Assembly: GCA_038751255.1 (NCBI GenBank)
Contig: JBCDGN010000006.1
Coordinates: 689-64,688, forward strand
Length of the DNA stretch: 64,000 nt
From: Pseudomonadota bacterium
GTDB taxonomy: Bacteria; Pseudomonadota; Alphaproteobacteria; Rhodobacterales; Rhodobacteraceae
Reading direction: 5' to 3'
Shown here: positions 1 through 64,000 of the stretch, piece after piece
Position numbering within the stretch: position 1 is the stretch's first letter
Layout: every line of letters starts with the position of its first letter
Position numbers and translations under genes: made by a program
The notes under the pieces: model-generated
Database searches by the model: none
The model's input: only the letters and a program-made list of their open reading frames with translations
Told to the model about the DNA's origin: nothing

Positions 1-106
1 CGACGTCATCCAGGGCGTCGATTTCGTCACCGGCATCAAGCCATCAACCCAAGATCTAGACGCCGCATGATCACCGCTTGAACACCACTTTTGACGGCAA
101 AACCTG

Positions 107-742
107 TCACTTGTCTGATTTTGGGTGCGTTTTCGAGGTCTGGCCAACTTGCAACCAAGATGGTCGTTTAAATTCGATATCTTTAAAAAATAGTCCAAAC
201 AATGCGGCTGCCAGTGGAATGCCATTGGCAACTACTTCGATAATTGATCCTGTAAAAAAGCCGTGTGTCATCCACAATGAAAAAGAGATTATTGCACCGA
301 TCCTGACAATTTTCGCAGAGTCTCCGACCAGCAAAGACAGTGAAAGTGTTGATGTGCCCACGACTGGCAACAGTTGTATCGTTGGCCCGCTCATCAAAAA
401 TGTAAGTGACAAGATAGAAGATCCCACAACCGGTAGCAGGTGTGATGTCTCTTCGAGTGTGAAGTAGGCGGCGATCCAGTAAAGAATGATAAAAACAATT
501 ATAATCGGCTTTCGATACTTTGGATCGACAACACTTGAAACAATAAGCTGAATGGCAATCAGTCCCGCGATCATGGCTGCTAAGGGGATATTCAGAACAA
601 TATAATGCGCTACCCAGAAAATGTTGGAAAAGCCAAGAAATAGCGTCAGGGTGCTTCGCTGTTTAGCTTGCGCAGAAAAAACCTGAAATCCGAACGCTGC
701 CGTACCGAACAGTTGCGCGAGAATATAGGGAAATGAGATCAA
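107..742 (-). CDS. Multi-pass inner-membrane protein, YgjV-like (tentative)
   Basis: 211-aa ORF made almost entirely of hydrophobic helices (e.g. NIFWVAHYIVLNIPLAAMIAGLIAIQLIV). Preferred over the overlapping + strand ORF 78..467, whose product does not look protein-like. The DNA here is visibly AT-richer than the rest of the window. Family name is from memory of YgjV-type proteins, not a search. Confidence 0.5.
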   Translation of the reverse strand: MISFPYILAQLFGTAAFGFQVFSAQAKQRSTLTLFLGFSNIFWVAHYIVLNIPLAAMIAGLIAIQLIVSSVVDPKYRKPIIIVFIILYWIAAYFTLEETSHLLPVVGSSILSLTFLMSGPTIQLLPVVGTSTLSLSLLVGDSAKIVRIGAIISFSLWMTHGFFTGSIIEVVANGIPLAAALFGLFFKDIEFKRPSWLQVGQTSKTHPKSDK

Positions 743-926
743 GCAATCCCTCCTTCTATCCGGGCTCGATCATAGGGCCAAGAGACATATCAACCAAACA
801 AATTGGCTGCTTTCCATGAGAGTTATTGACCCTTCCCAGACCGGTGTCCGACATTCGCTCGTAGCTGCCAGTCGATGCACCAGGTAGAAACTGTCAACCA
901 CAAGCAGAGATCGTTGTCCCATCAGG

Positions 927-1631
927 CTAGCTCAGAGCTTCTCGAAGAGACGTCGCAGATGTTTGAGGCTCCTGCAGGTCGAGAAGCGACAAGAGATCTA
1001 CAAGATGGCCCTTCATCACCTCCTCGGCCAACACGCCGTCCCCTTTGGCCAGAGCCCCGACCAGCGCGTCATGGGCGTGGCTTTCGCACACGGCGCTACG
1101 CCGACGCCAATAGACTGCGATGATTAGGGAGGACCGCGAGATCAATTGGCGCAGCAGATCGGCAATGATGGCTTGATCGGCGATATGGGCGATCTCGATA
1201 TGAAATTGGCCAGAGAGTTTAAGGGCCCGGCCGATATCGCCTTCGGCTAAAGCAGTATGCTCATCGGCGATATGGGTTTGCAGCAGCTTTAATCTGTCTT
1301 CTGTCATGCGCCCTGCTGCGGAATGAGCGGTGCGGGGCTCGATCAGAGCGCGGGCTTCAAACACCTCGCGGGCCTCGCGCGGGGTGGGTTTGGCAACGAA
1401 GGCGCCGCGATGGGGGGCGATGGTGACCAGATGTTCGTGGCTGAGAACTTGCAAGGCCGTGCGCACGACAGTGCGGCTGACGCCGAAGATTTCCCCCACT
1501 TCGTCTTCGCTGAGCTTCATGCCTGGGGTAATGCGGTGTTCGTGAATGGCTTCGGTCAACCGCGCAGCAATCTGGGCCGCGCGCGGGCCTTTACCATTGG
1601 GCATCTGCGGGAATTTCGGTCGCTGCTGCAC
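927..1631 (-). CDS. GntR/FadR-family transcriptional regulator (wHTH plus helical FCD-like C-terminal domain)
   Basis: HTH segment KLSEDEVGEIFGVSRTVVRTALQVLSHEHLVTIAPHRGAFV, followed by a helical C-terminal half. The ORF track gives 927..1745. I place the start at GTG 1631 because AGAGGAGG lies about 5 nt upstream; ATG 1604 is an alternative. Confidence 0.85.
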   Translation of the reverse strand: MQQRPKFPQMPNGKGPRAAQIAARLTEAIHEHRITPGMKLSEDEVGEIFGVSRTVVRTALQVLSHEHLVTIAPHRGAFVAKPTPREAREVFEARALIEPRTAHSAAGRMTEDRLKLLQTHIADEHTALAEGDIGRALKLSGQFHIEIAHIADQAIIADLLRQLISRSSLIIAVYWRRRSAVCESHAHDALVGALAKGDGVLAEEVMKGHLVDLLSLLDLQEPQTSATSLREALS

Positions 1632-1865
1632 GTTGCCTCCTCTGGGGTGAGTGTGGCGTGCAGGCGCGGGCGCTGGCAAGCGGGGCCGATCTTGTCCTCG
1701 GCTTCCTGCGAAATCGTATACAATTTCTGCCTTAAATGTAGACACAATGTCCCCATGGCCGCGTAAGGCAGCGGCAAATGACGCTTTGCCCCCTGAGAGC
1801 AGCCAAAGTCATTTCCCCCATCGCGTCACCACCCTCCAGGTTTGACGAAAGCTCACGGGGGTCGA

Positions 1866-2849
1866 ATGCGATCAGGCCAAGAACTGGAATTGGTGACGCT
1901 TACGAAGCGCTATGGCAGCACCACGGCTGTGCGCGACATAAACCATCGTTTTAAGGCGGGCAGCTACACCTGCCTCCTTGGCCCCTCAGGGTGCGGAAAA
2001 TCGACTACGCTCCGGATGATCGCGGGCCATGAGGATGTGACCGAGGGCGCGATCCTTTTGGGCGGGATGGATATCTCTTACCTGCCGCCCGCCAAACGCG
2101 GCACGGCGATGATGTTCCAAAATTACGCGCTTTTCCCGCATCTTACCGCGCTCGAAAATGTGGGTTTCAGCCTAAAGATGAAAGGCGTGGCAAAGCCTGA
2201 TCGGGATGCCAAAGCCGCTGAATTGCTCGCACTTGTTCATATGGAGGACTTTGGCGCGCGCGTTCCCGCGCAGCTCTCGGGCGGTCAACAGCAACGGGTG
2301 GCGCTGGCGCGTGCCCTGATTACGGAGCCCCAGGTTCTGCTGCTTGACGAGCCGCTGTCTGCACTGGATCCGTTTTTGCGCATCCGCATGCGTGCCGAGC
2401 TGCGGCGGCTCCATGACGAGCTTGGGCTTACTTTCATTCATGTCACCCACAGCCAGGACGAAGCGCTCGCGCTGGCGGATGAGATTGTGGTCATGAACAA
2501 CGCGCTGATCGAACAAGCGGGGCCGCCGCGCGATGTTTGGAACGCGCCGAAAACCGAATTCGTGGCGCGATTTATGGGCGGCCATAATGTGATCACGCTG
2601 CCCGAGGGGCTTTTTGCGCTGAGAAGCGATCAAGTTCAAGTGACAGAGCCCACTACGGGCCGGATGACCGCGGCCGTCACTGGGCTTGAATACCAAGGCG
2701 CCCATGTTTCGTTGACCATCGCGGCAGCGGGCGACCAGGAAATCACAGCGCTTTTGCCCGAAGAGACGTTTTTCCAACACCCGATTGAGCCCGGCGCAAC
2801 CGTCGGCTTGAGTTGGGACGATACCGCGCTGCACGCGCTGACCCACTAA
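1866..2849 (+). CDS. ABC transporter ATP-binding protein (PotA / spermidine-putrescine-like)
   Basis: Walker [13 protein letters not shown] signature LSGGQQQRVALARAL, Walker B LLLDEPLSALD. The ORF opens at TTG 1842; I chose ATG 1866, which is preceded by GGGGG. Confidence 0.9.
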   Translation: MRSGQELELVTLTKRYGSTTAVRDINHRFKAGSYTCLLGPSGCGKSTTLRMIAGHEDVTEGAILLGGMDISYLPPAKRGTAMMFQNYALFPHLTALENVGFSLKMKGVAKPDRDAKAAELLALVHMEDFGARVPAQLSGGQQQRVALARALITEPQVLLLDEPLSALDPFLRIRMRAELRRLHDELGLTFIHVTHSQDEALALADEIVVMNNALIEQAGPPRDVWNAPKTEFVARFMGGHNVITLPEGLFALRSDQVQVTEPTTGRMTAAVTGLEYQGAHVSLTIAAAGDQEITALLPEETFFQHPIEPGATVGLSWDDTALHALTH

Positions 2850-2880
2850 TCAACTCCAACGACCCTCAGGGAGATCAGCA

Positions 2881-4155
2881 ATGGAAAAAATCAAATATTC
2901 CGGCATCAGCCGCCGGTCCCTTTTAAAGACGGGCGCCGCAGCGGCAGCGGCCTCGACGCTGCCTGCCCCGATGATCTGGGCGCAGAACATCAAGGATATC
3001 ACCCTACGCCAGTTCGGCACCGGCGTGTCCAACCTCAATGAGGTGGCGACCAAGGTGAAAGAGGATCTCGGCATCACGCTTGAGATGACAGCGCTCGACT
3101 CCGACAGCGTGACACAGCGCGCCGCGACCCAGCCGAAGAGCTTTGACATCGCCGATATTGAATACTGGATCTGCAAGAAGGTCTGGCCGACCGGCAATCT
3201 GCAGGCGATGGACACCTCGAAGATCGACAATTACGACAACATCGTCGGTATTTTTCGCACCGGCAAACTGACGCCGGAAACGGATATCGCTCAGGGTACC
3301 GCGCCACATTCGGTGGGTTTTGTTGACGGACCCTCTGGCACCAGCTTTGCCGATAGCGAAACCGGCTGGATGACCCTGATCCCCACGATCTACAACGCCG
3401 ACACCTTAGGCATCCGCCCCGATCTGATCCCGCGCCCGATCCAAAACTGGAAAGAGCTTTTGAACTCCGAGTTCAAGGGCAAGGCCTCGATCCTCGACAT
3501 TTCCTCGATCGGGATCATGGACGCGGCGATGGTCTGCGAGTCCATGGGCGAGATCCAATATTCCGACAAAGGCAACATGACAAAGGAAGAGATTGACAAG
3601 ACCATGTCGATCTTTACCGAAGCCAAAAAAGACGGCCAGTTCCGCGCCTTCTGGAAGACCTTCGACGAAAGCGTGAACTTGATGGCCTCGGGCGAGGTGG
3701 TCATCCAGTCGATGTGGTCGCCGGCGATCACTGCGGTGAAATCCCGCGGAATCCCTTGTGTTTATCAGCCGCTGGAAGAAGGCTATCGCAGCTGGGGCGG
3801 GGGTTTGGGGCTGTCCGCCAACCTGTCGGGCATAGAGCTTGATGCGGCCTATGACTACATCAACTGGTATCTCTCTGGCTGGGTCGGCGGGTTCTTGATG
3901 CGTCAGGGGTATTACTCGGCTGTGCCCTCAACCTCCAAGGACTACATGTCTGAGAATGAGTGGGGCTACTGGTTCGAAGGCAAAGAAGCCACCGACACCA
4001 TCACCAGCCCGTTTGGCGATCCGCTCGCCGCTGCGGGCGACACCCGCGATGGGGGGGACTTCTACGAGCGTATGGGTCGTGTTGCCTGCTGGAATTCGGT
4101 CATGGACGAAAACCAGTACATGGTTCGCAAGTGGAACGAGTTCATCTCAGCCTAG
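2881..4155 (+). CDS. ABC transporter periplasmic substrate-binding protein (PotD/PotF-like family, substrate unknown)
   Basis: Tat-like signal SRRSLLKTGAAAAAASTLPAPMIWA, GGGAGA RBS, size and operon position between the ATPase and two permeases. Confidence 0.8.
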   Translation: MEKIKYSGISRRSLLKTGAAAAAASTLPAPMIWAQNIKDITLRQFGTGVSNLNEVATKVKEDLGITLEMTALDSDSVTQRAATQPKSFDIADIEYWICKKVWPTGNLQAMDTSKIDNYDNIVGIFRTGKLTPETDIAQGTAPHSVGFVDGPSGTSFADSETGWMTLIPTIYNADTLGIRPDLIPRPIQNWKELLNSEFKGKASILDISSIGIMDAAMVCESMGEIQYSDKGNMTKEEIDKTMSIFTEAKKDGQFRAFWKTFDESVNLMASGEVVIQSMWSPAITAVKSRGIPCVYQPLEEGYRSWGGGLGLSANLSGIELDAAYDYINWYLSGWVGGFLMRQGYYSAVPSTSKDYMSENEWGYWFEGKEATDTITSPFGDPLAAAGDTRDGGDFYERMGRVACWNSVMDENQYMVRKWNEFISA

Positions 4156-4229
4156 GCCAAGACTTCAGCCAGATACGCCTCGGCTTTCGGGCCGGGGCGT
4201 GCGTTTGAGGAGACCGAGCAGCGGCTGCT

Positions 4230-5150
4230 ATGTCCGAGCAATCCACTTTGTCCCAAGATGTTATTCCGGATGCAGGTACCAAGCCGCGCCCGGTCCGGCG
4301 GCTGTCGGACGCGCTGACCGGCTGGCTTATGGCACTGCCCTTGGCGCTGGTGCTGCTGTTCTTTCTGATCCTGCCAATCATCATCATCGCGATCGTCAGT
4401 TTCTGGGGTGCGACAGAGTTTTCAATCTACCCCGCCTTCTTGCTCGACAATTATGAGTTCCTGTTCACCTCGCCGGTGACCTATGACGTTTTTCTCAACA
4501 CTTTCAAATACGCCGCGATCACCTGGGTTTTCACCCTTCTGATCGGCTTCACGGTGGCCTATTTCCTGGCCTTCCATGTGCGTTCACTGACCTGGCAAGT
4601 GGCTCTGTTTTTGCTGTGCACGATCCCGTTTTGGACCTCCAACATCATTCGGATGATCTCTTGGATCCCGTTTTTGGGACGGAATGGGATTGCGAATTCG
4701 ACCCTGATTTCTTGGGGTGTGATCGATGAACCTGTAGAGTGGCTCCTCTTTTCCGACTTCGCGGTGATACTGGCCTTCGTGCATCTTTACACGCTGTTCA
4801 TGGTGGTGCCGATCTTCAATACGATGATGCGGATCGACAAATCCCTGATCGAAGCCGCGCGCGACTGCGGCGCTTCGGGCTTTCAGATCCTGACCGAGAT
4901 CATCGTCCCGCTCACCAAACCGGGCATCATGATCGGCTCAATCTTTGTGATCACACTGGTGATGGGTGACTTCATCACGGTGCGCTTCATGTCGGGGTCG
5001 CAATCGGCCAATGTCGGGCGGCTGATATCCAACGATATCGGACTGTTGCAATATCCTTCGGCCGCTGCGACGGCGGTGGTACTGTTGTTGACCGTCCTGA
5101 TCGTGATCGCGATCCTGCTGCGATTTGTCGATATCAGGAAGGAGCTTTAG
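4230..5150 (+). CDS. ABC transporter permease
   Basis: Six predicted TM helices and the EAA-type loop IEAARDCGASGFQILTEIIVPLTKPG. Confidence 0.9.
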   Translation: MSEQSTLSQDVIPDAGTKPRPVRRLSDALTGWLMALPLALVLLFFLILPIIIIAIVSFWGATEFSIYPAFLLDNYEFLFTSPVTYDVFLNTFKYAAITWVFTLLIGFTVAYFLAFHVRSLTWQVALFLLCTIPFWTSNIIRMISWIPFLGRNGIANSTLISWGVIDEPVEWLLFSDFAVILAFVHLYTLFMVVPIFNTMMRIDKSLIEAARDCGASGFQILTEIIVPLTKPGIMIGSIFVITLVMGDFITVRFMSGSQSANVGRLISNDIGLLQYPSAAATAVVLLLTVLIVIAILLRFVDIRKEL

Positions 5151-5153
5151 ACC

Positions 5154-5993
5154 ATGGAAAAACGCCCGCGGTCTTTCTACATCCTGGCCGTCTTCTTCGC
5201 CCTGTTTCTGCTTTTCCTCTATGGGCCGACCATCACCATCGGGATTTTGAGCTTCCAAGGTCCCCAAGGGGGATTGACCTTCCCGATGCGCGGCTGGTCC
5301 TTCCATTGGTTCCGCGATCTCTTCGAAGAACAGGCGGTGGGGGATATCTGGGGCTCCTTCTGGCGCTCCTTCATCTTGGGCATGATGGTCATGGTCACCA
5401 CGGTGGTGGTGTCAGTGATGGGCGGGCTTGCCTTCCGCAAACGCTTTCCAGGCTCCAGCGTGATCTTTTACCTGGTGGTGACCTCGCTGGTGATCCCATC
5501 GATCCTGATTTCCCTTGGTGTGGGGTTGATTTTTTCGCAATCGGGTCTGGATGTGCATTGGTCGACGTCTGGCTTTGGATCGCAGCTGACCTGGACCCTG
5601 CCCTTTGGCCTTCTGATCATGTTCGCAGTCTTCAACCGCTTCGACAAAAGCTATGAGGAAGCAGCGCGGGATCTGGGGGCCACGCCCTGGCAGACGATCC
5701 GCTTTGTTGTGTTGCCGATCATCGCGCCTTCACTGATCGGCGTGGCACTTTTTGGTTTTACGCTGAGCTATGACGAGTTCGCTCGGACGCTTCTAACCGC
5801 TGGCAGCTACAACACCCTGCCACTCGAGATCTTTGGCATGACCACCAATGTCACAACACCGGTGATCTTTGCCCTTGGCACGCTGACGACACTGTTTTCC
5901 TTTCTCGTGATCGGAGTCTTTCTGCTTATGGTCTGGTGGATGAACCGTAGCCGCGCGAAACAGGGCTCTGATGCGGGCAAGGGCATGGTTTGA
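5154..5993 (+). CDS. ABC transporter permease
   Basis: Multi-TM protein with EAA-type loop YEEAARDLGATPWQTIRFVVLPIIAPS. Starts 3 nt after the upstream permease stop. Confidence 0.9.
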   Translation: MEKRPRSFYILAVFFALFLLFLYGPTITIGILSFQGPQGGLTFPMRGWSFHWFRDLFEEQAVGDIWGSFWRSFILGMMVMVTTVVVSVMGGLAFRKRFPGSSVIFYLVVTSLVIPSILISLGVGLIFSQSGLDVHWSTSGFGSQLTWTLPFGLLIMFAVFNRFDKSYEEAARDLGATPWQTIRFVVLPIIAPSLIGVALFGFTLSYDEFARTLLTAGSYNTLPLEIFGMTTNVTTPVIFALGTLTTLFSFLVIGVFLLMVWWMNRSRAKQGSDAGKGMV

Positions 5994-5999
5994 GCCACG

Positions 6000-6638
6000 A
6001 TGACGCTGGTCATCATCAATCCCAATAGCACTGAAGCGATGACCGCTGGCATGCTTGAGGTCGCGCGGAACCTCGCTCCGGATCAGGTGGTTGAGGGGTG
6101 GACCTCGCATTATGGACCGCCCGCGATCCAAGGAGCGGAGGATGGCGCGGCCGCGGTGCCCCCGCTTTTGGAGCTTGTGGCAGAGGCCGATCGTCTCGGG
6201 GCAACCGGGATTATCCTGGGCTGTTTCGATGACACCGGTCTTGCGGAGGCCGCAGAACTAGCACGCTGCCCTGTCTTAGGTCTGGGTCAAGCCGCCTATC
6301 ACACTGCAGCGCTGCGGCAATGGCGGTTCAGTGTGGTGACAACACTCTCTGTCTCGGTGCCTGTGCTGGAAGAAAATATCCTGTCCTACGGGTTATCAGG
6401 CTATTTGGGTCGAGTACGGGCCTCGGACATTCCAGTTCTGGAACTTGAGACTGATCCTGCGGCCGTGGCCCGCATCGCAGCAGAGATTACAGCGGCCCAC
6501 GCAGAGGAGGGGGCTCAGGCCATCGTCCTAGGCTGCGCTGGAATGACCGGCCTGAGCGAAGAGTTGCGCATCCATGCCCCGGTGCCCATCATCGATCCGG
6601 TTGAGGCCGCAGTGAGGTTCGTCGGGGCGGTAGGCTAG
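6000..6638 (+). CDS. Asp/Glu/hydantoin racemase family protein
   Basis: N-terminal LVIINPNSTEAMT motif and ~210 aa size are typical of the HyuE-like racemase family. Last gene of the ABC operon (6 nt after the permease stop). Confidence 0.7.
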   Translation: MTLVIINPNSTEAMTAGMLEVARNLAPDQVVEGWTSHYGPPAIQGAEDGAAAVPPLLELVAEADRLGATGIILGCFDDTGLAEAAELARCPVLGLGQAAYHTAALRQWRFSVVTTLSVSVPVLEENILSYGLSGYLGRVRASDIPVLELETDPAAVARIAAEITAAHAEEGAQAIVLGCAGMTGLSEELRIHAPVPIIDPVEAAVRFVGAVG

Positions 6639-6925
6639 AGGTTTAGGTTTAAGACGCTTGCCAACGAGTAACGCCAGTCAGAAACTCACTTGCTACGCGG
6701 TTGCTTTGTCGAGTGTTGGAATTGCGATGGGCAGCTCGACACTTTTGCCGTCTATTTGGTGACGCCATAGCTGCTTCAAATAGCTTCCCCGCACGCTGTG
6801 TTTTGGCGTTGTTAACTGACATCTAACGAAGAACGCTTGGAAAAAAACTTGCTGGATTGGTGAGTTTGCCGCAACATTGTCCCAAAGGCGCGGGGGAAAC
6901 CCGCCAGCCTTCGGGGGGAGGCTAT

Positions 6926-8785
6926 ATGAGCGATCTGTACAAGCCGAGTATCTACGACCAGAGCGTGGATATCCGGGCCCGGTATTTCCGCGAATGCGAG
7001 GCGATGCTCGCCTATTACATGTCGCGCGGGATCGTGGTCACCAAAGAGATTTCAGACGAAATCGGTGGGCTCGCGGGGTATCTGACGATTGGGATCGACA
7101 AGCGCGACGAGATTCCGATGTCCGCACTCAACCGCTTGCACCATCTGCTCGCGGATTCGATCAAACCCGCATTACCCCGCACCATCGAGATGATGCATTG
7201 GGATGCACGCAACAGACCCATGCGTCATCGGATTGCGCCGGTCCCTGCGATCCGCAACCTCATTATGTTCACGATCTTCTCGTTCGCCTTGGGAATCTGG
7301 ATGCTGGTCCAGGGTGGAGATCCGGCGCTCTACAAAATTTCCATGTTCGATATGGATCCGGGCGATGTGATCCATGTCACATTGTTCTATGCGGCGCTCG
7401 CCTCGACAGGGGCTTGTTTTTCGGTGCTCTATGACGCCAGAAAATATGTGATCGAGGGCAGCTACGACCCCCGAATAGGATCGAATTACGGCATCCGAAT
7501 ACTGCTCGGCATCGTGGCGGGGCTGATCCTGACCCAGTTGCTCGCCGATCCCAAGGTCAATGATGATGGTCAGCCAACCACGGGCCTGCCCTATGGCATG
7601 CCGATCCTTGCGCTGCTCGGCGGGTTTGCTTCGCAATTTGTCTATAACGGTCTGAACAAGATGGTTGAGGCAGCATCGTCTATCTTTGAGCCCAACCGCG
7701 CCCAACAGGTTGATATGGCCGCCAAAGAGATTCGTGTCGCCACGGCAGAGAATAACATGTCGTCCACCTTGGGACGGATTGAGGCCACAGTGGACACCTT
7801 TGCAGAGATCGCGCGCGATCCGAAAAATGCCGCTTCGCCAGAAACCTTGGGCAAGCTTCTGAAGATCGCAGGCTCCAGTCCTGCGGCGCAACCCGCAACA
7901 CGCGCCTTGGGCGCTGCGCTTGGCCCGCATCGGGAATTGCTCGACAAGGTCGAAGGCGCCATCCAGGCAGGTAAGGTGTTGTCGCATGTCCTTCCGGGCC
8001 GAGAGTTGCGGGGGATCGTCTCTAAACTCGGGCGGTTGGAAAGCACGGTCGATGGGATCAAGACACTCGCGGGCGCCGGGGCGCAGTTCGACGCGGCCGA
8101 AAACCTGCTGGGCGTTGCGCGCAATTTGGGCGAACTTGATCCGACCCGGGCGGTGCTGAAACAAGCGGTGAAAGCCTTTGGTGGACTGCGCGGGATTGGA
8201 ACGCTCGCCATGGGGCCTACAGGTCTTGCGGTGGCGCTGATCTTAGGATCTGCCCGGCTTGGCGGGACGGTTTACGATCGCTGGAAAACGCGGGTTCTGG
8301 GCGCGGCTTTTAGCCAAGATCTGTTGCCGCCGGGTCTGCCAAACTCTGGCATGGCGAAAACAATACTGCAGGCGTTGCCCGATCTGTCTGGTCCCATTGG
8401 GGCGCCGCTGATGGACAATCCTGCTGCCTTGACCGATTTCGCGCGCAATGCCGTTGCAGGCCACGATGATGCCCTGTTCTCGGAATACGGCGAGGCGGTC
8501 GGTGGCGACCGGGCAAGTTTTGATGCGGCGCTCAATGACTTTCGGACGCTTGCGGTGGGAGAAGTTTTGCAGGGCGAATTGCCAGACGAGGTGGTCGAAG
8601 CGGCTGGGGCCGAAAACCCACAGGCGCTGTTTGATTTCTTCGATCAGGCACGGGGGGATCGCGAAGCCTTCAAGGCCATGGATGAGCTTTTCCTCGCGGG
8701 AACCAATGCCGCCGATGATGAAAAAGCGCTGCAGGGGTTGCTGAACGGGTTGGCGTCGATTGCTGAAGAGGAGACAACCGCATGA
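6926..8785 (+). CDS. Hypothetical multi-pass membrane protein (first gene of lysis-cassette-like tricistron)
   Basis: ORF track gives 6857..8785; start moved to ATG 6926 (MSDLYKPS) because GGGGGAGG lies 4-5 nt upstream. Four clustered hydrophobic helices (IRNLIMFTIFSFALGIWMLVQ, VTLFYAALASTGACFSVLY, IRILLGIVAGLILTQLLA, MPILALLGGFASQFVYNGL). These are followed by a long Ala/Leu/Gly-rich helical region and a fifth hydrophobic segment (LAMGPTGLAVALILGSA). No family recognised. The stop overlaps the next start (ATGA at 8782-8785). Confidence 0.7.
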   Translation: MSDLYKPSIYDQSVDIRARYFRECEAMLAYYMSRGIVVTKEISDEIGGLAGYLTIGIDKRDEIPMSALNRLHHLLADSIKPALPRTIEMMHWDARNRPMRHRIAPVPAIRNLIMFTIFSFALGIWMLVQGGDPALYKISMFDMDPGDVIHVTLFYAALASTGACFSVLYDARKYVIEGSYDPRIGSNYGIRILLGIVAGLILTQLLADPKVNDDGQPTTGLPYGMPILALLGGFASQFVYNGLNKMVEAASSIFEPNRAQQVDMAAKEIRVATAENNMSSTLGRIEATVDTFAEIARDPKNAASPETLGKLLKIAGSSPAAQPATRALGAALGPHRELLDKVEGAIQAGKVLSHVLPGRELRGIVSKLGRLESTVDGIKTLAGAGAQFDAAENLLGVARNLGELDPTRAVLKQAVKAFGGLRGIGTLAMGPTGLAVALILGSARLGGTVYDRWKTRVLGAAFSQDLLPPGLPNSGMAKTILQALPDLSGPIGAPLMDNPAALTDFARNAVAGHDDALFSEYGEAVGGDRASFDAALNDFRTLAVGEVLQGELPDEVVEAAGAENPQALFDFFDQARGDREAFKAMDELFLAGTNAADDEKALQGLLNGLASIAEEETTA

Positions 8786-9435
8786 TCCGCTATAGCCTTA
8801 TCGCTGCATCGCTCTTGATCGTCGCGAGTTGCGACGCCCCAGGGGTCCGGGCCCTAGATCAGCAGCAAAAAGCCGGATCAGAGGTTCAGGCTGCGACAGC
8901 GCTGCCCAATGATCTATCCGACCCGGTCAATGCCAAGACAGCGCGCAACAAGGCCCGTGCTTGTTTGGAACTCGCCCAGAAGGCGGTGGCAACGGCGCAG
9001 GCCAATACCGATGGTGCGCGCAATGATGCGGCCTGCGCACGCGAGAGCTATGCAAAAATTTTGTCGGATGCGGACCCGGTCACGGCCGCTGATTTCGTGG
9101 GTCAGATGGAAGCCTATCGGTTGACGCGCGAGACATCGACCTCAACCGGTGCGGGACGGCAGGCCAATTCCGCCATCGCGCAAGTGGCGTCACAGTTCAG
9201 TTCGGCAGTGCCCGGGCAGGCGGCGGGCCCCTACTACACCGCTGACAGCCTTTACTGGCAGGCGAGCTTTGCCAGCAGCACGGACCGCGCCTGTGACGAT
9301 CTGAGCGCAGCGGCCGCTGCGCTCGACACTGCGTCGGGTGGTACGAACACCCCGAATTTTCCAAGTTTCAGGGGCTCGGTCCGGGATCTTGACGCCTTGG
9401 TTACCCGAGATGCTGCCCAGAAGGGATGCGCGTGA
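8782..9435 (+). CDS. Hypothetical lipoprotein
   Basis: Signal peptide plus lipobox (SLLIVAS-C), Ala-rich, several Cys. ATGA-coupled to the upstream gene and overlaps the downstream gene by 10 nt. No family recognised. Confidence 0.7.
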   Translation: MIRYSLIAASLLIVASCDAPGVRALDQQQKAGSEVQAATALPNDLSDPVNAKTARNKARACLELAQKAVATAQANTDGARNDAACARESYAKILSDADPVTAADFVGQMEAYRLTRETSTSTGAGRQANSAIAQVASQFSSAVPGQAAGPYYTADSLYWQASFASSTDRACDDLSAAAAALDTASGGTNTPNFPSFRGSVRDLDALVTRDAAQKGCA

Positions 9436-11507
9436 TGACGATCCAGCTTCATGAGCGCGTTTACAAATTCACCACACCGATGATGCGCGGCACTTCGGTT
9501 CAGTTTATTCAGCGGGCTCTGATCGCCGCTGATCTGCTGCCTGCGGGTGAAGATGATGGGCTCTTTGGTACGGCGACGCGCGATGCGGTGTCTGAGTTTC
9601 AGCGCCGAAACGGTCTTGGGGTGGATGGCAAGGTCGGGCAGAACACCGCCGCCGCGCTGAATAAGCTTTTGGATGGCACGCCACCTTCGGAGATGCGGGG
9701 ATCTGGAACGCCATCGGCTCCGAAAAAGCCTGTCTTCACCGGCGCGGGTCCGAAGGTTGTCTCGGATGAACTGTTGCCGAATGCCCGTCCGAAGCGGGTG
9801 ATTATACATTGGACAGCAGGCCGGGGCCGTGCCTCTAACCTCGACAAATCCCATTATCATTTTCTGGTGGAGGAGGACGGCTCGGTGGTTCAAGGGCTCC
9901 ACCGGATCGATGCCAATGACCGACCTCATCCTAACCCGCGCGCCTCGCATACCCGTCGGTTGAACACCCATTCCGTGGGCGTTTCGCTTTGCGGGATGCA
10001 CAATGCCCAGGAGCGGCCTTTCGATGCGGGGAGATTTCCCCTGCGCGAGATCCAAGTGCAGGTCATGGCGCGGCTGGTGGCGCAAATCTGCCGACGCTAC
10101 GACATCCCTGTGACGCGTGAAACCGTGCTTGGGCATGGCGAGGTGCAAGACATCCTCAATGTGGAACAAAATTTCAAATGGGACCCGATGGTGCTGCCGT
10201 GGAAGCGCGATCTGACCTTTCGCGAAACCGGCGACTATCTGCGCGATTTGATCAGAAATGCGATGGAAGAAGACATCGCGGGCGAAGCCGCTGAGACCGA
10301 TGGCACCGGTCAGAGTGATCTCGTGATTTCCGGGCGTAAGGTGTCGGGTGGAGTGATAGATTACGATACCGCCACGTGGATCGCACTGGAACCCACCTGT
10401 CAGGCGATGGGCTGGCCAGCGCCGGTTCTGCTGGGTCTGCCCGAAGATGATAGCCTGGAAGATGAGGCCAATGGGGTTCAGATCGTGCCGAGTGAAGCCC
10501 CAATTGTGCTGTCTCACCGAATGATCCCGGTCGATCTGAAGTCAGAGGTGCTGTGTGTGCGGGCCGATGACTTTGCCGAGGCACTGGAGCTTGGCATCAA
10601 GGTTGAGCCTTCTGGTCAGGTCACGCTCGAAGGCACCATCGGCGGGATTGAAAAAGACGCGGTGACTGGGGCGGTGATGCGTTTTGTGACGATCCAGCGT
10701 GGTGACACACTTTCGGCCATTGCCCGGCGCGAGCTCGGGGATAGTGCGCGCTGGCGAGAGCTGCGGGATGAGGATGGCACGCACTATGATGCGGATAGTG
10801 CGCGGCGCATTTCGGCCGGGGATCGTGTGATGTTGCCGGATGGCACGGCGGCACCAGGGGCCGAAACACAACCGAAATCGGTCGCGGGTCTCACTCCGGA
10901 GATCATCGCAGAAGCCGCGGAAGCCGTCGCGAAGGCGGCCGATCCCGCCTTGAACCGCAAACGCGCCAAAGCGGCACTGCCTGGGATTTTGGAGGCCTGC
11001 TATAAATGGGGCGTCACCGACCGCTCTCACATTGCCTATGTCCTTGCCACGGCGCAGCACGAGTGCAATTTCGGCCACCCGATGGAAGAAAACTGGCGCA
11101 AAAGTGCGGCGCAGTTGGCATATGAGAACAGCAATCTGAACGAAAAAGACGGCGACGGGTTTCTGTTTCGTGGGCGCGGCTATGTGCAACTGACGTTTCG
11201 CTACAACTATCGTCGTTATGGCAAAATCGTGGGACGCGATTTGGAAAATGATCCCGATGACGTGAAAGATCCCGCTGTGGCTGCGGAGATCTTGGTCTAT
11301 GGCATGAGCCAAGATGGGTTTTGTGGACCCAACAAGATCCTATCGGCCTTCGGCGAAGGACCGGATTTCGACTTTATCGGCGCGCGTGCCATCGTGAACG
11401 GCGACAAGAACAAGCACGAAAAGCGCTATGGCACGACCAAAGGTCGGGGCATCGCAGAGCGCGCCATAAGGTTCCGCGACGCTTTAGACACCGTGGACTT
11501 ACCCTAG
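9426..11507 (+). CDS. Multi-module peptidoglycan hydrolase: PG_binding_1 + Amidase_2 (N-acetylmuramoyl-L-alanine amidase) + LysM + GH19/COG3179-like lysozyme module
   Basis: No N-terminal signal peptide. Modules in order: GLFGTATRDAVSEFQRRNGLGVDGKVGQNTAAAL (PG_binding_1); VIIHWTAGRG..HYHFLVEEDGSV..ETVLGHGEV (Amidase_2/PGRP type); VTIQRGDTLSAIARRELGDSARW (LysM); ATAQHECNFGHPMEE..FRGRGYVQLTFRYNYRRYG (phage-endolysin-type chitinase-like fold). Alternative start ATG 9435 (TGATG overlap). Confidence 0.85.
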   Translation: MRVMTIQLHERVYKFTTPMMRGTSVQFIQRALIAADLLPAGEDDGLFGTATRDAVSEFQRRNGLGVDGKVGQNTAAALNKLLDGTPPSEMRGSGTPSAPKKPVFTGAGPKVVSDELLPNARPKRVIIHWTAGRGRASNLDKSHYHFLVEEDGSVVQGLHRIDANDRPHPNPRASHTRRLNTHSVGVSLCGMHNAQERPFDAGRFPLREIQVQVMARLVAQICRRYDIPVTRETVLGHGEVQDILNVEQNFKWDPMVLPWKRDLTFRETGDYLRDLIRNAMEEDIAGEAAETDGTGQSDLVISGRKVSGGVIDYDTATWIALEPTCQAMGWPAPVLLGLPEDDSLEDEANGVQIVPSEAPIVLSHRMIPVDLKSEVLCVRADDFAEALELGIKVEPSGQVTLEGTIGGIEKDAVTGAVMRFVTIQRGDTLSAIARRELGDSARWRELRDEDGTHYDADSARRISAGDRVMLPDGTAAPGAETQPKSVAGLTPEIIAEAAEAVAKAADPALNRKRAKAALPGILEACYKWGVTDRSHIAYVLATAQHECNFGHPMEENWRKSAAQLAYENSNLNEKDGDGFLFRGRGYVQLTFRYNYRRYGKIVGRDLENDPDDVKDPAVAAEILVYGMSQDGFCGPNKILSAFGEGPDFDFIGARAIVNGDKNKHEKRYGTTKGRGIAERAIRFRDALDTVDLP

Positions 11508-11535
11508 CTCTCGGTTCGGCTCCTCAGGCGGAAAC

Positions 11536-14500
11536 CTATCGCGTTGAGCTCGCGGTGGACGTCGGTGGTGCAATTTGTAAGGCCTCTAGATCAATCGCAA
11601 CAGGTTTGGGAGCCTCGCCGGGGAGGGTCCCTGCGCGACGGTCGGACACTCTCAAGATGTGGGTGTTTAAATTCTCGGCCATGGGAATGCCTTCGGCGAT
11701 CTTCACCAGGCCGTCTTGAAAGATCTCAAACTGCGCATGGTAAAGCGCCTGGTTGTGCAGAATCGTTGCTGTGGCTTTCCAAAGACCGGGTGTTTCGGGT
11801 GTGGCCCAAAGCACCAAGGGACGCATCACGGCATGGGCTTGGGCCAGATCGTTGCCGCTGCGGTCGGTCTGCCAAGGCAACGCCTCTGCCGCCTCAAAAA
11901 TAGCGAAACTGCCTTCACCCTGACGCCCGTTAAAGTAATGCGTGTAGAAGCGTAGGTAAGCTCCGACGCTGTGAGCCTGATCCATTTTGATGGGACCGAG
12001 CGCGTTTGCGCGATGGATTGCTTCTATCGACCCATCCAATTCAATTGCCTTTTCGCTGTTGAGAATGACGAAACTGCGAACGGGCGCTCTGGGGCCGAAG
12101 CCGAACTGCGCCTCGACCAATGCACCTTCGTCGTAGAAAGACAGCGCAGTTTCGCGCAGATAAACCAGAGAGTTTTCTTCGTCAGCATCCAAAACCTCAG
12201 CGATCAGGCCAAAACTTGCTTCGAAGTCTTCTCCATCCAGAGTGCGCCAACTCGCATGCAGAAGCGGTGCGCGTCCCCAACCAAGGCCTTCGCGCCCGCT
12301 AAAGGCATCCTCACGGTCCAAATTGCGCAGCTCGCCAAGGACAATAGGGGCCTCCCGTCGTGCTTCGGCGCTGAGCGACGCGCGCCGATCTCTAGCAAGT
12401 TGATTGGCGATATCGCGGGCAAGCGCGAGCCGTGCATCGATCTTTTTGTCCAGCGCCACGCGGGCGATTAGAATGTCGATCGGTTGATCCTCAGGCCTTG
12501 CGTCATCGTCGCTGCCACGGACCAAGTGTTGGAGTTTTTCAAAGCGCTCAATCAACGCCAACACAAGTGGCAGACTATCAAGTGATCCCAAGGTCTCTGG
12601 CAGATAGATATCAATCTCTCGGAGCGCTTGCAGCTCCTGATCAAGGCTGCGGGCTGCACGCAAATAAAGATCGGCCGATATCAGTGCCGAGGTGAGGTGA
12701 CCGGGCTGACCGGGATCGAGCTCTAGCGCATCTCGGAAGGTGGTCAGAGCCAGTCCCAAAGCGGTCTTTGCCTCACTTGTGCGTCCCATAATGTGATGTG
12801 TGTTAGCGGCAGCTTGGTGGACAAAAGCCTGTCTTGCGACGGGTTCAGAGAGGCGCGGCGCAAGTTCTTGCTGCGCTTTGGCTTCTGCGATCGCCTCGTC
12901 ATGGAGCTCCCAGAAAAGTTCTGGCGTCAGACGTTTTTCGCCCAGATGCAGTAGCGCGCCATAGATATTCGCCCTTTGATGCAAGCTATAATAGGCGTTT
13001 GGATCGTCCATCGCATCAACTTGGAAATTGTCCAGAACAAAAAGCGCAGAGGATACAAGATCGTGGTCGAGACTGCCTTGTTGTGCTGCGTTGTCCAAAT
13101 CCATCATTGCCAGCAGCATCTCGGATTCAAACAAAGCTTCCGCTGGCAGCGTGCCTGTTTGCCGGAGTTGCTTGATCGTCTCGCTCATACTATCCCGCGC
13201 GATGTACACTCTGGGAAGTGGTGCCCGACGTTCCAGAATCCACTGCGCGGCGCGGAGCCATGTGGTATCCCAGATCAGCCGGTTTTGTGGCAACCCACGG
13301 GTCTGCAAATCATCGAGCAACGCTTCAGAAGCGATGACATCGGCCTCTGTCTGACCAAACTGATCTGCCGCTGCAGCATAATTCGCGCGCATCACCAAGG
13401 CTGTGAGCAACCGGTGGCGCGTTTCACCATTGCTTTGATCTTCGCGCGCAAGGGTCTCTAGCCGGGAAATCGCGTCATTGAGTGTTCTCGGCACTCCCAT
13501 ATGCGGAGTACGTTCGTAGAAGATGCTCGCTTTTGTGGAATCGATCTTCGCGCGCAACAGCGTAAGGCGGCGGAAATCCATCTCATCGCTGTTCAGAAGT
13601 TCCAGAGCGACGTTGTCGGCCATCTCGATGAACGGATCAGGCGAGATGTCGTAGCGTTCCTCGAAATCGAGATTTCTCAACGCAATCGCGCCATCCAGTG
13701 CTGCATTGGCAATCGCATAGCGTATTGCTGCGATCGAGCGTCCTTCTGCCTCTGCAAGGGTCTCTGGCGCGCCCAGGGCATCTTGCCACTCCGACCTGAA
13801 GCTTTTGAGCACTGGTTCGACACGGTCCCATTGGGTTGCGAAATCTCCGACATCGAACAAAGTCGCGGCGCGAAGTGTCTCTGACCGAACATGGATCTCT
13901 AATCGTTCGACGGCGGAAAAGTCTTGCTCACGCGACAGTTCGTCGGCGCGTTCTAGCCACGTTTCCATTCGGATAAGGTCAAGATCCGCGCTGGCATGTT
14001 CGGCCAAGGCTAAGGCCGCGGCGCGTTCAAGATCAGGTTCGGGCGTCCAGCTGTCTCGCGCATCGGTCAATAAAGTCTCGAGCCGCCCCGCCAAATTGCT
14101 TTCATAGGCCCACATTCCTGCATCGCGCAGTGCGTTCAGGCCCGCCAAATAGAACTCAGCGCGCTGGTGCGTTAGTTCGGGCGACGGTCCGGAGACCTCT
14201 TCAATTGAGAGCAGGGCCTGTTCTGTGTCTTGGATCAGCCCGAGCTTCTCGGATGCCGGTATCGCGGCGTTCGTTTCTAGTCTTTCAACAAAGCCAAGTG
14301 CCAATTTCTCTGTGCTGGTAAGCAGTTTTCCACGTTCTTGAGCGACCTCTTGCTCTTTTTCCTGTGCATAGGTGGCAGCTTGGCGGGCATAGAAAACCGC
14401 GACCAGAGCGATGATGGCAATGACAGAGGCCGTGCCCGCCAGGGTTGCCAAGGCACGGGTGTTGCGGCGTCGGCGCTTTTCAATTTGTTCTTGCTCTGTC

Positions 14501-15957
14501 CGCTCTGCGATTTCGCTCTGAGTAAGAAAGCTTTCCAAGGGCTCAAGCGATTTGACATAGCGCTTCGCCCAGGCCGGCTTTGGGTCCGTTTCGTGCCACC
14601 AATTTGACATGGTGTCCAAATCGAGCCCTGCCAAAAGCCCGCCTTCATTGGCACTGTACCGCGCCTCAGCATTGGCCAATCGGCGGAGCGATGCCGCAGC
14701 GGCGGCCTCTTCCCCAACCCAGGCGGACAGATCGGTCCATTGACGGATCAAACTTTCATGGCTGATATCGACGATCATATCCGGACTGAACGGCTGCGAG
14801 ATGTCGGGCCGTAAATAGTTCGCGCCGGTGGCGCGGAACGCGTCGATCACTGGGGCCAAAACCATCGGATCAGCGTCAATCTCGTTTGCGAGGTCCGCAA
14901 CGCGCAGGGGACGGCGTGTCGCAGCTTCAAGCGACACACCACGGACAAGTGAGCGAAAAATCTTTGGCACAATCGCTTTTTCAGCATCGCTGAGGCCTGC
15001 GATGATTTCATCGCTATGGGCGTCAATCGCACCTTTCAGGCCGCCCAGGGCGACATAGGCCTCGCTGGTCAAAACGACGGGATCATCATCTGCAGCCAGT
15101 TGCCATAGGCGGTTCAACAGATGTTGCATAACCGGCAACTGATCCGCGCGACGTGACAGCGCACGCAGCTGGTCCGAAAGGTCTTCCGCCCCCCAAGGCG
15201 CGAAACTGCTGAGATCGTTGAGAATCGTGTTGACCAATTTGGGCTCGATCTCGGTCCCAACCAGGCGGGCAGGTCCAACGATCGCCTGACGGCACTCTTC
15301 GCGCGTCATCCGCGGTGTTAGGTAACTGCCCGCGTTGATCCATTCTGTCAGATTGGGGATCAATGCACAGGCACCCAGGAATTCCGATCGCATGGTCAAG
15401 ACCACATGAATCCGGCCTTCTGACCAATCGGCGGCCTCCGTCAGCAGTTTGACGAACGCCTCCGCGGTTTCGCGTTCCTCATATTGCGAGAAGCGAAACA
15501 GTTCTTCGAATTGATCGACCAGCACCAATAGCTGCGCTGATTCCGGGATATGCCCATCTTCGATCCATTCGACCAGTGATCGAGGCCCGCGTCGGAGGTT
15601 CCACTCCAGTGCATCAAGTTGTTCGTCCAGAGTGGCTTCGGTGGTTTCTTCGCCGGAATGGATGGTCTTCAACGCCCGCGCAAGACTTCGGATCGGCTGA
15701 CCGCCCGGGGCGAAGTCGCAAAAACACCACTCAGAGCCCGCGGGGTGCAAGCCCAACTCGAGCCCTTCGAACAGACCGGTGCGAACAAGTGAAGACTTCC
15801 CAGAGCCCGACGCACCTAAGACAGCCAGAAACCTGGTTTTGTGCAATCGTTGGATCAGTTCTGCAACCGCGTCGTCCCGTCCGAAGAATAAATCACCCTC
15901 GTCAGTGTTGAAGGCACGTAATCCGGGATAGGGCAGTCGAGCTTGCGGATTGGTCAC
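11536..15957 (-). CDS. STAND-class P-loop NTPase with one transmembrane helix and a ~950-aa helical-repeat C-terminal region
   Basis: Long ORF 11536..16152. Start placed at GTG 15957, which overlaps the TGA of the upstream TIR gene (GTGA); the remaining 5' part of the ORF lies inside the TIR CDS. N-terminal motif PYPGLRAFNTDEGDLFFGRD, Walker A GASGSGKSS, Walker B LLVLVDQFEELF. RRRR followed by the helix ALATLAGTASVIAIIALVAVFYA (nt 14386..14454). TPR-like helical repeats, then an unassigned globular C-terminus. Confidence 0.85.
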   Translation of the reverse strand: MTNPQARLPYPGLRAFNTDEGDLFFGRDDAVAELIQRLHKTRFLAVLGASGSGKSSLVRTGLFEGLELGLHPAGSEWCFCDFAPGGQPIRSLARALKTIHSGEETTEATLDEQLDALEWNLRRGPRSLVEWIEDGHIPESAQLLVLVDQFEELFRFSQYEERETAEAFVKLLTEAADWSEGRIHVVLTMRSEFLGACALIPNLTEWINAGSYLTPRMTREECRQAIVGPARLVGTEIEPKLVNTILNDLSSFAPWGAEDLSDQLRALSRRADQLPVMQHLLNRLWQLAADDDPVVLTSEAYVALGGLKGAIDAHSDEIIAGLSDAEKAIVPKIFRSLVRGVSLEAATRRPLRVADLANEIDADPMVLAPVIDAFRATGANYLRPDISQPFSPDMIVDISHESLIRQWTDLSAWVGEEAAAAASLRRLANAEARYSANEGGLLAGLDLDTMSNWWHETDPKPAWAKRYVKSLEPLESFLTQSEIAERTEQEQIEKRRRRNTRALATLAGTASVIAIIALVAVFYARQAATYAQEKEQEVAQERGKLLTSTEKLALGFVERLETNAAIPASEKLGLIQDTEQALLSIEEVSGPSPELTHQRAEFYLAGLNALRDAGMWAYESNLAGRLETLLTDARDSWTPEPDLERAAALALAEHASADLDLIRMETWLERADELSREQDFSAVERLEIHVRSETLRAATLFDVGDFATQWDRVEPVLKSFRSEWQDALGAPETLAEAEGRSIAAIRYAIANAALDGAIALRNLDFEERYDISPDPFIEMADNVALELLNSDEMDFRRLTLLRAKIDSTKASIFYERTPHMGVPRTLNDAISRLETLAREDQSNGETRHRLLTALVMRANYAAAADQFGQTEADVIASEALLDDLQTRGLPQNRLIWDTTWLRAAQWILERRAPLPRVYIARDSMSETIKQLRQTGTLPAEALFESEMLLAMMDLDNAAQQGSLDHDLVSSALFVLDNFQVDAMDDPNAYYSLHQRANIYGALLHLGEKRLTPELFWELHDEAIAEAKAQQELAPRLSEPVARQAFVHQAAANTHHIMGRTSEAKTALGLALTTFRDALELDPGQPGHLTSALISADLYLRAARSLDQELQALREIDIYLPETLGSLDSLPLVLALIERFEKLQHLVRGSDDDARPEDQPIDILIARVALDKKIDARLALARDIANQLARDRRASLSAEARREAPIVLGELRNLDREDAFSGREGLGWGRAPLLHASWRTLDGEDFEASFGLIAEVLDADEENSLVYLRETALSFYDEGALVEAQFGFGPRAPVRSFVILNSEKAIELDGSIEAIHRANALGPIKMDQAHSVGAYLRFYTHYFNGRQGEGSFAIFEAAEALPWQTDRSGNDLAQAHAVMRPLVLWATPETPGLWKATATILHNQALYHAQFEIFQDGLVKIAEGIPMAENLNTHILRVSDRRAGTLPGEAPKPVAIDLEALQIAPPTSTASSTR

Positions 15958-17414
15958 AAGCGCGGTTCCAATACGTGAAAGATCCGGTCGATGTCGAAGC
16001 CATCGGTGCAATCGATAACTTCGAGACTTGGAAAGCTTTGGTTGATTGATGCACCGCCCTTCGGAGGCGCTTTCACTAAAACCGTGAATTCCGGAGGTGT
16101 TTCGCGCAGGGCAATCGCGCGTCTCAAGCGATTCAGGAAGCTTCGCACCCAAGACACGGGCGCATTGCCCTGCATCATCAAAACCGCATCACTTTCGGTG
16201 AGGTTGAACCAGATATCCTCGTCCCGCTCATGCGGATCGTCATCGAAACAGGGAATTGCCGCGAAACGTTTGCGCGCACCAAAAGCCTGCAAAAGCTCTG
16301 AGGCGATGTGTTCGTCGCTGGCATCGGCGCCTATGAAGTAGTGTGATGTGCTGAGCTTTTCAGGCGCAGGCTTCTTGATCTTTTCCAGGCGTTCGACAAT
16401 CTCAGATTTGAACGCTTCCAATCCTGAGGCGATCACATGTTCTGCGGATAAAAGACTTTGATGATGTTCTTGTGGGATCTGTTCAAGGTCGATTTCCTGA
16501 TGGCGCCAGCCGAGCCGCTCGACACCCGCCGCTTGGGCTGCGTCAGCCTGATACATGGGATAGCCGTCCGGCATATCCGGTGGTTGGCGTCCCGCTGTTC
16601 GACCGAGCAATTGCACGAACAAATCAGCGTCCTGCAAATCTTTTTCGAAGGCTGCGCGAAACTCCTCGCCGCCTTGTGGATAGTGGAACTCTGGGACGAC
16701 CTTGATACCAAGCTGCATAAGCGCCGCCCGCACCTGTTCGCGTTCAAAATCCACATCCTCGGTTGATTGCGCCAACAGCACGGTGCCGCGATCAGAAGAT
16801 TGCGTTTCATCAATCTCTGGATCTAAACGAGCACTTGGCGCGATCGGCCTTGTTCTGGTGCCGCCGGACGAGCGCGCATTCCGGATATCGACCAATGCAT
16901 CACGCAACTGATTGGCAAGCTGTGTGATATTTGTCATGTAGAGTTCCCAATCGGTCTTTATGTCGAGCATCATAGGTGTCTGCCCGGTCGGTCCGGAACG
17001 CCGCCAAAACTCAAACCGCAGATGTTCCGATAGCCCAAACCGCGCCTGGCCAGTTTCTTCTAGTGGCAATAACTCAACAAAGAATTGCTGGTTTGAGGAG
17101 GGGTTGTGCCGCCGAAAGCAATCCAGTTCCAGCTGCGTGTACTGGCTATTGACGAAGGCCGGCGAGGCAAGGCCGAGAAACAACGCTGATCCACCGACCT
17201 CTTCGGTCAAAGCCTGATCCAACACTTGATTGGCGCGCAGATGCGTTTGGTCCCAGAACACCTCAACCCCTTGTTGGCTGAGCCTTTGGTTCAGCATCTC
17301 CCTTAGTCGCTGAACGAAAGTTTCTACGACCCCATGATCGTCAGAGCCACGAATATTATCCGCGTGGGCATAACTGATAAACAGGTCGTTTTTGCATCCA
17401 GGAATGAAGGCCAT
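15954..17414 (-). CDS. TIR domain protein with unassigned ~340-aa C-terminal extension
   Basis: N-terminus KNDLFISYAHADN plus SQYTQLELDCF (conserved Glu position) fits the TIR fold. The later stretches DADLFVQLLGRTAG and SDAVLMMQGN resemble DUF4062/TIR-like strands, but I cannot assign them. Confidence 0.85.
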   Translation of the reverse strand: MAFIPGCKNDLFISYAHADNIRGSDDHGVVETFVQRLREMLNQRLSQQGVEVFWDQTHLRANQVLDQALTEEVGGSALFLGLASPAFVNSQYTQLELDCFRRHNPSSNQQFFVELLPLEETGQARFGLSEHLRFEFWRRSGPTGQTPMMLDIKTDWELYMTNITQLANQLRDALVDIRNARSSGGTRTRPIAPSARLDPEIDETQSSDRGTVLLAQSTEDVDFEREQVRAALMQLGIKVVPEFHYPQGGEEFRAAFEKDLQDADLFVQLLGRTAGRQPPDMPDGYPMYQADAAQAAGVERLGWRHQEIDLEQIPQEHHQSLLSAEHVIASGLEAFKSEIVERLEKIKKPAPEKLSTSHYFIGADASDEHIASELLQAFGARKRFAAIPCFDDDPHERDEDIWFNLTESDAVLMMQGNAPVSWVRSFLNRLRRAIALRETPPEFTVLVKAPPKGGASINQSFPSLEVIDCTDGFDIDRIFHVLEPRL

Positions 17415-17579
17415 GTTGAGACGATCTCACAATTACCGTCGCAACGTCACCCTTAAAGCGTTGGTCTGGCAGTTAAAAGTCTGTGTTCTGACCCAGGGAG
17501 AATGCCACCAACCAAAATTTTTTGTGGCTTGGTCCGGACAATCGCCGCGGGTCAAACACTGACGGAAAAAGTTGCGGCG

Positions 17580-17598
17580 TGGGCAATTGTTTTGCCCA
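17580..17598 (-). terminator. Possible weak terminator hairpin after the caspase/PG-binding gene
   Basis: TGGGCAA-TTGTT-TTGCCCA (7-bp stem), 45 nt downstream of the stop at 17643 on the minus strand. A T-run follows only after a spacer, so this is weak. Confidence 0.3.
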
Positions 17599-17642
17599 AC
17601 GCCGAAATCGGGATGATCTATGCGGTCATCATTTTTGGCAAA

Positions 17643-19157
17643 TCAGTTGCCGAAGAGCTTATTTCCGAAGGCGTTGCCAATGCCCTCACCCACCCCTTTG
17701 ACAAAGGAGTTCACGGCTCCGTTGCTCTTCTTGGATCGGCTCGAAGAGGATGACCGACTGCCGCCGCTGCTGGTGGATTGCGTGACCATATATGCGGCGT
17801 AGGTTGCCTCAGTTTGGCTGGTCAGCAGTTCAAGCTGCAAAGAATTCAGGTACTGCGTTGCAGGCAGTCCATTTGAGGTTTGCCAAGCAGCGATGCCGCG
17901 GCGTGTATTGGGACCGAAGGCGCCATCAGGTGTGCCAACATTGTTGTTGGTTGCGTTGAGACGCGCCTGGATTTCCCGGCGCTTGTCTCTGTCCATGTTT
18001 AGCGCCTGCTCTGTGATCTGAGTTGCAGGTGCGACGATGACATGCTGTGTCACATTCAAGACCAGAGGCAACGAGGGATCATAGGTGCTGATCGCTCGTG
18101 TGGCGGCGGCTACATTTGGTGCTTCCGGCTGGGCAGGTGCTAGGCCCGCAGTTTGCTCTTCAGCACCCTGCAGACGCTCAATAGCAATCCGTGCGAAGCG
18201 GGCATAGCGACCGTTTGGGTAAAAGTCCAAATACGCTTGGTAATCCTCAGCAAAACCGGATTCCCGCGCGAGTTCAAACATGTACTTTTCTTCTTCGAGA
18301 TCGACAACGGATACAGCGGCAGCAGGCGCGTCGGTTGCGGTCTCTACGGGTGCGGCTGGTGCCGCCGCAACGCGATGCAAAACGACTTCATCGGTATACG
18401 ACTGGTTGAACCAAGGACGCTGTTGCTGATCCGTGGCACGATACACATCCCCGGTCACACGCGACATGATCGTGGTGATCGGTTCATTGGGGGTGCCGAT
18501 ATGCTTCAGCAGCGCTTCGGTGAAAGGCGAATGCTGTCCATCGCCGTCCAAGGCGACGTTGCCTGGCTCTGTTGCGAAGACAATGCCCGTCCCCGACCCA
18601 TTGTCCTGAACATTCATCTCACTCAGTCCGGCCCCACCGATGGAGCGTGTGGAGCCTTTCAAAGAACGCGCCAGCTTGTCCTGGAAAGGATTGTCGCGAC
18701 AGGCGTCCAAGATCAGCAGATTGGCGCCTTGGGTATATTCCATCTGCTTGGTGATCACGTCGATCGAGAAGGCCTCAAAGTCGATGGAAAGCTCATCATC
18801 CATTACGGCATCGACAGGGATAAGATAGTTGCGGCCGTCCACCTGAATGCCGTGACCGGCATAGAAAAATAGCGCCATATCGGCTGAGCGCACCTCGCGA
18901 GCGAACTCGCGGGCCATTTTCGCCATATCTGCAGCGCCGAGATCATAGCCTTCCAGCGTTTCGAAGCCGAGCGTGCGCAGCTTAGCTGCAATCGCTTGCG
19001 CGTCATTCTTAGGATTGGCCAGCGGACTTGCGTGTTCATACTCGCTATTGCCAATGATGAGGGCGACTTTGGCAGCAAATGCTTGAACGGGTGTGGTGAC
19101 CACGAGGATCGCTGCGAATGCGATGTTGCGAACCCTGCGGGAGGTGATCTGTTCCAT
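17643..19157 (-). CDS. Exported caspase-family (peptidase C14) protein with C-terminal PG_binding_1-like domain
   Basis: Signal peptide (VQAFA-AK). KVALIIGNSEY, His motif FFYAGHGIQ and Cys motif LLILDACRDNPF. C-terminal GTPDGAFGPNTRRGIAAWQTSNGLPATQYL, then a Ser/Gly-rich tail. Confidence 0.9.
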   Translation of the reverse strand: MEQITSRRVRNIAFAAILVVTTPVQAFAAKVALIIGNSEYEHASPLANPKNDAQAIAAKLRTLGFETLEGYDLGAADMAKMAREFAREVRSADMALFFYAGHGIQVDGRNYLIPVDAVMDDELSIDFEAFSIDVITKQMEYTQGANLLILDACRDNPFQDKLARSLKGSTRSIGGAGLSEMNVQDNGSGTGIVFATEPGNVALDGDGQHSPFTEALLKHIGTPNEPITTIMSRVTGDVYRATDQQQRPWFNQSYTDEVVLHRVAAAPAAPVETATDAPAAAVSVVDLEEEKYMFELARESGFAEDYQAYLDFYPNGRYARFARIAIERLQGAEEQTAGLAPAQPEAPNVAAATRAISTYDPSLPLVLNVTQHVIVAPATQITEQALNMDRDKRREIQARLNATNNNVGTPDGAFGPNTRRGIAAWQTSNGLPATQYLNSLQLELLTSQTEATYAAYMVTQSTSSGGSRSSSSSRSKKSNGAVNSFVKGVGEGIGNAFGNKLFGN

Positions 19158-19205
19158 GAAACTATCCCTTTTGCAGATTGATAACGTTTGGCGCCGACCA
19201 GCGCC

Positions 19206-19754
19206 TCAAAGGTTTCCGATGTTCACGATTTCAATGCGCTGGTTCATAGGATCGGCGGCATTGCCGGAGTTCAGTGCCGATGCGCCCATACCTTGAACGC
19301 CCAAGAACTTGTCCGTGCCCATTCCGTAGAAGCCTTGCAGATGTTCTAGGACAGTCTGCGCGCGCCGGGCAGAGACAGGCTGTGCCGAAGCCGGTGCGTT
19401 CGGCGTATAGGCATAAGCCAATATCTGGAACTTTGAGTTTTGTAAGCGGGGATCTTCCAAAGCCGCAGCAAGTGTGCGTAAAGTTTTCATCCCATCTACC
19501 GTTAAAAGATGAGACTCGCCCTCGAAACCAACTTGAAGCTTGGCCACCGGTTGGCCGGAGGCTTGCAGCGCGACTGCATTTGCATTCTGATTTGGACGTG
19601 TAACTCCGCGATCGGCCGCCATTTGCGGCATCAGGGCAGTCACAATTTGTTCATACGAGAAGGATGCTTGCGCGTTGGTTGCGGGTGCAAATGACACCCC
19701 TAAAAACCCAGCAATCAATCCAATTCTAACAGTTCGATTCAAGGATTCTAGCAT
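19206..19754 (-). CDS. Exported OmpA_C-like (peptidoglycan-associating) protein, degenerate motif
   Basis: ORF track gives 19206..19829. Start moved to ATG 19754 (MLESLNRTVRIGLIAGFLGVSFAPATNAQA is a signal peptide, with AAGG 5 nt upstream). C-terminal FQILAYAYT..VSARRAQTVLEHL..NQRIEIV matches the OmpA C-terminal pattern, with the GHTD box degenerate. Confidence 0.7.
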   Translation of the reverse strand: MLESLNRTVRIGLIAGFLGVSFAPATNAQASFSYEQIVTALMPQMAADRGVTRPNQNANAVALQASGQPVAKLQVGFEGESHLLTVDGMKTLRTLAAALEDPRLQNSKFQILAYAYTPNAPASAQPVSARRAQTVLEHLQGFYGMGTDKFLGVQGMGASALNSGNAADPMNQRIEIVNIGNL

Positions 19755-20302
19755 ATGCCTTACCCCAATTGACTGATCTGCGAAATCCAGCAGCGACCTA
19801 TAGAAAAGACCATTTGGACGCCACGTCAAGAAGTCTAACCAAAGCCCAAATCAGAAGCTAGAATTTTTGCCCTCAACCCAGAGTTTACCGCTTATTTATG
19901 AGTCCTAGCGCACATTAACATCTTGCTTGGCGACCTTAGATCCGCCATGCAACTGGGGCGGGCAGTCTCACAAAATATTGTTACAATTGTATATTATCGA
20001 AAGCACAGGCTTGGTGCCTATGAAGGCTTTGCCGCCGTTCCGGCCTCCAACAGAGGCGGTATTTTTGCTGATGAAATGCCGTTATCACGCTCCACTGCCA
20101 CGGTAGACATAGTTTAACTTGACTTAGGGTCCCCTCAGCGAGGAACGTTTGCGGGCGATTCCAAACGCCGCATCGTGGTCTAAACGAGTGTCGGCAGTCA
20201 TATTTTTGAACGAATGAGAAGTTGATGCTAAATTACGCTGGTTTTATAAAACTACGGATTGTCAATTCCCGGAATTTTTCGACTATTTGACCGGGTCCTC
20301 AC
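19755..20302. promoter_or_regulatory. AT-rich divergent control region between the two exported-protease operons
   Basis: 548 bp without a credible ORF, between a minus-strand start (19754) and a plus-strand start (20303). Visibly AT-rich and contains the perfect 10-bp palindrome TACAATTGTA at 19982..19991. Promoters inferred from gene geometry only. Confidence 0.4.
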
Positions 20303-21079
20303 ATGCATTTTTTCCGAATTGTGATAAGTCTCCTGTCGATCCATCTGATAGTTGCGCCGGCCATCGCGCAAAGCCAACGCGCGTTGAGCGTCGAGCAAAT
20401 TACAGTACAAGAAGCAAAGCCGAGCGAAGGCGCGTATTCGATCACAGCGACGCTCAACAATTTCGATGGGGTTTACCGTATTGGTGATCCAGTTGATGTT
20501 TCTGTAAGCTTAGACAAATCAGCCTATGTCCTGGTTCTGAACGTCGATGAAAGCGGGCGTATTGTTCAGCTCTTTCCTAACAAATTTGAGTCACGGAATT
20601 TTTTCCAGGCTGGGCAGACCTATAAGTTACCCGGTGAAGGCGCACGCATCGTCGCTGCGGGACCACCTGGGCTTGAGTTGATCAAGATCATTGTGTCCGA
20701 GAAGTCTCTTTCTTTGGATGCGATGATGGAAACAGCGCCGATTGGACCTTTTGAGATCACGCCCCCAGGTGCGGGTGAGGGTGTGGCGCGTGCACTGGGC
20801 GTGTCGCCCTTGCAAATGCCTGCAAGCCCGGATCCAGAACCCGAAGCTCCGAGTCCGGTGGAGGTTCTCCCTGAGTTCGGGGCTTGGGCAGAGTTGACCT
20901 TGGTTCTGAGCACGGTGTCTGCTGACGACAGTCCGAGCGGTGCGGCCCCAACACTCCCTGGAGAAGGTGAACAGGGAGAAGATAGCGGCATGGCGCCCGT
21001 TGCGCGCATGCTCTGCAGTGGGGTGCGAAACCTCACCAATCAGCCATTTGCTGTAAAGGAGCAGATCGAATGCGTTTAG
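20303..21079 (+). CDS. Exported DUF4384 domain protein
   Basis: Signal peptide (APAIA-QS). YRIGDPVDVSVSLDKSAYVLVLNVDESGRIVQLFPN matches the DUF4384 pattern. Pro/Glu-rich linker in the C-terminal half. Confidence 0.75.
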   Translation: MHFFRIVISLLSIHLIVAPAIAQSQRALSVEQITVQEAKPSEGAYSITATLNNFDGVYRIGDPVDVSVSLDKSAYVLVLNVDESGRIVQLFPNKFESRNFFQAGQTYKLPGEGARIVAAGPPGLELIKIIVSEKSLSLDAMMETAPIGPFEITPPGAGEGVARALGVSPLQMPASPDPEPEAPSPVEVLPEFGAWAELTLVLSTVSADDSPSGAAPTLPGEGEQGEDSGMAPVARMLCSGVRNLTNQPFAVKEQIECV

Positions 21080-22134
21080 CGGCCATCTCGCAGGGGCTTG
21101 CGCTGCTCGTACTCGGGCTTTCGGCGCAATCTCTGTGGGCCGACACGGCCGTCAAAATTGCTCTGCCTGATCCGCTGTCGCAACAAGCACTTCAGGCGTT
21201 AGGCAATGGTGAGGGGAATGTTCTGCTTTCGCCCCAAAGCCTTGTGGATGTGGTTGCGCTTTCTCGAGCAGGATTGGGAGAAACACCGCCTACCGCTCTT
21301 ATGCCGAGCACGGTTGTAAGCGCGAATGCGGCCTGGTTTGACACAACTGCCGTGCCGACTGCGGAGGCATCCAAGACCCTGACAACGGACTGGGACGCAC
21401 CGCCGGTTTCGCTGGACATGGCTAAAGATGGTAAGACGAAGATCAATGAATGGGTGCGCGAGGCCACCGAGGGCCGGATCCAAGACCTGATCACTGACCC
21501 CTTAGTCGGTGTCAGCGTTGTTTTGACCAACGCTCTGGTTTTTAAGGACGCTTGGCGTGTTCCTTTCGATCCAGACGAGACAATCCCGCGCGACTTTCAT
21601 CTCACGGGTGATGAAACTGTCGAGGTGCCCTTTATGCTGAGCCCTGTTGCTGCGCTCTGCCAGGATTCGGAACAGGGTGTCCTTGTCGCGCTGAGCTTTG
21701 CAGAAGCAGGTCATCTCGTGTTGCGTCCGCAGGCCGAAGAAGCTGCGATGACATGCACCGGTGAGCTTGAAGCCAGCGATGAGGGTGCCGATGACAACCG
21801 CCTAGTGCAGGTGGCCATGCCGCGCATTGATCTGACCGCTGACTTGGATTTGTCCGGGTTGGTTAAGACGCTCGGCTTATCGGCTGCGATGGCGGAGGGA
21901 TTTGCGTACTTAACGGTTGCACCGTCAGTGCCCGGTCCGGTTTTGCAGTCGGTTCTCTTTCGCGCAGATGAAGAAGGGGCAGAAGCAGCCGCCGCGACAG
22001 CAGCCATCGGTGTACGGTCGGTCCGGGTACCAGAATCACCGTTGTTGGTTTTCGACCGCCCTTTCGAATTCTTTGTGATGATGCCAGGTCATGACACGGC
22101 GATGATCGCTGGCATCCTGAGAGATCCGAGATAA
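21070..22134 (+). CDS. Exported serpin-family protease inhibitor
   Basis: Signal peptide (QSLWA-DT). Serpin landmarks LLSPQSLVDVVAL, KINEWVREATEGRIQDLI, LTNALVFKDAW. Reactive-centre-loop hinge EEGAEAAAATAAIGVRSVRVP, followed by FDRPFEFFVM. Overlaps the upstream gene by 10 nt. Confidence 0.85.
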   Translation: MRLAAISQGLALLVLGLSAQSLWADTAVKIALPDPLSQQALQALGNGEGNVLLSPQSLVDVVALSRAGLGETPPTALMPSTVVSANAAWFDTTAVPTAEASKTLTTDWDAPPVSLDMAKDGKTKINEWVREATEGRIQDLITDPLVGVSVVLTNALVFKDAWRVPFDPDETIPRDFHLTGDETVEVPFMLSPVAALCQDSEQGVLVALSFAEAGHLVLRPQAEEAAMTCTGELEASDEGADDNRLVQVAMPRIDLTADLDLSGLVKTLGLSAAMAEGFAYLTVAPSVPGPVLQSVLFRADEEGAEAAAATAAIGVRSVRVPESPLLVFDRPFEFFVMMPGHDTAMIAGILRDPR

Positions 22135-22139
22135 CAGAG

Positions 22140-22736
22140 ATGCTGTTGGCCCGTATTCGACCCCGTTTTAGCCTTCTCATGGGCAGCTTGGCCCTTGCGC
22201 TTACGATGATTTTGGGCGTGCAATCGCACGCGCAAGAGCGGGCGAATGAGGTCCCGGTAGCGCGGTCGGTGGGAGACGCCCTGGTTGCGCATCTCAAACT
22301 CTATAATGCCGCGGACCAAAGCTGGGCGCGGATCGCGTTCGACAATCCGAGCCTTGCGATTGGAGATTTCGTGTCGGTCTGCGCGGAGGCCAAGCGCAAC
22401 GGGTACCTGTCTGTATGGTCTAAAACGCTCGACGGTCAGCCACCAGTGAGGATCTTTCCGAATGATTTCACGCCGGAAGATCGCAAACGCAAAGGGGGCC
22501 ATATCGAAGCGGGGCAAGAGATATGCCTTGGTGATGCTGTGCAAGGCTATGGCTTTGAAGTGATGGAGCCGTTGGGTCCCGCAGAGGTTTATCTGCATTG
22601 GAGCCCCGATCTTTCCGGCCAATTCGGTCCAGAGGATATCCCGCTGATCCCCGATCACGGCCAAGCCAGTGGCGCGAGGGCATCAAGTGCGCCCTATTCC
22701 GCGCAAGTCATCCGCTACAGGACAATTGCTCAATGA
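22140..22736 (+). CDS. Exported DUF4384 domain protein
   Basis: Signal peptide (QSHA-QE). IGDFVSVCAEAKRNGYLSVWSKTLDGQPPVRIFPNDF matches the DUF4384 pattern. Confidence 0.7.
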   Translation: MLLARIRPRFSLLMGSLALALTMILGVQSHAQERANEVPVARSVGDALVAHLKLYNAADQSWARIAFDNPSLAIGDFVSVCAEAKRNGYLSVWSKTLDGQPPVRIFPNDFTPEDRKRKGGHIEAGQEICLGDAVQGYGFEVMEPLGPAEVYLHWSPDLSGQFGPEDIPLIPDHGQASGARASSAPYSAQVIRYRTIAQ

Positions 22737-23605
22737 ACGCTTTGAGAGAGATACCGCGACGGATTTTGGGACAAATCTTGATCATGGGTGTTTGCCTTGG
22801 TGCGGCAGAGGCAGAGTCATTTGCGTGTCGCGATGTCTCTGGGCGCACGGTCAGCCGGGTTATAGGTGGACATCAGATTTCTCATCAAGAGGCACCTTAT
22901 CAGGTTGCCTTGATAGTCCGGAGCGCGGACGGCGACGGCAGTTTTGGTTGCGGCGGGTCTTTGATCAGTCGCGGCTTTGTCCTGACAGCGGCGCATTGTG
23001 TGGTGGGCAAGGAAATCAACGGCCCCAACGGAAAGGCCCAACCGGGCCAAGTCACAGTGCTTTATGGCGGTGACAGTCAGCTCGAGATGATGCAGGCGAA
23101 CCAAACGGCAGAGGTGGACTCGATCATTGTCCATTCGCGGTACCGCGACCGGGTCCCGAGCCCTGCAGATATCGCGGTCCTACGGTTGAAAGACCCGCTG
23201 GATGTCCCTCAAACCGCTGTGATCACGCTTGCCTCGCCACAGATGGAAACTGCCTTGATGGCAGATTTTACCTGCGCACGAGTGACTGGTTACGGACGAA
23301 CCGAAAGCGGTCGCGGCAGTGATCAAATGCTCGGGGTCAACCTTCTGGTTCAACCCGCACAGGTTTGCCGCAATTTCAGCACTCAAGTCACGTCCGAGAT
23401 GCTTTGCGCCGGGTACAATGCTGGGGATCAGACCGCTTGCAATGGTGACAGTGGAGGGCCGCTGGTGATCCGCGAGGGCCCAACCGGCTGGGTGCAGGTG
23501 GGCATTGTGAGTTGGGGAAAAAAAGGCTGCCGTGGGGCGGGAAGCTTTGGTGTCTATACGCGGGTGTCTTCCTTTGTGCCTTGGATATTGCAGGTGACGC
23601 AATGA
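22733..23605 (+). CDS. Exported S1 (chymotrypsin-fold) serine protease with short propeptide
   Basis: ORF track gives 22598..23605. Start moved to ATG 22733 (MNALREIPRRILGQILIMGVCLGAAEA), which forms ATGA with the upstream stop. Catalytic triad LTAAHC / DIAVLRL / GDSGGPL. Mature-type N-terminus VIGGHQ preceded by Arg. Confidence 0.9.
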   Translation: MNALREIPRRILGQILIMGVCLGAAEAESFACRDVSGRTVSRVIGGHQISHQEAPYQVALIVRSADGDGSFGCGGSLISRGFVLTAAHCVVGKEINGPNGKAQPGQVTVLYGGDSQLEMMQANQTAEVDSIIVHSRYRDRVPSPADIAVLRLKDPLDVPQTAVITLASPQMETALMADFTCARVTGYGRTESGRGSDQMLGVNLLVQPAQVCRNFSTQVTSEMLCAGYNAGDQTACNGDSGGPLVIREGPTGWVQVGIVSWGKKGCRGAGSFGVYTRVSSFVPWILQVTQ

Positions 23606-24519
23606 GGATGTGTGCGGCCGGCGGGCTTGTCGCTTCGCTTTGGGTATCCTCAGCTTGGGCCGTCTGCGATCCGCTGCAAGAGGCTGACGAGATACTTTCG
23701 ACTCTCGATGAGAAGAGCAGCACAGCCCTGAGCACGCTGCGCGAATCAGCGCTGCAACGTGGATGTACTGGCAGCGAACAGCAACAGATTGGCCGCTGGT
23801 TGTCTCTTTCACTTCTTTACGATGCAGCGCGTAGTTTCAGCAGCCTTGAAGAGGCCGAACCGAGCTTGCGGCGCGCGGCTGCTTTCGGGGGCATTTGGCA
23901 GGTCCACAATGCACTAGGCGATGCAGCGCGCGCGCGCAGAGACTATGACGAGGCTGCGCTTCAGTATCAGCTCGCCATCCAGGATGCGCAGATATTGGCG
24001 GATCCCTCGTCAAGCTATCTTGATGTGCCACCAGGTGAGGATGCGATGACTGCTTTGGTTGGCAAGGCCAATGACATGCGCCTTCTGGCCTCTGGCTTTG
24101 TGACACTCCCTGGACGTCCGGCTTGTCAGATTCAGACGACGAGCCTTTGGACCGCGCAGATCGTTGCGCCGATCCGTTTCGTGACCAACGAGACCACAAT
24201 GACGGATGAGGGTAAGTCCGCGGCGGATGAGCTTTATTCCTGCCTTGCCGCGCTGGACCCGGCGAATATCGAAAGTATCACCATCATTGGTCACACCGAT
24301 GAACGGGGCTCTGATAGCTACAATCAAGCGCTTTCTTTGCGCCGTGCAGAAGCGGTCAAAACCTATTTGGTGGACCGAGGCCTGCGTCTTGACATGGGGA
24401 TTGAGGGACGCGGTGAGGAAGAGCTTTTTCAACCCGACACCAGTTTTGCCTATAGCGAGGAAGAACGTTGGCAAATGAGCCGTCGGGTTGAAGTTGATGT
24501 CGTCGAACGCGGGAGCTGA
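23602..24519 (+). CDS. Exported OmpA-family protein (helical N-terminal half + OmpA_C domain)
   Basis: ORF track gives 23512..24519. Start moved to ATG 23602 (ATGA overlap with the protease stop; MRMCAAGGLVASLWVSSAWA signal). C-terminus ITIIGHTDERGSDSYNQALSLRRAEAVKTYL..RRVEVDV is a canonical OmpA_C motif. Confidence 0.85.
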   Translation: MRMCAAGGLVASLWVSSAWAVCDPLQEADEILSTLDEKSSTALSTLRESALQRGCTGSEQQQIGRWLSLSLLYDAARSFSSLEEAEPSLRRAAAFGGIWQVHNALGDAARARRDYDEAALQYQLAIQDAQILADPSSSYLDVPPGEDAMTALVGKANDMRLLASGFVTLPGRPACQIQTTSLWTAQIVAPIRFVTNETTMTDEGKSAADELYSCLAALDPANIESITIIGHTDERGSDSYNQALSLRRAEAVKTYLVDRGLRLDMGIEGRGEEELFQPDTSFAYSEEERWQMSRRVEVDVVERGS

Positions 24520-24521
24520 AC

Positions 24522-26042
24522 ATGCATCAGCCGCTCTTAGCAGCACTCTGTGTCGCCTGGGCCGCTTCGTCCCCTGTGATCGCGGCGAATTACGCCTTGG
24601 TCATCGGTATCGATGACTATGAAAGCATCGCCGACCTACAGGGTGCCAAAAATGACGCAACACTGATTGCTGAGGCGCTACAGACCTTTGGCGTTTCCGA
24701 TCTGCGCGTTTTGCTAGACCAAGAGGCGACCTATGACTCAATCCGAAGCGCTTGGAATGATCTGTTGTCCAAAGCGCAATCTGGGGACACGCTTATCTTC
24801 ACCTATTCTGGCCATGGCGCGCGCATCGCCGATGAAAATGGTGACGAAGCCAGCAGATCGCAGCCGGATGATGTGACCGACGAGATGTTCGTTTTCTCAA
24901 GCTACAACGAACAAACCTCTGAAGGGAAAAAGGAAAAACTCATCGATGATGAGCTGCACCAATGGTTCCTGGCGGCAGGCGAAAAAGATGTGCAGGTGCT
25001 TTTTGTCGCCGATAGCTGTTTTTCGGGCACTATCACACGCGGTGGGCGTGCGCGGTTCTTTGAAAGCCTCCTTGGGCTAGGCCCCGATATTCGGCGCAAG
25101 CCTCTGGAAAATATGCGAGAGACAGAAGAAGAGACCATCGAGAACGTGGTTTTTATGGCGGGATCTCGAGAGGCCGAGCCGGTCTTAGAGGTGTTGATCG
25201 ACAACCGATATCACGGTGCATTGAGCTATTCTTTCGCCAGGGCGCTTTCGATGGCGGCCGATCTTGATCAGGATGGCGCGCTGAGCCGCGACGAGCTGTC
25301 CGCATTCATTCCACGAACGGCTCAGAGTTTTAATGGTGCTCGGCATCTGCCGGAACTCAGTGCAGTTGATGGACCTGATTTTGCTGTTTTGGTGCCGGAC
25401 GAAACCGGCTGGAGCGATCCGAACGCGACCTGGGATTACGAAGGCACGGCCCAGGCGGAGCTGCCGCAAGCTTCGACAGCCTCCGCTCTGCCGTCAGCGC
25501 CAGGGGCGTCTTGGGACCCTGAGACTGGGAACATCACTGACGCAATGGGGGAAACCATTGCTTATGGCGTTGACGAAAACCGTCTGACGGAAGTGAATGA
25601 CAAATTCGCCTTGCTGAATTTGCTGCGCGAGGGCGTGGTGCAGTCGGGGACGGACCTTTCCATCATCGTGGAAGGCGCGCCTTGGCATCGCGAATTGACC
25701 ATAGGGACCGGATTCCAAATCCAAATTGGCCCCCTCAAGCGTCCTTATATGACAGTGTTCAACCTAGCCAATAATGGCGAAGTGCAGCTGGTCTATCCTA
25801 TCGATAGAACGGAACGACGACCGCTGCCATTGGGCGAAACAATTACTTTCGATGCGGAAGCATCAGAGCCATTGGGCTCCGATGAGTTGATCGTCATCCT
25901 CACAGATGAAGAGCCCGCAGATTTACGCCAAGCTTTGAAATGGGCGCTGCCTGCCAGCGAGTTTAGCGCCATCGTCACCCGCCTACTGGCTCAAGGGGGT
26001 GCCAGCTTTGGTCATTTCAGCATTGTCACACAGGATCAGTAA
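24522..26042 (+). CDS. Exported caspase-family (peptidase C14) protein with C-terminal DUF4384 domain
   Basis: Signal peptide (PVIA-AN). YALVIGIDDY, His motif FTYSGHGARI, Cys motif LFVADSCFSG. C-terminal TGFQIQIGPLKRPYMTVFNLANNGEVQLVYP (DUF4384-like). Confidence 0.9.
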   Translation: MHQPLLAALCVAWAASSPVIAANYALVIGIDDYESIADLQGAKNDATLIAEALQTFGVSDLRVLLDQEATYDSIRSAWNDLLSKAQSGDTLIFTYSGHGARIADENGDEASRSQPDDVTDEMFVFSSYNEQTSEGKKEKLIDDELHQWFLAAGEKDVQVLFVADSCFSGTITRGGRARFFESLLGLGPDIRRKPLENMRETEEETIENVVFMAGSREAEPVLEVLIDNRYHGALSYSFARALSMAADLDQDGALSRDELSAFIPRTAQSFNGARHLPELSAVDGPDFAVLVPDETGWSDPNATWDYEGTAQAELPQASTASALPSAPGASWDPETGNITDAMGETIAYGVDENRLTEVNDKFALLNLLREGVVQSGTDLSIIVEGAPWHRELTIGTGFQIQIGPLKRPYMTVFNLANNGEVQLVYPIDRTERRPLPLGETITFDAEASEPLGSDELIVILTDEEPADLRQALKWALPASEFSAIVTRLLAQGGASFGHFSIVTQDQ

Positions 26043-26043
26043 G

Positions 26044-27522
26044 ATGAAACGGCTCGCACTGGTATTGACGGCGTTTTTGAGTGTCGCAAGTTTCGCTATC
26101 GCAGAGGATCGCGCGCTGCTGATCGGCGTCAGTGCTTACAACGGGGACGCAGCGCCCCTGGTAGGACCAGCAAACGATCTTCGCCTGATGAAACGGGTCT
26201 TGACCGAAAAGTTTGATTTCGAGACGTCCCAAATTCTGACTCTGGCCGATGATGACGTGACCCGCGGTGCGGTCTTGGGTGCCTTTCAAGACTGGCTGAT
26301 CGACGGCACGCAGCCGGGAGATCGCGTGTTCATCTATTATTCCGGACATGGCACGCAGATCGCCGACCTTGATGGTGATGAAGGTCAAGAGGGACGGGAT
26401 GAGGCATTGGTCATGGTCGATTTTCGCCACTCTGATGCCCGATCCGGGGTCGTCACCGATGATGAGCTTGATGCGCTGTTCAAACGCCTCGCCGGTCGGC
26501 GCGTGACGGCGATTGTTGATGCCTGCCACTCTGGGACAGTGTCGCGATCGCTCACGCCGGTGGTGGCCTCGACCGCTGCGAGGGCGCGGTTTGTGCCGGC
26601 ACGGCTCGAAAACTTACGTGGTGTCTCGGAAACGCGGTCGAGGTCGCGTGATACCGACGCGTTCAAACAAGATGCCAGCATCACAAATAGCGACCGGCCA
26701 TCTACTGGGTTGCTGGAGGTCTGGTCCTCTGCCGCGTCCTACCAGCTTGCCTGGGAGACCGATTATGAGGGCGAGTCCCATGGTGTGTTCACCAAAAACT
26801 TCGCCGAAGCGGTTCTGGATGACCGAGCCGACAGCAATGACAATGGTCACACCAGCCGGGAAGAGCTTCTGGCCTACATAAACGCGCGCTCTGAGGCGTT
26901 CTGCGCATCCAGCCCAGACTGCGCCGCGCGTGGAACCGGGTTTACCCCACAGCTTGAAGTGCCCCATGCAAGCCGAATTCTGACCGTTGTCGATTGGCCG
27001 GAAGAAGGCAACGAGCCCATTTCTGCCCCGACGGTCCAGGAGATGCTTGATCTCATTACTGGCGGGCGCAGAGACGTAAGGCTCGAACTCGTCCATCTCG
27101 ACAGAACAAAGGGCGGACCCATTCGTCCCGGCGATCATGTGGCTTTCGAAATCCAATCTCAAAGGGACGGCGATGTGCTGCTGTTCGATCTACGTGATGG
27201 CGGTGTTGTGCATCAACTTTTCCCGAGTGTCGCCTTTGCGAAAAACACCTCAGTTTTTTCTGGCGGGACGCTACGCATCCCTGACGCCTATACCCAGGTC
27301 GCTTTTCCCGCGCCCGCGGGACAAGGTACCTTGGTCGCGCTGATCGTCCATGACGCTGGACTGGTGAACAGCCTCAGTCAGCGCAACCGGCAGCTTACCC
27401 CAATCACCGATCCGCTCAGCTTTCTTGGCGAATTGATGAGTGAAATCAATGGTGTTTGGCATGGCGATGCAGAGAACCGAAAGGTCGAATTTGGCATGGC
27501 CGTGATGCCTTATGCGATCTAA
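26044..27522 (+). CDS. Exported caspase-family (peptidase C14) protein with C-terminal DUF4384 domain
   Basis: ORF track gives 25999..27522. Start moved to ATG 26044 (MKRLALVLTAFLSVASFAIA signal), 1 nt after the upstream stop. RALLIGVSAY, His motif IYYSGHGTQI, Cys motif AIVDACHSG. C-terminal GDHVAFEIQSQRDGDVLLFDLRDGGVVHQLFPS (DUF4384-like). Confidence 0.9.
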   Translation: MKRLALVLTAFLSVASFAIAEDRALLIGVSAYNGDAAPLVGPANDLRLMKRVLTEKFDFETSQILTLADDDVTRGAVLGAFQDWLIDGTQPGDRVFIYYSGHGTQIADLDGDEGQEGRDEALVMVDFRHSDARSGVVTDDELDALFKRLAGRRVTAIVDACHSGTVSRSLTPVVASTAARARFVPARLENLRGVSETRSRSRDTDAFKQDASITNSDRPSTGLLEVWSSAASYQLAWETDYEGESHGVFTKNFAEAVLDDRADSNDNGHTSREELLAYINARSEAFCASSPDCAARGTGFTPQLEVPHASRILTVVDWPEEGNEPISAPTVQEMLDLITGGRRDVRLELVHLDRTKGGPIRPGDHVAFEIQSQRDGDVLLFDLRDGGVVHQLFPSVAFAKNTSVFSGGTLRIPDAYTQVAFPAPAGQGTLVALIVHDAGLVNSLSQRNRQLTPITDPLSFLGELMSEINGVWHGDAENRKVEFGMAVMPYAI

Positions 27523-29663
27523 ACCGCGACCGGGTTGTCCAACCTGCGCGACGCATCCAGTCGATCCATGTCCGCGTCCGAGCATCCCAGGGGTCGTGCA
27601 TCAACGCGCAAAACCTCCACCGATTTGGGAAGTTTGGCAGCGCGCAACGCCTCTTCGAAAAGAGATGTCTGGAACAGATCGCGCCGTGTCTCAAAAACCG
27701 TAAAACTTGGCATCCGTCCGCAGCGCGCATACCACGCCTTGGCCAGATCGATCATATCCGCGAACGGTGTATCGGGTTCAATGGTCTTCACGATCCGCAA
27801 GCTGTAGCAGGCGACCTCTAAGGGGAGATCCGCAAGCGCGGCGGATAGCGCCGTTTCGATAGAGTTCTCACCCTGTGTTAGATCAATGTTGAATTCCTGC
27901 CGCCAGACGCTTTTTCGCTGCGCCGCGTCGTAGCGTTCGGCACACCGTTCGAGGATCTGCACCACGATGTCTTCGTCTTTCTTTTGGTCGGCGGCGGAAA
28001 GATCTTCATAGTCGCGCATCAATGGATGCAATTTCTTTTCGTCGTCCCGCATGCCGGACTGAGCGGGCTCATAGCCGTCGGCGCGTTTTTCAGTGAGCCA
28101 CCGCTCGTGTTCTGTCTGCGAGAGCCGAAGGATCAGGGCCTCATCCCGAAGAAGCTGATCGGCCAACGCTCTTGGGAGTCGCATGCCAGCCAATCCGGTC
28201 CCATGATCCGGCCTCAATCCGGCGCTGCGCAAGAGCTCGACCGCAGAGAGCGCTGCCCGATAGCTGGACCGACGACTGGAGTAAGTCAGTTTCTTCCAGG
28301 CTTGTTCGACTTGTTTGTCTTTGTCCTGGGTGAGCAGCCAAGTATTGTGTAGGGTTTCTGCGAGTTCTTCATGGAAGTTTTCAATCTCACTGTCTTCGGT
28401 ATCGCTTCTGATCCCACCAAAGAAAACAGGGCGGCTCGTCAGATCTACTAATGCGGTGGGCGCAATGCGGTCTCGGAAGTCTTGGCGCACATAAATGGGC
28501 GCTTTCAAACGCAGCTTGTTTAACTGAGCCTGTCTGAGACGCGTGGCAATGGCCGCATTTCTCGCATCATTTCCAGTTGCGACGATCAGCGCGGTGAGCG
28601 GGGCGAGCTTCTCCAACTCAATCAGCGGTTGTAAAATAGCGTCTTCTCCGCAGCGAAGCCCATCGAAATCCGCGATATCGACATTGGACAGACCATACAG
28701 ACCTGGCCTTTCACTTTCCATCCGAGCAATCGCCCCCGACGGGTTGCTGTCCAGTATCGACAGGCGCAATGGTTTAAGATCGGGGGCATGACAGCGCAAA
28801 ACCAGCTCTTCCGCGATCGCAAGTCCAACGCTTCCAAGACCGATTAAGGCGATATGGACTTGGTCTTGCTGGCGCATGGTCGCAAGTGTTGTCGGCGCCA
28901 TATGTGTCACCAACGAGCGCGCGATGATCTGGCCCGCTGAAAACACCTCAAACTTCCGTAGATCCGCATGGAAAAGTTCCAAATCGCGGGCGATTGAGCC
29001 ATCCTCCAACCGAATGCGCCAGTGCAGTTTTTCGTTGTGCGGTGAGGCATGCCGCGCTGAAAGAGCACGGGCGAGCTGAAGGTTACGCACACTTTGCCGG
29101 TCGCCCAACGTGATATGAGCCGGCGCTCCGATCGCAGAGGCAATCTCGGCAATATCTTCTCCTGTAACTGGCAGCAGAGAGGTGCGGCTCAGTCTCGGGC
29201 TCAACACATCAAGGGTGTTTTTTTCGACGATCACCGTAAGAGGGCGATTTGCCAGATCGGCAGCGGTTTCTTCCATGTCCAACACAAAACGATCCCCACC
29301 AATGAGGACGTGGTGATCGGTTCGGTGTTTGGCCCGGAACTTCTTCCACGAGTCTCCTAAGAAAACAGCGACGACACCAAACACCGCCGAGATTGTGGCA
29401 AGCAAACCAGTTAAACTCGCAATGCGAAGCTCTAGAACGTTTGAAAATTTTTCGTCCGCATAAATACCGTCGCCGCCAAAGGCCAAGAGCGAAAGATAGA
29501 CCGCCGCAGGTGCGTCTTTTTCCGCCCCAGTCCAACCGATAAACCCAAGGATCAAAGTGACCGTGCCCATCACGCAAAAGAAAACCCAAGCGGCATGGCG
29601 TTTTACAAAGCTTAAAAGGTCTCTCATTCCACACACATGAAATAGGTCATCAGAGGAATTCAC
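27519..29663 (-). CDS. Membrane protein with Rossmann-type (TrkA-N-like) region and a RyR-type domain
   Basis: N-terminal hydrophobic helices (WVFFCVMGTVTLILGFIGW, LTGLLATISAVFGVVAVFLG). Dinucleotide-binding motif VHIALIGLGSVGLAIAEEL. LSQTEHERWLTEKRADGYEP..DEKKLHPLMRDYEDLSAADQKKDEDIV matches the bacterial RyR-domain pattern as I remember it. ~170-aa unassigned C-terminus. The ORF starts at GTG 29663; ATG 29627 is an alternative. Confidence 0.65.
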   Translation of the reverse strand: MNSSDDLFHVCGMRDLLSFVKRHAAWVFFCVMGTVTLILGFIGWTGAEKDAPAAVYLSLLAFGGDGIYADEKFSNVLELRIASLTGLLATISAVFGVVAVFLGDSWKKFRAKHRTDHHVLIGGDRFVLDMEETAADLANRPLTVIVEKNTLDVLSPRLSRTSLLPVTGEDIAEIASAIGAPAHITLGDRQSVRNLQLARALSARHASPHNEKLHWRIRLEDGSIARDLELFHADLRKFEVFSAGQIIARSLVTHMAPTTLATMRQQDQVHIALIGLGSVGLAIAEELVLRCHAPDLKPLRLSILDSNPSGAIARMESERPGLYGLSNVDIADFDGLRCGEDAILQPLIELEKLAPLTALIVATGNDARNAAIATRLRQAQLNKLRLKAPIYVRQDFRDRIAPTALVDLTSRPVFFGGIRSDTEDSEIENFHEELAETLHNTWLLTQDKDKQVEQAWKKLTYSSRRSSYRAALSAVELLRSAGLRPDHGTGLAGMRLPRALADQLLRDEALILRLSQTEHERWLTEKRADGYEPAQSGMRDDEKKLHPLMRDYEDLSAADQKKDEDIVVQILERCAERYDAAQRKSVWRQEFNIDLTQGENSIETALSAALADLPLEVACYSLRIVKTIEPDTPFADMIDLAKAWYARCGRMPSFTVFETRRDLFQTSLFEEALRAAKLPKSVEVLRVDARPLGCSDADMDRLDASRRLDNPVAV

Positions 29664-29812
29664 TGGCTTGGATCACGCAAGTGCTGTGCTAGTGATTGCC
29701 CGAGAATGGGGTATTAATCTAGCCGCTATTTGGAACTGCTGGGTTTGGTACATGCTGGGGCAACGGTGGGATTTCGGGAGTGGCTCAGGGACGCTTGGGT
29801 GGTCCGCGTGAC

Positions 29813-30910
29813 ATGACCGAACCACGTCGGATACTCTCCATCTCTGGCGGGGGCGTTCGTGGCATCATCGCTGTCGCGTTCCTTGAGGCGGTAGAAGGTA
29901 TCTACCGCGCACGACGCGGGCCCGATGCTCGGCTATGTGACGTCTTTGATTTGGTCGGCGGGACCTCTACCGGTGCGCTCATTGCGGCGGCGGTAGCGCT
30001 CGGCCATCCAATGGAGCAGGTTGCGGATTTCTACCTCACCCGCGCAAAAGACTATTTCAAACGCCGAGCCTCTTGGCGCTTGGGGCTTGCGCCGGTGTAT
30101 GACGCTGCGACGCTTGAGAAGGAAATTCGTCTTGAGGTCGGCGATGTGCGATTGGGCGACCCAGAGCTGCGCACCTTATTCGCCGTTGTAATGAAGCGTC
30201 TCGACACCGGCGCCTCTTGGATTGTGTCAAACATCCCCTCTGCCCCTTATTTCGAAGACCCTCCAGACAACAGTTTTGTCGGCAATCGCCATTATCCGCT
30301 GGCGCGGCTCTTGCGTGCGAGCACAGCCGCGCCTGTCTTGTTCAGTCAAGAGGTCCTTGAGATCGTCGAAAACGAGCCGCCGGGTGTCTTCGTTGATGGT
30401 GGTATCAGCCCTTATAACGACCCTTCGCTCGCGCTGCTAATGCTCGCGCGGATGCAGGCCTTTGGCCTGTCATGGGAGTTGGGGCCAGAGCAGCTTTTTG
30501 TTCTATCAGTCGGCTGTGGTCAGGTTCGGCGCCGCCTGGAGCCGCAAAGCGCAGCGAGTGCCGGACCATTGCGCCTGGCAGCACAGGCGCTCATGGGGAC
30601 CACATGGGACGGCATGAACCATACGCGGATGATGATGCAGTGGCTTGGCGTGCCCTTGGTGCAAGAACCGGTCAATAGCGAAGTCGGCACCCTCGCCGAG
30701 GATCATCTTTTTGGGACACCGATTTTCTCAGAACTCAATCTTGACCTCCCGTTTGATGAAGACCGCTTGCGGGCTGCTGGACTGGATGTCGCGGAGGCAA
30801 CGCTCAAAGAGTATCGAGTGCTCGATAATCCTGACATTATCCATCCGCTCTACGATCTTGCCCGCGCTTGGTGCGCAAATACCTATGATTTAGAAGCTCT
30901 TTTGCCTTGA
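29813..30910 (+). CDS. Patatin-like phospholipase
   Basis: Oxyanion motif SGGGVRG, nucleophile elbow GGTSTG (GxSxG), catalytic Asp motif VFVDGGISPYNDP. The ORF opens at GTG 29780; ATG 29813 chosen. Confidence 0.9.
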   Translation: MTEPRRILSISGGGVRGIIAVAFLEAVEGIYRARRGPDARLCDVFDLVGGTSTGALIAAAVALGHPMEQVADFYLTRAKDYFKRRASWRLGLAPVYDAATLEKEIRLEVGDVRLGDPELRTLFAVVMKRLDTGASWIVSNIPSAPYFEDPPDNSFVGNRHYPLARLLRASTAAPVLFSQEVLEIVENEPPGVFVDGGISPYNDPSLALLMLARMQAFGLSWELGPEQLFVLSVGCGQVRRRLEPQSAASAGPLRLAAQALMGTTWDGMNHTRMMMQWLGVPLVQEPVNSEVGTLAEDHLFGTPIFSELNLDLPFDEDRLRAAGLDVAEATLKEYRVLDNPDIIHPLYDLARAWCANTYDLEALLP

Positions 30911-30919
30911 GGAGATATT

Positions 30920-32983
30920 ATGACCGACAGTGTTGAACTGCATCCTCGAATGACCTTACGCGTCGGCGTGACCGGCCATCGGCCAGACAACGAAGCGATG
31001 AAGGCGGCGATCGCAGAAGGGGGTCTTGAAGACAAGATCTCGAAACTGTTGCGGTGCCTTTCTGCTGCTGTTCAAGATCTCCACGCACAGGATCAGAACC
31101 CGCAAGATATTGGGAATACGACAAAAACCGCAGCCTACTCGAGTGAAGATCCAGAATTTCGTCTTGCCACCGCTCTCGCCGCAGGGGCCGATTGCATCGC
31201 GGCAAAAGCTGCGGTTCGCGAAGGCTACCTGCTCAGCTGTTTGCTTCCTTACATGCAGGCGCCTGCGCCAAACCGTCCCAACTATCGCCCGGATTTCACG
31301 GATGAAGAATGGGCCGGTTTCCAGGAGCTTTGGCAAATCAAAAATGGGCCGCGGCTCGAACTTGATGTCTCGGACGAAAACGATGATCCGCTTGCTTACC
31401 AGGCCGCTGGACGCTTGGTTTTGGCCCATTGCGATGTTTTGCTTGCCATTTGGGACGGAGAACCGAGTGGCGGGGTTGGCGGAACGCGCGATACGATGGA
31501 AGAGGCCCTGCGCCGTGGTCATCGTGTTATCTGGCTGGACCTCAAGACCGGCAATATTATCCTTTGGCCCACGCAACAGCAGGGCGGGGATCCCAGAGTT
31601 GATCCTGAATACCCGCGAATTGATCTGGAAAAAGGCTCTTGCGACCCTGTGTTGCAGGATATGCTGGAAACGCTCTTGGCCTTTCCGGAGACGCAATCGA
31701 CTGATCAGAGCGATCACCACAACGGATCCAAGGGCGCCCATGGTCAGACGCAATCTGACACGCGCGAAAGCCTGAAAGACTACTATGACGCGAAGGAGAA
31801 AGACGATGCCTATCTCATCTTTGGATATGATTGGCTGAGGTTTATCTTCAATGCAGGCGGAAGCTTATCGCTCAAAACTTCCTTCGTCACAGGACCAGAC
31901 GGCGACCAAAAGCGTTGGAAAAAGATCTCCGACGCGGCCGACAAAATTGAGGCAGATGCCAATCGGGATCGCGAGAGTTTATCCAACCGGATTGATCGTT
32001 GCATCGTTCGGCGATGGCGAAGGGCGGACCGTTTGGCCAATGAGTTCTCTGCACGCTATCGCAGTGCTTATGTCTGGAACTTTATCTCCGCGGCCCTGGC
32101 CGTGTTCTTTGGCTTACTGATCATACTGTATCCGACCGACTACCCACCCTTGGAAGGTGCCGCGACGGCTTTTTCGGACTGGAAAACACTGGAGATCAAG
32201 GCGATCCTGGTTCTGATCGAATTGGTGCTGGTCTTAGGTATTTTGTTGCGGACCTGGTGGGGCGTCAAAAAGCATTGGCATGAACGTTGGCTCGACTATC
32301 GCTATATTGCAGAGTCGCTTAGGCCCGCGCCGTTGTCGATGCTAATGGGCAGCTCTCCTCTAAGACCCGAACTTTTCCCAGGCGGCGCGCCGGGGCAGGA
32401 TTGGGTGATGTGGTATGTGAGAGCATGTCTGCGCGAAATAGAACCCCCGAGCGGTGTCATCGGACGCGAAGAATTGCGTCTGGTCATAAATGCAGCGCTC
32501 GAAACCGAGGTGGAACCGCAAATCAAGTATCATGCATTGAACAAAAAGCGGATGCACAAGCTGTTTCACGGGATCGAGAAACTAGCGAAGTGGTTGCTCA
32601 TTGCGACGCTCGGGGTCGGGGGGCTCTACCTAATTGTCTTTGCCATTTATTGGGTGACGGACCACAAATGGCTGTCAGATCAGCTTAAGAGCGTTGGGAA
32701 GCCCTGGTTTACCTTTCTAGGTGGCATTCTTCCGGTGTTTGGGGCAGCGCTTTTTGGCATCCGTGTGACCGGTGATTTTGGAGCGCTCGAGCGGCAATCC
32801 AAACGTACACTCGCCTCTTTGGAGAGTATTCAGGCGAACCTGCTGAAAGAGTGCAACGCGGAGCATAGTCCAAACCGGATCCGCTTGCGACGGTCGTTCG
32901 CGCACCTCTCAACGGTGCTTTCGGCAGACGTCCACTTGTGGGGGACCATCTATAGCGAGCGGCCCCTGCCTGCAGGTTTTTAG
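30920..32983 (+). CDS. SLOG-like nucleotide-binding domain fused to SLATT-type transmembrane modules
   Basis: Strong RBS GAGGAG 7 nt upstream. N-terminal Rossmann-like region RVGVTGHRPD..AAGADCIAA..HCDVLLAIWDGEPSGGVGGTRDTMEEAL (LOG/SLOG-like GGxGGTxxE motif). C-terminal half has two helix-pair modules preceded by amphipathic helices (YRSAYVWNFISAALAVFFGLLIILY / AILVLIELVLVLGILL; LAKWLLIATLGVGGLYLIVFAIYWV / WFTFLGGILPVFGAALFGI), resembling DUF4231/SLATT. Assignment is by eye. Confidence 0.65.
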   Translation: MTDSVELHPRMTLRVGVTGHRPDNEAMKAAIAEGGLEDKISKLLRCLSAAVQDLHAQDQNPQDIGNTTKTAAYSSEDPEFRLATALAAGADCIAAKAAVREGYLLSCLLPYMQAPAPNRPNYRPDFTDEEWAGFQELWQIKNGPRLELDVSDENDDPLAYQAAGRLVLAHCDVLLAIWDGEPSGGVGGTRDTMEEALRRGHRVIWLDLKTGNIILWPTQQQGGDPRVDPEYPRIDLEKGSCDPVLQDMLETLLAFPETQSTDQSDHHNGSKGAHGQTQSDTRESLKDYYDAKEKDDAYLIFGYDWLRFIFNAGGSLSLKTSFVTGPDGDQKRWKKISDAADKIEADANRDRESLSNRIDRCIVRRWRRADRLANEFSARYRSAYVWNFISAALAVFFGLLIILYPTDYPPLEGAATAFSDWKTLEIKAILVLIELVLVLGILLRTWWGVKKHWHERWLDYRYIAESLRPAPLSMLMGSSPLRPELFPGGAPGQDWVMWYVRACLREIEPPSGVIGREELRLVINAALETEVEPQIKYHALNKKRMHKLFHGIEKLAKWLLIATLGVGGLYLIVFAIYWVTDHKWLSDQLKSVGKPWFTFLGGILPVFGAALFGIRVTGDFGALERQSKRTLASLESIQANLLKECNAEHSPNRIRLRRSFAHLSTVLSADVHLWGTIYSERPLPAGF

Positions 32984-33001
32984 GAGCGAGAGACTGGTCG
33001 C

Positions 33002-33718
33002 TTAGCTGACTGGGTTCTTGGGCATTGTTCCTAGCGCCAGCACCCTGTTGAGGAGCTGGTGCACTGCTTCGGCAACGCCCGCGAGGACGATCGTGGTCAC
33101 GCCTATATCGATAAGCTGAAAGAGCTCGAGCTGTGTGGCAGGCAAGCTTGCAGCCACAAACTCCGGCGAGAACGCGGCTTTGAGCAATTGGAAGCCAGAA
33201 AGGCTCACCGCTGCACCCAAAAGACAGGACCAAAGGATGGCGCTGTGTTTTTTACGCCGGCGCAAATCCTCGAGCTTTAGCCGCGCATTGGCGGCCTTGT
33301 CCGATATGCCTTGGCGGATTGCCTCAGATTCGGCACCCATTGCGTCTTCGACAAGCAGCATCCTGTCTTGTGGGTTGACCAAAAGCTCCAGATCCTGTGC
33401 CAGCATATCGGAACGCACTTTGTTGCGCGCCAAGGCCTCACGCAGTGGCAGCTGGATCGCGATTTCTTCTGCCCCGTAGAGTGAGCTCAAGATGAGCTCC
33501 ACTCCGCGTTCAATGAGGATCGCAAGAAATAAGACCAGCACCAAGAGCTTGCCAAGATCAGCAAGGCTGACCCCGGCTGAACTGACCGCTGAGAACCCCA
33601 ATTTGCCAGCAGCAAAACTCGCCGCAACAATGATCAAGATAACAAGGCCGTAGCCTAACATGCTGATCTTTCCAGGGGCGGTGCCGTTATCGGTCATGTT
33701 GAACTGTCCCGAGATCAT
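33002..33718 (-). CDS. Hypothetical 4-TM membrane protein with a charged coiled-coil-like loop
   Basis: Hydrophobic helices (LGYGLVILIIVAASFAA, LLVLVLFLAILIERGV, AILWSCLLGAAVSLSGF, IDIGVTTIVLAGVAEAV). The start forms ATGA with the stop of the upstream subtilisin gene. No family recognised. Confidence 0.6.
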   Translation of the reverse strand: MISGQFNMTDNGTAPGKISMLGYGLVILIIVAASFAAGKLGFSAVSSAGVSLADLGKLLVLVLFLAILIERGVELILSSLYGAEEIAIQLPLREALARNKVRSDMLAQDLELLVNPQDRMLLVEDAMGAESEAIRQGISDKAANARLKLEDLRRRKKHSAILWSCLLGAAVSLSGFQLLKAAFSPEFVAASLPATQLELFQLIDIGVTTIVLAGVAEAVHQLLNRVLALGTMPKNPVS

Positions 33719-35196
33719 TGTGTGAAGTTTTTCCAGGCAATGGCCGGTTCAGCCGTCTTGTACTTGGCGGGCGCGTTGCCGGTGAGTTTTTCTCTGATCT
33801 CTGACACGTTGCCCGCAGTGACTTTGCCCGCCGAGATCGCGAGTGAGACCAAGCCTGCTGCCACCGCAACTGCACCTGACGTGCCGCTAAATCGGCAAAA
33901 GCAGGATCGGTAGTCGAGATACTTGTCCTCTTTCCCCTTTGCTTTGGCGAAGGGACTGCTGTTGTACCCTGCGCGCCCTGGCACGTCGGTTGAAATCAGT
34001 TCTTGCGGGGCAAAGCTGTGCTCGTCGGGCGGGTTCTCATGCGGATAGGTGTGCAGTTTACCGCTGTAGCAGCTCGATTGTTCACCGGCGCGATAGCCAA
34101 CCGCAACTGTGTCGATGCGCTGCATTCTTTTGTCGAGCCGCTCACCATCGCCGCTTGGGCCGTAAACGGTGACGTCGTTTGATTCCGGTGTGAAGGCTGA
34201 TCTTTGGCCCGCTGCCGTGCGTGCCCCGACAGCAATAATTCCGTGATGATTGCGTGCCAGTGAGGCAGGGAACAGTACAAGATCATCTCCCCCATTTCCG
34301 GCGGCGCACAGGACCGGGATCTTTGTGGAGACCGCGATCACCAACTCTTCCAAGAGGTCCCATTCTTCCATTTCTTCTTTGCGAAGGCCAACGCCTAGCG
34401 CTTCACTGAGCTTCTGACGCTTGTCATCTTCGCTGTCGTAACAGGCCTGTAGGACAAGGCTAACTGGTTTCGGAAAATCGCGCGCTAAGACGATCAGGTC
34501 CGCCTCAACCAAGACCGAATAGAGCATGGTGAGGATAAGTTGCTGAGGCTCTGGATTGAAATTGGTCGAGATCGGGATGATTTCGCAGAAGGGGTCGACC
34601 CCGGCATAGGCCAAGCCAAGCGTTCCTTCTGCGTCAGGGTTCACAACCATTTTGATATTGCTGTCTGCGGGTGTCACCGGTTGCGCACCGATCAGTCCCG
34701 CCATGGCCGTGCCGTGAGCTGAGAAATTTTTAGAGGTCGCGGGTTTCACTTTCGAACTGTGGTCTTTTTCCGGCGAGCTTTTCTCGAAATGCTGATCGAG
34801 ATGCTCGATCATGTCCTCCCAAAACTTGCGAGCGTCGTCAGGCAGATGCTCGGGCCAATCAACCTCACCTTTTTTGACGATCTTCCCAAGTCGACTGTCT
34901 CCCTTATTTTCCAAGATCGGCAGGCCAAGCTTGTGCGAGAAAAAATCGACACCCAAGTCTTTGGCGATGGTGTTCTTTAAATTGGGATGTTCATCATCCA
35001 CTGAGGTGTCGATCAGAGCGACCCGAGTGGCTGGGGCGTTGCCCTCTACGATGCGCGTGTGAGCATCGTCCCAGGCACTGGAATTGAAGTCATTGAGATT
35101 CTCAAGCACGCCGATTTCTTCTAGGTGCCAAAGCGCTTTGAAAGGGGCGTAAACGCCGGTGCTGTCAGCGCCGTTATTTGCAGGTGTCATCGTCAT
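33715..35196 (-). CDS. Subtilisin-like (peptidase S8) serine protease, no obvious signal peptide
   Basis: Catalytic motifs VALIDTSVDDEHPNL (Asp), HGTAMAGLIGA (His), CAAGNGG (oxyanion Asn), FSGTSGAVAVAAG (Ser). ORF track gives 33715..35259. Start moved to ATG 35196 (MTMTPANNG), which has GAGG 8 nt upstream and lies 10 nt after the upstream stop. Confidence 0.85.
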   Translation of the reverse strand: MTMTPANNGADSTGVYAPFKALWHLEEIGVLENLNDFNSSAWDDAHTRIVEGNAPATRVALIDTSVDDEHPNLKNTIAKDLGVDFFSHKLGLPILENKGDSRLGKIVKKGEVDWPEHLPDDARKFWEDMIEHLDQHFEKSSPEKDHSSKVKPATSKNFSAHGTAMAGLIGAQPVTPADSNIKMVVNPDAEGTLGLAYAGVDPFCEIIPISTNFNPEPQQLILTMLYSVLVEADLIVLARDFPKPVSLVLQACYDSEDDKRQKLSEALGVGLRKEEMEEWDLLEELVIAVSTKIPVLCAAGNGGDDLVLFPASLARNHHGIIAVGARTAAGQRSAFTPESNDVTVYGPSGDGERLDKRMQRIDTVAVGYRAGEQSSCYSGKLHTYPHENPPDEHSFAPQELISTDVPGRAGYNSSPFAKAKGKEDKYLDYRSCFCRFSGTSGAVAVAAGLVSLAISAGKVTAGNVSEIREKLTGNAPAKYKTAEPAIAWKNFTQ

Positions 35197-35206
35197 AGCA
35201 ATTACC

Positions 35207-36151
35207 TCAAGTCCATTCGGCGCGCGCAAGAAGCATCTGTTCTTCAAGCACAGATTCAAAAATAGGGGTCATCATGCGGGCCAGATCGCGCCCCGCAAAT
35301 GTGTCGACCGGATAGTGCACACCGGCCCATTCGCGGTTCTCCGCGATCCTGCGAGCGCTGAGGAAAAGCCACGCAATCCCGGGGTGTTCGGGCGCCACGC
35401 GTGAGAAAACAAAGGCCATCGAATGGGATTGGAAGGAGTGGTTCGATGGATAGGACGCATGTGCGGGGTTCGCAATGAATGTGTCAAGCTGCGGGTTCGC
35501 CATGCTGGGGCGCAGCACGTCAAACCGGTCTTTGTAGCGCAGCCCTATCTCTTCGCAGAGCCGAGCGACGATCAGGAAAAGCGCGGAGGTTTGTGGAAAA
35601 CTTGAAGGATCCTCGACGCCAAGTGGTCGGAGGTAACCCGAAAGCTCAAGCTGCATTTCACGTATGATCTCATCGCGGCGCCCGGATTCTTCCCAAGTCT
35701 GCAGTTTTTTCTGCTTTTCCAGCAATTCACCGGTCATGTGGCGCAGTTTTGTGATGGAAGGGGGCAGTTCTAAGGGCAAATCGCGCCACTCGTCGATCTT
35801 TTCATGCAGCAGCCCAATTTCGCGCCAAGGCAGCAGGATGTCGAAATCACTGCCGCCGGCAAAATCCGCACCCAAATCCTCTGCAAGATTGCGGTTGCGA
35901 TTTCTGTTCCGGTTCCGATTGCGGTTTCTGTTCCGGTTTCGGTTGCGATTTCTGTTCCGATTGCGATTTCGGTTGAGCACCGAAGAGGCGCCTCCTCCGC
36001 CAGAGGGCAAATCCATGAAACTGATCGGACTGGCAGTCCCGGTCACATTGACCGACAGCACCGTGGGGTCTGACGTACGAGGCACAAGTTCAAATGAGTC
36101 CCCGACCACCAAAAGCGTGGTCGTCTGTAATGTATCGCTGAAACTATTCAC
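35207..36151 (-). CDS. PAP2 / haloperoxidase-superfamily phosphatase-like protein with internal (Asn-Arg)14 tract
   Basis: All three PAP2 motifs in order: KDRFDVLRP (KxxxxxxRP), YPSNHS (PSGH variant), NREWAGVHYPVD (RxxxxxHxxxD). GTG start with GGGGGA upstream. N-terminal ~100 aa unassigned, followed by the NR dipeptide tract. Confidence 0.75.
   Translation of the reverse strand: MNSFSDTLQTTTLLVVGDSFELVPRTSDPTVLSVNVTGTASPISFMDLPSGGGGASSVLNRNRNRNRNRNRNRNRNRNRNRNRNRNRNLAEDLGADFAGGSDFDILLPWREIGLLHEKIDEWRDLPLELPPSITKLRHMTGELLEKQKKLQTWEESGRRDEIIREMQLELSGYLRPLGVEDPSSFPQTSALFLIVARLCEEIGLRYKDRFDVLRPSMANPQLDTFIANPAHASYPSNHSFQSHSMAFVFSRVAPEHPGIAWLFLSARRIAENREWAGVHYPVDTFAGRDLARMMTPIFESVLEEQMLLARAEWT
35888..35974 (-). 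repeat. In-frame dipeptide repeat (Asn-Arg)x14 + Asn inside the PAP2-like CDS
   Basis: Read codon by codon from the DNA: AAC/AAT alternating with CGA/CGC/CGG/AGA for 29 codons. The codon choice is mixed, so this is not a pure hexanucleotide microsatellite. Confidence 0.95.
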
Positions 36152-36175
36152 TGGAAGTCCCCCATGTGTTCCATA

Positions 36176-38176
36176 TTAGGCTCCTGCATCGATCAATCCC
36201 TGTTCGAGCACTTTCTTTGCAGTTTCGTCTTGCACCGCCATGCGGTTGGCCTGGACCCAGTCAGCCGAGAAATTAGGATCCATGCTGCGGATGCGGGCAA
36301 TGTAGTCTTTCGCTTCTTCGGCCTTGCCCAGATACGCGAGACTGATTGAGGTATAACGCAGCGCTGCACCGTAGTTCGGCCGTTGCGCCAGGATGCGCTG
36401 ACCGATTTTGCTCGCCGTGCGGTAGTCGCCCTCAAGCGCGCTGATCATGCATCTTGTGGTTTCTAGGGTGAACCTGATCGGGCTGAACTCACCCATTTTG
36501 AGCGCAATGGCAGAGGCGTAGTGGGCCTCTTTGTAGCGCGCATTGTAAAGATGGTGCAGTGCCAGATGATCCCAGCAAAAGGCCGATTGCGGGCCAAAGC
36601 GGATCGCCCGGTCCAAAAGCTCTGCGGAACTTTCCCGGTCATGCAGGATGTACCCCATGGCATGTCCGGCAAGCGCCAAGCCAATGCCGCCGCTGTGGGC
36701 CGTGTCGCCGGCATTGGCCAAAAGTGAGCGAGTTTCATCCCTGACTGCGCCGTCAAAAGACCGCCAGTGCTCGCCAACTGAAAACGTGTTCAAGTAAGCA
36801 AGAAGGGCAGGGTAGATCGATGTTCCGGTCAAAACCCAGCTTTCGTGCAGACGCGTCCTCAGCGGTCCGAGCGCAGTGTGGTCAAGCTGGAACATCGCGC
36901 TTAGAGCGTGGAAGGGACTGATCGGAGCGTCCCCGGCCACAGTGTTGCGAGTTTCCAAGGTTTTTGCGGCCTGATCGAAGGCCTTGCCCAGCATCGCCAG
37001 CGTCTTTTCATGCTCCGTTGCGCCGCCTGTCGCAGGAACGTTTGCGCAATCGACGCTCCATAGGAGCTCTTGATTGGCCTGTCGCATCGCCAAGATGCGC
37101 AGCGCCAATTCGCCTTCCTGTTCGTAGACCCGCATGCGCAGGAAGAGGTCGGGGTCGCGTGTTGCTGTCGCGCTCGGGTCCGGCACACCGGCGAGGTCGC
37201 GATAATCATAGCAACGCGCCCCGATGTATTCGCGCAAGCCCGTTGCGACCCGGTCCATGAGTGCTTCGGCGAAAAACATGGTCTGAGCGGATTGGGAATG
37301 GATCACCGGCTGCAACAGTCCGACGACCGGCCAATTCTGCTTGGCCTCATCCAGCGGGGTCGGAATCGCCGCTGGGGTGACCGCCGTGGGCAAGGTGGCT
37401 TGTGGCTGGGGCGCGGGCGGATCTTCTTCGTAGGCCTCGATGATTTCTTCGAGACGGTCATACCAATGAGACCGCTGCACGCGGAGCCATTCCTCGAACT
37501 CATCCGACACATCGCCGCGCAAATTGATGCCTTCCAAGAGATCCGGCAGCATCTGATGATGATGAGAGGGGATCGCCGAAGCACCCTGTGCTTCGATCAC
37601 GAATAGATCGACGCTCACACCTTGCAAGCGGATGTTGACTGCATCGGCTTCGATCAGGGCGGGGGAGAACCCGATCAGGCTCTTTCTCAGGCCATGAAGC
37701 GCGGTGCGCATGCTTTGTGCCGCTCGGCGAGGATCCTTTTCGCCCCAAAGCATATCCTGAAGCCGTGTCCGCGAAATCGTCCCGTTCGGCGCCAGCGCCA
37801 GCATCGCCAGCATCGCTTGTTGTTGCGGGCTTCGGGGCGTCCGATCTTGCTCTTGGACGTCCAAAAGTCTTAAGGGCCCCAATAGATAGAGCCGCGCTTG
37901 TTTGTCCGTGTCTCCGGTCGCCACCGGTCCACCCCGCGTCAGATCTTGCCCAGGCCCCCCACCGGACCTTTGCCCATCGGCAGAAAACTCCAACCAATTC
38001 AAGCTGTCCATCAAAGAATTCAAAGCGCCCTCCGGTGGCAGGCCGGTCCGCGAAAAAATCGTCGCGCTGTACATTGACTGGGCATCTATCGCAGCGGGCA
38101 AGTTCAAAGCGGGGGGCAACGCAAGACGGTTGGGGTAGTGGCTTTGGTTTTCATCGGCAATCTCCACCGGAATCAC
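36176..38176 (-). CDS. Winged-helix (OmpR/SARP-type) DNA-binding domain protein with large helical / TPR C-terminal region
   Basis: LYLLGPLRLLDVQEQDRTPRSPQQQAMLAMLALAPNGTISRTRLQDMLWGEKDPRRAAQSMRTALHGLRKSL fits a Trans_reg_C/BTAD-type wHTH. C-terminal TPR-like AQRPNYGAALRYTSISLAYLGKAEEAKDYIARIRSMDPNF. 24 nt upstream of the PAP2-like gene. Confidence 0.75.
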   Translation of the reverse strand: MIPVEIADENQSHYPNRLALPPALNLPAAIDAQSMYSATIFSRTGLPPEGALNSLMDSLNWLEFSADGQRSGGGPGQDLTRGGPVATGDTDKQARLYLLGPLRLLDVQEQDRTPRSPQQQAMLAMLALAPNGTISRTRLQDMLWGEKDPRRAAQSMRTALHGLRKSLIGFSPALIEADAVNIRLQGVSVDLFVIEAQGASAIPSHHHQMLPDLLEGINLRGDVSDEFEEWLRVQRSHWYDRLEEIIEAYEEDPPAPQPQATLPTAVTPAAIPTPLDEAKQNWPVVGLLQPVIHSQSAQTMFFAEALMDRVATGLREYIGARCYDYRDLAGVPDPSATATRDPDLFLRMRVYEQEGELALRILAMRQANQELLWSVDCANVPATGGATEHEKTLAMLGKAFDQAAKTLETRNTVAGDAPISPFHALSAMFQLDHTALGPLRTRLHESWVLTGTSIYPALLAYLNTFSVGEHWRSFDGAVRDETRSLLANAGDTAHSGGIGLALAGHAMGYILHDRESSAELLDRAIRFGPQSAFCWDHLALHHLYNARYKEAHYASAIALKMGEFSPIRFTLETTRCMISALEGDYRTASKIGQRILAQRPNYGAALRYTSISLAYLGKAEEAKDYIARIRSMDPNFSADWVQANRMAVQDETAKKVLEQGLIDAGA

Positions 38177-38256
38177 TATAAATTAACTCTAGCTTTGGGG
38201 GCGTGAGCCGAACGTTAAGGAAGTCTTAAATCCCGCTCACACAGGGGCAGAACCGG

Positions 38257-39432
38257 CTATGTTGCGGCGCTATTTCTCGGGCGCAGCTGGCGCGGCCCTA
38301 AGGTGCCGATTAAAAACGCGGCTCCCAAAAGCACTATCAACGCAATGCGCAGACCGAACTGGTCTGACAAAAAGCCGATGATAAGCGGTCCCATAAGAAA
38401 CCCAGTATAGCCAATAGCCGCTGTCATCGCGATGGCACTTCCAGAAGACACATCTTTCAACCGCGATGCGGAAGAGAAAAGCAGCGGGACGATGTTTGAC
38501 GCCCCGAGACCGACCAGAGCGAACCCAAAGATGGATGGCAAGAAGGTTGCCGTTCCCAGAACGCAAACAAATCCAGTCAGCGCGGAAATGGCCCCCGCAA
38601 ACAGCGTTGTGCGCTCCCCGAACCTGCGCACAAAGCCGTCTCCGAACAGACGCCCGACCAACATCGCAATGGAAAACGATGCATAGGCTAAGGCAGCGCT
38701 GGCCGGGCTGGCCAGCACCACTGTCGTCAAATAGACGCCGGACCAATCTGCCACGCCGCCTTCAATCATCATCACCAGCAAGCACAGCGCACCAAGTGCG
38801 AGCAGGGATCGCGGTGGGCGCACAAAGGCCGGAGCGCGTTCGGTCTTGAGCGGGAGGGACAGCGAGGCCTGCGAGAGCCCGTTGGCAAAGATGACCACAC
38901 CCAGAGACAGCACAGAAAGACACAGCAATCCCGCGGCCACGCTAAAGCCATTCCCAAGAGCCAGACCAAGCCAGATCGCGCCTAAGAACCCGCCAAAGCT
39001 GGCGGCTGCATGAAAAGAGGACATGATCGCCTGCCCCCAAGCCTCTTGGATGTCCGCGGCGAAACTGTTCATGGAGACATCAAGCACCCCTTTGCCCAGC
39101 CCGAGCGTTAAGGCGGCTAGGACAAGCGGTATGAATGTTGTTGTCAGCCCGGGCAGCGTTAAGACAAAGCAATAGCTGAAGGCCACAGCGATCATCGCCA
39201 AATGACTTCCAAGACGCGACACCAACCAGGCCGACAACGGCATGCCGGCCAGGCCGCCCATCGCATAGGCAAAAAGTGCAATCGATAGGGCGCCATCGGC
39301 AAGTCCCAAGGTCAGTTGGATCGCCGCAATCGAAGCCGCCCAAGCCCCCATGCTGAGGCCCTGGACCAGAAAGATCAGAGTGGTCGCAATTCTGGCCCGT
39401 TTCAGGCTGGGACGATCAATCGCAAACTCCAT
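38257..39432 (-). CDS. MFS transporter
   Basis: About 12 TM helices. The ORF track extends to GTG 39582 (overlapping the upstream gene by 20 nt). ATG 39432 (MEFAIDRPS, with AGAGG 5 nt upstream) gives a typical ~390 aa MFS size. Start is uncertain. Confidence 0.85.
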   Translation of the reverse strand: MEFAIDRPSLKRARIATTLIFLVQGLSMGAWAASIAAIQLTLGLADGALSIALFAYAMGGLAGMPLSAWLVSRLGSHLAMIAVAFSYCFVLTLPGLTTTFIPLVLAALTLGLGKGVLDVSMNSFAADIQEAWGQAIMSSFHAAASFGGFLGAIWLGLALGNGFSVAAGLLCLSVLSLGVVIFANGLSQASLSLPLKTERAPAFVRPPRSLLALGALCLLVMMIEGGVADWSGVYLTTVVLASPASAALAYASFSIAMLVGRLFGDGFVRRFGERTTLFAGAISALTGFVCVLGTATFLPSIFGFALVGLGASNIVPLLFSSASRLKDVSSGSAIAMTAAIGYTGFLMGPLIIGFLSDQFGLRIALIVLLGAAFLIGTLGPRQLRPRNSAAT

Positions 39433-39562
39433 GGGTGCCTCTGAAACTGGTGCGTCTTGCCGCTGACCCAACGGGCCCTGTTCGACATTGTCAAAGACTT
39501 TGGGCCTAGGTCCGGCGCCTATTGGGGTTTCGGTAGGCTTGGTTTGGTCGTCTTGTCTGTCT

Positions 39563-41473
39563 TCAGGACGCAGGGCGGTCACGCCAGTGAACGCCGCAAC
39601 CCTCCACGGTGATGTCTTCCCAGACGATCGGATCGGCCCCGTAATTGATCAGGAACTCGAGCGCTCCGGCGTCTCGGCGTCGGAGTTCCCCCGGCATAGC
39701 GTGGATCGGGATGCCCTGCGCCGCCGTGAACCTTGTCAGGATTTGTGCCAACCCCGCCGGGTCCAACCACCCGCCGAGATAGGCGACGTTGTCGTTTCCC
39801 ATGAGAATCGGTCGCCCATCGGCGAGGGACTCAAGAACCGGGGCGTTGCCTTCGAGATGTTCAAACCAGTGCAAAAGGTTCCCGCCACCTCTCAGCGCAT
39901 GGCTACAATCGGGGGGCAGGCTTTCGACAAAACTGATGGTGATGTCGAGATCGGGTAAATCCGGCGGCAGCGGAACTGGGATGGCCATTTCCGGCGTCTT
40001 TGCGTTGCTGCGCGGGCCAAGCAGTGTCAGCCCATCATGCGCCGCGATGGCCGACCGGAGCGTTGGCGACAGCGTCATGAGCCCTGGAACCAGGACCAGC
40101 TTGTAGGGTGAGAGAGTCTCTGCGTCGGAGGGCAGAAAATCGACCGAAAGCCCAAGCTTGCGCAGGGCCCGATAGACCTCAAAAACCAACGCGAAATAAT
40201 CAAAGCTCGCGCCTTGCGGCTCGGTGTCCCAGGCCCAGGCACTGGTGTAGTCAAAGACAATCGCAACTGGCGCAGGCTCGGGGTCTAGGGGTGGCATCAC
40301 GGCCAATTCTTCGGCGACGGTTTTCGCCTCTGTCAGGCCCGGGGCATCTGCGCTGTCTGGGCGCAATAGGGCTGCATGGTACTGTTCCTGCCCAAACGGG
40401 GCCTGACGCCAGCGGAAATAGGATACAACCTCGGCCCCATGCGCGAACGCCTCATGGCTCCAAAGACGCACCATCCCGGGCAAGGGGGCCGGGTTGAAGG
40501 GCGCCCAATTCACCGGGCCGGGTTGCTGTTCCATCACCCACCAGCGACCCCGGCCCACCGCCCGATAAAGATCGTGATGGAACGCCTGGAAATCTGGGTC
40601 ACCTTGGCGGAGAAAACCTGCCTTATGCGCAGCGCTTGCTTCAAGCCGGTCGGATAGAAAGCCAATGGGGTAGCTGTCCCAGCTCGCGATATCTAGATCG
40701 GCGCTGGTGGCGAAATGGTCGAATTCTAAGATACGGCCCATATAATTGTGAATGAGCGGCGCTTGCGTTTCAGACCGGACCGCCTCGGCTTGCGCCTTAT
40801 TCCATGCCACCACCTGATCCGATGAGAACCGCCGAAAGGCCATCACATGCGATGGGTTGGGCTCCGTCACCGTCAGATTTGGCAAACCGATCTGGTCGAA
40901 AGACTGATAGTCCATCGACCAAAAGACATTGCCCCAAGCGGTGTTCAAGGCTTCGATTTCGCCATAGCGATCTGTGCACCAGGCCTGAAAGGCGCCGCGC
41001 GCAGCGTCGGAGTAGCTCAGCACCGTGTCGTGGCAGCCATATTCGTTGTCAATCTGCCAGTGTGTGACAGCCGGGTGCTGGCAATACCGCGCCGTCATGC
41101 GTCGGGCGAATTCCGCTGCCGCGTCACGGTAGCCTGCGTGGCTAAAACAGTAGTGCCGCCGCGATCCAAATCCGCGCGGCCTTCCGTCAGCATCAACCGC
41201 CAGCATGTCGGGAAACCTATCCAACATCCAGCGTGGCGGCGTGGCCGAGGGCGTGCCCATAATGATCTTAAGACCGGCATTTGCCAGCACTTCTACCGCG
41301 TCGTCGAGCCATCGCCAGTCGAAGACGCCCGGCTGCGGTTCTAACCGAGACCAGGCAAACTCACCGATCCGCACATAAGACAATCCAGCCGCGATCATGC
41401 GCGCCGCGTCTTCTTCCCAGAAAGAGCGCGGCCATTGTTCGGGATAGTAGCAGACGCCGAGCGCGGGCTTCAT
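39563..41473 (-). CDS. Beta-galactosidase, glycoside hydrolase family 42
   Basis: N-terminus LGVCYYPEQWPRSFWEEDAARMIAAGLSYVRIGEFAWSRLEPQPGVFDW and the IDNEYG catalytic region are typical of GH42. Confidence 0.9.
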   Translation of the reverse strand: MKPALGVCYYPEQWPRSFWEEDAARMIAAGLSYVRIGEFAWSRLEPQPGVFDWRWLDDAVEVLANAGLKIIMGTPSATPPRWMLDRFPDMLAVDADGRPRGFGSRRHYCFSHAGYRDAAAEFARRMTARYCQHPAVTHWQIDNEYGCHDTVLSYSDAARGAFQAWCTDRYGEIEALNTAWGNVFWSMDYQSFDQIGLPNLTVTEPNPSHVMAFRRFSSDQVVAWNKAQAEAVRSETQAPLIHNYMGRILEFDHFATSADLDIASWDSYPIGFLSDRLEASAAHKAGFLRQGDPDFQAFHHDLYRAVGRGRWWVMEQQPGPVNWAPFNPAPLPGMVRLWSHEAFAHGAEVVSYFRWRQAPFGQEQYHAALLRPDSADAPGLTEAKTVAEELAVMPPLDPEPAPVAIVFDYTSAWAWDTEPQGASFDYFALVFEVYRALRKLGLSVDFLPSDAETLSPYKLVLVPGLMTLSPTLRSAIAAHDGLTLLGPRSNAKTPEMAIPVPLPPDLPDLDITISFVESLPPDCSHALRGGGNLLHWFEHLEGNAPVLESLADGRPILMGNDNVAYLGGWLDPAGLAQILTRFTAAQGIPIHAMPGELRRRDAGALEFLINYGADPIVWEDITVEGCGVHWRDRPAS

Positions 41474-42321
41474 AAGATCACACGGTGCTCGGCCTGGCCA
41501 GGTCCCATATTTTCAAGAAAGAAAACACAGCCCGCATCTGGCAATGGGGCGCGGTCAGATTTCGCTGCCGAGGTACAAAAGAGCGTGGTCAAGTCCGGGC
41601 CGCCGAACGCGGGACACGTGCTGTTGGCGGCAGGAATGTCAATGGTCCGCAAAAGACGCCCATCCAGATCATACTGCGCCACCCGACCGACCCCCCATTT
41701 CGCGATCCAGAACGTGCCATCGGCTGCCGTCACGGCCCCATCGGGATGCAGCCCATCCTGGGTCAGATCGAGCCAAGGTTCTGGATCGCCAACCGGCCAG
41801 CCATCTTTTTCCGACAAGCGCACCCGCTGCACGATCTGTGTTTTGGTGTCGGCAAAATAAGCCCAGAGCCCATCTGGCGAAAAACATGCCGCGTTGCTGA
41901 CATAGATCCCACCAAAGAGTTTGCGCAACTCGCCCTTGTAGTAGCGATAAAAACTACCCTCCGGCGCATCCTCGCTGATCTTCAGCGTGCCGATCCAGAA
42001 CCCACCATAGGGGTCCGCGCGCCCATCATTCGAACGGTTTTGCGGCAGGTTAGGTTCGAGCGACACCACCGGTTCTTGTGCCCCGGTGGACAATGACAGC
42101 TGGATCAGGGCGTGCTGGGTCGCCACAAGCAGGTGATCCGCATCGATCCAACCGAGCGCTGATGGCATCGCGTCAAACCGCCAATCGCTGGCGGTTTCGC
42201 CTGCGCGGCTGAGAATCTTGTGGCCAAAGATATCGACCCAGAAAAGTTCCTGTCGTTCCGGGTGCCAAAGCGGCCCTTCGCCCAAAAGACAGCGCCGGTC
42301 GTCGTAAAGATGCGCTCTCAT
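41470..42321 (-). CDS. SMP-30/gluconolactonase/LRE-family lactonase (likely galactonolactonase by context)
   Basis: [21 protein letters not shown] motif and ~280 aa beta-propeller size. 4-nt overlaps with both neighbouring genes. Confidence 0.85.
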
Positions 42322-42923
42322 GCCGTCACCGCCGCGTCATAGGCCTCTACAATGATCTTTGCCTTTCGCGCGATTGAGGCAGCATCGTCGCCCGGACTGT
42401 AGAGCGCCGATCCGATCCCAAATCCGTCTGCAGAGGCTGAAATCCATTCGCGAAAGTTTTCAGGCCCGGCCCCGCCGACGGCGAAAACCTTGGTCCCTGG
42501 GGGCAAAACGGCACGGATCGCTTTCAACCCCGATGGACCCGCCATGCTCCCGGGGAAAAGCTTTAGTCCCGTTGCCCCGGCCTTTAGCGCCGTGAAGGCC
42601 TCGCTTGGCGTGAAGATGCCGGGCCAAGACGCCATCCCTGATGCGATAGTTGCTGCGATAACCTCGGGATCCGCATTGGGTGACACGATCAAAGTGCCGC
42701 CCGCTGCCTTGACCTCTGCAACCTCACTCACCGTGAGAACCGTGCCTGCACCAATGACCGCTTGCTCGCCAAAATGTGCTGCCATGGCGGCGATGCTCTC
42801 CATCGGATCGGGAGAGTTCATGGGCACCTCGATCTGGGTGATCCCAGCACTGATGAGCGCCTCGGTCACCGGAAGAGCCTCAGCCGGGGTGATGCCCCGA
42901 AGGATGGCGATCAGCGGTCTCAT
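42318..42923 (-). CDS. dgoA: 2-dehydro-3-deoxy-6-phosphogalactonate aldolase
   Basis: [38 protein letters not shown] is typical of DgoA/KDPGal aldolase. Adjacent to dgoK. Confidence 0.85.
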
Positions 42924-43822
42924 GGCACAGTATCCTTCACCGTCTCAAAGGCCGCGCGGAGCCCGCGGAGGCTCATTTCTGATCCATCCACGCGGATCGG
43001 CGCAACGCCTTGGGCCCGCAGCGCTGTGAGATAGGGCGCTGAGCTTGCTTCAGACCCGATCACCGCAACCGACTGACCCAGCCAATAGGGTTTGGCCGCC
43101 GCCAATTCAGCACCGATCAGCAACCCCGAAAGCCGTGCGCGGGCCACCGCACCGCCGGTGCCTTCCAAAAGATCAGAGGCGCGAAGGCTGAAAAGCTCTG
43201 ATGCCAGACGTTCAGGACGCGAGAGTGTGATATCTAGCCCCTCGGAAAACCCTGTCTCGTCCCAACCGCTCGTGGCCACGGAATGGCGCAGCACCGTTGC
43301 ATCGGCGAGACAGGCGAAAAGCTCGCCGGTCATAAAGGTACGAAAGCTCACCACTTCCCCGGCCGAAACATGCGCCCATTTGCTATGGGTGCCGGGCAGG
43401 CAAATCACCCCATCGAAATCGGGCGTCATGGCCTGAAACCCAGCGATCTGGGTTTCCTCGCCACGCATCACATCCGCAGGGCTGGTCTGTTTCAACCCAG
43501 GGATGATCCAAACCCTCAGACGCTGGTCTTTTGTGGTCGCGCGCGCCATAGCCGCAGCGAGCGGCTCAGATGGTACGGCGGCATAGGGCGCTTCCGACCA
43601 GCCTTGCCGAGACCCCACCATGCCGCAAGCGATTACCGGTGTTTGACGCTGATCGCTAAGCCAATCACCCACCAGATCCAGAAGCGCAGGCTCAAAATCG
43701 TCACGCGTCAACTGGCCCATACCGCGGTCCGATCGGGCTTCTTTCAACGGAACGTCATTTTGGTCCGCCATCGCCCAAACCCGCAATCGCGAGGTGCCCC
43801 AATCGACAGCGATCCAATCCAT
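42920..43822 (-). CDS. dgoK: 2-dehydro-3-deoxygalactonokinase
   Basis: N-terminal [16 protein letters not shown] motif, ~300 aa, 4-nt overlap with dgoA. Confidence 0.85.
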
Positions 43823-43826
43823 CAGA

Positions 43827-44597
43827 TTATCCCGTTACAACCACGCCACCGTCGATCACGAGCGCCTGACCTGTCATCATCCGCGAGGCATCAGAGGCAA
43901 GAAAAAGCGTTCCGCCCACGAGGTCTTGGGGATCGAGCGTTTCCTTGAGGCACTGGCGCTCCAGATGCTCTGCCAGCGCGGCGTCTGTGACCCAGAGATC
44001 TCGTTGTTTCTGCGTCATCACCCAGCCCGGTGCGATGGCGTTCACCCGTACCTTATCGGGGCCAAGCTCGCGCGCCAGGCTGCGTGTTAGCCCGTTGATG
44101 CCAGAGTTTGCCGCGGTGTAGATTGGGTAGCCAGCATTGCCCATCATATAGCTGATCGACGTATAGTTGATGATCGACCCGCCACCGGCCTCACGCATCA
44201 TCGGCGCAGCCGCTTGGGCAGCGAAAAAATATGCCTTGAGGTTGATCGCGATCATCCGGTCCCAATAGTCTTCGTCAGCCTCATGCAGCCCGTGACGTTG
44301 GTCATTGGCCGCGTTGTTCACCAAGACTTGTACCGGGCCATTTGAGGCTCCGGCTTCAACGATCGATGCCTGAAGCGCCGAGATATCCGTGATGTCGCAT
44401 TGGATGAAGCGGGGTCGATTGCCGGTCTGTTCTGCCATCTCAGTGACGAAATCGCTTGCGTCCGAGCGCTGAACAAATGTCACCTTCGCACCATGCCGAA
44501 GGAACCCCTCGGTCAGCGCCGCGCCAATGCCAGAGCCACCTCCGGTAATGAACACCGAAACGCCGTCCAGGTCGTGATAGATTGGCAAACTGGTCAT
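43827..44597 (-). CDS. Short-chain dehydrogenase/reductase (SDR) family protein with atypical active-site motif
   Basis: Cofactor motif VFITGGGSGIGAAL. The expected YxxxK reads YTAAN (codons ACC GCG GCA AAC checked in the DNA). By context it could be a galactose-1-dehydrogenase-type enzyme, but this is unproven. Confidence 0.8.
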   Translation of the reverse strand: MTSLPIYHDLDGVSVFITGGGSGIGAALTEGFLRHGAKVTFVQRSDASDFVTEMAEQTGNRPRFIQCDITDISALQASIVEAGASNGPVQVLVNNAANDQRHGLHEADEDYWDRMIAINLKAYFFAAQAAAPMMREAGGGSIINYTSISYMMGNAGYPIYTAANSGINGLTRSLARELGPDKVRVNAIAPGWVMTQKQRDLWVTDAALAEHLERQCLKETLDPQDLVGGTLFLASDASRMMTGQALVIDGGVVVTG

Positions 44598-44639
44598 GTG
44601 AGGGCTCCCCCGATAGCTTTATGTCGACGGTTTGGCCGT

Positions 44640-46001
44640 CTAAGCAGCTTTGCGACTACGCGCCCAATCGGGCACCCAATCGCCATGGGCCGCGAGCAGA
44701 TCAGTCACCAAATGTCTGATCTGGCGCAGGTCCAATTCCGCGGCAGTATGTGGATCGAACATGGCGGCGTGATAGATATGCTCCACATTCTCCTCCATGA
44801 GCGCCCGAACAACGAGTTCCTGCACGTTGATCTGGCTCCGCATTAGCGCGATCAGTTGGGTCGGGATGTCTTCAACGATGACTGGCTGCACACCATTATG
44901 ATCCACCAGGCAAGGTGTCTCAACTGCCGCCCCCAGGGGCAACTGCGGGATCTGACCGGTGTTGGGCAGATTGCCATAGATGCGGATCGGTTGGTCCGTG
45001 ACCATGGACTCCATCAGATCAGCGGCAAATTCATGGCTTTCTTCTGTGCCTAAAATCTCGGACGGATTGGCGCCGGGCGCCCGCAACTCTGCAGCACGCG
45101 ATCGCCATGCGGCCACTTGTTCGACGCAACGCTTGGGATACTCGTCAAGTGGCACACCAAACTCGGCGATCAGATCCTCGCGGCCGTTTTTGATGAACCA
45201 AGGAACATATTCTGCAAAATGCTCTGAGCTTTCGGTGCAGAAATAGCCCAAATGCTCCATCACTTCGTAGCGGACTTTGTTTCCACAGCGCTCATGAAAC
45301 AGCGGACCCTTCGGCAATTGGCCCCTGCGATAGCCATCGCGAAGCGCTGGGTAGAGATCACGGCCCTGATGGGTGATTTCCAGGAAAAACGCCACATGGT
45401 TCACGCCCGCCACCAGATAGCGTAATTCATCCTGAGGCAGGTTCAAATCATGCGCAAACTCCACAAGCGTGTTTTGCACCGAGTGGCAGAGCCCGACCTG
45501 CTTCACCTGAGGATAGCGCGCCGATAGCGCCCAGGTATTGATCGCCATCGGGTTGACATATTGCAACATGATCGCATCGGGGCAGAGCCGTGCCATATCC
45601 TCGGCTACCGCCCAAAGATGTGGCACGGTGCGCAACCCCCGCATGATGCCGCCAACCCCCAAAGTATCTGCTATGGTTTGGCGCAGCCCATAAGCTTTGG
45701 GTACCTCGAAATCAGTGATGGTGCAGGGATCATACCCACCGATCTGGAAGGCCGTGACCACAAAATCTGCGCCATCGAGCGCCGCAGCGCGCTCGGTCGT
45801 TGTGCTGACCTTTGCGCCGGTTCCCATCGCAGCCACCAAGCTCCGCGCGACCAGAGCGCTTTCTTCGAGCCGCCCAGCATCGATGTCCATCAGAGCGATC
45901 TCAGCATCCGCAAGCGCAGGTTTATGCAGCGCATCGCCAATGATGTTTTTCATAAAGATCGTCGAGCCAGCTCCGACAAAAGCGATCTTAGGGACACTCA
46001 T
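44640..46001 (-). CDS. Glycoside hydrolase family 4 alpha-galactosidase/alpha-glucosidase
   Basis: N-terminal KIAFVGAGSTIFMKNIIGD (NAD-binding GH4 signature region) and ~450 aa size. Confidence 0.85.
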   Translation of the reverse strand: MSVPKIAFVGAGSTIFMKNIIGDALHKPALADAEIALMDIDAGRLEESALVARSLVAAMGTGAKVSTTTERAAALDGADFVVTAFQIGGYDPCTITDFEVPKAYGLRQTIADTLGVGGIMRGLRTVPHLWAVAEDMARLCPDAIMLQYVNPMAINTWALSARYPQVKQVGLCHSVQNTLVEFAHDLNLPQDELRYLVAGVNHVAFFLEITHQGRDLYPALRDGYRRGQLPKGPLFHERCGNKVRYEVMEHLGYFCTESSEHFAEYVPWFIKNGREDLIAEFGVPLDEYPKRCVEQVAAWRSRAAELRAPGANPSEILGTEESHEFAADLMESMVTDQPIRIYGNLPNTGQIPQLPLGAAVETPCLVDHNGVQPVIVEDIPTQLIALMRSQINVQELVVRALMEENVEHIYHAAMFDPHTAAELDLRQIRHLVTDLLAAHGDWVPDWARSRKAA

Positions 46002-46846
46002 TTCACAGCTCCTAGTGTCAGCCCGGCGATGAAATGCTTTTGCATAAGGAAGAACATCGCCACAGGCGGGAGGGCAGCGACAATGCTGCCAGCACTCATG
46101 AGGTTATAGGCGGCGCGATACTGCGCGTTAAAGCTGGTGATCCCCGCGGTAACCGGTTGGCTCTCGACCCCTTGGGTCAGCACGATCGCCCAAAAATAGT
46201 CGTTCCAGATGAAGGTGAAGATCAGGACCGACAGCGCAGCGATGGCAGGTTTCATCAGCGGCAAGACGATGTACCAAAAGATCCGCCATTCCGCCACGCC
46301 TTCGACCCTTGCGGCCTCGATCAGCTCGTGCGGCAGGGCGCGAATGAAGTTCCGCATAAAGAGGGTGCAGAACCCGGTCTGAAAGGCAACATGGAACAGC
46401 ACCAAACCCATCTTCGTGTTATAGAGCCCCATCTGCAGGGTCAGGTCGCGCACTGGCACCATGAGGATCTGAAACGGCACGAAGTTGCCCGCGATGAACA
46501 TGAAAAAGATCAAAAGGTTGCCACGGAAGCGATAGACGCCCAGAGCAAAGCCCGTCAGGCAGGACAGCGCCACGGCGCCGATCACGGTGGGCACGGTGAT
46601 GAACACGGAATTCAGCAGATACCGCGGCATGTCCGAGCCCGCAAAAACAAGCCCATAATTGGTCAAACCCTCGAAACTGGATGGCCAACCCCAATAGTTG
46701 CCCTGGGCGAAATCGGCATCGGGTTTGATTGAAAAGACCGCTACAGCGATCAATGGCAAGAGCCACAAGATCAGAGCCAGCGGCAAAAGCGTCTGGTAGC
46801 CGACTCGGACAGAGGGAGTTGATTTGGCGATCGGAGCAGGAAACAT
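45998..46846 (-). CDS. Carbohydrate ABC transporter permease
   Basis: Six TM helices and EAA loop LIEAARVEGVAEWRIFWYIVLPLMKPA. Confidence 0.9.
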   Translation of the reverse strand: MFPAPIAKSTPSVRVGYQTLLPLALILWLLPLIAVAVFSIKPDADFAQGNYWGWPSSFEGLTNYGLVFAGSDMPRYLLNSVFITVPTVIGAVALSCLTGFALGVYRFRGNLLIFFMFIAGNFVPFQILMVPVRDLTLQMGLYNTKMGLVLFHVAFQTGFCTLFMRNFIRALPHELIEAARVEGVAEWRIFWYIVLPLMKPAIAALSVLIFTFIWNDYFWAIVLTQGVESQPVTAGITSFNAQYRAAYNLMSAGSIVAALPPVAMFFLMQKHFIAGLTLGAVK

Positions 46847-47199
46847 CAGTCAGTCTCTCTTGGCGATAACGTCGCTTGAAGTTTTTTCGGCAGTTTCGAT
46901 CGGATCAGATCGTAGGATCGGGTGAGGCGAAACCGGATTTCTTCGGGCTCGGTTTCCTCCGGCAGAAGCACCCAACTGCGATGGAAGTAAGGGGCTTTGA
47001 TCCCAACACCGGTCTCGATCAGCATCTGCGCTGTTTCGACATCGGCGCATTTGACCGAGACACCTGCTCCGGCCGAACCGATGCAGGCGAACATCTTGTC
47101 GCCCACTTTCCACGCGTCATGCCCGCCCCCCCAAGGATCGGATTTCTCCGCCCCTGGGAGGCCAATGCAAATCGCGTCGATCTGGGCGCGAAAGCTCAT
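46846..47199 (-). CDS. MmcQ/YjbR-family protein embedded between the two permease genes
   Basis: GLPGAEKSDPWGGGHDAWKVGDKMFACIG resembles the YjbR fold family. Start moved to ATG 47199, which forms ATGA with the upstream permease stop. Its own stop overlaps the next ATG (TGATG). Confidence 0.65.
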   Translation of the reverse strand: MSFRAQIDAICIGLPGAEKSDPWGGGHDAWKVGDKMFACIGSAGAGVSVKCADVETAQMLIETGVGIKAPYFHRSWVLLPEETEPEEIRFRLTRSYDLIRSKLPKKLQATLSPRETD

Positions 47200-48122
47200 C
47201 TGTGGCCCTTCTCGTCTTGGTACATGGACCAAAGGAAATAGGCGATGAAGCAGAGCATGATCAGGAACAGAACAACCGCAATCGCAGCGCCATAGCCCCC
47301 GCGGAACCCGTATTCCGACAACTCGACCTCGAACCGGTAGAAGCTGAGGACGCGGCTTTCTCCGAAGGGCCCGCCATTTGTCATGATCGAGATCAGATCA
47401 AAGCTTCTCAGCGCCCCGATGATGGTCACGACAAAGGCGATGAAGGTTGCCGGGCGAAGTTGCGGCAGGACCACATACCAAAGCATCTTCCAGCCTTTGG
47501 CGCCGTCCAACCGCCCGGCCTCGATCTGCTCGGGGTCAACGGCATTCAGCCCGGTCAGATATAAGATCATGCAATAGGCCGTCTGCGGCCAGAGACCGGC
47601 GAAAATGATGCCATAGGTAACATAGCGCTCGTCACCCAGCACATTGAACGGTCCTAGCCCAAACGGCTCCACCAACGCGTTCAAAAGCCCAAAAGTAGGG
47701 TCGTAAAACCAGGTGAAAACGAGGCCCACGACCACTTGGCTGATCACGAAAGGAAAGAAAAACAGAGACTTGTAGAGCCGGATTCCAAATACAGTTTGGT
47801 TGAGAAACAGCGCAATGAACAGCCCTGCTGGGATCGCCAGCAGATACATGATTAACCAGATTAAATTGTTGCGGAGCGAAACGTAGAAGGCGTCGTCCCA
47901 ATAGAGCTCTTCGTAATTGCTCAGTCCCACATATTCGGCAGCACCCAAGCCATCCCAATCATAGAGTGAGACGTTAAAACTGTCGAAGATCGGGAAGATC
48001 ACATAGACACAGAAGAACAAAACCCCGGGCGCTAAGAACAGCGCTGGCGTGATGGTTCGCTGGTTTCGGTGCCACCAACTGGCGTCTTCGCCCATGGCAT
48101 AGCTTGCAGATGCGTCGCTCAT
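47196..48122 (-). CDS. Carbohydrate ABC transporter permease
   Basis: Six TM helices and EAA loop QIEAGRLDGAKGWKMLWYVVLPQLRPA. Confidence 0.9.
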   Translation of the reverse strand: MSDASASYAMGEDASWWHRNQRTITPALFLAPGVLFFCVYVIFPIFDSFNVSLYDWDGLGAAEYVGLSNYEELYWDDAFYVSLRNNLIWLIMYLLAIPAGLFIALFLNQTVFGIRLYKSLFFFPFVISQVVVGLVFTWFYDPTFGLLNALVEPFGLGPFNVLGDERYVTYGIIFAGLWPQTAYCMILYLTGLNAVDPEQIEAGRLDGAKGWKMLWYVVLPQLRPATFIAFVVTIIGALRSFDLISIMTNGGPFGESRVLSFYRFEVELSEYGFRGGYGAAIAVVLFLIMLCFIAYFLWSMYQDEKGHR

Positions 48123-48160
48123 AGCCGCTCATTTCCGTTCATAGGGGATGAGGAGGCTTG

Positions 48161-48221
48161 GCCCGCGCAAGCGGGCAAAGCCAGGCGTTGGGTCCGGGGT
48201 CCGATGTCGGGCCCCGGGACC
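48161..48221 (-). other. GC-rich intercistronic stem-loops between the binding-protein and permease genes
   Basis: GCCCGC-GCAA-GCGGGC (48161..48176) and the long imperfect palindrome GGTCCGGGGTCCGATGTCGGGCCCCGGGACC (48191..48221). They lie in the 103-nt gap after the SBP stop. This is typical of mRNA-stabilising elements in ABC operons, but the function is inferred. Confidence 0.4.
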
Positions 48222-48225
48222 GACG

Positions 48226-49482
48226 TCAGTAGATGCGCTGACGGGCGCGTTCTAGACGATCCAGGATGCGGTCGAGATTATCTGGGCGCACCATGAACTC
48301 TTGGAAGCCTTCCATCGCAACTTTTGCCATCTCCGCTGGCGCATCACGGTCAAAGAACTGCGCAATCCCGCCAGGGCTGTTGGAGGACAGAACCTCAAAG
48401 CCTTTGATCAGGAACTTGTCGTCATCGACAGAGCTTTGAGAATTCACCGGGAGCTGACCCAATGCATCACCACCATTGATCAGCGTCTGGTTCTCTGGCG
48501 TGACCACCCACCGCAGGAACGCGCGCGCGGCTTCCTTGTTCTCGGCGTTTGCCGGAATGTGGAAAGTGTCGGTCGGCGCGTCTTCCGCCATTTCGACAGA
48601 CCCGCTGATTGACGGGAACTGGTAGTAGTCAAGCTTGCTGTCGTCGAGACCAGCCTCGCGCAGCGGTGCCACTGCGAAGTTCCCCATCAGATAGGCCGCT
48701 GCGTCGCCCTGAACCATGAAGGGCAGCGCTTCCTGCCAGCTATAAGCGGTGTGGTTGTCGATGAAGGCTTCCATATCGATCAACTCACGCCAATTGGCGA
48801 AGGTCTGACGAACGCCGTCATCGGTCCAAGGGATCTCTCCCGCGGTCAGCTTCATGTGGTAATCGTAACCGTTGGTCCGCATGTTGAGATAGTCGAACCA
48901 CCCGCCAGCGGTCCAAAGAAACTTGGTCCCGATGGTGAAGCACTTCACGCCATTGTCGAGGAGAGTTTGACAGTTGGACTTAAAGCTTTCCCAATCGGTG
49001 GGTTCTTCGAGCCCATATTCGGCATAGATGTCAGGACGATAGTAAACGCCCCACTGGTAGTAAGTATAGGGCACGCCCCACTGCTTACCGTCCATGGTCA
49101 TCGCGCTTTTCGTGGATGCAAGCTGCTCGCTGACGGTGTCATCCCAAACATCGGACACGTCTTCGAAAAGACCCGCTTCGACATAGGGGGCCATGCGGTT
49201 ACCAGCATACCAGTTGGCAACATCTGGCGGGTTGGCTGTCAGAAAGTTCCGGATCTGGGTCTTATAGGCTTCCCGATCGATCGTGGTCAGCTCAATGTTC
49301 AGGTCAGGGTGCAGCGCACCAAAGCGCTCTACCATGCCTTCCATCACCGTCCGCGGCGCCGGGTTTGACATGTCCGAGAAGATAATCAAATCGCCCGAGA
49401 GCTTTTTGTCATCATCCGCAAGCGCTGGCGCCACCAACGCAGTAGACGCCCCCAGCAGAGTTGCCAGTGTCAAGTTTCGCAT
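48226..49482 (-). CDS. Carbohydrate ABC transporter substrate-binding protein
   Basis: Signal peptide (LVAPALA-DD) and ~418 aa family-1 solute-binding protein composition. First gene of the sugar ABC operon. Confidence 0.9.
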   Translation of the reverse strand: MRNLTLATLLGASTALVAPALADDDKKLSGDLIIFSDMSNPAPRTVMEGMVERFGALHPDLNIELTTIDREAYKTQIRNFLTANPPDVANWYAGNRMAPYVEAGLFEDVSDVWDDTVSEQLASTKSAMTMDGKQWGVPYTYYQWGVYYRPDIYAEYGLEEPTDWESFKSNCQTLLDNGVKCFTIGTKFLWTAGGWFDYLNMRTNGYDYHMKLTAGEIPWTDDGVRQTFANWRELIDMEAFIDNHTAYSWQEALPFMVQGDAAAYLMGNFAVAPLREAGLDDSKLDYYQFPSISGSVEMAEDAPTDTFHIPANAENKEAARAFLRWVVTPENQTLINGGDALGQLPVNSQSSVDDDKFLIKGFEVLSSNSPGGIAQFFDRDAPAEMAKVAMEGFQEFMVRPDNLDRILDRLERARQRIY

Positions 49483-49558
49483 TTACTTCCTCCCAGTAAG
49501 TTTCAATATTCGAAACTCTGTTTTACATGTTGAAATGATAGCACCGAATCTGGTTAGT

Positions 49559-50422
49559 ATGTCAACAGCGGATCCAAGGGAGGGACCGGTGCCGGAAGAT
49601 GAAAGCCATCGCGGCAAGGATGGAACGGTCGGAAAAGCGCTCGACGTGCTTGACCAGGTCGCGGCCTATGGTCGGCCTGTGCGTTTCACCGATGTGCTGA
49701 GTGATAGCTCTTATCCCAAGGGCACGCTCTATCGCTTGATCCAAGTCCTGCGCAGCCAAGGCATGCTGGACTACGACCCGCAAAGTCAAACCTATCGGCT
49801 AGGTGGGCGTCTGGTGCGGTTGGCCCATGCCGCTTGGCAACAGTTTTCACTGGCCCCTCTCGCCCGACCTTATCTTGATCACATCAGCACAGAGACAGGT
49901 CTGACTGTCCATCTCGCGCAGCTCGATCACGGGCAGGTGCTCTATGTCGACAAGCGCACGCCCCGCGCTCAGGTGGAGATGTTTTCCCAAGCGGGAAAGG
50001 TCGGTCCCGCCTATTGCACCGGCGTGGGCAAAGCGATGTTGGCCTATCTCGGGGCGGAAGAGGCTGACCATGTCATTCGCCTGCAAAGCTTCCACCGTCA
50101 CACCGCCGGCACCCTCACAAACGCCGACGCCCTGGTGAGAGAACTTGCCGATATCCGCACCCAAGGCGTGTCCTTTGACCGCGAAGAACACGAGCCCGGC
50201 ATCATCTGTGCCGCAGTGCCGATCCTTGACGCGTCAGAGCATGTTCTGGGCGCTGTCTCGGTCACTGGAACGACCCATCATACCACCCTCACAGCGCTCG
50301 AAGCGCATGTGCCACTACTGAAATCAAGCGCGGCGGCGATCGCCGCGGAAGCACAAAATTGGCGATTTCCAAGCCAATCAGACACCGCATCAAGGGGAGA
50401 GCCATGTCAGGAGTTACACTGA
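49559..50422 (+). CDS. IclR-family transcriptional regulator
   Basis: w[46 protein letters not shown], followed by an IclR effector domain. The ORF track start 49283 overlaps the divergent SBP gene; ATG 49559 chosen (49535 is an alternative). Confidence 0.85.
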
Positions 50423-51480
50423 ATGGGGTGATCAAGCGCTATGGAACGGCGCAAGTGATCCACGGCGTTGATTTAGAGATCGAAAATGGCGAGTTCTGCG
50501 TGTTCGTCGGCCCGTCAGGTTGCGGCAAGTCAACGCTTTTGCGGATGATCGCCGGGCTTGAGGAAACCACTGAAGGGGAGATGTCCATCGGCAGCCGTGA
50601 TGTGACGCATCTGGAACCAGCCCTGCGTGGGGTCGCCATGGTGTTTCAGACCTATGCACTTTACCCGCATATGTCGGTGGCGGAAAACATGGGCTTTGGG
50701 CTGAAAATGACCGGTCATCCAAAAGATGAGATCGACTCAAAGGTGTCGGAGGCAAGCCGCATTCTGAAGCTCGATGAGTATCTCAGCCGCAAACCAAAAG
50801 CGCTCTCGGGCGGTCAACGGCAACGGGTGGCCATCGGTCGTGCCATTGTTCGCGGCCCTGAAGTTTTTCTCTTCGATGAACCGCTCTCCAACCTTGATGC
50901 CGAGTTGCGTGTGGAGATGCGTGTGGAGATTGCCCGGCTGCACAATGAGATTGGCGCCACGATGATCTACGTCACCCATGACCAGGTGGAGGCCATGACC
51001 ATGGCCGATAAGATCGTGGTTCTGCGGGCGGGGCGGATCGAGCAGGTCGGCGCGCCAATGGAGCTTTATCACAACCCAGCAAACCGCTTTGTGGCCGGGT
51101 TTATTGGCTCGCCTTCAATGAATTTTGTCACAGGTGAGATCACCCCAGGAGGATTGAAGGCGCCGGCGCTTACCGACCAAGCGCTGGCTTTGCCTGCAAA
51201 ATACCGGACCGGCAAAGTGATCGCAGGTCTGCGCCCGCAGCATTTGCGGCTCGCCCCGGGCAACAGCCACAAGATCGACTTGGTCGAACATCTTGGTGGA
51301 ACATCTTACGTCCATATCGATGCACCGGACGGCACTCGTCTTGTGGTGGAGACCCGCGAAGACGATCCGGAGCCAGAAGGAGATACCACCGGTCTCAGCA
51401 TCGATCCGAACCGATTGTTCCTGTTCGACGCCCAAAACGAAGAGCGACTGGTTCCCGAGCCAGAGCTAGAGACGGCCTAA
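50404..51480 (+). CDS. Sugar ABC transporter ATP-binding protein (MalK/UgpC type)
   Basis: Walker [10 protein letters not shown], signature [15 protein letters not shown], Walker [12 protein letters not shown], MalK-like C-terminal regulatory domain. Start at ATG 50404 (MSGVTLNGV). Confidence 0.9.
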
Positions 51481-51506
51481 CTGACGGCCGCAGCGACAGG
51501 GGCTTT

Positions 51507-52232
51507 CTAAGTCCCTGATGCCGCGATTGTCTGTAGCCGTTCCGCCAACGCACCGGGCGCGGTGACCATCGCGTCATGGCCGGTCTTTATCTCCGTCACC
51601 GGCCATCCAAGGGCCAAGGCGCGTTCATGGGCAATTTTTGCAGGCGGATAGGACGGCTCTGTGCAGCGGATGTAATGAGCGGGAACGCCATTGCCGACCG
51701 GGGCCTTCAGACTAAGGGCAGAGGTAAAGGTCTCGAAAGGATGCGGTGTCAGCCTCGGGGCGAGAAAGGCCACATCCTGTGGCAGAGTAACCCCAAAGCT
51801 TTCCGGCGGGGCCGGTGGCAAGCTAAGCCCGCCACTGGTTTTCTCGGCAAGCGCGGTACGATCTGCCGCGATCTCCTCGGGCAAAAGGCTTAGCCAAGTC
51901 TCGCCGGTCTCCAGGGCAATCGCATCAAGATAGACCAGTTTCGCAAGCCGTTCAGGGATGCGGTCGGCGACACCAGTGATCGGTATGCCCCCAAAGCTGT
52001 GGCCTACCAGAACGACGTCGCTCAGATCCTCAAAAAGGATATGTTGGACAATATCCTCGACGAAAACCTCAACTGTGATACCGGGGCGCAGGAGATGCGC
52101 CCGTTCGCCCAAGCCGGTCTGGGTGGGTGCTGAAACACTATGACCCTTGGCGCGCAACAGCGTTTCAACCCGTGCCCAGCACCAACCACCATGCCAGACA
52201 CCATGGACCAAAACATAGTGTCGCTTGACCAT
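51507..52232 (-). CDS. Alpha/beta-hydrolase fold esterase
   Basis: YVLVHGVWHGGWCW and nucleophile elbow LVGHSFGG. Start moved to ATG 52232, 5 nt after the upstream stop. Confidence 0.8.
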   Translation of the reverse strand: MVKRHYVLVHGVWHGGWCWARVETLLRAKGHSVSAPTQTGLGERAHLLRPGITVEVFVEDIVQHILFEDLSDVVLVGHSFGGIPITGVADRIPERLAKLVYLDAIALETGETWLSLLPEEIAADRTALAEKTSGGLSLPPAPPESFGVTLPQDVAFLAPRLTPHPFETFTSALSLKAPVGNGVPAHYIRCTEPSYPPAKIAHERALALGWPVTEIKTGHDAMVTAPGALAERLQTIAASGT

Positions 52233-52237
52233 TTGGC

Positions 52238-53041
52238 CTAGTTGATCGTCGCGAAATTTGCGTGGGCAGCCACCAGCCAAGTGCCGTTGATACGTTGAAA
52301 CACGGTCATCCGTCGGGCTTTGGCTTCAACGGTTTTGCCATCCCGCGTCTCATCTACAGTGACGACGTAGCGTGTCACCATGGTGTTGCTGAAGCTGGTC
52401 GCGACAAGGTCTTCGATCACCGGCTGGCCATCGATCGTGGGAAGATCGCTGGCGAGATAATCCTCCAGTGTGTATCCCGATCCATCGACGCGCAGAACTT
52501 GGAAATCTGGGGCGAGAACGGCACGGATCTTGTCTCGATCGCCGCTTTGAATGGCAGCAAAGAAGTCATAGATCGCTTTGCTCGAAGCTGTGGTGACATC
52601 GTTTTCACCCGTCCCCAAGGCAGCGAGCGCGATGAGAGACCATTCGCCGCCACGTTCCGCAAATACCGCGATCCGCGGAAGACTGGGGACTGAACGCGCG
52701 GTCCCTTCAAATTGTCCGGTATAGGTGATCTCGAAAGTTGCGGTCAGAAGATCATTGTCGCGCCGCACCGTCAGATCACTGACATCGTAGTCAACGATGG
52801 ATTTGGGAAAGCTCAGGTATTCGGCTTTGTCGAAATGAAGCCCATCCGAGCCGATGATCTGAAAGCTCTCGCCCAAAAACACCTGTAAATCGTCTCTGTC
52901 CGGTCCAAGATCGGTGTAGAAACGGTCGATCAGTTCACGCGCCAACGCGTCGTCGTCGTCCGCTGTTTGGCCTATCATGGCAGTTGGCGTGAGCGCGCAG
53001 AGAGCGCTCACCGAAAAAATCCCAATCAATCGCTGAAACAT
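52238..53041 (-). CDS. Exported tandem NTF2-like/SnoaL-like (DUF4440-type) protein, tentative
   Basis: Signal peptide (FSVSALCALTPTAMIG). Two similar ~110-aa halves (..LGESFQIIGSDGLHFDKAEYL.. and ..LAPDFQVLRVDGSGYTLEDYL..). Fold assignment is by pattern only. Confidence 0.5.
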   Translation of the reverse strand: MFQRLIGIFSVSALCALTPTAMIGQTADDDDALARELIDRFYTDLGPDRDDLQVFLGESFQIIGSDGLHFDKAEYLSFPKSIVDYDVSDLTVRRDNDLLTATFEITYTGQFEGTARSVPSLPRIAVFAERGGEWSLIALAALGTGENDVTTASSKAIYDFFAAIQSGDRDKIRAVLAPDFQVLRVDGSGYTLEDYLASDLPTIDGQPVIEDLVATSFSNTMVTRYVVTVDETRDGKTVEAKARRMTVFQRINGTWLVAAHANFATIN

Positions 53042-53114
53042 CTAAGACCCTCGCATATCTGACGCGGCCAGTTCAGCGCATCGCGCGTGTTATCTCAACC
53101 CTCAGAATCGCACG

Positions 53115-54245
53115 CTACGATCCGGCGAGCGCCGGGCTGTCCTGGAACTCCGACATCTCAACCGCGCGTTTTTCATCGATTGAGCGTTGCGCCGCGATTC
53201 CCATCAAGGCTGCGCGTTTGCCATCCTCCAAGCTGACTTCGGGGGCGGTCCGTTCACCGCGCACGAGTTCCAGGAATTTCTGGTGTTGGTAGAATGTACT
53301 GCCATTGTGGTCCCCGGCATCGAGGATGGTGGGGTCAACCGGGATTTCTTCGCGCATAGGTCCTTTGGGCTGTCGTGGGCTGACCACAACCTGGGGAACC
53401 GGCGGGGCGCCAAGGTCCTCGGGCCAGAACCGCGCCGGTCCCGGAACAAAAGCCTCGATTTTGCCGGTCGCGCCGACGGCGGACAGTTCTTCTTGATAGC
53501 GCGAGCCCTCGGCGAACATGCACAGATCCAGCATCGCCCGTGCTCCATTGTCGAAATCGACGATGACGAAGCCGTTGTCGAACACATCCGGCCTCTGGCC
53601 GCCGATCTCTTCATCGCGATGGTTCACATCCTGCCCGCCAGAGGCCATCACACGGACTGGCTCTGCCCCGATTGCCACCCGCATCAAGTCAAAGAAATGG
53701 CAGCATTTCTCGACAAATGTCCCGCCTGTTTGGCTGTTGAACCGGTTCCAAGCATCGACCTTGTGAAGGAAGGGAAATCGGTGCTCACGAATGGTCAGCA
53801 TCTTGATGCCACCGGTCGCATCCTTGAGCTTGGAAAGAAAGGCCGCAATCGGGGGCATATAGCGGTATTCCATCGCCACCCAGACCGGCGCGGGATAGGT
53901 CTCAATCAACTGCTCAAGCTGGCTCAACTCGTGCTGGTCGATAAACAGCGGCTTTTCTACCAGAACCGGAAGCGGACGGTGACGCGCCAACATCTCAAGC
54001 TGCGGAACATGGGCATGGTTGGGGCTCGCGATCAGCAGGCAGTCGAGCCCTTCAAAGCTCAAGAGCGCCTCGATCCCCGGCATCATCTGAGCATGCGGTG
54101 CAATCCCTTTGGCCGCAGCAGCCATGGCAGAGTTCGGTTCAAAGATGGCCGTGACTTCTGCATCGGGTAAAAGCGCGATATTGCGCAGATGCTCTTGCCC
54201 CATCATGCCGCAACCGATCAGGCCATATCGTGTTGTCGTCGTCAT
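53115..54245 (-). CDS. Gfo/Idh/MocA-family oxidoreductase
   Basis: N-terminal RYGLIGCGMMGQEHLRNI Rossmann motif and EKPL motif (VLVEKPLF). Confidence 0.85.
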   Translation of the reverse strand: MTTTTRYGLIGCGMMGQEHLRNIALLPDAEVTAIFEPNSAMAAAAKGIAPHAQMMPGIEALLSFEGLDCLLIASPNHAHVPQLEMLARHRPLPVLVEKPLFIDQHELSQLEQLIETYPAPVWVAMEYRYMPPIAAFLSKLKDATGGIKMLTIREHRFPFLHKVDAWNRFNSQTGGTFVEKCCHFFDLMRVAIGAEPVRVMASGGQDVNHRDEEIGGQRPDVFDNGFVIVDFDNGARAMLDLCMFAEGSRYQEELSAVGATGKIEAFVPGPARFWPEDLGAPPVPQVVVSPRQPKGPMREEIPVDPTILDAGDHNGSTFYQHQKFLELVRGERTAPEVSLEDGKRAALMGIAAQRSIDEKRAVEMSEFQDSPALAGS

Positions 54246-54253
54246 GCGCTCCC

Positions 54254-54994
54254 CTAACTCAAACGCTGTACATATCGGGCTCGATCAGGATCGAACCAGG
54301 TTCTTGAAAACTCCACCGGATGGTCGGCCTGCGCCCAACTCAGCCGTTCGATGTAGCCCACCATCTCACCTGGGGCTTTCGGAAAGCTTTTCGGTGCCCA
54401 ATCTGGTAGAGGCCCCAGCCAGACCCGGTCTTCGATTCGGCGGATCCAAAACCCCAAGGAACGCCGATAATAAAGATAGAGGGACTCCGAAAGAGCCTCT
54501 GGGCTCACCGCCCCTGCCGACCTATCGAGCCAGATATCTTCGACCGCTACAGGTAGGTGATCCAAATGGCGCACCCGTTGGATGCGAGTCGCCCGGTCAG
54601 AGGCCCCGAAAGTCGGAAGATCCGGAGGTTTGTCCTGCTCTAAAACATCCAACACATGCGCGGTGGGCAGACCGCCACCTTGCGGCAGTTCCAGTCTGAA
54701 CAACGAATAAATCCCGCCCGTCTCTTCGGTATGCTGGATGTAGTTGCCAGAGCCTTGGACCCGGGTCAGAAACCCATCTTTTTCCAATTGCGCCAGAGCT
54801 TTGCGCAGGGTCCGAACCGTCGTGCCATACTGCCCGGCCAAGACCCGTTCGGGCGGCAGTTTTTCACCATCTGACAGCCTGCCCGCGGCGATATCGCGGA
54901 TCAGCGCTTCATGGATTTGGACATGCAGCGGCAATGCTGAAGAGCGGACGGTGTGAAGGGACAGGGGAGGACCTCGAAAAAATTGATACACCAT
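54254..54994 (-). CDS. GntR-family regulator, HutC subfamily (UTRA effector domain)
   Basis: LPPERVLAGQYGTTVRTLRKALAQLEKDGFLTRVQGSGNYI wHTH, with a ~150-aa C-terminal domain of UTRA size. Divergent from the LLM oxidoreductase gene. Confidence 0.85.
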   Translation of the reverse strand: MVYQFFRGPPLSLHTVRSSALPLHVQIHEALIRDIAAGRLSDGEKLPPERVLAGQYGTTVRTLRKALAQLEKDGFLTRVQGSGNYIQHTEETGGIYSLFRLELPQGGGLPTAHVLDVLEQDKPPDLPTFGASDRATRIQRVRHLDHLPVAVEDIWLDRSAGAVSPEALSESLYLYYRRSLGFWIRRIEDRVWLGPLPDWAPKSFPKAPGEMVGYIERLSWAQADHPVEFSRTWFDPDRARYVQRLS

Positions 54995-55055
54995 TGATTT
55001 ACATCAAGGCGACTGTTAGGGAAAGCCCAAAGCAGCCCGTTGTGCGGAGGAATCG

Positions 55056-56210
55056 ATGACAATCGTTCCCGTCACCTCACCCGATCTCGACGCTGTGGAA
55101 GTTTCCTGGTTCGCAGCGCTGTGTTCGGATGACTATCAGTTTCTCGGGGTGCCCGATGGGGATTTGCGGTCGTCCTGGGCGCATTGCTCTGACATTGTGA
55201 AAACTGCCGAGGCGCAGGGTTTTCGCAACATTCTTTGCCCGTCCTCCTATCAGGTCGGGCAAGACACGCTGAGCTTTGTGGCGGGCTGCGCACCGATCAC
55301 CAATAAGATCAATCTGCTGGCCGCCGTGCGCTGCGGCGAGATGCAACCGATAATGCTCGGTCGGACTATCGCGACGCTTGATCACATGCTTGAAGGGCGG
55401 CTGACGGTGAACATCATCTCGTCCGATTTCCCTGGAGAGAAGGCCGACAGCGCTTACCGCTATCAACGCTCGCGGGAAGTGGTGGAGATCCTTAAGCAAT
55501 GCTGGACGCAGGACGAAATCAACCATCAAGGTGAGGTCTATCAATTCTCGGGCCTAACCACGGATCCGGCCCGTCCCTATCAAACCGGCGGACCGCTTCT
55601 ATATTTCGGAGGGTACTCGCCCCCGGCGCTAGAGCTTTGCGGTCAGCATTGCGACGTCTATCTGATGTGGCCCGAGCCAGTAGAGGCGCTTGAGGGCCGG
55701 ATGCGCGCGGTCCATGCTGTGGCCGAGCAGTACGACCGTACCCTGGATTACGGGCTCCGGGTCCATATGATCGTGCGGGACACAGAAGCCGAGGCGCGTG
55801 AGTATGCTGATTACATCGTCTCAATGCTTGATGATGAATATGGCCGCAAGATCCGCGAACGCGCCCTTGATGCGACCTCATTGGGGGTCAGTCACCAGGC
55901 CGCGAATCGCGATTTATCTGATGAATATGGCTATGTAGAGCCCAGCCTCTGGACCGGGGTCGGCCGCGCGCGCTCCGGCTGTGGCGCCGCGCTTGTCGGC
56001 TCGACCGATCAGGTGCTGAGCAAACTAGAGACCTATCAGAAGATGGGCATTCGGGCCTTTATTCTGTCGGGCTATCCCCATATCGACGAAGCAGAGCATT
56101 TTGGGAAACGCGTCATGCCGCATCTAAAAACCTGTTCTCTGCCGCATGCTTACGGGCGCGTCCCGGCAGAGCCACCACCGACGCCCCTTGCGGCAGGAGT
56201 ACGACGCTAA
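55056..56210 (+). CDS. LLM-class (luciferase-like) flavin-dependent monooxygenase
   Basis: GFRNILCPSSYQVGQDT..LAAVRCGEMQPIMLGRTIATLDHMLEGRLTVNIIS is typical of luciferase-like monooxygenases (SsuD-like). Substrate unknown. Confidence 0.85.
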   Translation: MTIVPVTSPDLDAVEVSWFAALCSDDYQFLGVPDGDLRSSWAHCSDIVKTAEAQGFRNILCPSSYQVGQDTLSFVAGCAPITNKINLLAAVRCGEMQPIMLGRTIATLDHMLEGRLTVNIISSDFPGEKADSAYRYQRSREVVEILKQCWTQDEINHQGEVYQFSGLTTDPARPYQTGGPLLYFGGYSPPALELCGQHCDVYLMWPEPVEALEGRMRAVHAVAEQYDRTLDYGLRVHMIVRDTEAEAREYADYIVSMLDDEYGRKIRERALDATSLGVSHQAANRDLSDEYGYVEPSLWTGVGRARSGCGAALVGSTDQVLSKLETYQKMGIRAFILSGYPHIDEAEHFGKRVMPHLKTCSLPHAYGRVPAEPPPTPLAAGVRR

Positions 56211-57100
56211 TGGAACGGGTCACGCTTCCCGGAGGCGTTAGCCTCAGCCGCCTGGTCTACGGCATGTGGCGCGTCGGCGATGACAGCGACACCTCACCCG
56301 AACATGTGGCGGCAAAGATCCACGCTTGCCTCGACCAAGACATCACCACGATTGACCAAGCTGACATCTATGGTGGGTACACCGCCGAGGCGATCCTTGG
56401 CGCAGCACTGAAATCCGATCCAAGCCTGCGCGACCGGATCGAAATCGTTACCAAATGCGATATCGTGGCCCCAGTTGGGCGCTATGCTGACCGGCGCGCG
56501 AAACACTATGACACCAGCCGCGCCCATATCGAGGCCTCAGTGGAAACCTCGCTGACCGAGATGGGGATCGACCATATCGATCTGCTGCTGCTGCACCGAC
56601 CCGACCCCCTGATGGACCACGCCGAGACCGGTCCCGCGTTGGATGATCTGGTTGCCTCTGGCAAAGTACGCGCCGTGGGCGTGTCGAATTTCCGGCCCTG
56701 GGATTGGGCGCTGCTGCAATCGGCGATGAAAACACCTCTGGCGACCAACCAGATTGAAATTTCCCTCTCCGAAATCCGCCCCTTCACCAATGGCGATCTG
56801 GTCTTTCACCAGAAAGAAGGCTATCCGCTGATGGCTTGGTCACCGCTTGGTGGTGGGGATTTGATGACCGGCTCGGGTCCTTTGGCCGAGCGAATGGATG
56901 AAATCGCGGCACAATTTGGTGTCGACCGGGCCGCGGTCGCCGTCGCGTTTTTGCTGCGCCATCCCGCGGTCATTTTGCCCGTTTTGGGCACAAACACGCT
57001 CTCCCGGATCAAAACCATCTCAGACGCTCTCAAAGTAACACTCGACCGGGAAACCTGGTTTGTCCTCTACGAAGCCGCATTAGGATCGGAGGTAGCTTGA
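56210..57100 (+). CDS. Aldo/keto reductase
   Basis: LSRLVYGMWR..DQADIYGGYTAE..LLLLHRPDPL..VGVSNF motifs. Confidence 0.9.
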   Translation: MERVTLPGGVSLSRLVYGMWRVGDDSDTSPEHVAAKIHACLDQDITTIDQADIYGGYTAEAILGAALKSDPSLRDRIEIVTKCDIVAPVGRYADRRAKHYDTSRAHIEASVETSLTEMGIDHIDLLLLHRPDPLMDHAETGPALDDLVASGKVRAVGVSNFRPWDWALLQSAMKTPLATNQIEISLSEIRPFTNGDLVFHQKEGYPLMAWSPLGGGDLMTGSGPLAERMDEIAAQFGVDRAAVAVAFLLRHPAVILPVLGTNTLSRIKTISDALKVTLDRETWFVLYEAALGSEVA

Positions 57101-57612
57101 TGGCCGTTCATCCCCGCCGCGCGCAACATCATTTCACACCGGATGAAACCAATACCCGCGCGCTGCGAGAAGCCTTTGGTCAGTTCGCCACAGGCGTGAC
57201 CATCGTCACCGCCCCGCATGAAGACGGGGTCGTGGCGATCACCGCGAACAGCTTTTCGTCGGTCTCGCTCAGCCCGCCCTTGGTACTGTGGTCGCCGGAT
57301 CGTAACTCGCGCCGTTTTCCTTATTTCGAGGCCGCGCGCCACTATGCCATCCATGTGCTGGCGACAGATCATGACGCGCTGTGCTGGAAGGTGGCGAAAG
57401 ACGCCTATGGATTGCGCGCCCATGATCTGCCACTCAATGAAGACGGCGTACCGGTTCTGGAAAACTGCCTAGCACGGTTCGATTGCACACAAAAAGCCGT
57501 GTATGACGGTGGCGATCATGCCATTGTGCTGGGTCAGGTGGACCGGGTGGAGATGCGTCAGGACGGTGAGGCATTGGCCTTTTTCAAAGGAAAGGCCTTG
57601 TCGATCATATAA
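57097..57612 (+). CDS. Flavin reductase family protein (probable partner of the LLM monooxygenase)
   Basis: LREAFGQFATGVTIVTA..ANSFSSVSLSPPLVLW..GDHAIVLGQV is typical of the NAD(P)H-flavin reductase domain. 4-nt overlap with the upstream gene. Confidence 0.85.
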   Translation: MMAVHPRRAQHHFTPDETNTRALREAFGQFATGVTIVTAPHEDGVVAITANSFSSVSLSPPLVLWSPDRNSRRFPYFEAARHYAIHVLATDHDALCWKVAKDAYGLRAHDLPLNEDGVPVLENCLARFDCTQKAVYDGGDHAIVLGQVDRVEMRQDGEALAFFKGKALSII

Positions 57613-57647
57613 GACCGGCGTCGGAGGAGGCGCCGCAAGGGGAGGAG

Positions 57648-58241
57648 TTGATGGAGCCAATCCTGGCCGCCATAGGCCTGTTGCACCGCCTAAACGGAGC
57701 ACTTCTGGCCGTGGGGCGCGGCATCGGCATGTTGGCGATGGCCGCCATGGTCGTTGCGATCCTCATCCAAGTCTTCTTTCGATACGTTCTTGGCAACGCG
57801 CTGCCCTGGCCCGATGAGGCCGCGCGTTTCTGCATGCTGTGGATGACCGGGCTGATGGCGCCCACGGCATTTCGGGTCGGCGGATTTGTCGCCATCGATA
57901 CGATTGAAGCGATTTTACCTGGCCGCGCAATGCAGGTGCTCAATTTCTGCCTCCTCTGCGTGACGCTGGTGGTTCTGGTGATCGCCGCACAAATCGGCTG
58001 GAAAGAGATTACCGGCATCGGCGGGCGCTTTGCCACGGCCTCACTCTATGTGCCACTCTCGCTTAGCTTTGACGAATGGTACCGCGTGCCACGCAGCTGG
58101 ATGATGCTATCGCTGTTTATCGGCCTCTTGCTGCTGATATTGGTCAATATCGAGCTGTTGCTGCGCCGCTTGGTTGCCATTCTCCAGGGCGAAGACCAAC
58201 TGCCGCGCATTTCCGATATCGATATGGCGGGGCCTGAGTAA
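57648..58241 (+). CDS. TRAP transporter small permease (DctQ-type)
   Basis: ~197 aa, four TM helices, motif LPWPDEAARFCMLWMTGL. The stop overlaps the next start. Confidence 0.85.
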   Translation: MMEPILAAIGLLHRLNGALLAVGRGIGMLAMAAMVVAILIQVFFRYVLGNALPWPDEAARFCMLWMTGLMAPTAFRVGGFVAIDTIEAILPGRAMQVLNFCLLCVTLVVLVIAAQIGWKEITGIGGRFATASLYVPLSLSFDEWYRVPRSWMMLSLFIGLLLLILVNIELLLRRLVAILQGEDQLPRISDIDMAGPE

Positions 58242-59530
58242 TGCTGATTTGGTTCCTTCCGGTCTTCCTTGTCCTCCTGATGATCGGCTTGCCGGTCTTC
58301 TTTGCGCTGCTGGCCGCGCCAGGCGCGCTTCTTTGGCTGAACGGCCAAGAACGCGACATCACGCTGCTTTATCGCAACCTCTACAATGGGATGGACAGTT
58401 TCCCACTGATGGCGATCCCGTTCTTCATGCTGGCCGGAGAGCTGATGAACCGCGGTGGCATCACCCTGCGACTGGTGGAGTTCTCGCAAGCCCTTGTCGG
58501 CCATCTTCGCGGTGGGTTGGCGCATGTGAATGTCTTGTCCTCGATCATGTTTGCCGGTCTCTCTGGTTCGGCCGTGGCGGACACCTCTGCACTGGGTTCT
58601 ATGCTGATCCCTGCAATGGAAAAACAGGGCTACACGCGCCGTTTCGCTGCGGCGATCACAGCGGCAAGTTCGGTGATCGGGCCGATCATCCCGCCGTCGG
58701 GCATCATGATCATCTACGCCTATGTCATGGGAGAAAGCGTGGCGGCGCTGTTCTTGGCGGGGATCGTCCCAGGCGTTCTGATCGGTCTGGGACTGATGTT
58801 CATGGTCAAACTTATGGCCGATCGATACGATTTTCCCACGGCAGGTCGAAGCTATACTTGGCGGGAACGCGGGGAAGCTGGCTTGAAAGCCTTCTTCCCA
58901 CTGATGACTCCGGTGATCATCCTGGGCGGTATTCTGGGCGGTGTCTTCACCCCGACCGAAGCGGCCGCCATCGCGGTCTTCTATGCCATCATCATCGGGC
59001 TGTTCGTGACTCGGTCCCTGACACTGGGCGAGATGCCGAATGTGCTGACACGCGCGGGTATGACCTCGGCCGTGGTGCTGTTGCTGGTCGGGGCGGCGAT
59101 GTCGTTTAAGACCGTCGTCAGCCTCAGCCATGCGCCGGAACAACTCGCGGCCTTCATCCTGTCGCTGACCGAGAACCCGCTGATCCTACTGTTCTTGATC
59201 AACCTGCTGTTGTTCGTGGTCGGCATGTTCCTAGATGCCGGACCTGCGATCATCATCTTGGGGCCAATCCTGGGGCCGGTCTTTGTCGATCTGGGCGTCG
59301 AGCCGGTCCATTTCGCAATCATCATGTGTGTCAACCTCACCGTCGGCCTGGCCACCCCGCCCATGGGGTTGGTGCTCTTCGTTGCCGCGGCGGTGTCGCG
59401 CGAACGGGTCTCGACAATCGCCGTGGCGATCCTGCCCTTCCTGGCCGTTGAGGTTATTGCCATCTTCCTGATCACCTTCGTCCCGGCCATTTCTCTGACC
59501 GTGCCGCGGCTCACCGGATTTTTGAACTAG
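58241..59530 (+). CDS. TRAP transporter large permease (DctM-type)
   Basis: 429 aa polytopic protein. MDSFPLMAIPFFMLAGELMNRGGIT is the characteristic DctM N-terminal region. Confidence 0.9.
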   Translation: MLIWFLPVFLVLLMIGLPVFFALLAAPGALLWLNGQERDITLLYRNLYNGMDSFPLMAIPFFMLAGELMNRGGITLRLVEFSQALVGHLRGGLAHVNVLSSIMFAGLSGSAVADTSALGSMLIPAMEKQGYTRRFAAAITAASSVIGPIIPPSGIMIIYAYVMGESVAALFLAGIVPGVLIGLGLMFMVKLMADRYDFPTAGRSYTWRERGEAGLKAFFPLMTPVIILGGILGGVFTPTEAAAIAVFYAIIIGLFVTRSLTLGEMPNVLTRAGMTSAVVLLLVGAAMSFKTVVSLSHAPEQLAAFILSLTENPLILLFLINLLLFVVGMFLDAGPAIIILGPILGPVFVDLGVEPVHFAIIMCVNLTVGLATPPMGLVLFVAAAVSRERVSTIAVAILPFLAVEVIAIFLITFVPAISLTVPRLTGFLN

Positions 59531-59553
59531 ACCGAGCATCAAGGAGGATACGC

Positions 59554-60606
59554 ATGCTCAAGCCTATCACCACCTCGCTGACCCTGGCCGCTATGCTGGC
59601 CTTCGGACCGGCGCTGGCCGCAGACTACACGCTGCGCGCCACAGCGAACTCCAATGAGAACGATGAAGACTACGACGGGCTCGTTGTGTTCAAAAACTAT
59701 GTCGAGGCAGCCTCCAACGGTGCAATTGAGGTCGAACTTTTCATCGGCACGCAGCTTTGCTCCAACGGGGCGGAGTGCTTGCAGGGCGTCGCTGATGGGT
59801 CCATCGACATCTATATCTCCACCTCGGGCGGCGCGTCGGGGCTATTCCCCTACGTGCAGGTGCTCGATCTGCCCTATCTGATGGCCGATGACCGGATCGC
59901 AGAGTCAGTGCTCAGCGGAGATTTCACCCGGACGATGCGGGCCATGGCGCTAGAGGACTCCGGCGATACCATCCGCCTGATGACCATCGGAAACACTGGC
60001 GGCTGGCGCAACTTCGCCAACACCCAACGCCGGATCGCAGAACCCAGCGATATGGACGGTCTGAAAATCCGCACCGTGGTCGCCGACCTGCCGCAGGAAT
60101 TGGTCAAAGCGCTTGGCGCGTCACCAACCCCGATCCCATGGCCAGAACTGTTCACCTCATTCCAGACCGGTGTCGTTGAAGGCTCCAAGAACGGCATCAC
60201 CGACATCATGGGCATGAAATTCCCAGATGCTGGCCTGCAATATGTAACGCTCGACGGTCACGCCTATATGGGCGCGCTGTGGTGGATGTCGAACAACACC
60301 TTCATGGAGATGCCAGAAGACATGCGCAAAGTGGTGGTCGATGGGTTCTACGCCCTGCAGCAGGCCACTTTTGCATCACCAAAGCGCAAATCTATCGCCG
60401 CTTATGAAGAGTTCGTCGCCGGCGGCGGGGACCTTTATGTGCTGACCCCAGAGCAGAAGGAAGCGTTCAAAGAGGCTGCGGCCCCGGTCTATGACTGGTT
60501 CCAGTCCAACGTGACACGCGGAGAAGAAATCTTCACCGCCCTGACCGACGCGGTCGCAGTTGCCGAGGCGGAAATCAACGAAGGCCGAGACAAAGACATC
60601 CAGTAG
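59554..60606 (+). CDS. TRAP transporter substrate-binding protein (DctP-type)
   Basis: Signal peptide (AFGPALA-AD), ~350 aa, operon position after the Q and M subunits. Confidence 0.9.
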   Translation: MLKPITTSLTLAAMLAFGPALAADYTLRATANSNENDEDYDGLVVFKNYVEAASNGAIEVELFIGTQLCSNGAECLQGVADGSIDIYISTSGGASGLFPYVQVLDLPYLMADDRIAESVLSGDFTRTMRAMALEDSGDTIRLMTIGNTGGWRNFANTQRRIAEPSDMDGLKIRTVVADLPQELVKALGASPTPIPWPELFTSFQTGVVEGSKNGITDIMGMKFPDAGLQYVTLDGHAYMGALWWMSNNTFMEMPEDMRKVVVDGFYALQQATFASPKRKSIAAYEEFVAGGGDLYVLTPEQKEAFKEAAAPVYDWFQSNVTRGEEIFTALTDAVAVAEAEINEGRDKDIQ

Positions 60607-60622
60607 AACACTGGACAATCTG

Positions 60623-60651
60623 AGAGGGGGCCGCCACAGGGCCCCTCTTTT
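60623..60651 (+). terminator. Rho-independent terminator after the TRAP operon (possibly bidirectional)
   Basis: AGAGGGGGCC-GCCACA-GGGCCCCTCT followed by TTTT, 17 nt after the DctP-type stop, between convergent genes. Confidence 0.6.
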
Positions 60652-60684
60652 ACGAGAAAGAGCGCTTGGACTTTACGCTCCTGC

Positions 60685-61302
60685 CTAAGCGCCTTTGGCT
60701 CTACTGAAGCGCCGAAGTGCAAACAAGCCTCCAAGACCTCCCAAAAGCATCAGAGCAGGCGCTGGCAGCGGGATTGGCGTGTTGACACTATCGACCGATA
60801 AACTGACCGACGGACTGCCACTGGAACGGATTCCAACATTCATCAGCGTTGAGCCAAAGCGTACAGCAGCAGCGGTAAACTTAGTCCCGAGGGGAGCCCG
60901 AAGAGAAACTGCGCCACCTTGAGTCCCAATCGTTCGATTTGGGAAGAAACTACTAGCGACAACCTGATTGGCTTCGTTGAGCAGCTCCAATGTGATATCA
61001 GTGATGTAATTGCCGCCAGGAGGGGGGGGGGCGGAACCAAAATTTTCAAGCCTAGAGATGATAGTCGCGGAGCTGACTGATGCAAAGCTTCGCCCGGCGC
61101 GCAAATTGGCGGGCTGGCCGTCGGTGAGCACATAGTCGAACCGCACACCGTCGAGATTGGTGCCCGGAGCGAAGTCCAGAGTGTCGAACAAAAACCCAGA
61201 AAACCCAGGGGTTATGACAACATCTTTCTGGAGCGTGACCGCCTGGGCTGCCCCTGTCAAAAGGCCAACAGACAGAGCCAACGCAGCGAACAAAACCTTC
61301 AT
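60685..61302 (-). CDS. Exported protein with VPLPA-CTERM-type (PEP-CTERM-like) sorting tail
   Basis: Signal peptide MKVLFAALALSVGLLTGAAQA (start moved to ATG 61302, with GAGGAG upstream). C-terminus PIPLPAPALMLLGGLGGLFALRRFSRAKGA has the motif + TM + basic tail architecture. Confidence 0.75.
   Translation of the reverse strand: MKVLFAALALSVGLLTGAAQAVTLQKDVVITPGFSGFLFDTLDFAPGTNLDGVRFDYVLTDGQPANLRAGRSFASVSSATIISRLENFGSAPPPPGGNYITDITLELLNEANQVVASSFFPNRTIGTQGGAVSLRAPLGTKFTAAAVRFGSTLMNVGIRSSGSPSVSLSVDSVNTPIPLPAPALMLLGGLGGLFALRRFSRAKGA
61022..61031 (-). repeat. C10 homopolymer (G10 on + strand) inside the VPLPA-CTERM-type CDS
   Basis: Counted directly: gcc ccc ccc cct on the coding strand, encoding APPP within SAPPPPGG. 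Confidence 0.95.
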
Positions 61303-61852
61303 ACCCATCTCCTCGTTAACTGTTAACTTCACCCTAGTTAATTTTCATTTTTTCGCAACGCTTAGTGTTAAGCATACACATTAGTCTGATATTAACCTTA
61401 ACGCTTGTTCTCCTTAAGCAAGTGTCGCGCGCTCTCGGTTTGCGAGCTTAGGCTTTTCCGAAGCGCCGAAACGCAAACAGACCGCTGCGTTCGTCGCGCT
61501 CGAAACAGGGCACAAAGCCAGAGAGCGACTCATGATGGCCCGCCCAGCCACCTGACGTAGCGGTCCTCACCGCTATGTCTAAAGTCTTCGCCGAATACCC
61601 CGTGACACTGAGGATATGGTGGGCATGCCTACCGGAGGACATAAGGAAAACTCTCTTGCTCTGTGCAGAAACGTGATGTTTTACCGTTATTGCAGCCACC
61701 GATTCTCGCCTGCTGAACTGTTTGCCATGCGATTGTGGTTTCTCAAAAACCGAAGACCGCGTGGGCTTACAAAGCTTGAAGAGGAAGCCGGAAGACTTAG
61801 GGCATTGCCTTCACAGGTGCGGCGATGTTGTTGAAAGGGAAGGCAGCATAAA

Positions 61853-62068
61853 ATGGCGATGGTTCCAGGAACATATGAGGAGTGGGAGCACTGCATAACT
61901 GTGGAGTGCGGTATTCCCCTGACCGCTCAATACGTCGAAGAGCGCATCCAAGCGCTCGAAAACGAAAGCGACCACCACACGCAAAAGTTCATCGATCGCT
62001 GGGGCAGGCAGCATCACGCACAAACCTTGGGATGGTTTCGGCAAGCTGAGGAACGGCTGCGCCAGTGA
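61853..62068 (+). CDS. Small hypothetical protein coupled to the COG0523 GTPase gene
   Basis: 71-aa ORF with an AAGGGAAGG RBS-like stretch upstream. Its stop overlaps the GTG start of the next gene by 4 nt. The product is charged/helical and no family was recognised. Confidence 0.5.
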   Translation: MAMVPGTYEEWEHCITVECGIPLTAQYVEERIQALENESDHHTQKFIDRWGRQHHAQTLGWFRQAEERLRQ

Positions 62069-63282
62069 ACAGCGCTGCCGGCCCCCTTCCCGTTACCGTC
62101 CTGAATGGATTTCTTGGGGCCGGAAAGACAACGCTCTTGCAAAGCTTACTGGTGCAGGCGCGCTCCTTTCCCGAAGTGCAGCTTGGCGTCATCGTCAACG
62201 AGATGAGCACGCTCGATGTTGACGGGCGGATACTCGACACAACAGAGGTCTTGTCGCGACAAGACAGGTTTTTCGTGTCCATCCCCGCAGGTAGCATCAG
62301 CGGCCCCGAGGGTCTGGCACATTTCAATGACGCGGTTGCCAAGTTCCAAGAGCATGGCGCCACCCATATTATCATCGAAACATCTGGTAGCGCCCATCCC
62401 TGGCCGCTTCTGGAAGCGATCCGGACACATGACGGCCTAGATCTGCGTGGGTTTCTGTCCGTCGTGGATACGGTCACGCTGACCCAGGATCATGACCTTG
62501 GCCGCGCGATTGTACCTGCCGCCTCGCGCAATTTGGCCTCTGGCCAGCGCGGGATCGAGAACCTCCTGGCGGAACAGATCATGTTCGCCAATCGTATCTT
62601 GCTCAACAAGATGGATCGCGTGACGATGGACGTTCTGCGGCAGGTGGCCGAAGCGATCCACCCGATCAATCCCGGTGCGGAAATACTCGGTATGAAATGG
62701 GGAAATGTGAAACTCGCCAATGTGTTGGACATCCCGCCCTATGATCACCATCGGGTGGCGACGCTTGGCGCAGAGTTGACCGAGTGGGACCAGACCCACG
62801 CCACAAGTTCCATGGCAAGCGCGGCGGACTACCGAATAGACAGCACTGTGATTTCAGACCCGCGCCCCTTTCATCCGCAACGGCTGTGGGATGTTTATAA
62901 CCACTACCTGGGAGAGGGCATTTACCGCAGCAAAGGTTTCTTCTGGTTACCGACCCGGGACCGGTTGCAACTGCTCTGGAACCAAACGGCCGGGAGCGTT
63001 GGGCTAGAGATCGTGAACTATTGGAAAGTGGCCACGCTTGAGGATGAAAGCTTAAACCTCTCGCCCGAAGAACGTGACGAGATGCGCCGTCGTTTGCACG
63101 GGCTTTCCCCAGAGTTCGGCGACCGCCACTGCCATCTCACAGTGATCGGTGATCGTGATGGGCTAGAGACTTTTGCCAATGCGCTGAGAGACTGTCTGTG
63201 CACAGAGCAAGAAGTGGCGCTCTGGAAATCGGGGCACATCTTTGACGACCCCTGGCCCAAGACGACCACGCAAGTGTCTTAA
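62065..63282 (+). CDS. CobW/COG0523-family G3E GTPase (metallochaperone-like)
   Basis: P-loop VLNGFLGAGKTTLL, IIETSGSAHP and NKMD motifs, and a CobW_C-like C-terminal domain. Confidence 0.9.
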   Translation: MNSAAGPLPVTVLNGFLGAGKTTLLQSLLVQARSFPEVQLGVIVNEMSTLDVDGRILDTTEVLSRQDRFFVSIPAGSISGPEGLAHFNDAVAKFQEHGATHIIIETSGSAHPWPLLEAIRTHDGLDLRGFLSVVDTVTLTQDHDLGRAIVPAASRNLASGQRGIENLLAEQIMFANRILLNKMDRVTMDVLRQVAEAIHPINPGAEILGMKWGNVKLANVLDIPPYDHHRVATLGAELTEWDQTHATSSMASAADYRIDSTVISDPRPFHPQRLWDVYNHYLGEGIYRSKGFFWLPTRDRLQLLWNQTAGSVGLEIVNYWKVATLEDESLNLSPEERDEMRRRLHGLSPEFGDRHCHLTVIGDRDGLETFANALRDCLCTEQEVALWKSGHIFDDPWPKTTTQVS

Positions 63283-63481
63283 GCCTAACGGTTCGTTGGT
63301 TTAGATTTTGCCGACCTGTGCCTCGCTTTCGCGGCATGCGGCGTCTATGGTCCTGGCATAGATGATACTCACAGCCACCGATTTTCTGCGTGACGGGGTG
63401 CTTGCGCCCAAGGGCGACGGAACTCGGATGTTCCCCCGTTCAAGGCGCGGATGCTGCTAGGAATTCATAGGATGACAAAGC

Positions 63482-64000
63482 ATGATTTTCGATAGTGAAA
63501 GCCGATACGGATCCGTGACACGGGTGTTGCACTGGGGCATGGCGATCCTTTTTGCGGCGCAGTTTCTGTCCGCTGCGGCGCGGGCGCTTTTGCCGCGAGA
63601 GGACGCGTTCCGCGAGTTGGTTTGGAGCTACCATCAGCCGCTCGGGGCCACCCTGTTTTTGCTGGTAATGATCCGCGGCCTTTGGGGACTTCTGAACCTT
63701 TCAAGGCGCCCCGGCCACTCCGGGGTCCTGGGAAAAGCGGCGGTGCTTGGGCATCTCGCGCTCTACGCGCTTATGGTCGTGGTGCCGGCCACACGGCTTC
63801 TCGCAGCGGCAGGAAGCACACGTGGTTTCACCTATCTTGGGATTGAGGTCTTTCCCCCGCGCGAAGCGAATGTCGCATGGATGCGCGCCCCGGCGGAGTG
63901 GCATGGCGAACTCGGGTGGCTGTTGGCGACCCTGGTGATCGGCCATATCGCCATGGCGATCTGTTGGCATCAGCTGATTAAACGCGACGACACGCTGCGC
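63482..64000 (+). CDS. Cytochrome b561-family protein (3' end truncated by window edge)
   Basis: Not in the ORF track because no stop is reached. My own translation from ATG 63482: MIFDSESRYGSVTRVLHWGMAILFAAQF..HQPLGATLFLLVMIRGLWGL..LGHLALYALMVVVP..EWHGELGWLLATLVIGHIAMA. It has four TM helices with conserved His residues. In frame to position 64000. Confidence 0.8.
   Translation, partial: MIFDSESRYGSVTRVLHWGMAILFAAQFLSAAARALLPREDAFRELVWSYHQPLGATLFLLVMIRGLWGLLNLSRRPGHSGVLGKAAVLGHLALYALMVVVPATRLLAAAGSTRGFTYLGIEVFPPREANVAWMRAPAEWHGELGWLLATLVIGHIAMAICWHQLIKRDDTLR

What the first reader, a model, noticed from the sequence alone, without database searches (positions are those of the whole stretch)
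6926..38176. ~31 kb island dense in cell-death / conflict-type domains, with no mobility genes
Between an ordinary ABC/racemase operon (ends 6638) and a galactoside catabolic cluster (from 38257) lie 23 consecutive genes in seven transcription units. They encode a TIR protein, a STAND NTPase, three catalytically intact caspase-fold proteases, an S1 and an S8 serine protease, a serpin, a patatin phospholipase and a SLOG-SLATT protein. They also encode a Rossmann+RyR membrane protein, a PAP2 phosphatase, a multi-module peptidoglycan hydrolase and three OmpA-like proteins, with two further PG_binding_1 modules. I could find no integrase, transposase, tRNA or flanking direct repeat. These domains are the vocabulary of NTP-dependent conflict / apoptosis-like systems described computationally (Burroughs et al. 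2015; Kaur et al. 2020). I do not recognise this combination as a named defence system, in particular cytoplasmic TIR/STAND/SLOG modules placed next to an exported caspase-serpin network and a strong peptidoglycan theme. Whether it is one system or a defence-island-style aggregate is open.
Basis: partly seen in the sequence, partly recalled or inferred. Interest (0 to 1): 0.85.

Follow-up and report, generated by a model that had tools for sequence, protein, structure and literature searches.

The report
Nested TIR-STAND and exported caspase-serpin modules
A 31-kb stretch of an uncultured marine-type alphaproteobacterium packs a membrane-anchored TIR/STAND alarm system together with an exported, cell-wall-tethered caspase/serpin protease cassette; the same nesting recurs in other genomes and no named defence system covers it.

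Summary
Between a racemase operon and a galactoside cluster lie 21 tightly packed genes (97% coding). There is no tRNA, integrase or flanking repeat.

Comparative loci show a mosaic of separately conserved modules.
- **Module A:** a TIR protein translationally coupled to an nSTAND1 NTPase. This NTPase has one conserved transmembrane helix and a ~950-aa predicted periplasmic TPR region. It recurs with a SLOG-SLATT membrane protein in 6 of 6 contexts of that family, and often with a Rossmann-RyR membrane protein.
- **Module B:** a seven-gene operon of Sec-exported proteins, namely two DUF4384 proteins, an inhibitory serpin, an S1 protease, an OmpA anchor and two metacaspase-like proteases. A divergent OmpA/caspase pair and a CapV-like patatin accompany it.
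- **Accessory modules:** an endolysin-like trio and a SARP-PAP2-S8 trio also recur elsewhere on their own.

Thirteen genes of A and B are collinear in a second MAG with different flanks. Fused versions of B sit on Rhizobium plasmids.

PADLOC assigns no system, and I found no literature on module B. I judge this a new variant of known conflict systems. Function is inferred, not shown.

The parts
6926..8785 (+). g1, 619-aa protein of unknown function. First gene of a conserved g1-g2-g3 operon.
   Evidence: No Pfam, PHROG, NCBIfam or PDB hit. A 30%-identical full-length homolog heads the same three-gene operon on Paracoccus versutus pTAV3.
8782..9435 (+). g2, 217-aa predicted lipoprotein.
   Evidence: The N-terminus MIRYSLIAASLLIVASC carries a lipobox. 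It overlaps g1 by 4 nt. A 213-aa gene occupies the same position in Paracoccus.
9426..11507 (+). g3, multi-module peptidoglycan hydrolase without a signal peptide: PG_binding_1, Amidase_2, a LysM-like stretch and a GH19-type lysozyme.
   Evidence: Pfam. PHROG endolysin families score 4e-34, 8e-31 and 3e-26. The N-terminus has no signal peptide.
11536..15957 (-). g4, 1473-aa membrane-anchored nSTAND1 NTPase. It has a cytoplasmic NTPase, one transmembrane helix, a ~630-aa TPR solenoid and a C-terminal alpha/beta domain predicted to be periplasmic.
   Evidence: nSTAND1 5e-93. The transmembrane helix follows an RRRRNTR patch and is conserved in 12 of 13 orthologs. AF2 model has pLDDT 79 and gives TPR matches. 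The GTG start overlaps the g5 stop.
15954..17414 (-). g5, 486-aa TIR protein: an N-terminal TIR domain plus two TIR/DUF4062-like domains. Translationally coupled to g4.
   Evidence: TIR_2 4e-13 and DUF4062 0.002. Glu96 is invariant in 6 orthologs. The TIR-to-STAND pair is conserved in L054, L055, L056, L063 and L066.
17643..19157 (-). g6, exported caspase-fold protease with a C-terminal PG_binding_1 domain.
   Evidence: C14 1e-41 and PG_binding_1 3e-10. Signal peptide and H102/C153 dyad. 55%-identical ortholog in L063.
19206..19754 (-). g7, exported OmpA-like peptidoglycan-binding protein, upstream of g6.
   Evidence: OmpA 6e-7. Signal peptide from Met at position 19754. 46%-identical ortholog in L059/L063.
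20303..21079 (+). g8, exported DUF4384 protein. First gene of the seven-gene operon.
   Evidence: DUF4384 8e-23. Signal peptide. Orthologs in L006 (49-53%) and L059 (43%).
21070..22134 (+). g9, exported inhibitory-type serpin.
   Evidence: Serpin 2e-34. Hinge EEGAEAAAATAA followed by IGVR-S; the Arg-Ser is invariant in four cassettes. Orthologs at 45% (L006) and 43% (L059).
22140..22736 (+). g10, exported small DUF4384 protein, specific to this cassette.
   Evidence: DUF4384 4e-7. 52-57% identical in L006 and L059. The family has only 118 cluster representatives among 1.84 billion.
22733..23605 (+). g11, exported S1 (trypsin-fold) serine protease.
   Evidence: Trypsin 6e-50. His, Asp and Ser intact; pocket residue 189 is Thr. 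Signal peptide from Met at 22733.
23602..24519 (+). g12, exported OmpA-like peptidoglycan anchor.
   Evidence: OmpA 2e-15. 51-57% identical orthologs.
24522..26042 (+). g13, exported metacaspase-like protease with an EF-hand-type loop and a DUF4384-like C-terminus.
   Evidence: C14 1e-15. H98/C166 dyad. The loop DLDQDGALSRDE is conserved in five orthologs, including Rhizobium and Azospirillum.
26044..27522 (+). g14, exported metacaspase-like protease fused to DUF4384.
   Evidence: C14 3e-23 and DUF4384 5e-9. Closest PDB sequences are the metacaspases Yca1, TbMCA2 and AtMC4. H117/C176 dyad.
27519..29663 (-). g15, membrane protein with a Rossmann (TrkA_N-like) domain and a RyR domain.
   Evidence: RyR 7e-8 and TrkA_N 0.019. 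Transmembrane-like segments. A 36.5%-identical ortholog lies directly after TIR-nSTAND1 in L055. RyR proteins also sit beside the g17 family in L060 and L061.
29780..30910 (+). g16, cytoplasmic patatin-like phospholipase of the CapV type.
   Evidence: Patatin 2e-24. PADLOC CBASS phospholipase effector 7e-38. Motifs intact. A 59%-identical ortholog lies next to the g17 ortholog in L059.
30920..32983 (+). g17, SLOG-SLATT membrane protein.
   Evidence: Weak DUF4231 hit. AF2 model pLDDT 88. N-domain matches ShosA and DprA at probability 1.00; the C-terminal half is long helices. The family sits beside TIR and/or STAND genes in 6 of 6 contexts.
33002..33718 (-). g18, 238-aa predicted multi-pass membrane protein of unknown function.
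   Evidence: Four transmembrane-like segments. No family hit.
33715..35196 (-). g19, S8 subtilase without a signal peptide.
   Evidence: Peptidase_S8 8e-18. Asp, His and Ser present. A 48%-identical homolog lies in the same PAP2-S8 order on Palleronia pTHAF1_a.
35207..36151 (-). g20, PAP2 phosphatase with an (Asn-Arg)14 repeat.
   Evidence: PAP2 3e-8. Repeat seen. A PAP2 gene sits upstream of the S8 gene in Palleronia.
36176..38176 (-). g21, SARP-like winged-helix protein with TPR repeats, a putative regulator.
   Evidence: Trans_reg_C 1e-4 and TPR_19. NCBIfam AfsR/SARP 2e-10. A TPR protein occupies the same position in Palleronia.

Best explanation
The region is a compact mosaic of separately conserved conflict-type modules. 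Two multi-gene systems are physically nested in each other and probably cooperate at the cell envelope.

**Module A (g4, g5, g15, g16, g17).**
- Shown from sequence: g4 is a transmembrane STAND receptor. Its nSTAND1 NTPase is cytoplasmic and its long TPR region is predicted to face the periplasm. Its gene is translationally coupled to that of a TIR protein carrying the conserved catalytic-type Glu.
- Inferred steps: the receptor senses an envelope or periplasmic cue and oligomerises in an NTP-dependent way. It then switches on the TIR, which converts NAD+ into an ADP-ribose-derived nucleotide. The SLOG domain of g17 binds that nucleotide and opens the SLATT helical membrane module. The CapV-like patatin and the Rossmann-RyR membrane protein act as further nucleotide-responsive membrane effectors. 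The outcome is membrane collapse, that is, abortive infection or growth arrest.

**Module B (g6-g14).**
- Shown from sequence: all nine proteins carry Sec signal peptides, and several carry peptidoglycan-binding modules.
- Inferred steps: three active metacaspase-like proteases and one S1 protease are tethered to the sacculus. A co-exported suicide-inhibitor serpin, whose reactive loop has an invariant Arg-Ser, holds them in check. This would make a thresholded periplasmic proteolytic module, possibly Ca2+-gated through the conserved EF-hand loop. It would fire when the envelope is breached.

**Accessory modules.** g1-g3 (an endolysin-like hydrolase without a signal peptide, plus a lipoprotein) and g19-g21 (SARP-like regulator, PAP2, S8) are independent modules that happen to lie alongside.
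For: **Anatomy.**
- Domains and catalytic residues.
- Signal peptides on g6-g14 and none on g3, g5, g16 or g19.
- Single conserved transmembrane helix after the NTPase in 12 of 13 g4 orthologs.
- TPR solenoid model of the g4 post-membrane region.
- SLOG fold of g17.
- Serpin hinge and invariant Arg-Ser in four cassettes.
- EF-hand loop conserved in five g13-type caspases.
- Gene gaps of -10 to +9 nt within the operons and 97% coding density.

**Recurrence.**
- TIR-to-nSTAND1 pair with a 4-nt overlap in L054 (Roseovarius), L055, L056, L063 and L066.
- A g15-like RyR protein next to that pair in L055, and RyR proteins next to the g17 family in L060 and L061.
- The g17 family lies beside TIR and/or STAND genes in 6 of 6 contexts.
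- The seven-gene cassette is collinear in L006 (45-62% identity) and in L059/L063 (43-59%).
- Rosetta-stone fusions occur on Rhizobium plasmids: DUF4384-OmpA and trypsin-caspase-DUF4384, with an adjacent serpin.
- Azospirillum has the same divergent layout, OmpA-(DUF4384)-caspase against OmpA-caspase-caspase.

**Nesting of A and B.**
- Thirteen genes are collinear in JBGAOK010000004.1, with unrelated flanks.
- L069 combines TIR, SLOG-SLATT, OmpA, an M15 peptidase and an exported caspase.
- The Rhizobium cassette is followed by a one-pass Ser/Thr kinase with a periplasmic FGS-like domain.

**Precedent.**
- TIR-made cADPR activates SLATT effectors in type VII Thoeris, and SLOG senses TIR products in types I and III: bioRxiv 10.64898/2025.12.03.692087.
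- Proteolytic-cascade thresholding and peptidoglycan-associated, membrane-proximal STAND systems are described in PMC7159879.
Against: - No experiment exists for any of these genes.
- A and B each occur without the other. TIR-STAND is alone in L054 and L056. The cassette lacks TIR/STAND in L006, Rhizobium and Azospirillum. Coupling is therefore not obligatory.
- The collinear 13-gene block is seen in only one other genome, and vertical inheritance from a common ancestor is not excluded.
- In the window the TIR and SLOG-SLATT genes are 13.5 kb apart.
- No EAD or Death-like adaptor, FGS domain or nucleotide cyclase was detected.
- PADLOC hits to ThsB are marginal (E = 0.008).
- The S1 pocket residue 189 varies (Thr, Asn, Asn, Asp), so the target of the serpin is uncertain.
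- The periplasmic orientation of the g4 TPR region rests on the positive-inside rule only.
- Promoter and terminator scans are at chance level.
- None of the window's modules has a demonstrated link to phage.
Confidence: 0.55

Rival explanations
1. This is a pure defence-island aggregate. The six or seven units are functionally independent systems that accumulated side by side, as defence genes commonly do. The 13-gene collinearity with one other MAG would then reflect shared ancestry or block transfer, not cooperation.
For: - Every unit is found on its own elsewhere: TIR-STAND alone; the cassette alone; g1-g3 alone; PAP2-S8 alone.
- Only one genome shows the full nesting.
- The composition of the island differs only mildly from its flanks.
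Against: - The g17 family lies beside TIR genes in 6 of 6 contexts across Alpha-, Beta- and Gammaproteobacteria.
- An exported caspase, an OmpA protein and a peptidoglycan hydrolase reappear next to TIR and SLOG-SLATT in the distant L069 locus.
- The cassette is embedded between components of module A in two genomes whose flanks differ.
- Convergent gene ends are 28 nt, -4 nt and 18 nt apart, which suggests long co-residence.
Confidence: 0.3
2. These are host-interaction factors. The eukaryote-like proteins (serpin, caspase-fold proteases, patatin, TIR, RyR) would be used by a host-associated alphaproteobacterium to manipulate a eukaryotic host's proteolytic, lipid or TLR signalling.
For: - Relatives of the cassette sit on plasmids of plant- or alga-associated bacteria: Rhizobium, Azospirillum and Pseudosulfitobacter from diatoms.
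- From general knowledge rather than a test here, bacterial TIR proteins, ExoU-like patatins and serpins are known host-directed factors in some pathogens and gut bacteria.
Against: - The TIR gene is translationally coupled to a STAND NTPase.
- TIR and patatin lack secretion signals.
- The proteases carry OmpA and PG_binding_1 modules, which would tether them to the cell's own sacculus.
- SLOG-SLATT and the RyR protein are integral membrane proteins.
- TIR-STAND relatives occur in free-living marine bacteria and TARA plankton.
- No secretion-system genes lie in the island.
Confidence: 0.08
3. Module B is an envelope housekeeping or developmental protease system, for example turnover of envelope proteins, vesicle or cell-wall remodelling, or regulated lysis in a social or multicellular setting. 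Its serpin would be a safety catch, and the system would be unrelated to invaders.
For: - All components are periplasmic and peptidoglycan-associated.
- A peptidoglycan hydrolase operon and a PAP2 phosphatase with weak similarity to undecaprenyl-diphosphate phosphatases lie in the same region.
- In L063 a periplasmic alpha-2-macroglobulin follows the block.
Against: - The cassette is rare and patchy: 118 cluster representatives for g10 among 1.84 billion. It is often plasmid-borne. This is not the pattern of a housekeeping function.
- Its recurring neighbours are conflict-type signalling proteins: TIR-STAND, FGS-like kinase, Tubulin_2-GYF and CHAT.
Confidence: 0.07

Closest known systems
STAND-NTPase conflict systems with TIR partners (nSTAND1 clade; Kaur, Iyer, Burroughs and Aravind, eLife 2021, PMC8195603; Kaur et al., eLife 2020, PMC7159879)
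   Same: - The NTPase is an nSTAND1 (Pfam 5e-93), followed by a repeat sensor region.
- A separate TIR gene lies in the same operon.
- Shared themes include trypsin and caspase peptidases, SLATT, peptidoglycan-associated domains and thresholding by proteolytic cascades.
   Different: - No EAD or bacterial Death-like adaptor pair, no FGS domain and no DGR were detected here.
- The STAND has a conserved transmembrane helix that places its TPR region outside the cytoplasm.
- The caspases, the S1 protease and the serpin are Sec-exported rather than cytoplasmic effectors.
- Serpin, DUF4384 and patatin are not mentioned in those papers, and nothing turned up for RyR.
Thoeris, especially type III (several TIRs plus a SLOG effector) and type VII (TIR plus the SLATT effector ThsH, signalling by cADPR; bioRxiv 10.64898/2025.12.03.692087)
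   Same: - The logic is the same: a TIR enzyme plus a membrane effector that carries a nucleotide-sensor domain (SLOG) and a SLATT-like module.
- The TIR and SLOG-SLATT genes are adjacent in the Caballeronia relative.
   Different: - Here the TIR is wired to a STAND NTPase receptor.
- The PADLOC ThsB hit is marginal (E = 0.008), and no ThsA model hits.
- In the window the TIR and the effector are 13.5 kb apart.
- Patatin and a RyR protein are extra components.
CBASS with a patatin (CapV) effector
   Same: g16 matches the PADLOC CBASS phospholipase-effector models (7e-38) and keeps the oxyanion, GxSxG and DG motifs.
   Different: No CD-NTase or SMODS cyclase is present in the island (no PADLOC hit). 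Any activating nucleotide would have to come from the TIR.
Plant serpin-metacaspase pairs (AtSerpin1 inhibiting AtMC9 and AtMC1) and serpin-controlled serine-protease cascades of arthropod immunity (recalled from memory, not tested here)
   Same: - An inhibitory serpin with a basic P1-type residue is encoded together with Arg/Lys-type metacaspase-like proteases and an S1 protease.
- The logic is threshold setting by a suicide inhibitor in an extracytoplasmic compartment.
   Different: - The setting is bacterial and periplasmic, and the proteins are tethered to peptidoglycan.
- The partner proteins (DUF4384, OmpA-like) have no counterpart in those systems.
- No biochemical evidence is available.
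Type IV Thoeris (TIR product N7-cADPR activates a caspase-like protease)
   Same: TIR and caspase-fold proteases occur in one locus.
   Different: The type IV protease is cytoplasmic and is activated directly by the nucleotide. Here all three caspase-fold proteins have signal peptides, so a cytoplasmic nucleotide cannot reach them directly.

Membership tests
nSTAND1-type STAND conflict systems (Aravind group) | A central NTPase of the nSTAND1 clade | tested here: met
   Pfam PF20703 scores 5e-93 over residues 74-502 of the long ORF. More than 5800 homologs were found.
nSTAND1-type STAND conflict systems (Aravind group) | Matching EAD or bacterial Death-like adaptor domains on the NTPase and on the effector proteins | tested here: not met
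   Pfam gives no EAD, bDLD or TRADD-N hit in g4 or g5, even at E <= 5. g4 starts directly with the NTPase domain.
nSTAND1-type STAND conflict systems (Aravind group) | A C-terminal FGS (FGE-sulfatase-like) sensor, often with a DGR | tested here: not met
   g4 gives no FGE-sulfatase hit. Its model is a TPR solenoid plus an alpha/beta domain. No reverse transcriptase lies in the island.
Thoeris (types I and II, as modelled in PADLOC 2.0) | A ThsB-type TIR protein | tested here: inconclusive
   The PADLOC ThsB1 model scores only E = 0.0083 on g5. The TIR_2 Pfam hit is solid at 4e-13, and Glu96 is invariant.
Thoeris (types I and II, as modelled in PADLOC 2.0) | A ThsA effector (SIR2-SLOG or Macro-TM) adjacent to the TIR gene | tested here: not met
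   No ThsA model hits any island protein. The SLOG-bearing protein g17 is 13.5 kb away from g5.
Thoeris type VII (TIR plus SLATT ThsH, 2025 preprint) | A two-gene operon of a TIR and a SLATT effector that responds to cADPR | not testable with these tools
   No ThsH sequence or model was available. Only the architecture could be compared. In relative L066 the g17-like gene directly precedes the TIR gene.
CBASS | A CD-NTase (SMODS) nucleotide cyclase | tested here: not met
   No PADLOC or Pfam cyclase hit in any of the 21 proteins.
CBASS | A patatin-type phospholipase effector | tested here: met
   g16 scores 6.7e-38 against PDLC00758, and its motifs are intact.
Inhibitory serpins | Serpin fold with a small-residue hinge (P15-P9) and an exposed reactive-centre loop | tested here: met
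   Pfam serpin 2e-34. The hinge reads EEGAEAAAATAA, followed by IGVR-S. Arg-Ser is invariant in four cassettes. Inhibition itself was not tested.
Metacaspase / orthocaspase (C14B) | A p20 domain with a His-Cys dyad | tested here: met
   g6 H102/C153, g13 H98/C166, g14 H117/C176. The closest PDB sequences are metacaspases, at 4e-21.
SLOG-SLATT proteins (Burroughs et al. 2015) | An N-terminal SLOG (DprA/LOG-like Rossmannoid) domain fused to a SLATT transmembrane module | tested here: met
   The model has pLDDT 88. Foldseek matches ShosA and DprA at probability 1.00 over ~200 residues. GGT-E-type motifs are conserved. There is a weak DUF4231 (SLATT clan) hit at 369-468, plus four transmembrane-like helices.
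Mobile genomic island | An integrase or transposase, a tRNA target, flanking direct repeats, and presence/absence polymorphism | tested here: not met
   No tRNA, no repeats above chance and no mobility domain. Presence/absence could not be tested because no close relative exists in the collection.

The most novel reading that the evidence does not exclude
The two modules would form one two-compartment immune device. A peptidoglycan-tethered, serpin-thresholded and Ca2+-gated metacaspase/S1 cascade in the periplasm detects or amplifies an envelope breach. Its output is read by the periplasmic TPR region of a transmembrane STAND receptor. The receptor then activates a cytoplasmic TIR enzyme. The ADP-ribose-derived product of that enzyme triggers SLOG-SLATT, a CapV-like patatin and a Rossmann-RyR membrane protein.

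If so, this would be a bacterial counterpart of extracellular protease cascades feeding Toll/TIR signalling. It would also be an early instance of a TIR-nucleotide link to RyR domains.
Probability: 0.2. Interest if true: 0.9.

Novelty: new variant of a known kind. Interest (0 to 1): 0.65.

Why it matters
- **Bacterial metacaspases and serpins.** The roles of bacterial metacaspase-like proteases and of bacterial serpins are long-standing open questions. Here they appear as an exported operon with an invariant Arg-Ser reactive loop and peptidoglycan anchors. The operon is conserved from marine MAGs to Rhizobium johnstonii 3841 and R. etli CFN42 plasmids, and those strains are genetically tractable. 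The question therefore becomes directly testable.
- **STAND receptors.** A STAND receptor with its sensor predicted outside the cytoplasm, wired to TIR, SLOG-SLATT and RyR-domain proteins, would extend NLR-like immunity to surveillance of the envelope.
- **cADPR and RyR.** The same wiring hints at a prokaryotic root for the association between cADPR and RyR.
- **Database gap.** PADLOC 2.0 does not recognise any of this as a system.

Tried and rejected
1. **Presence/absence test.** I tried to find close relatives through the flanking racemase. The genome scan returned only 48-59% identical hits in unrelated contexts. The only exact match was a 1.8-kb Logan contig. The test could not be done.
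2. **Metagenome scan with a g13 alignment.** It returned 47 loci, all distant caspases (38% identity or less over the aligned caspase domain, apart from one 60-residue fragment at 47%). Only L007 and L020 showed an OmpA-caspase pairing.
3. **Unknown proteins.** Sequence searches of g1, g8, g15 and g17 against the PDB gave nothing useful. PHROGs and NCBIfam added only endolysin, SARP and mycosin-like hints.
4. **Plasmid searches.** tblastn of g15 and g10 against plasmids gave no hit and one hit, respectively. The serpin query missed the Rhizobium serpins at 1e-5.
5. **Regulatory signals.** Promoter and terminator scans were at chance level. Aligning the g7|g8 intergenic region with its counterpart in L063 showed no conserved block.
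6. **C-terminal domain of g4.** The fold search of the g4 post-membrane region returned only generic TPR solenoids, so the C-terminal alpha/beta domain stays unidentified.
7. **Ideas rejected.**
   - A prophage or GTA remnant: there are no structural or mobility genes.
   - CBASS: there is no cyclase.
   - Type IV Thoeris: the caspases are exported.
   - Direct activation of the caspases by a TIR nucleotide: the two would be in different compartments.

Full report

Yes. ORF listing and Pfam scans give 21 consecutive genes between 6926 and 38176. The left flank is ABC permeases plus an Asp/Glu racemase, ending at 6638. The right flank is an MFS transporter, a GH42 beta-galactosidase and galactonate catabolism genes, starting at 38257.

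Catalytic residues are intact in all three caspase-fold proteins, the S1 and S8 proteases and the patatin. The 'SLOG-SLATT' call was not obvious from Pfam, which gave only a weak DUF4231 hit. It was confirmed in three ways:
- Conserved RVGVTGHR, SALAxGAD and GGTAEIV motifs in 46 homologs.
- A confident AF2 model, pLDDT 88.
- Foldseek matches of its N-domain to ShosA and DprA at probability 1.00.

There is no tRNA, no Rfam family, no flanking repeat above chance and no integrase or transposase domain.

There are two minor corrections. I count 21 genes, not 23; PGAP locus tags AAGF94_02600 to 02665 give exactly 14 genes from g4 to g17. Only two OmpA-family proteins are detectable, not three.

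**2. Anatomy**

The region is 97% coding. Gaps within operons run from -10 to +9 nt. Convergent gene ends are only 28, -4 and 18 nt apart.

Topology splits the genes into two compartments.
- **Exported.** g6 to g14 (nine proteins) all begin with Sec-type signal peptides. In the caspases the catalytic domain follows directly after it.
- **No signal peptide.** g3, g5, g16 and g19.
- **Membrane.** g15, g17 and g18 are predicted membrane proteins.
- **g4.** It has exactly one strongly hydrophobic helix right after the NTPase domain, preceded by RRRRNTR. This helix is present in 12 of 13 orthologs. By the positive-inside rule, the following ~950 residues face the periplasm. They are modelled as a ~630-residue TPR solenoid plus an alpha/beta domain. 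g4 starts at a GTG that overlaps the stop codon of the TIR gene.

**3. Where it comes from**

The serpin and STAND self-hits identify an NCBI MAG labelled 'Pseudomonadota bacterium' with a contig of 66.7 kb. Best hits of several proteins are to Rhodobacterales: Roseovarius, Paracoccus and Palleronia.

No close relative genome was available, so block presence/absence could not be tested. Tetranucleotide usage deviates only mildly from the flanks: r = 0.83-0.89 inside the region against 0.92-0.96 outside.

**4. Comparative contexts (the key evidence)**

*TIR-nSTAND1 pair.* Full-length orthologs of g5 (35-46% identity) and g4 (33-37% over the full length; 53% over the N-terminal half only in L063) form the same overlapping pair in:
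- Roseovarius sp. CAU 1744 (L054).
- A TARA scaffold (L055).
- A JGI metagenome contig (L056).
- MAG GCA_044221805.1 (L063).
- Caballeronia plasmid pSBC2-4, in the form nSTAND1-WD40 (L066).

 In L055 a g15-like RyR protein (36.5% identity) follows directly.

*The g17 family.* In all six contexts seen, it lies beside TIR and/or STAND genes:
- The window itself.
- L059/L063.
- L060: RyR protein | g17-like | TIR-STAND fusion.
- L061, Halomonas: RyR, nSTAND1-Ank, g17-like, TIR, AAA_16, TPR, on an element with TraG and an integrase.
- L066: g17-like, TIR, nSTAND1-WD40.
- L069: TIR plus g17-like.

*The seven-gene cassette g8-g14.*
- It is collinear in MAG GCA_038747565.1 (L006) at 45-62% identity. 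There a patatin lies upstream, housekeeping genes lie upstream and four unannotated genes downstream, and there is no TIR or STAND.
- It is collinear again in GCA_044221805.1.
- Rhizobium plasmids, including R. johnstonii 3841 pRL11 and R. leguminosarum pRle248d, carry the same parts in fused form. The proteins are DUF4384-TPR-OmpA, caspase-EF-hand-DUF4384, trypsin-caspase-DUF4384 and serpin, all with signal peptides. A one-pass Ser/Thr kinase with a weak periplasmic FGE-sulfatase-like hit follows.
- Azospirillum p2 shows the same divergent layout: OmpA-DUF4384-caspase against OmpA-caspase-caspase.

*Nesting.* On contig JBGAOK010000004.1 (L059 and L063 overlap), thirteen genes are in the same order and orientation at 36-59% identity: g4, g5, g6, g7 | g8-g14, g16, g17. 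The flanks are unrelated: alpha-2-macroglobulin on one side and protocatechuate genes on the other. Only g15 is missing.

In the distant L069 locus, TIR and SLOG-SLATT again sit with an OmpA protein, an M15 peptidoglycan peptidase and a caspase with a signal peptide.

*Outer units.*
- g1-g3 is a conserved three-gene operon on Paracoccus versutus pTAV3, with a large patatin upstream.
- The order TPR protein, PAP2, S8 recurs on Palleronia pTHAF1_a, with the S8 at 48% identity.
- Neither unit was seen together with the core.

**5. What it most likely is and how it works**

*Shown.* The region is a mosaic of modules that are each conserved elsewhere. Two of them, A (TIR/STAND/SLOG-SLATT, with or without RyR and patatin) and B (the exported caspase/serpin/S1/DUF4384/OmpA cassette), are repeatedly found together and are nested in each other in two genomes.

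*Inferred for A.* This is a receptor-type STAND system. A periplasmic cue leads to NTP-dependent assembly, which activates the coupled TIR (Glu96 invariant). The TIR produces an NAD-derived nucleotide. The SLOG domain of g17 senses it, and the SLATT-like helical half, which weakly resembles alpha-pore-forming toxins, permeabilises the membrane. The CapV-like patatin (PADLOC 7e-38) and the Rossmann-RyR protein are probably parallel nucleotide-responsive effectors.

Precedent exists. SLOG senses TIR products in Thoeris types I and III, and TIR-made cADPR activates SLATT effectors in type VII.

*Inferred for B.* This is a peptidoglycan-tethered periplasmic protease module kept below threshold by a suicide inhibitor.
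- The serpin has a canonical inhibitory hinge. Across four cassettes it has an invariant Arg-Ser at the predicted scissile position.
- The constant partners are metacaspase-like enzymes. Their closest solved relatives are Yca1, TbMCA2 and AtMC4, which are Arg/Lys-specific by established knowledge.
- The S1 pocket residue varies: Thr, Asn, Asn and Asp. The conserved target of the serpin is therefore more likely the metacaspases.
- A canonical EF-hand loop is conserved in five g13-type caspases, which suggests Ca2+ gating.
- DUF4384 is otherwise known only as a protease-associated domain and as a variant C-terminus of Csx30, the substrate of the caspase-like Csx29. It may be an adaptor or a substrate module.

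*Link between A and B (speculative, about 0.2).* The cassette could provide the periplasmic input to, or an output of, the transmembrane receptor. In Rhizobium the equivalent position is held by a transmembrane kinase with a lectin-like periplasmic domain.

**6. Comparison with known systems**

- **Works like.** The NTP-dependent conflict systems of Kaur et al. (STAND plus TIR, peptidase cascades, SLATT, peptidoglycan-associated membrane-proximal variants), and Thoeris-type TIR signalling.
- **Membership.** It is an nSTAND1 system by its NTPase. It lacks the adaptor (EAD/bDLD) pairs and the FGS/DGR features.
- **Not CBASS.** There is no cyclase.
- **Not PADLOC Thoeris.** The ThsB hit is marginal and ThsA is absent.
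- **Not type IV Thoeris.** The caspases are exported.
- **Literature.** Full-text searches found no description of a serpin/caspase/OmpA/DUF4384 operon. Serpin, DUF4384 and patatin are absent from the text of the Kaur papers, and a search for RyR-domain conflict systems also found nothing. The library is limited to open-access papers, so prior description elsewhere cannot be excluded.

**7. Verdict**

The region is neither one obligate system nor a pure aggregate, and the outer units are unproven passengers.

- **Novelty.** A new variant of a known kind. The exported cassette and the transmembrane STAND wiring are the new elements.
- **Interest.** 0.65. It is surprising to specialists, and it gives a tractable handle, through the Rhizobium model strains, on the unresolved function of bacterial metacaspases and serpins. 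All function is inferred, and the full nesting rests on few loci.

Noticed in passing
window 27519-29663 (g15); L055 15065-17380; L060 5858-8620; L061 1-3362: RyR-domain proteins lie beside TIR and/or SLOG-SLATT genes in four independent loci. Partner domains vary: membrane-anchored in the window copy, TrkA_N/Rossmann in the window and L061, AAA in L060. Canonical cADPR, the animal RyR modulator, was recently shown to be a bacterial TIR signal. This hints that bacterial RyR domains may be sensors of TIR-made nucleotides.
   Followed up: partly
window 35889-35974 (inside g20): A 12-nt tandem repeat encodes an (Asn-Arg)14 dipeptide run in the N-terminal part of the PAP2 protein. Its function is unknown, and it may be variable in length.
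   Followed up: no
window 25260-25295 (g13 residues 247-258); orthologs in L006, L059, L067, L057: A canonical EF-hand Ca2+-binding loop, Dx[DN]xDGx[LV]xxx[ED], is conserved after the p20 domain. It occurs in five exported g13-type caspases, from marine MAGs to Rhizobium and Azospirillum.
   Followed up: partly
L067 (Rhizobium johnstonii 3841 pRL11, record 630898-640643) and L058 (pRle248d): Model Rhizobium strains carry a fused version of the cassette: DUF4384-TPR-OmpA, caspase, trypsin-caspase-DUF4384 and serpin. A one-pass Ser/Thr kinase with a weak periplasmic FGE-sulfatase-like domain follows. A tblastn search with g13 found matches on 96 Rhizobium plasmid records.
   Followed up: partly
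L063 14945-22511: In the second genome the STAND gene is followed by a 498-aa paralogous SLOG-SLATT-like protein. Next comes a 1964-aa bacterial alpha-2-macroglobulin, another periplasmic protease inhibitor, with a transglycosylase fragment.
   Followed up: no
L064 (Paracoccus versutus pTAV3) 4414-12615; L006 7272-8414; L068 1869-3323: Patatin-like phospholipases recur next to several of these modules. One lies upstream of the g1-g3 operon in Paracoccus. One lies upstream of the cassette in L006. One lies near a caspase/serine-protease/CHAT cluster on Pseudosulfitobacter plasmids.
   Followed up: no
L057 (Azospirillum sp. TSA2s p2) 12282-15926: A 1214-aa Tubulin_2 + GYF_2 protein lies next to the Azospirillum OmpA/caspase/DUF4384 cluster. 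Its domains are reminiscent of the tubulin- and GYF-containing GTPase conflict systems of Kaur et al. 2020.
   Followed up: no
window 9426-11507 (g3) with g1 and g2: The endolysin-like hydrolase has no signal peptide. It follows a large unknown protein and a lipoprotein. The arrangement loosely recalls a lysis cassette (export factor, endolysin, spanin-like lipoprotein), but no phage genes are nearby.
   Followed up: partly
window 38257-46001: The right flank is a galactoside/galactonate utilisation cluster: MFS transporter, GH42, gluconolactonase, 2-keto-3-deoxy-galactonokinase and GH4. It is on the same strand as g18-g21, and only 80 nt separate the MFS gene from g21.
   Followed up: no

Follow-up and report, generated by a model that had tools for sequence, protein, structure and literature searches.

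A rare alphaproteobacterial operon joins a signal-less, multi-module peptidoglycan hydrolase to a membrane protein and a lipoprotein and may encode a non-phage lysis or hydrolase-export device

Three overlapping genes on the forward strand (positions 6926–11507) of a 64,000-nucleotide Rhodobacteraceae contig segment, here called the window, encode a membrane protein (ORF1), a lipoprotein (ORF2) and a wall hydrolase (ORF3). We read the trio as an autonomous, non-phage operon in which ORF1 would deliver the hydrolase to the cell wall, probably with lysis as in the cassettes of type X secretion systems (T10SS), and assign this reading a probability of roughly 0.45. The gene set itself is observed; that export depends on ORF1, what ORF2 does and that the cell lyses are what we infer from it. 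As a whole, the trio looks like a self-contained lysis or hydrolase-export device owned by the cell and separate from the neighboring island of immune genes.

ORF1 (6926–8785) encodes a 619-amino-acid inner-membrane protein and, by direct reading of the sequence, is preceded by a Shine-Dalgarno motif, GGAGG (6917–6921), 4 nt before its ATG. An alternative upstream start, TTG 6857, is possible but unlikely. ORF2 (8782–9435), a lipoprotein of 217 amino acids, begins within an ATGA start/stop overlap (8782–8785). This arrangement, including the ATGA at 8782, is confirmed, and translational coupling is supported by an NTGA overlap kept in 13 of 13 loci. The initial annotation further described a 10-nt overlap between ORF2 and ORF3 (9426–9435), which requires translation to start at ATG 9426 and yields a protein of 693 amino acids (9426–11507). 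Since the homologues in loci L019, L001, L005 and L020 begin at the equivalent of ATG 9435, this codon is most likely the true start, and the overlap then shrinks to the single nucleotide shared within a TGATG motif (9433–9437), giving a hydrolase of 690 amino acids (9435–11507). The ORF2/ORF3 junction is TGATG or ATGA in 8 of 13 loci (TGATG in the four loci just named, ATGA in L002, L004 and L009). The operon ends, as annotated, 28 bp (11508–11535) from the end of a convergent nSTAND1 gene. The three genes are real, as judged by their GC3 of 0.65–0.67 and their joint conservation at about 19 independent loci.

ORF3 is composed of four modules, all of which had been called from the sequence and all of which stand (693-residue numbering). 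The N-terminal PG_binding_1 module (9486–9659, residues 21–78, Pfam E 6e-16) matches the KZ144 endolysin domain (PDB: 3bkh) and 5nm7 in sequence. It is followed by an Amidase_2 N-acetylmuramoyl-L-alanine amidase (9783–10187, residues 120–254, Pfam E 1e-17), which shares 40–45% identity with endolysins from phages of Sinorhizobium, Rhizobium, Rhodobacter and Paracoccus; 11 family members keep its motifs HWT.G, YH, LGHGEV and KWDP without change. The LysM-like wall-binding module (10680–10835, residues ~419–470) scores weakly in ORF3 itself (NCBIfam E 5e-3, PHROG 3e-4); its core, GDTLS.IA.R.LG...W, is conserved across the family, and the related hydrolase of locus L023 passes the Pfam LysM cutoff. 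The C-terminal module is a GH19/COG3179-like glycosidase of the endolysin type (10911–11426, residues ~496–667), supported by Pfam over residues 567–619 (E 2e-6), by PHROG endolysin families over residues 498–667 (PHROG_181, E 8e-31), and by matches to the phage GH19 endolysins 9hqw and 4ok7 in the PDB. It shares ~35% identity with endolysins of phages infecting Acinetobacter and E. coli, and the motifs LATA.HE..G...E and GRG[YF]VQ[LI]T are conserved in the family alignment. Catalytic and zinc-binding motifs of ORF3 are kept across the family. The fused architecture was found in no phage, with none of 114 matching records covering at least 80%.

The lack of an export signal is equally well borne out. 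A stop codon lies 11 codons 5' of ATG 9426, and all 11 aligned homologues start 10–25 residues before PG_binding_1 and lack a hydrophobic segment. With no room upstream and no such segment in the homologues, ORF3, as judged from sequence, cannot carry a signal peptide.

ORF1 consists of an N-terminal helical domain (residues ~16–101), a four-helix transmembrane core (~105–254), long helices (258–420) and a confidently predicted C-terminal helical domain (430–618) with a doubtful fifth hydrophobic helix (423–444). Of the five transmembrane helices first assigned to it, four are secure (about 112–130, 151–169, 189–207 and 221–243), while the fifth is possible but unproven, its hydropathy being borderline in every family member. 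ORF1 has no match in Pfam, NCBIfam, PADLOC or PHROG, its fold has none in the PDB or BFVD, and no sequence or fold similarity to a known holin, transporter or secretion component was detected in the databases searched. Its N-terminal half belongs to a large uncharacterised cellular family: the core (profile positions ~24–330) is common to ~1,400 clusters, mostly of ~330-residue proteins. Short-form core genes stand alone or follow ligand-sensor genes in the contexts examined and have no translationally coupled hydrolase gene. The ~375 extra residues occur in the full-length forms, which are linked to a hydrolase wherever the context can be seen. The core family is conserved in the manner of a protein with a specific biochemical function, unlike a typical fast-evolving holin; typical holins are also 3–6 times smaller than ORF1. 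ORF1 and its short relatives are missing from 50,697 phage genomes and 2.9 million viral contigs, in keeping with the absence of phage genes noted at the outset.

ORF2 carries a lipobox (LIVAS-C17) that is kept in 12 of 12 aligned homologues. After Cys17, a flexible tether of ~25–30 residues leads into a seven-helix TPR/14-3-3-like domain with four conserved cysteines (six in most of the 12 homologues aligned). The lipobox and the even number of conserved cysteines place ORF2, on prediction, outside the cytoplasm. The AlphaFold2 model (pLDDT 82.8, pTM 0.77) suggests a disulfide-bonded, TPR-like, protein-binding α-solenoid domain on a flexible tether; Foldseek matches are weak, TPR-like and generic (E ~1e-2, TM 0.4–0.5). 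The protein is fast-evolving, with only three homologues detectable among 5.8 billion proteins. A spanin identity, suggested by the cassette-like gene set, was rejected for ORF2: the mature protein of ~195 amino acids is disulfide-bonded and TPR-like and lacks an i-spanin partner.

Among alphaproteobacteria, the trio is a rare module of marine hosts, found at 11 loci among ~185,000 species genomes and additionally in Paracoccus versutus. Membrane protein, lipoprotein and full-length hydrolase occur together in every locus with enough sequence, and loci L013 and L014, with a permuted gene order, still contain all three. This strict co-conservation backs the general logic, already proposed in the initial annotation, that the hydrolase depends on a co-translated membrane protein. 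The genomic contexts are unrelated and mostly housekeeping (putA/asnC, rpoBC-ribosomal, ftsZ/lpxC, a Paracoccus chromid and others), tRNA genes adjoin two of the loci, and no Pfam family is common to the 62 ORFs that flank a further 12 loci. Locus L023 encodes a signal-less Amidase_2-LysM-GH19 relative without an ORF1 or ORF2 partner, so that such hydrolases can exist without an ORF1-type membrane protein.

We postulate that ORF3 is a cytoplasmic fusion of wall-binding (PG_binding_1 and LysM) and catalytic (Amidase_2 and GH19-like) modules with no Sec or Tat route. With too little space upstream for a signal peptide, none in the homologues and modules of the endolysin type, the enzyme would need help with export. 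ORF1, encoded on the same message, may be the dedicated inner-membrane component that gives it access to peptidoglycan, with the four-helix core acting as a pore or gate functionally analogous to a holin, and the extra ~375 residues serving as an adaptor for the hydrolase. ORF2 would bind the hydrolase once it is periplasmic and control or position it as an inhibitor, activator or scaffold, with no spanin role. Given that a folded enzyme of ~76 kDa must cross the membrane, the most likely outcome is programmed lysis, either of the cell that expresses the operon or of a subpopulation, as in T10SS lysis cassettes. Several observations speak against this reading: ORF1 resembles no known holin, transporter or secretion component and is 3–6 times holin size, the core family is conserved in an un-holin-like way with short forms that lack a coupled hydrolase, and the L023 relative exists without ORF1 and ORF2. 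No spanin equivalent is evident in the trio, which leaves disruption of the outer membrane unexplained, and the flanks of the loci examined contain no linked cargo, regulator or trigger.

Outside phages, holin/endolysin/spanin clusters are assigned to T10SS and work through lysis (PMC10847048). Like Serratia ChiWXYZ and Yersinia entomophaga YenLC (holin, endolysin and spanins), the trio is a chromosomal, non-phage-borne cluster without a link to prophage structural genes. A membrane protein and a lipoprotein would be expressed together with a peptidoglycan hydrolase that has no signal peptide, and the hydrolase would be expected to reach the wall and cause lysis (PMC10847048). It differs in that its 619-residue membrane protein has large soluble domains and no holin-family similarity, its mature lipoprotein is a TPR-like protein of ~195 amino acids with no i-spanin partner, and a fusion of four modules with two enzymes (~690 amino acids) takes the place of a single small endolysin. 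Linked cargo or regulators are lacking, and the hosts are marine Alphaproteobacteria, not Enterobacterales. Holin-endolysin-spanin cassettes of Gram-negative phages likewise share endolysin-type modules, a signal-less hydrolase and tightly overlapping genes with the trio, and KZ144-type modular endolysins share the N-terminal PG_binding_1. In contrast to these cassettes, the trio occurs in no phage or viral contig searched, runs in the order membrane protein, lipoprotein, hydrolase, and has components that are each several-fold larger than their phage counterparts.

Alternatively, ORF3 could be an effector directed against neighboring bacteria, with ORF2 as its immunity protein and ORF1 as exporter or release factor. 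We consider this unlikely. In its favor, ORF2 is predicted to be periplasmic, fast-evolving and of a protein-binding fold, and it is coupled directly upstream of the hydrolase, traits typical of proteins that give immunity to wall-degrading effectors, as in pesticin/Pim and the Tae/Tai and Tge/Tgi pairs of T6SS. The trio also has the patchy distribution of an accessory module, including the two loci beside tRNA genes. However, ORF3 has PG_binding_1 at its N-terminus and no recognizable domain for trafficking, receptor binding or translocation across the outer membrane of a target cell; no T6SS or other secretion-system genes are present in the window or in annotated flanks elsewhere; and an immunity gene preceding its toxin gene is atypical.

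Rather improbable is a non-lytic role in wall remodelling or as an accessory autolysin, in which the cell survives while ORF1 translocates the hydrolase or anchors it and ORF2, tethered to the outer membrane, serves as a regulator like LpoB or NlpI. Such a system would edit peptidoglycan locally or translocate proteins in a non-lytic, holin-type manner. LpoA/B and NlpI are lipoprotein regulators and scaffolds of wall enzymes, and ORF2 resembles LpoB, NlpI and periplasmic immunity proteins in placing a lipid-anchored helical-repeat binding domain on a long disordered tether, encoded beside a wall hydrolase. It differs from them in lacking sequence homology, in the generic nature of the Foldseek likeness and in having a partner hydrolase made in the cytoplasm. 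The conservation of the ORF1 core family, like that of a dedicated membrane machine, also fits this role, and non-lytic holin-dependent translocation has been proposed (PMC9527704), but later work showed that the T10SS taken as the 'non-lytic' archetype acts by lysis (PMC10847048). The rarity and variable locations of the module indicate that it is not housekeeping; its enzyme modules are nearest to phage endolysins, not cellular autolysins, and two catalytic and two binding modules together suggest wholesale wall destruction.

Very improbable is an orthologue of the Rhodobacter capsulatus gene transfer agent (RcGTA) lysis locus (rcc00555 endolysin/rcc00556 holin), or a decayed prophage cassette, serving GTA release. 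In Rhodobacterales, to which the hosts belong, GTAs are common and their release depends on an endolysin-holin pair encoded at a separate location (PMC5026251). The RcGTA lysis genes, like the trio, lie on Rhodobacterales chromosomes away from the phage-like structural cluster, and the ORF3 amidase resembles Rhodobacter phage endolysins. The RcGTA pair, however, is near-universal in the order with conserved flanks, whereas the trio is rare with different and variable flanks; no GTA or phage genes occur in the window, and ORF1 is absent from all phage collections searched. Indirect sequence evidence speaks against relatedness: rcc00555 falls below a 32.5% threshold against all Rc phage genes, while RcC endolysins match ORF3 at 43%.

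Scavenging of muropeptides by AmpG/AmpD logic, with ORF2 binding wall fragments, ORF1 importing them and ORF3 degrading them in the cytoplasm, is barely plausible: a binding lipoprotein, a membrane protein and a truly signal-less hydrolase fit uptake gene logic, and Amidase_2 includes the cytoplasmic enzyme AmpD, but PG_binding_1, LysM and the GH19 domain act on polymeric sacculi that are not importable, the amidase is nearest to phage endolysins and periplasmic AmpDh2 instead of AmpD, ORF1 has only 4–5 transmembrane helices and no transporter similarity (AmpG by Foldseek at E 0.68), and ORF2 is not a solute-binding-protein fold.

The initial annotation also suggested that the trio could serve the adjacent island as a suicide or lysis effector; in this reading the STAND/TIR/caspase island would trigger it. 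In favor of such a link, for which we see next to no chance, are the proximity of the nSTAND1 gene, a PG_binding_1 domain in one island caspase and a patatin-like phospholipase gene adjoining the Paracoccus trio. The operon and nSTAND1 are nevertheless convergent and hence not co-transcribed. No STAND, TIR or caspase neighbor is present at ~17 other trio loci, so trios in other genomes occur without conflict-system genes, and tblastn with the island proteins of the window returned no homologue beside any trio. The trio is independent of the island, and the proposed link is refuted by genome comparison: in the closest relative, L019 (79% nucleotide identity, same flanks, same trio in the corresponding chromosomal position), the sequence is collinear with window positions 5752–11503 and 33001–33954, and only 67 bp stand in place of the whole island (11504–33000; nSTAND1, TIR, three caspases, OmpA, DUF4384, serpin, a RyR-domain protein and patatin).

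The trio comprises ORF1, a membrane protein of 619 aa (6926-8785), ORF2, a lipoprotein of 217 aa (8782-9435), and ORF3, a peptidoglycan hydrolase of 690 or 693 aa (9426-11507, alternative start ATG 9435). All three open reading frames were recovered on the forward strand where the initial annotation had placed them. A GGAGG motif lies 4 nt ahead of the ORF1 ATG, and ORF1 and ORF2 overlap in the window by ATGA. The ORF2 stop codon overlaps two candidate starts of ORF3, namely ATG 9426, with an overlap of 10 nt, and ATG 9435, in a TGATG arrangement. The latter is the likelier start because TGATG is used by the ORF3 homologues in the closest relative (L019), in Paracoccus versutus UW1 (L020) and in two further loci (L001 and L005). 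The 10-nt overlap originally described thus holds if ATG 9426 is used, and falls away with the likelier ATG 9435. When the junctions are compared across 13 loci, ORF1 and ORF2 share an NTGA overlap in every one, and ORF2 and ORF3 meet in TGATG or ATGA in eight, most of the others having a short gap only.

The ORF1 family is rare: a word-indexed search of 5.8 billion proteins returned 17 members, and an exhaustive profile search about 35 cluster representatives of full-length form. The trio is present at 11 loci among about 185,000 species (one genome each), all in Alphaproteobacteria, with hosts in Mangrovicoccus, Paraoceanicella, Rubrimonas, Rhodobacteraceae, Geminicoccaceae and unclassified MAGs. 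Membrane protein, lipoprotein and full-length four-module hydrolase occur together in every sufficiently sequenced locus, and full-length ORF1 forms are hydrolase-linked wherever their context is visible. A two-gene variant with a dispensable lipoprotein, considered for the loci L013 and L014, was ruled out by a gene immediately upstream of ORF1 that encodes an Ala-rich lipoprotein of 261 aa with an ORF2-like cysteine pattern; the components are therefore kept, and their order is permuted. In L014 (7289-9963; also L013, 4-2399), this lipoprotein gene is preceded, with a 4-nt overlap, by the gene of a 630-aa Ala-rich soluble protein without a Pfam match, which may be a fourth component of the permuted variant.

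The domain architecture initially assigned to ORF3 is largely borne out, as PG_binding_1 (aa 21-78, 58.8 bits against a cutoff of 23), Amidase_2 (aa 120-254, 64.9 bits against 26) and GH19 (aa 567-619, 28.6 bits against 25.5) all pass their Pfam cutoffs. PHROG endolysin families widen the C-terminal match to aa 498-667. The LysM domain is weak in the window protein, below the Pfam cutoff; its core motif is kept across the family, and it scores above the cutoff in the relative L023. The zinc-binding and catalytic signatures of Amidase_2 (HWT.G, YH, LGHGEV and KWDP) are invariant in 11 family members, and the GH19 signatures LATA.HE..G...E and GRG[YF]VQ[LI]T are kept in 11 members, one of which carries Q for the first Glu; both enzymes look active. 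Endolysins of Sinorhizobium, Rhizobium, Rhodobacter and Paracoccus phages share 40-45% identity with the amidase module, and those of Acinetobacter and E. coli phages about 35% with the GH19 module. Coverage of ORF3 stays below 80% in every phage record. The closest solved structures are the phage GH19 endolysins 9hqw and 4ok7, AmpDh2 (4bj4) and the KZ144 PG-binding domain (3bkh). As a natural fusion of endolysin-type modules, with two enzymes and two anchors for Gram-negative-type walls, ORF3 is of enzymological interest.

The absence of an export signal, noted earlier, is upheld. An in-frame stop 11 codons upstream of ATG 9426 leaves no room for a signal peptide, hydropathy reveals no hydrophobic segment anywhere in the protein, and the homologues begin 10-25 residues ahead of the PG-binding domain (11 of 11 aligned). 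The upstream stop and the short homologue N-termini rule out a hidden signal peptide or a mis-called start, and the lack of a hydrophobic N-terminal segment rules out a SAR-type endolysin. A metagenome scan seeded from ORF3 yielded 500 relatives, of which 80 were kept and three matched over the full length. Two of these (L021 and L022) belong to trios. The third, at 5016-6851 of L023, is a stand-alone, signal-less hydrolase of 611 aa with the order Amidase_2-LysM-GH19 and without PG_binding_1. Neither an ORF1 nor an ORF2 gene lies within 5 kb of it, and its neighbours, judged by eye to be hydantoinase/oxoprolinase-like, oxidoreductase-like and amidase-like, are presumably metabolic. This locus is evidence that hydrolases of this kind can occur without ORF1.

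ORF2 carries the lipobox LIVAS-C17 and is fast-evolving; only three homologues are detectable by search. When 12 positional homologues were aligned, the lipobox proved to be kept and the cysteine count even, with six in most and four in the window protein, which indicates a disulfide-bonded extracytoplasmic fold. The predicted model is confident (pLDDT 82.8, pTM 0.77) and consists of a disordered tether at about residues 18-45, followed by a seven-helix bundle with weak TPR/14-3-3-like matches (E about 1e-2, TM 0.4-0.5). Spanins pair a small outer-membrane lipoprotein with a type-II inner-membrane coiled-coil partner, or are unimolecular with a C-terminal transmembrane helix. ORF2 is a lipoprotein too, but has a seven-helix, TPR-like globular domain with intramolecular cysteine pairs. 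The comparison with a spanin lipoprotein drawn in the initial annotation is therefore not sustained: the mature protein is about 195 aa, globular and TPR-like, it has no C-terminal transmembrane helix, and there is no i-spanin gene. The model instead makes ORF2 a predicted protein-binding scaffold.

ORF1 had been described as a five-helix membrane protein. Four transmembrane helices are clear by hydropathy, while the fifth (423-444), flanked by positive charges on both sides, is doubtful, with a borderline value family-wide (KD 1.2-1.8). The protein has no match in Pfam, NCBIfam, PADLOC or PHROGs. Its AlphaFold model, built with 15 homologues, is all-helical (pLDDT 78), and a fold search with it gave nothing significant (best E 0.18 in the PDB and 0.057 in BFVD). 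The exhaustive profile search with ORF1 returned 1,396 cluster representatives at E <= 1e-3, a core family of about 1,400 clusters as counted at 50% identity. Most of these relatives are about 320-400 aa long and match only profile positions of about 24-330, which correspond to the N-terminal helical domain and the four transmembrane helices. ORF1 itself is this core plus an extension of about 375 residues present in the full-length forms.

The short forms are "hypothetical proteins" of Nitrosomonas, Methylobacter, Gallionella, Deltaproteobacteria and others, without a match in Pfam, PADLOC or PHROG and without phage or viral homologues in our searches. They share the motifs GT[YF]DP..Y..SYWIR and LGGFS in the cytoplasmic loop and TM3-4. 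The core family as a whole is large, unannotated and purely cellular, with no solved or viral structural relative. Among its variants are a 589-aa protein with an N-terminal leucine-rich-repeat fusion (P0048) and two with a tandem duplication of the whole N-domain and four-helix unit (P0038 and P0047). In all seven contexts examined the short-form gene stands alone; in two it is preceded by a sensor pair of Peripla_BP_6 and dCache_1, and in a third dCache_1 is nearby. These relatives, of about 330 aa, are at L015 (2645-7002), L102 (2495-6987, where the gene overlaps that of the binding protein by 1 nt) and L103 (6001-12195), and the two with the sensor pair come from genomes unrelated to each other. 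This arrangement hints at a ligand-gated membrane module. That the core family consists of signal-gated membrane-permeabilising proteins, as cell-encoded functional analogues of holins, is a doubtful proposition at present. If it held, the long form linked to the hydrolase would give the first indication of what the family does, and the stand-alone, leucine-rich-repeat-fused, tandem-duplicated and sensor-linked short forms would make up a novel class of effectors for regulated cell death or membrane gating.

Taken together, a wall-destroying enzyme is made in the cytoplasm, a lipoprotein resides in the periplasm, and in every case a membrane-protein gene is inherited together with theirs and coupled to them in translation. 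On the most economical reading, ORF1 would let ORF3 through to the wall or release it there in a controlled way, ORF2 would bind ORF3 on the far side of the membrane, and the cell would lyse. A lytic outcome is to be expected because a folded protein of about 76 kDa must cross the membrane and brings two lytic activities and two wall anchors. We infer a module for hydrolase release that does not depend on phages and combines an unrelated membrane protein with a TPR-like lipoprotein and a fused dual endolysin, and we place ORF1-dependent delivery of the hydrolase with a lytic outcome, as in cassettes of the type 10 secretion system (T10SS), at a probability of roughly 45%. The estimate is kept tentative because ORF1 resembles no holin, because the core family looks like one of specific conserved function that may be ligand-gated, because no component for disrupting the outer membrane is evident, and because hydrolases such as that of L023 can occur without ORF1.

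Holins are small membrane proteins, typically under about 220 aa, of recognised families. ORF1, at 619 aa, has neither the family assignment nor a PDB or BFVD fold match, but does have four transmembrane helices. ORF3, like the muralytic enzyme of a phage lysis cassette, lacks a secretion signal, and its Amidase_2 and GH19-like modules retain conserved catalytic motifs. A T10SS is linked genetically to cargo genes, such as those for chitinase or Tc toxin, and/or to a dedicated regulator, whereas no cargo or regulator is linked to the trio in the loci examined. Like a T10SS, defined as a holin/endolysin/spanin-type cluster outside phages (PMC10847048), the trio is non-phage and includes a hydrolase; its holin and spanin counterparts, however, are not homologous to known ones. 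T10SS cassettes once thought non-lytic have been shown to act by lysis (PMC10847048). The trio would work most like a T10SS or a phage lysis cassette while being a member of neither by homology. If ORF1 indeed delivers a folded hydrolase of about 76 kDa, it represents a new, phage-unrelated answer to the problem that holins solve, the T10SS/lysis-cassette concept reaches marine Alphaproteobacteria with entirely different parts, and a first functional handle is gained on about 1,400 clusters without annotation of any kind. The trio is coherent, conserved and, as EQ718_RS17270, RS17265 and RS17260 on chromid pTAV3 of the cultured P. versutus UW1, open to direct testing of every claim; it may make a large family of unannotated membrane proteins accessible.

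The strongest rival, itself unlikely, holds that ORF3 is a toxin directed at competitors and ORF2 its immunity protein. The immunity protein of a T6SS-type effector is periplasmic, is encoded next to the effector and binds it. ORF2 is periplasmic, its gene adjoins that of the hydrolase, and its predicted fold is a protein-binding one. In contrast to such effectors, ORF3 begins with PG_binding_1 and not with a trafficking domain, and neither the window nor the annotated flanks of the other trio loci contain secretion-system families. Non-lytic wall remodelling by ORF3, to be set against its two lytic activities and two wall anchors, is less probable again.

That the trio is a gene transfer agent (GTA) lysis locus or a phage remnant is very improbable, for all the resemblance of the ORF3 modules to phage endolysins. 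As initially stated, the window contains no phage genes. The flanks of the trio are cellular genes, and neither ORF1 nor a short relative gave a tblastn match in 50,697 phage genomes or was found in 2.9 million IMG/VR contigs. Since ORF1 and its core lack homologues in these phage and viral collections, a prophage remnant is rejected. The lysis locus of the Rhodobacter capsulatus GTA (RcGTA; rcc00555/rcc00556) is near-universal in Rhodobacterales, where its flanks, cycJ and heme lyase, are conserved (PMC5026251), whereas the trio occupies 11 loci among about 185,000 species, with variable flanks that include neither cycJ nor heme lyase. In addition, rcc00555 falls below a 32.5% threshold with every gene of Rc phages (PMC8601537), and the RcC-cluster endolysins of these phages match ORF3 at 43%. 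Distribution and synteny (PMC5026251), together with this indirect sequence evidence, are the grounds for rejecting the RcGTA locus.

The proposal that the trio is the effector arm of the adjoining STAND/TIR island is hardly credible. The island, a dense block of conflict genes downstream of the trio, begins with the nSTAND1 gene (11536-16152, reverse strand), convergent to ORF3 across the 28-bp gap reported initially, which is correct by ORF and domain coordinates. It continues with genes for a TIR_2 protein (15954-17414), a caspase with PG_binding_1 (17643-19157) and OmpA (19206-19829), all on the reverse strand, and for DUF4384 (20303-21079), serpin (21070-22134), DUF4384 (22140-22736), OmpA (23512-24519), caspase (24522-26042), caspase with DUF4384 (25999-27522), a RyR-domain protein (27519-29663, reverse strand), patatin (29780-30910) and a 687-aa protein without a Pfam match (30920-32983). 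DUF4384 domains thus occur in three island proteins, and there are two OmpA proteins. The TIR and nSTAND1 genes, as longest ORFs, overlap by about 200 bp (15954-16152); nSTAND1 probably starts, in fact, downstream of TTG 16152, because the domain starts at aa 74. The genes upstream of the trio encode an Asp/Glu racemase and an ABC transporter. Those beyond 33 kb encode a membrane protein, a subtilase and a PAP2 protein, and genes of sugar catabolism follow.

ORF1 has its nearest homologue on contig L019, at 87% amino-acid identity. That contig aligns with the window at 78-80% nucleotide identity over 5752-6639, 6801-11503 and 33001-33954 and has 67 bp in place of 11504-33000. Window and relative thus differ by an indel of 21.5 kb, which comprises the entire island and adjoins a resident operon; no convincing direct repeats or att sites were found at its borders. 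Homologous trios elsewhere are not linked to STAND/TIR genes, an outcome that the initial annotation had named as a refutation, and tblastn with the window's own island proteins found no homologue beside any other trio. Among the other contexts, which are unrelated to one another, are putA/asnC (Rhodovulum sp. P5), secE-nusG-ribosomal-rpoBC and ftsZ/ftsA/lpxC, and on pTAV3 the Paracoccus trio sits between a patatin-like gene and a two-component system. No Pfam family is common to the 62 flanking ORFs of 12 further trio loci, the 25 best-scoring families listed, which leave aside 36 families with a single member, are housekeeping ones, and no gene family recurs beside the trio in the loci examined. 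These absences, in L019 and at all other trio loci, rule out an effector arm of the island; a distance of 28 bp from a STAND gene is no evidence of membership in that system, which is a useful negative. The trio is a resident operon, older than the indel beside it. A known defence system is likewise rejected, as no trio gene and no short relative has a PADLOC match. A role in muropeptide uptake and recycling is scarcely plausible.

Several minor observations concern the surroundings of the trio. In P. versutus UW1, the patatin-like gene encodes a 925-aa phospholipase (L020, 5414-8191) on the same strand, about 800 bp upstream of the trio; the presence of patatin both there and in the window island is probably coincidental. 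At the right border of the island, the gene of a 238-aa membrane protein (33002-33718, reverse strand) overlaps by 4 nt that of a 514-aa Peptidase_S8 subtilase (33715-35259, reverse strand). Both are kept in L019 (at 90% and 71% amino-acid identity, as far as the contig covers them) and may form another small coupled module, of membrane protein and protease. No shared upstream regulatory motif (LexA box, full CtrA site) was found among the trio loci; the motif scan returned CtrA half-sites in three loci only and one LexA-like match in L008, and the promoter/terminator scan gave background level only. The window derives from a marine metagenome for which all sequencing runs are of DNA. A tRNA gene lies 150-230 bp upstream of ORF1 in two loci, tRNA-Leu(GAG) in L002 (9688-9774) and tRNA-Phe(GAA) in L003 (7191-7266), which suggests horizontal acquisition by insertion at tRNA hotspots; no integrase was seen at either. 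The two Mangrovicoccus loci differ in their identity to the window, with 54% for ORF1 and 39% for ORF3 in L004, and 48% and 59%, respectively, in L005. These discordant values suggest that the hydrolase gene has recombined or been exchanged within the module.

Follow-up and report, generated by a model that had tools for sequence, protein, structure and literature searches.

Two adjacent genes on the minus strand of the window (the whole 64,000-nucleotide stretch of DNA analysed here) encode a three-domain TIR protein and a giant STAND NTPase. Their pairing is more than chance, and they constitute a two-gene module that recurs across many bacterial phyla. We propose, with modest confidence, that the module is a split, membrane-anchored NLR-like receptor that switches on a TIR NADase. 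The proposal is built on the pairing itself, on the identities of the domains, on the conservation of key residues and on the existence of relatives in which the two halves are fused.

The gene pair and its distribution

The TIR gene (15954..17414, minus strand; ATG 17414-17412, stop TGA 15956-15954) was defined from the ORF list and its translation, and encodes 486 amino acids. It is followed by the nSTAND1 NTPase gene (11536..15957, minus strand; stop 11536-11538), whose product of 1473 amino acids, delimited from the ORF, Pfam and the NCBI call, is predicted to be membrane-anchored. Direct reading of the minus strand, which is c-TTG-TGA from 15960 to 15954, confirms the GTGA junction described in the initial annotation (15954..15957, minus strand), where the STAND start GTG 15957-15955 overlaps the TIR stop TGA 15956-15954. 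Only three in-frame starts are available to the STAND gene: TTG 16152, which gives the longest ORF, TTG 16011 and GTG 15957. The N-termini of homologues lie 7-10 residues ahead of a conserved RLPYPGLRAF motif, which favours GTG 15957, the start originally proposed, and the NCBI record backs the same choice, since it likewise annotates a 1473-aa protein.

This arrangement is not peculiar to the window. The initial annotation had suggested looking for conserved TIR-STAND pairs, and the same order and adjacency were found in every informative locus: an nSTAND1 gene begins at the TIR stop in 77/77 related loci whose sequence extends beyond the 3' end of the TIR gene, in at least nine phyla. Among the 77 junctions, 45 have a 4-nt NTGA overlap, 5 a 1-nt overlap and 5 an overlap of 8-11 nt, so that overlap of start and stop is possible at 55 loci; the remaining junctions are gaps of 0-30 nt (21 loci) or 50 nt (one locus). 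The phyla that carry the pair include Proteobacteria, Acidobacteriota, Verrucomicrobiota, Planctomycetota, Bacteroidota, Myxococcota and Nitrospirota, and members of the gene-pair family occur in at least 410 species-representative genomes. This patchy spread across phyla suggests horizontal transfer.

No third gene is conserved with the pair, each other flanking gene being common to at most 5 of 79 loci. A gene for a two-helix SLATT/DUF4231 effector lies just upstream in 4 of the 79 (about 5%), and toxin-antitoxin, SLATT and TPR-S neighbours occur at some loci. Most of the loci examined are chromosomal and surrounded by housekeeping genes, and the hosts are mostly free-living environmental bacteria. 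Searches of plasmid and phage collections gave no match to the TIR protein, and a defence role thus lacks the usual support from an island or mobile-element context.

A TIR protein with one predicted active site

The TIR protein has 131 full-length homologues of 470-520 aa. Its AF2 model (pLDDT 89.5) consists of three alpha/beta domains, with a disordered linker at residues 186-205. The initial annotation had set apart about 340 residues beyond the TIR domain as a region that it could not assign; profile and structure comparison places two further TIR-superfamily domains in it.

Domain 1 (aa 1-182; 16869..17414, minus strand), delimited by Pfam TIR_2, Foldseek and conservation, is a TIR domain with a catalytic Glu, E96. 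The translation of ORF 15954..17414 contains both the DLFISYAHAD and the QLELDCF motifs, and domain 1 matches Pfam TIR_2 with an E-value of 4.4e-13 (50.2 bits, cut-off 28), while Foldseek aligns its AF2 model to the TIR domains of RPP1, SARM1, AbTir and MyD88. E96 (codon 17127-17129, minus strand) is kept in 126/126 aligned family members and falls, in a profile alignment, on the Glu of the W-C-x-x-E-L motif of the plant TIR NADases RUN1 and RPS4, which upholds the earlier statement that the N-terminus retains the NADase Glu. Domain 1 combines the TIR fold and family with the alphaC catalytic Glu, and is predicted to be an active NADase.

The NIR/DUF4062 domain, to which domain 2 (aa 206-350; 16365..16799, minus strand; Pfam, HMMER, hhalign) is related, reportedly had its NADase role established only in 2026. 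The match of the window copy to Pfam DUF4062 (E 2e-3, 18.6-19 bits) falls under the 24.7 gathering cut-off; domain 2 of 15 out of 21 TIR family members matches DUF4062, the best with an E-value of 4.7e-6. The domain 2 profile runs in register with KpSwz (PDB 10wc), and both HMMER and hhalign put Q289 (codon 16548-16550, minus strand) on the catalytic E97. The residue at this position is Gln in 122 of 126 members and Arg in the other 4, never Glu, and domain 2 lacks the catalytic Glu of the S-x-T-E-x-E motif of DUF4062/NIR NADases, the group of Swarozyc, Evangelion, Vulcan, Vesta and Avs2-NIR. An E-to-Q or E-to-A change at the equivalent Glu kills activity in PsAvs2, Vulcan, Vesta, TEP1 and KpSwz (10.64898/2026.09.04.749371, 10.64898/2026.05.01.722283). 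Domain 2 is predicted to have a fold akin to NIR and to be a pseudo-NADase, not a NIR enzyme.

Domain 3 (aa 352-486; 15957..16361, minus strand), recognised from Pfam in relatives, AF2 and Foldseek, is TIR-like without the catalytic Glu. Pfam TIR_2 is matched by domain 3 of 13 out of 21 family members (best E 7.4e-6), and the window copy gave no Pfam TIR_2 match. It is modelled with a pLDDT of 90.3, and its best Foldseek matches are TIR-STING, RPS4, the TIR-APAZ protein of SPARTA and the TIR of SARM1 (TMq 0.6-0.69). At the position that matches the Glu, family members have Gln (73), Arg (35) or Phe (3, the window residue among them) and never Glu. Each TIR protein is predicted to hold one active site: Glu is found only in the first TIR domain, and the other two are degenerate.

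A STAND protein with a predicted outer region

The STAND protein belongs to the nSTAND1 clade. Residues 9-437 (14647..15933, minus strand) match Pfam nSTAND1 (PF20703) with an E-value of 4.6e-93 (313.3 bits, cut-off 27.1), and the Walker motifs are intact, as first described: Walker A, GASGSGKS, at aa 48-55 (15793-15816, minus strand), with K54 as its lysine, and Walker B, LVLVDQFEELF, at aa 144-154 (15496-15528, minus strand). This NTPase module is 35-51% identical to that of the STAND partners at other loci.

Beyond the NTPase module lies a single predicted transmembrane helix, LATLAGTASVIAIIALVAV (aa 503-521; 14395..14451, minus strand; Kyte-Doolittle score 2.4), preceded by the sequence EKRRRRNTRA. 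The helix had been overlooked in the initial annotation. It is the most conserved feature after the NTPase module, and an equivalent helix follows that module in 64 related STAND proteins, where the flanks carry on average 5.6 Lys and Arg residues on the N side versus 2.5 on the C side, the N side exceeding the C side in 56 of the 64. The recurrence of the helix and the positive-inside rule together predict that the 952-aa C-terminus of the STAND protein is extracytoplasmic. The protein is probably a single-pass membrane protein with most of its chain facing the periplasm, and a C-terminal part so placed would not be a cytosolic sensor of the Avs kind.

The first part of this predicted extracytoplasmic region (aa 522-1219; 12301..14394, minus strand) is variable, being conserved in the closest relatives only. 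It is rich in Ala, Leu, Glu and Arg, contains no Cys and has no Pfam match; its relatives give weak TPR matches, and it probably consists of helical repeats. The region past the helix varies widely in length among relatives (3-1781 aa, median 652) and also in content, with WD40 and TPR elements in some of them, in contrast to the conserved NTPase and TIR parts. Some relatives have a two-helix hairpin, or just 3-200 aa past the helix, and retain the TIR partner, which means that an outer sensor is not universal.

The region closes with a conserved domain of about 210 aa (aa ~1220-1440; 11638..12300, minus strand), delimited by profile matches: 326 representative proteins match at E<=1e-3, mostly on this stretch. 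A fold search, also suggested in the initial annotation, had resolved the extra region of the TIR protein, but the C-terminal STAND domain had no match in Pfam, NCBIfam or PDB. The domain lies past a transmembrane helix in Pkinase-TM-Sel1 proteins and in a TIR-TM-Sel1 protein (P0201), in small proteins that begin with a signal peptide, and C-terminally in nSTAND1 giants. It also occurs in an ankyrin-repeat relative (P0126) in which no helix was detected. Two fused TIR_2-nSTAND1 proteins, P0131 and P0146, bear it as well. We predict that this domain is a sensor located outside the cytoplasm.

Comparison with known systems

The NTPase family is shared with the nSTAND1 conflict systems (PF20703) that Kaur, Iyer, Burroughs and Aravind (2021, eLife, PMC8195603) predicted from comparative genomics, in which TIR is among the effectors and the effector can be a separate protein. 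In those systems, however, a shared adaptor domain, EAD or Death-like, occurs on effector and NTPase alike and couples the two. The window STAND protein has no recognisable adaptor for docking the TIR: its nSTAND1 module starts at residue 9, which leaves no room for one at the N-terminus, and the domains of its partner are all of the TIR superfamily. Membership of the adaptor-coupled class was rejected for these reasons. We found neither a partner with three TIR domains nor the transmembrane topology described in PMC8195603.

Avs proteins with a TIR or NIR/DUF4062 effector, such as PsAvs2 (10.64898/2026.09.04.749371), likewise have a STAND NTPase coupled to a TIR-superfamily effector that cleaves NAD and to a C-terminal sensor that varies. 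Each Avs protein is one cytosolic chain whose effector is N-terminal, and it detects phage proteins within the cytoplasm, whereas the window pair has a separate effector gene, a Gln in its NIR-like domain, an nSTAND1 NTPase and a predicted sensor region past the helix. The split effector, the helix between NTPase and C-terminal region and the absence of a match to the PADLOC Avs models led us to set Avs membership aside. PADLOC gave only weak, domain-level matches to the pair.

In the plant TIR-NLR resistosomes RPP1 and ROQ1, which are top structural matches of the window TIR, oligomerisation of the NOD unites TIR domains into NADase sites. Plant TIR-NLRs are soluble, with TIR fused to the NOD, an LRR sensor and no degenerate TIR domains; the window TIR is separate. 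The predicted layout of an outer sensor, one helix and a cytoplasmic signalling module is that of animal Toll-like receptors and of PknB-type receptor Ser/Thr kinases, and the ~210-aa domain is shared with the Pkinase-TM-Sel1 proteins and P0201 described above. The likeness to both is in layout only: the window pair has an NTPase switch between helix and TIR output, and no sequence kinship to TLR ectodomains.

Proposed mechanism and alternatives

The reading of the pair as an NLR-type STAND protein with a separately encoded TIR, probably made from one message, was put forward in the initial annotation and is borne out at the level of sequence by the invariant adjacency, the mostly overlapping junctions, the invariant Glu and the fused proteins P0131 and P0146. 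From the observations above, we infer the topology, trigger, oligomerisation and NADase activity of the receptor, as well as its biological role, which is most likely defence or conflict. The nSTAND1 ATPase module would be cytoplasmic and tethered to the inner membrane by its one helix, and the variable 952 residues past the helix, with the ~210-aa domain at their end, would be periplasmic. By analogy with other STAND/NLR proteins, the outer part would read an envelope or periplasmic cue, whereupon the ATPase module, now released, would bind ATP and form oligomers beneath the membrane; the oligomer would collect copies of the TIR partner, presumably translated from the same message. Domain 1 is the sole predicted competent enzyme of that partner, and the degenerate domains 2 and 3 could serve as docking, scaffold or autoinhibitory modules, or as a nucleotide-binding site; a docking role for them is a guess. 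The clustered TIR domains would form composite sites that cleave NAD+, leading either to depletion and growth arrest or to an ADP-ribose-derived signal.

The order of events could be reversed, as in Thoeris, where a ThsB TIR protein, separately encoded in a small operon as in the window, acts on a signal-activated effector. The three-domain TIR would then be both sensor and signal maker, and its ADP-ribose-derived product would act on the STAND protein, for instance by clustering membrane helices, or on another effector. We regard this as unlikely. Stand-alone TIR proteins with extra domains are Thoeris sensors, and the SLATT effectors of type VII Thoeris answer cADPR (10.64898/2025.12.03.692087), which gives interest to the SLATT/DUF4231 gene upstream of the pair; such neighbours are, however, confined to about 5% of loci. 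The conservation of the helix would suit an effector role for the STAND protein, and a nucleotide could bind to the NIR-like domain at its conserved Gln pocket, but Pfam found nSTAND1 alone in the STAND protein, with no SLOG, Macro, STING, SAVED or CARF, and the fused TIR-nSTAND1 relatives favour direct activation over a diffusible relay. Membership of Thoeris itself was rejected, the model scores being far under threshold (ThsB1, E 0.008; ThcB4, 16.5 bits against a cut-off of 220) and the partner having no known signal-binding or effector domain.

The other two alternatives keep the machinery and change what it reads. If the helix were a mere tether, the trigger would be read in the cytoplasm, by the NTPase module or the degenerate TIR-like domains, and the outer region would be accessory. 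The relatives that keep the TIR partner with a hairpin or with 3-200 aa past the helix point that way, as does at least one relative, P0126, in which the same C-terminal domain goes with ankyrin repeats and no helix was detected. This seems quite improbable, given that the post-helix part is typically long, that its C-terminal domain is common to receptor kinases and signal-peptide proteins, and that variability is focused on it, as expected of a sensor. The pair could instead be a housekeeping transmembrane signalling system for envelope state, cell-cell or developmental signals, with a TIR-made nucleotide as second messenger. Chromosomal loci among housekeeping genes, absence from plasmid and phage collections, environmental hosts and an outer domain common to Ser/Thr receptor kinases are all consistent with such a role; we nevertheless consider it rather unlikely, since every characterised bacterial combination of TIR, NIR or STAND works in defence or conflict, and the patchy distribution, the toxin-antitoxin, SLATT and TPR-S neighbours and the hypervariable STAND C-termini argue against it.

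Significance

To our knowledge, cytoplasmic sensing and an effector on the same chain are common to every bacterial STAND/NLR-like immune protein characterised so far. If true, the split receptor proposed here would place STAND-type sensing outside the cytoplasmic membrane, its effector would be recruited without any known adaptor domain, and TIR and NIR domains that are degenerate yet conserved would have a structural or regulatory function. A further outcome is a widespread outer domain for which the family databases have no entry. With two genes and clear mutant predictions, the system is directly testable.

In its fullest form, which we advance tentatively and hold to be doubtful as a whole, the pair would be a transmembrane pattern-recognition receptor of bacteria. 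The sensor of its NLR-type ATPase would survey the periplasm or envelope rather than the cytoplasm, the receptor would signal across the inner membrane to a separate TIR NADase, and dead TIR-superfamily domains with a conserved Gln pocket would dock or template the enzyme, or sense a nucleotide; this would join the layout of a TLR to the logic of an NLR, with a previously undescribed outer sensor domain common to receptor kinases. More simply put, the TIR-STAND pair may be a bacterial receptor that passes a signal from outside to an NAD-cleaving enzyme inside the cell.

An overlapping TIR-STAND gene pair

The TIR gene (15954..17414, minus strand) is an ATG-initiated ORF whose 486-aa product begins with MAFIPGCKNDLFISYAHAD, contains the sequence QLELDCF and matches Pfam TIR_2 (E 4.4e-13). 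The STAND ORF on the same strand has three in-frame starts, TTG 16152, TTG 16011 and GTG 15957, and the last of these is the correct one, since homologues start 7-10 residues ahead of the conserved RLPYPGLRAF and the public record also gives a 1473-aa protein. The STAND gene thus defined (11536..15957) begins with a GTG (15957-15955) that shares bases with the TIR stop codon TGA (15956-15954), and the GTGA overlap reported in the initial annotation is indeed present. In the protein read from this GTG, residues 9-437 match Pfam nSTAND1 (E 4.6e-93), and the Walker A (GASGSGKS) and Walker B (LVLVDQFEELF) motifs within the match are intact, as had been claimed. Scans of the window for tRNA and Rfam families gave no match, and a promoter and terminator scan gave counts not above those of shuffled sequence.

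Conservation shows the pairing of the two genes to be no accident. Full-length relatives of the TIR protein, 470-520 aa long, number 131. Six of their loci (from ocean, soil, Mesorhizobium, Variovorax and Nitrospira) were inspected, and an nSTAND1-annotated gene lies directly downstream on the same strand in five; at the Variovorax locus (L005), the downstream gene encodes a 1372-aa product without a Pfam entry that is 35% identical to the NTPase module of the window protein (E 1e-63). Beyond the pair, the surroundings of the six loci are unrelated. A species-level scan, with one genome for each species, yielded at least 410 relatives, and 79 loci were kept. Local HMMs detected an nSTAND1-type gene from the TIR stop onward in 77 of them; because the contigs of the other two end at the TIR stop, the partner that the initial annotation had proposed to look for is present in all 77 informative loci. 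The junction is a 4-nt NTGA overlap in 45 of these, a 1-nt overlap in five, an 8-11-nt overlap in five, a gap of 0-30 nt in 21 and a gap of 50 nt in one, counts that are somewhat biased toward overlap by the choice of the start closest to the stop. A search of the flanks for a third conserved gene found no family common to more than five of the 79 loci, and large groups of flanking genes obtained in an earlier clustering were discarded as shadow ORFs overlapping the two genes. The pair is a self-contained two-gene module. Its hosts include Alpha-, Beta- and Gammaproteobacteria as well as Acidobacteriota, Verrucomicrobiota, Planctomycetota, Bacteroidota, Myxococcota, Nitrospirota, Margulisiibacteriota and a Heliomicrobium.

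Upstream, the pair adjoins a cluster of genes for exported proteins. Two of these genes are on the minus strand, one (17643..19157) for a Peptidase_C14 caspase that carries a signal peptide and a PG_binding_1 domain, the other (19206..19829) for an OmpA-like protein; divergent from these, 20303..21079 encodes a DUF4384 protein and 21070..22134 a serpin. As the cluster (17643..22134) is not conserved beside the TIR-STAND pair elsewhere, it probably forms a periplasmic set of protease and inhibitor of its own. A type IV Thoeris-like TIR-caspase system was considered and rejected: besides its signal peptide, the caspase has a domain for peptidoglycan binding, and it is absent at all other loci. 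On the other side, three plus-strand genes with overlapping stops and starts occupy 6857..11507. The first two products (642 and 217 aa) have no Pfam match and the third (693 aa) combines PG_binding_1, Amidase_2 and a GH19 chitinase/lysozyme-like domain; the gene for the latter is convergent with the STAND gene, with 28 nt between the stops.

Three domains in the TIR protein

An AlphaFold2 model of the TIR protein (47 sequences, pLDDT 89.5) contains three alpha/beta domains, at residues 1-182, 211-347 and 358-486, with a disordered linker at residues 186-205. Domain 1 is a standard TIR, with Foldseek matches to RPP1, SARM1, AbTir and MyD88. Its E96 aligns to the Glu of the W-C-x-x-E-L motif in RUN1 and RPS4 and is invariant in the family (126/126), which bears out the earlier remark that the Glu position of NAD-cleaving TIRs is kept.

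Domain 2 resembles Pfam DUF4062: the window copy falls just under threshold, and a match is obtained with 15 of 21 members (best E 4.7e-6). Three 2026 preprints, including 10.64898/2026.09.04.749371 and 10.64898/2026.05.01.722283, have shown that DUF4062, now called NIR, is a TIR-like NADase that depends on a Glu; replacing this Glu by Gln or Ala abolishes activity (10.64898/2026.09.04.749371, 10.64898/2026.05.01.722283). When two methods were used to align the NIR enzyme KpSwz, with its sequence taken from PDB 10wc, with the profile of domain 2, its catalytic E97 fell opposite Q289 both times. This position is Gln in 122 members, Arg in four and Glu in none of the 126, from which domain 2 is predicted to be a conserved pseudo-NADase; nearby in the pocket, residues A293 and W303 hardly vary. 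For domain 3, a match to Pfam TIR_2 is seen in 13 of 21 members and, modelled alone (pLDDT 90.3), the domain finds its best structural matches in TIR-STING, RPS4, SPARTA TIR-APAZ and SARM1. Its catalytic-Glu position is occupied by Q, R or F, never by E in the family. Since E96 is kept and the Glu is absent from domains 2 and 3, the protein would comprise a single predicted active TIR, with two degenerate domains of the TIR superfamily behind it. Compared with each other, the three domain profiles align in register and non-significantly (hhalign probability 2-18%), and in Foldseek searches with the full-length protein the N-terminal TIR dominates, leaving nothing informative for domains 2 and 3. 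The assignment of the ~340 aa that the initial annotation could not place, as a DUF4062-like and a TIR_2-like domain, therefore rests on the Pfam matches of the family members, on the alignment with KpSwz and on Foldseek with the separate domain.

A predicted membrane anchor and a variable, predicted extracytoplasmic region

Directly after the NTPase module, the STAND protein has a single strongly hydrophobic stretch of 19 residues (aa 503-521), preceded by EKRRRRNTRA. An equivalent helix is found in 64 related STAND partners, where the flanks average 5.6 K+R residues N-terminal to the helix and 2.5 C-terminal to it, the N-terminal flank having the more in 56 of the 64. Because the ATPase must be cytoplasmic and the helix is single, the 952 residues beyond it (window 11539..14394) should be extracytoplasmic. 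Cysteine is absent from them, and Ala, Leu, Glu and Arg are abundant. The predicted membrane anchoring extends the initial annotation, in which the helix had gone unseen.

Between partners, identity in the NTPase part is 35-51%. Past the helix, the sequence is unrelated among them, the closest relative excepted; this region varies in length between 3 and 1781 aa, and in some relatives contains WD40 or TPR elements. Such variability fits a diversifying sensor. One protein matching the C-terminal region (P0126) has ankyrin repeats and no detected TM helix. An outer sensor is not universal in the family, because a few partners end just past the helix (L026, 527 aa) or have two closely spaced helices forming a hairpin (L009, L010 and L014); the three-domain TIR partner is kept at all four loci.

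A word-indexed search with the STAND C-terminus recovered the protein itself alone. An exhaustive HMMER search with the region after the helix found 326 matches among 1.84 billion representatives, most of them confined to the last ~210 aa (residues ~1220-1440), a domain without a match in Pfam, NCBIfam or PDB sequences. This domain occurs at the end of other nSTAND1 giants, some of which (P0131, P0146) carry an N-terminal fused TIR_2; in Ser/Thr receptor kinases (P0168, P0193), behind a TM helix and Sel1 repeats; in P0201, a 613-aa protein composed of an N-terminal TIR_2, one TM helix, four Sel1 repeats and the ~210-aa domain, a TLR-like layout without the NTPase; and in small proteins with clear signal peptides. 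Its presence on the kinases suggests an outer module common to several receptor kinds, and the four settings lend independent support to an extracytoplasmic location and a sensor role. In six further proteins (P0127, P0138, P0147, P0152, P0161, P0169), nSTAND1 and the ~210-aa domain are joined to an N-terminal segment of ~200 aa with a VFxSSPGD start and an SGT-x-YE motif (SGTEYE) recalling the DUF4062 catalytic motif. This segment has no Pfam match at 1e-4 and none of significance to DUF4062, KpSwz or the domain profiles; by motif likeness, it may be an undescribed TIR/NIR-like effector.

Possible mode of action

The best-supported model of the pair, to which we give somewhat better than even chances, is a split NLR-like switch. 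The outer or membrane-proximal region would read a cue, the nSTAND1 module would oligomerise beneath the membrane in an ATP-dependent manner, and the oligomer would gather the partner protein, juxtaposing its single predicted active TIR domains, upon which NAD+ would be cleaved. The degenerate domains 2 and 3 could serve in docking, templating or autoinhibition, possibly with nucleotide binding in the conserved Gln pocket; their role is the weakest step, since no adaptor can be recognised in the STAND protein. The earlier reading of an NLR-type STAND protein with a separate TIR effector or signal generator is, as a prediction, supported by the conserved pairing and extended by the domain assignments and the membrane helix.

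A Thoeris-like order, with the TIR protein as sensor and signal maker, is unlikely: the fusion of TIR and nSTAND1 in some relatives favours direct activation over a diffusible relay. Sensing in the cytoplasm, with the helix merely a tether, seems less probable still. A non-immune signalling role, about as doubtful as the Thoeris-like order, agrees with the housekeeping neighbours at most loci and with the lack of a tblastn match to the TIR protein in plasmid and phage collections. Against it stand the genes found beside the pair at some loci. At four of 79 loci (~5%), the TIR gene is closely preceded by one for a SLATT/DUF4231 two-helix effector, and a TPR-S/MAP3K_TRAF_bd gene lies upstream at four, an overlapping set; both precede the TIR gene at L080 (4595-6614), and genes of these kinds also lie at L018 (6100-6573), L073 (6034-6771), L074 (6367-6882) and L044 (4308-5654). 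They may be accessory effectors or adjoining conflict systems. At L005, toxin-antitoxin genes (CcdB/PhdYeFM and ParE/RHH) flank the pair on both sides (5510-6106, 14436-14952). Such neighbours hint at conflict neighbourhoods.

Relation to known systems

Conflict systems with nSTAND1 and TIR-bearing NTPases have been predicted computationally (PMC8195603), and STAND sensors that face the periplasm have received brief mention (PMC10907252). Avs proteins carrying NIR effectors, together with the systems Swarozyc, Evangelion, Vulcan and Vesta, established the NADase chemistry. The STAND protein belongs to nSTAND1 and the TIR protein to the TIRs with a catalytic Glu, whereas the pair falls outside Avs, Thoeris, the adaptor-coupled systems and the NIR enzymes. 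The literature gave no account that brings together a three-domain partner, a NIR-like domain with a Glu-to-Gln change and obligate split pairing with a membrane-anchored nSTAND1 protein. The TIR-STAND family is large, and the pair, by its predicted function, topology and activity, may represent NLR-type sensing across the membrane.
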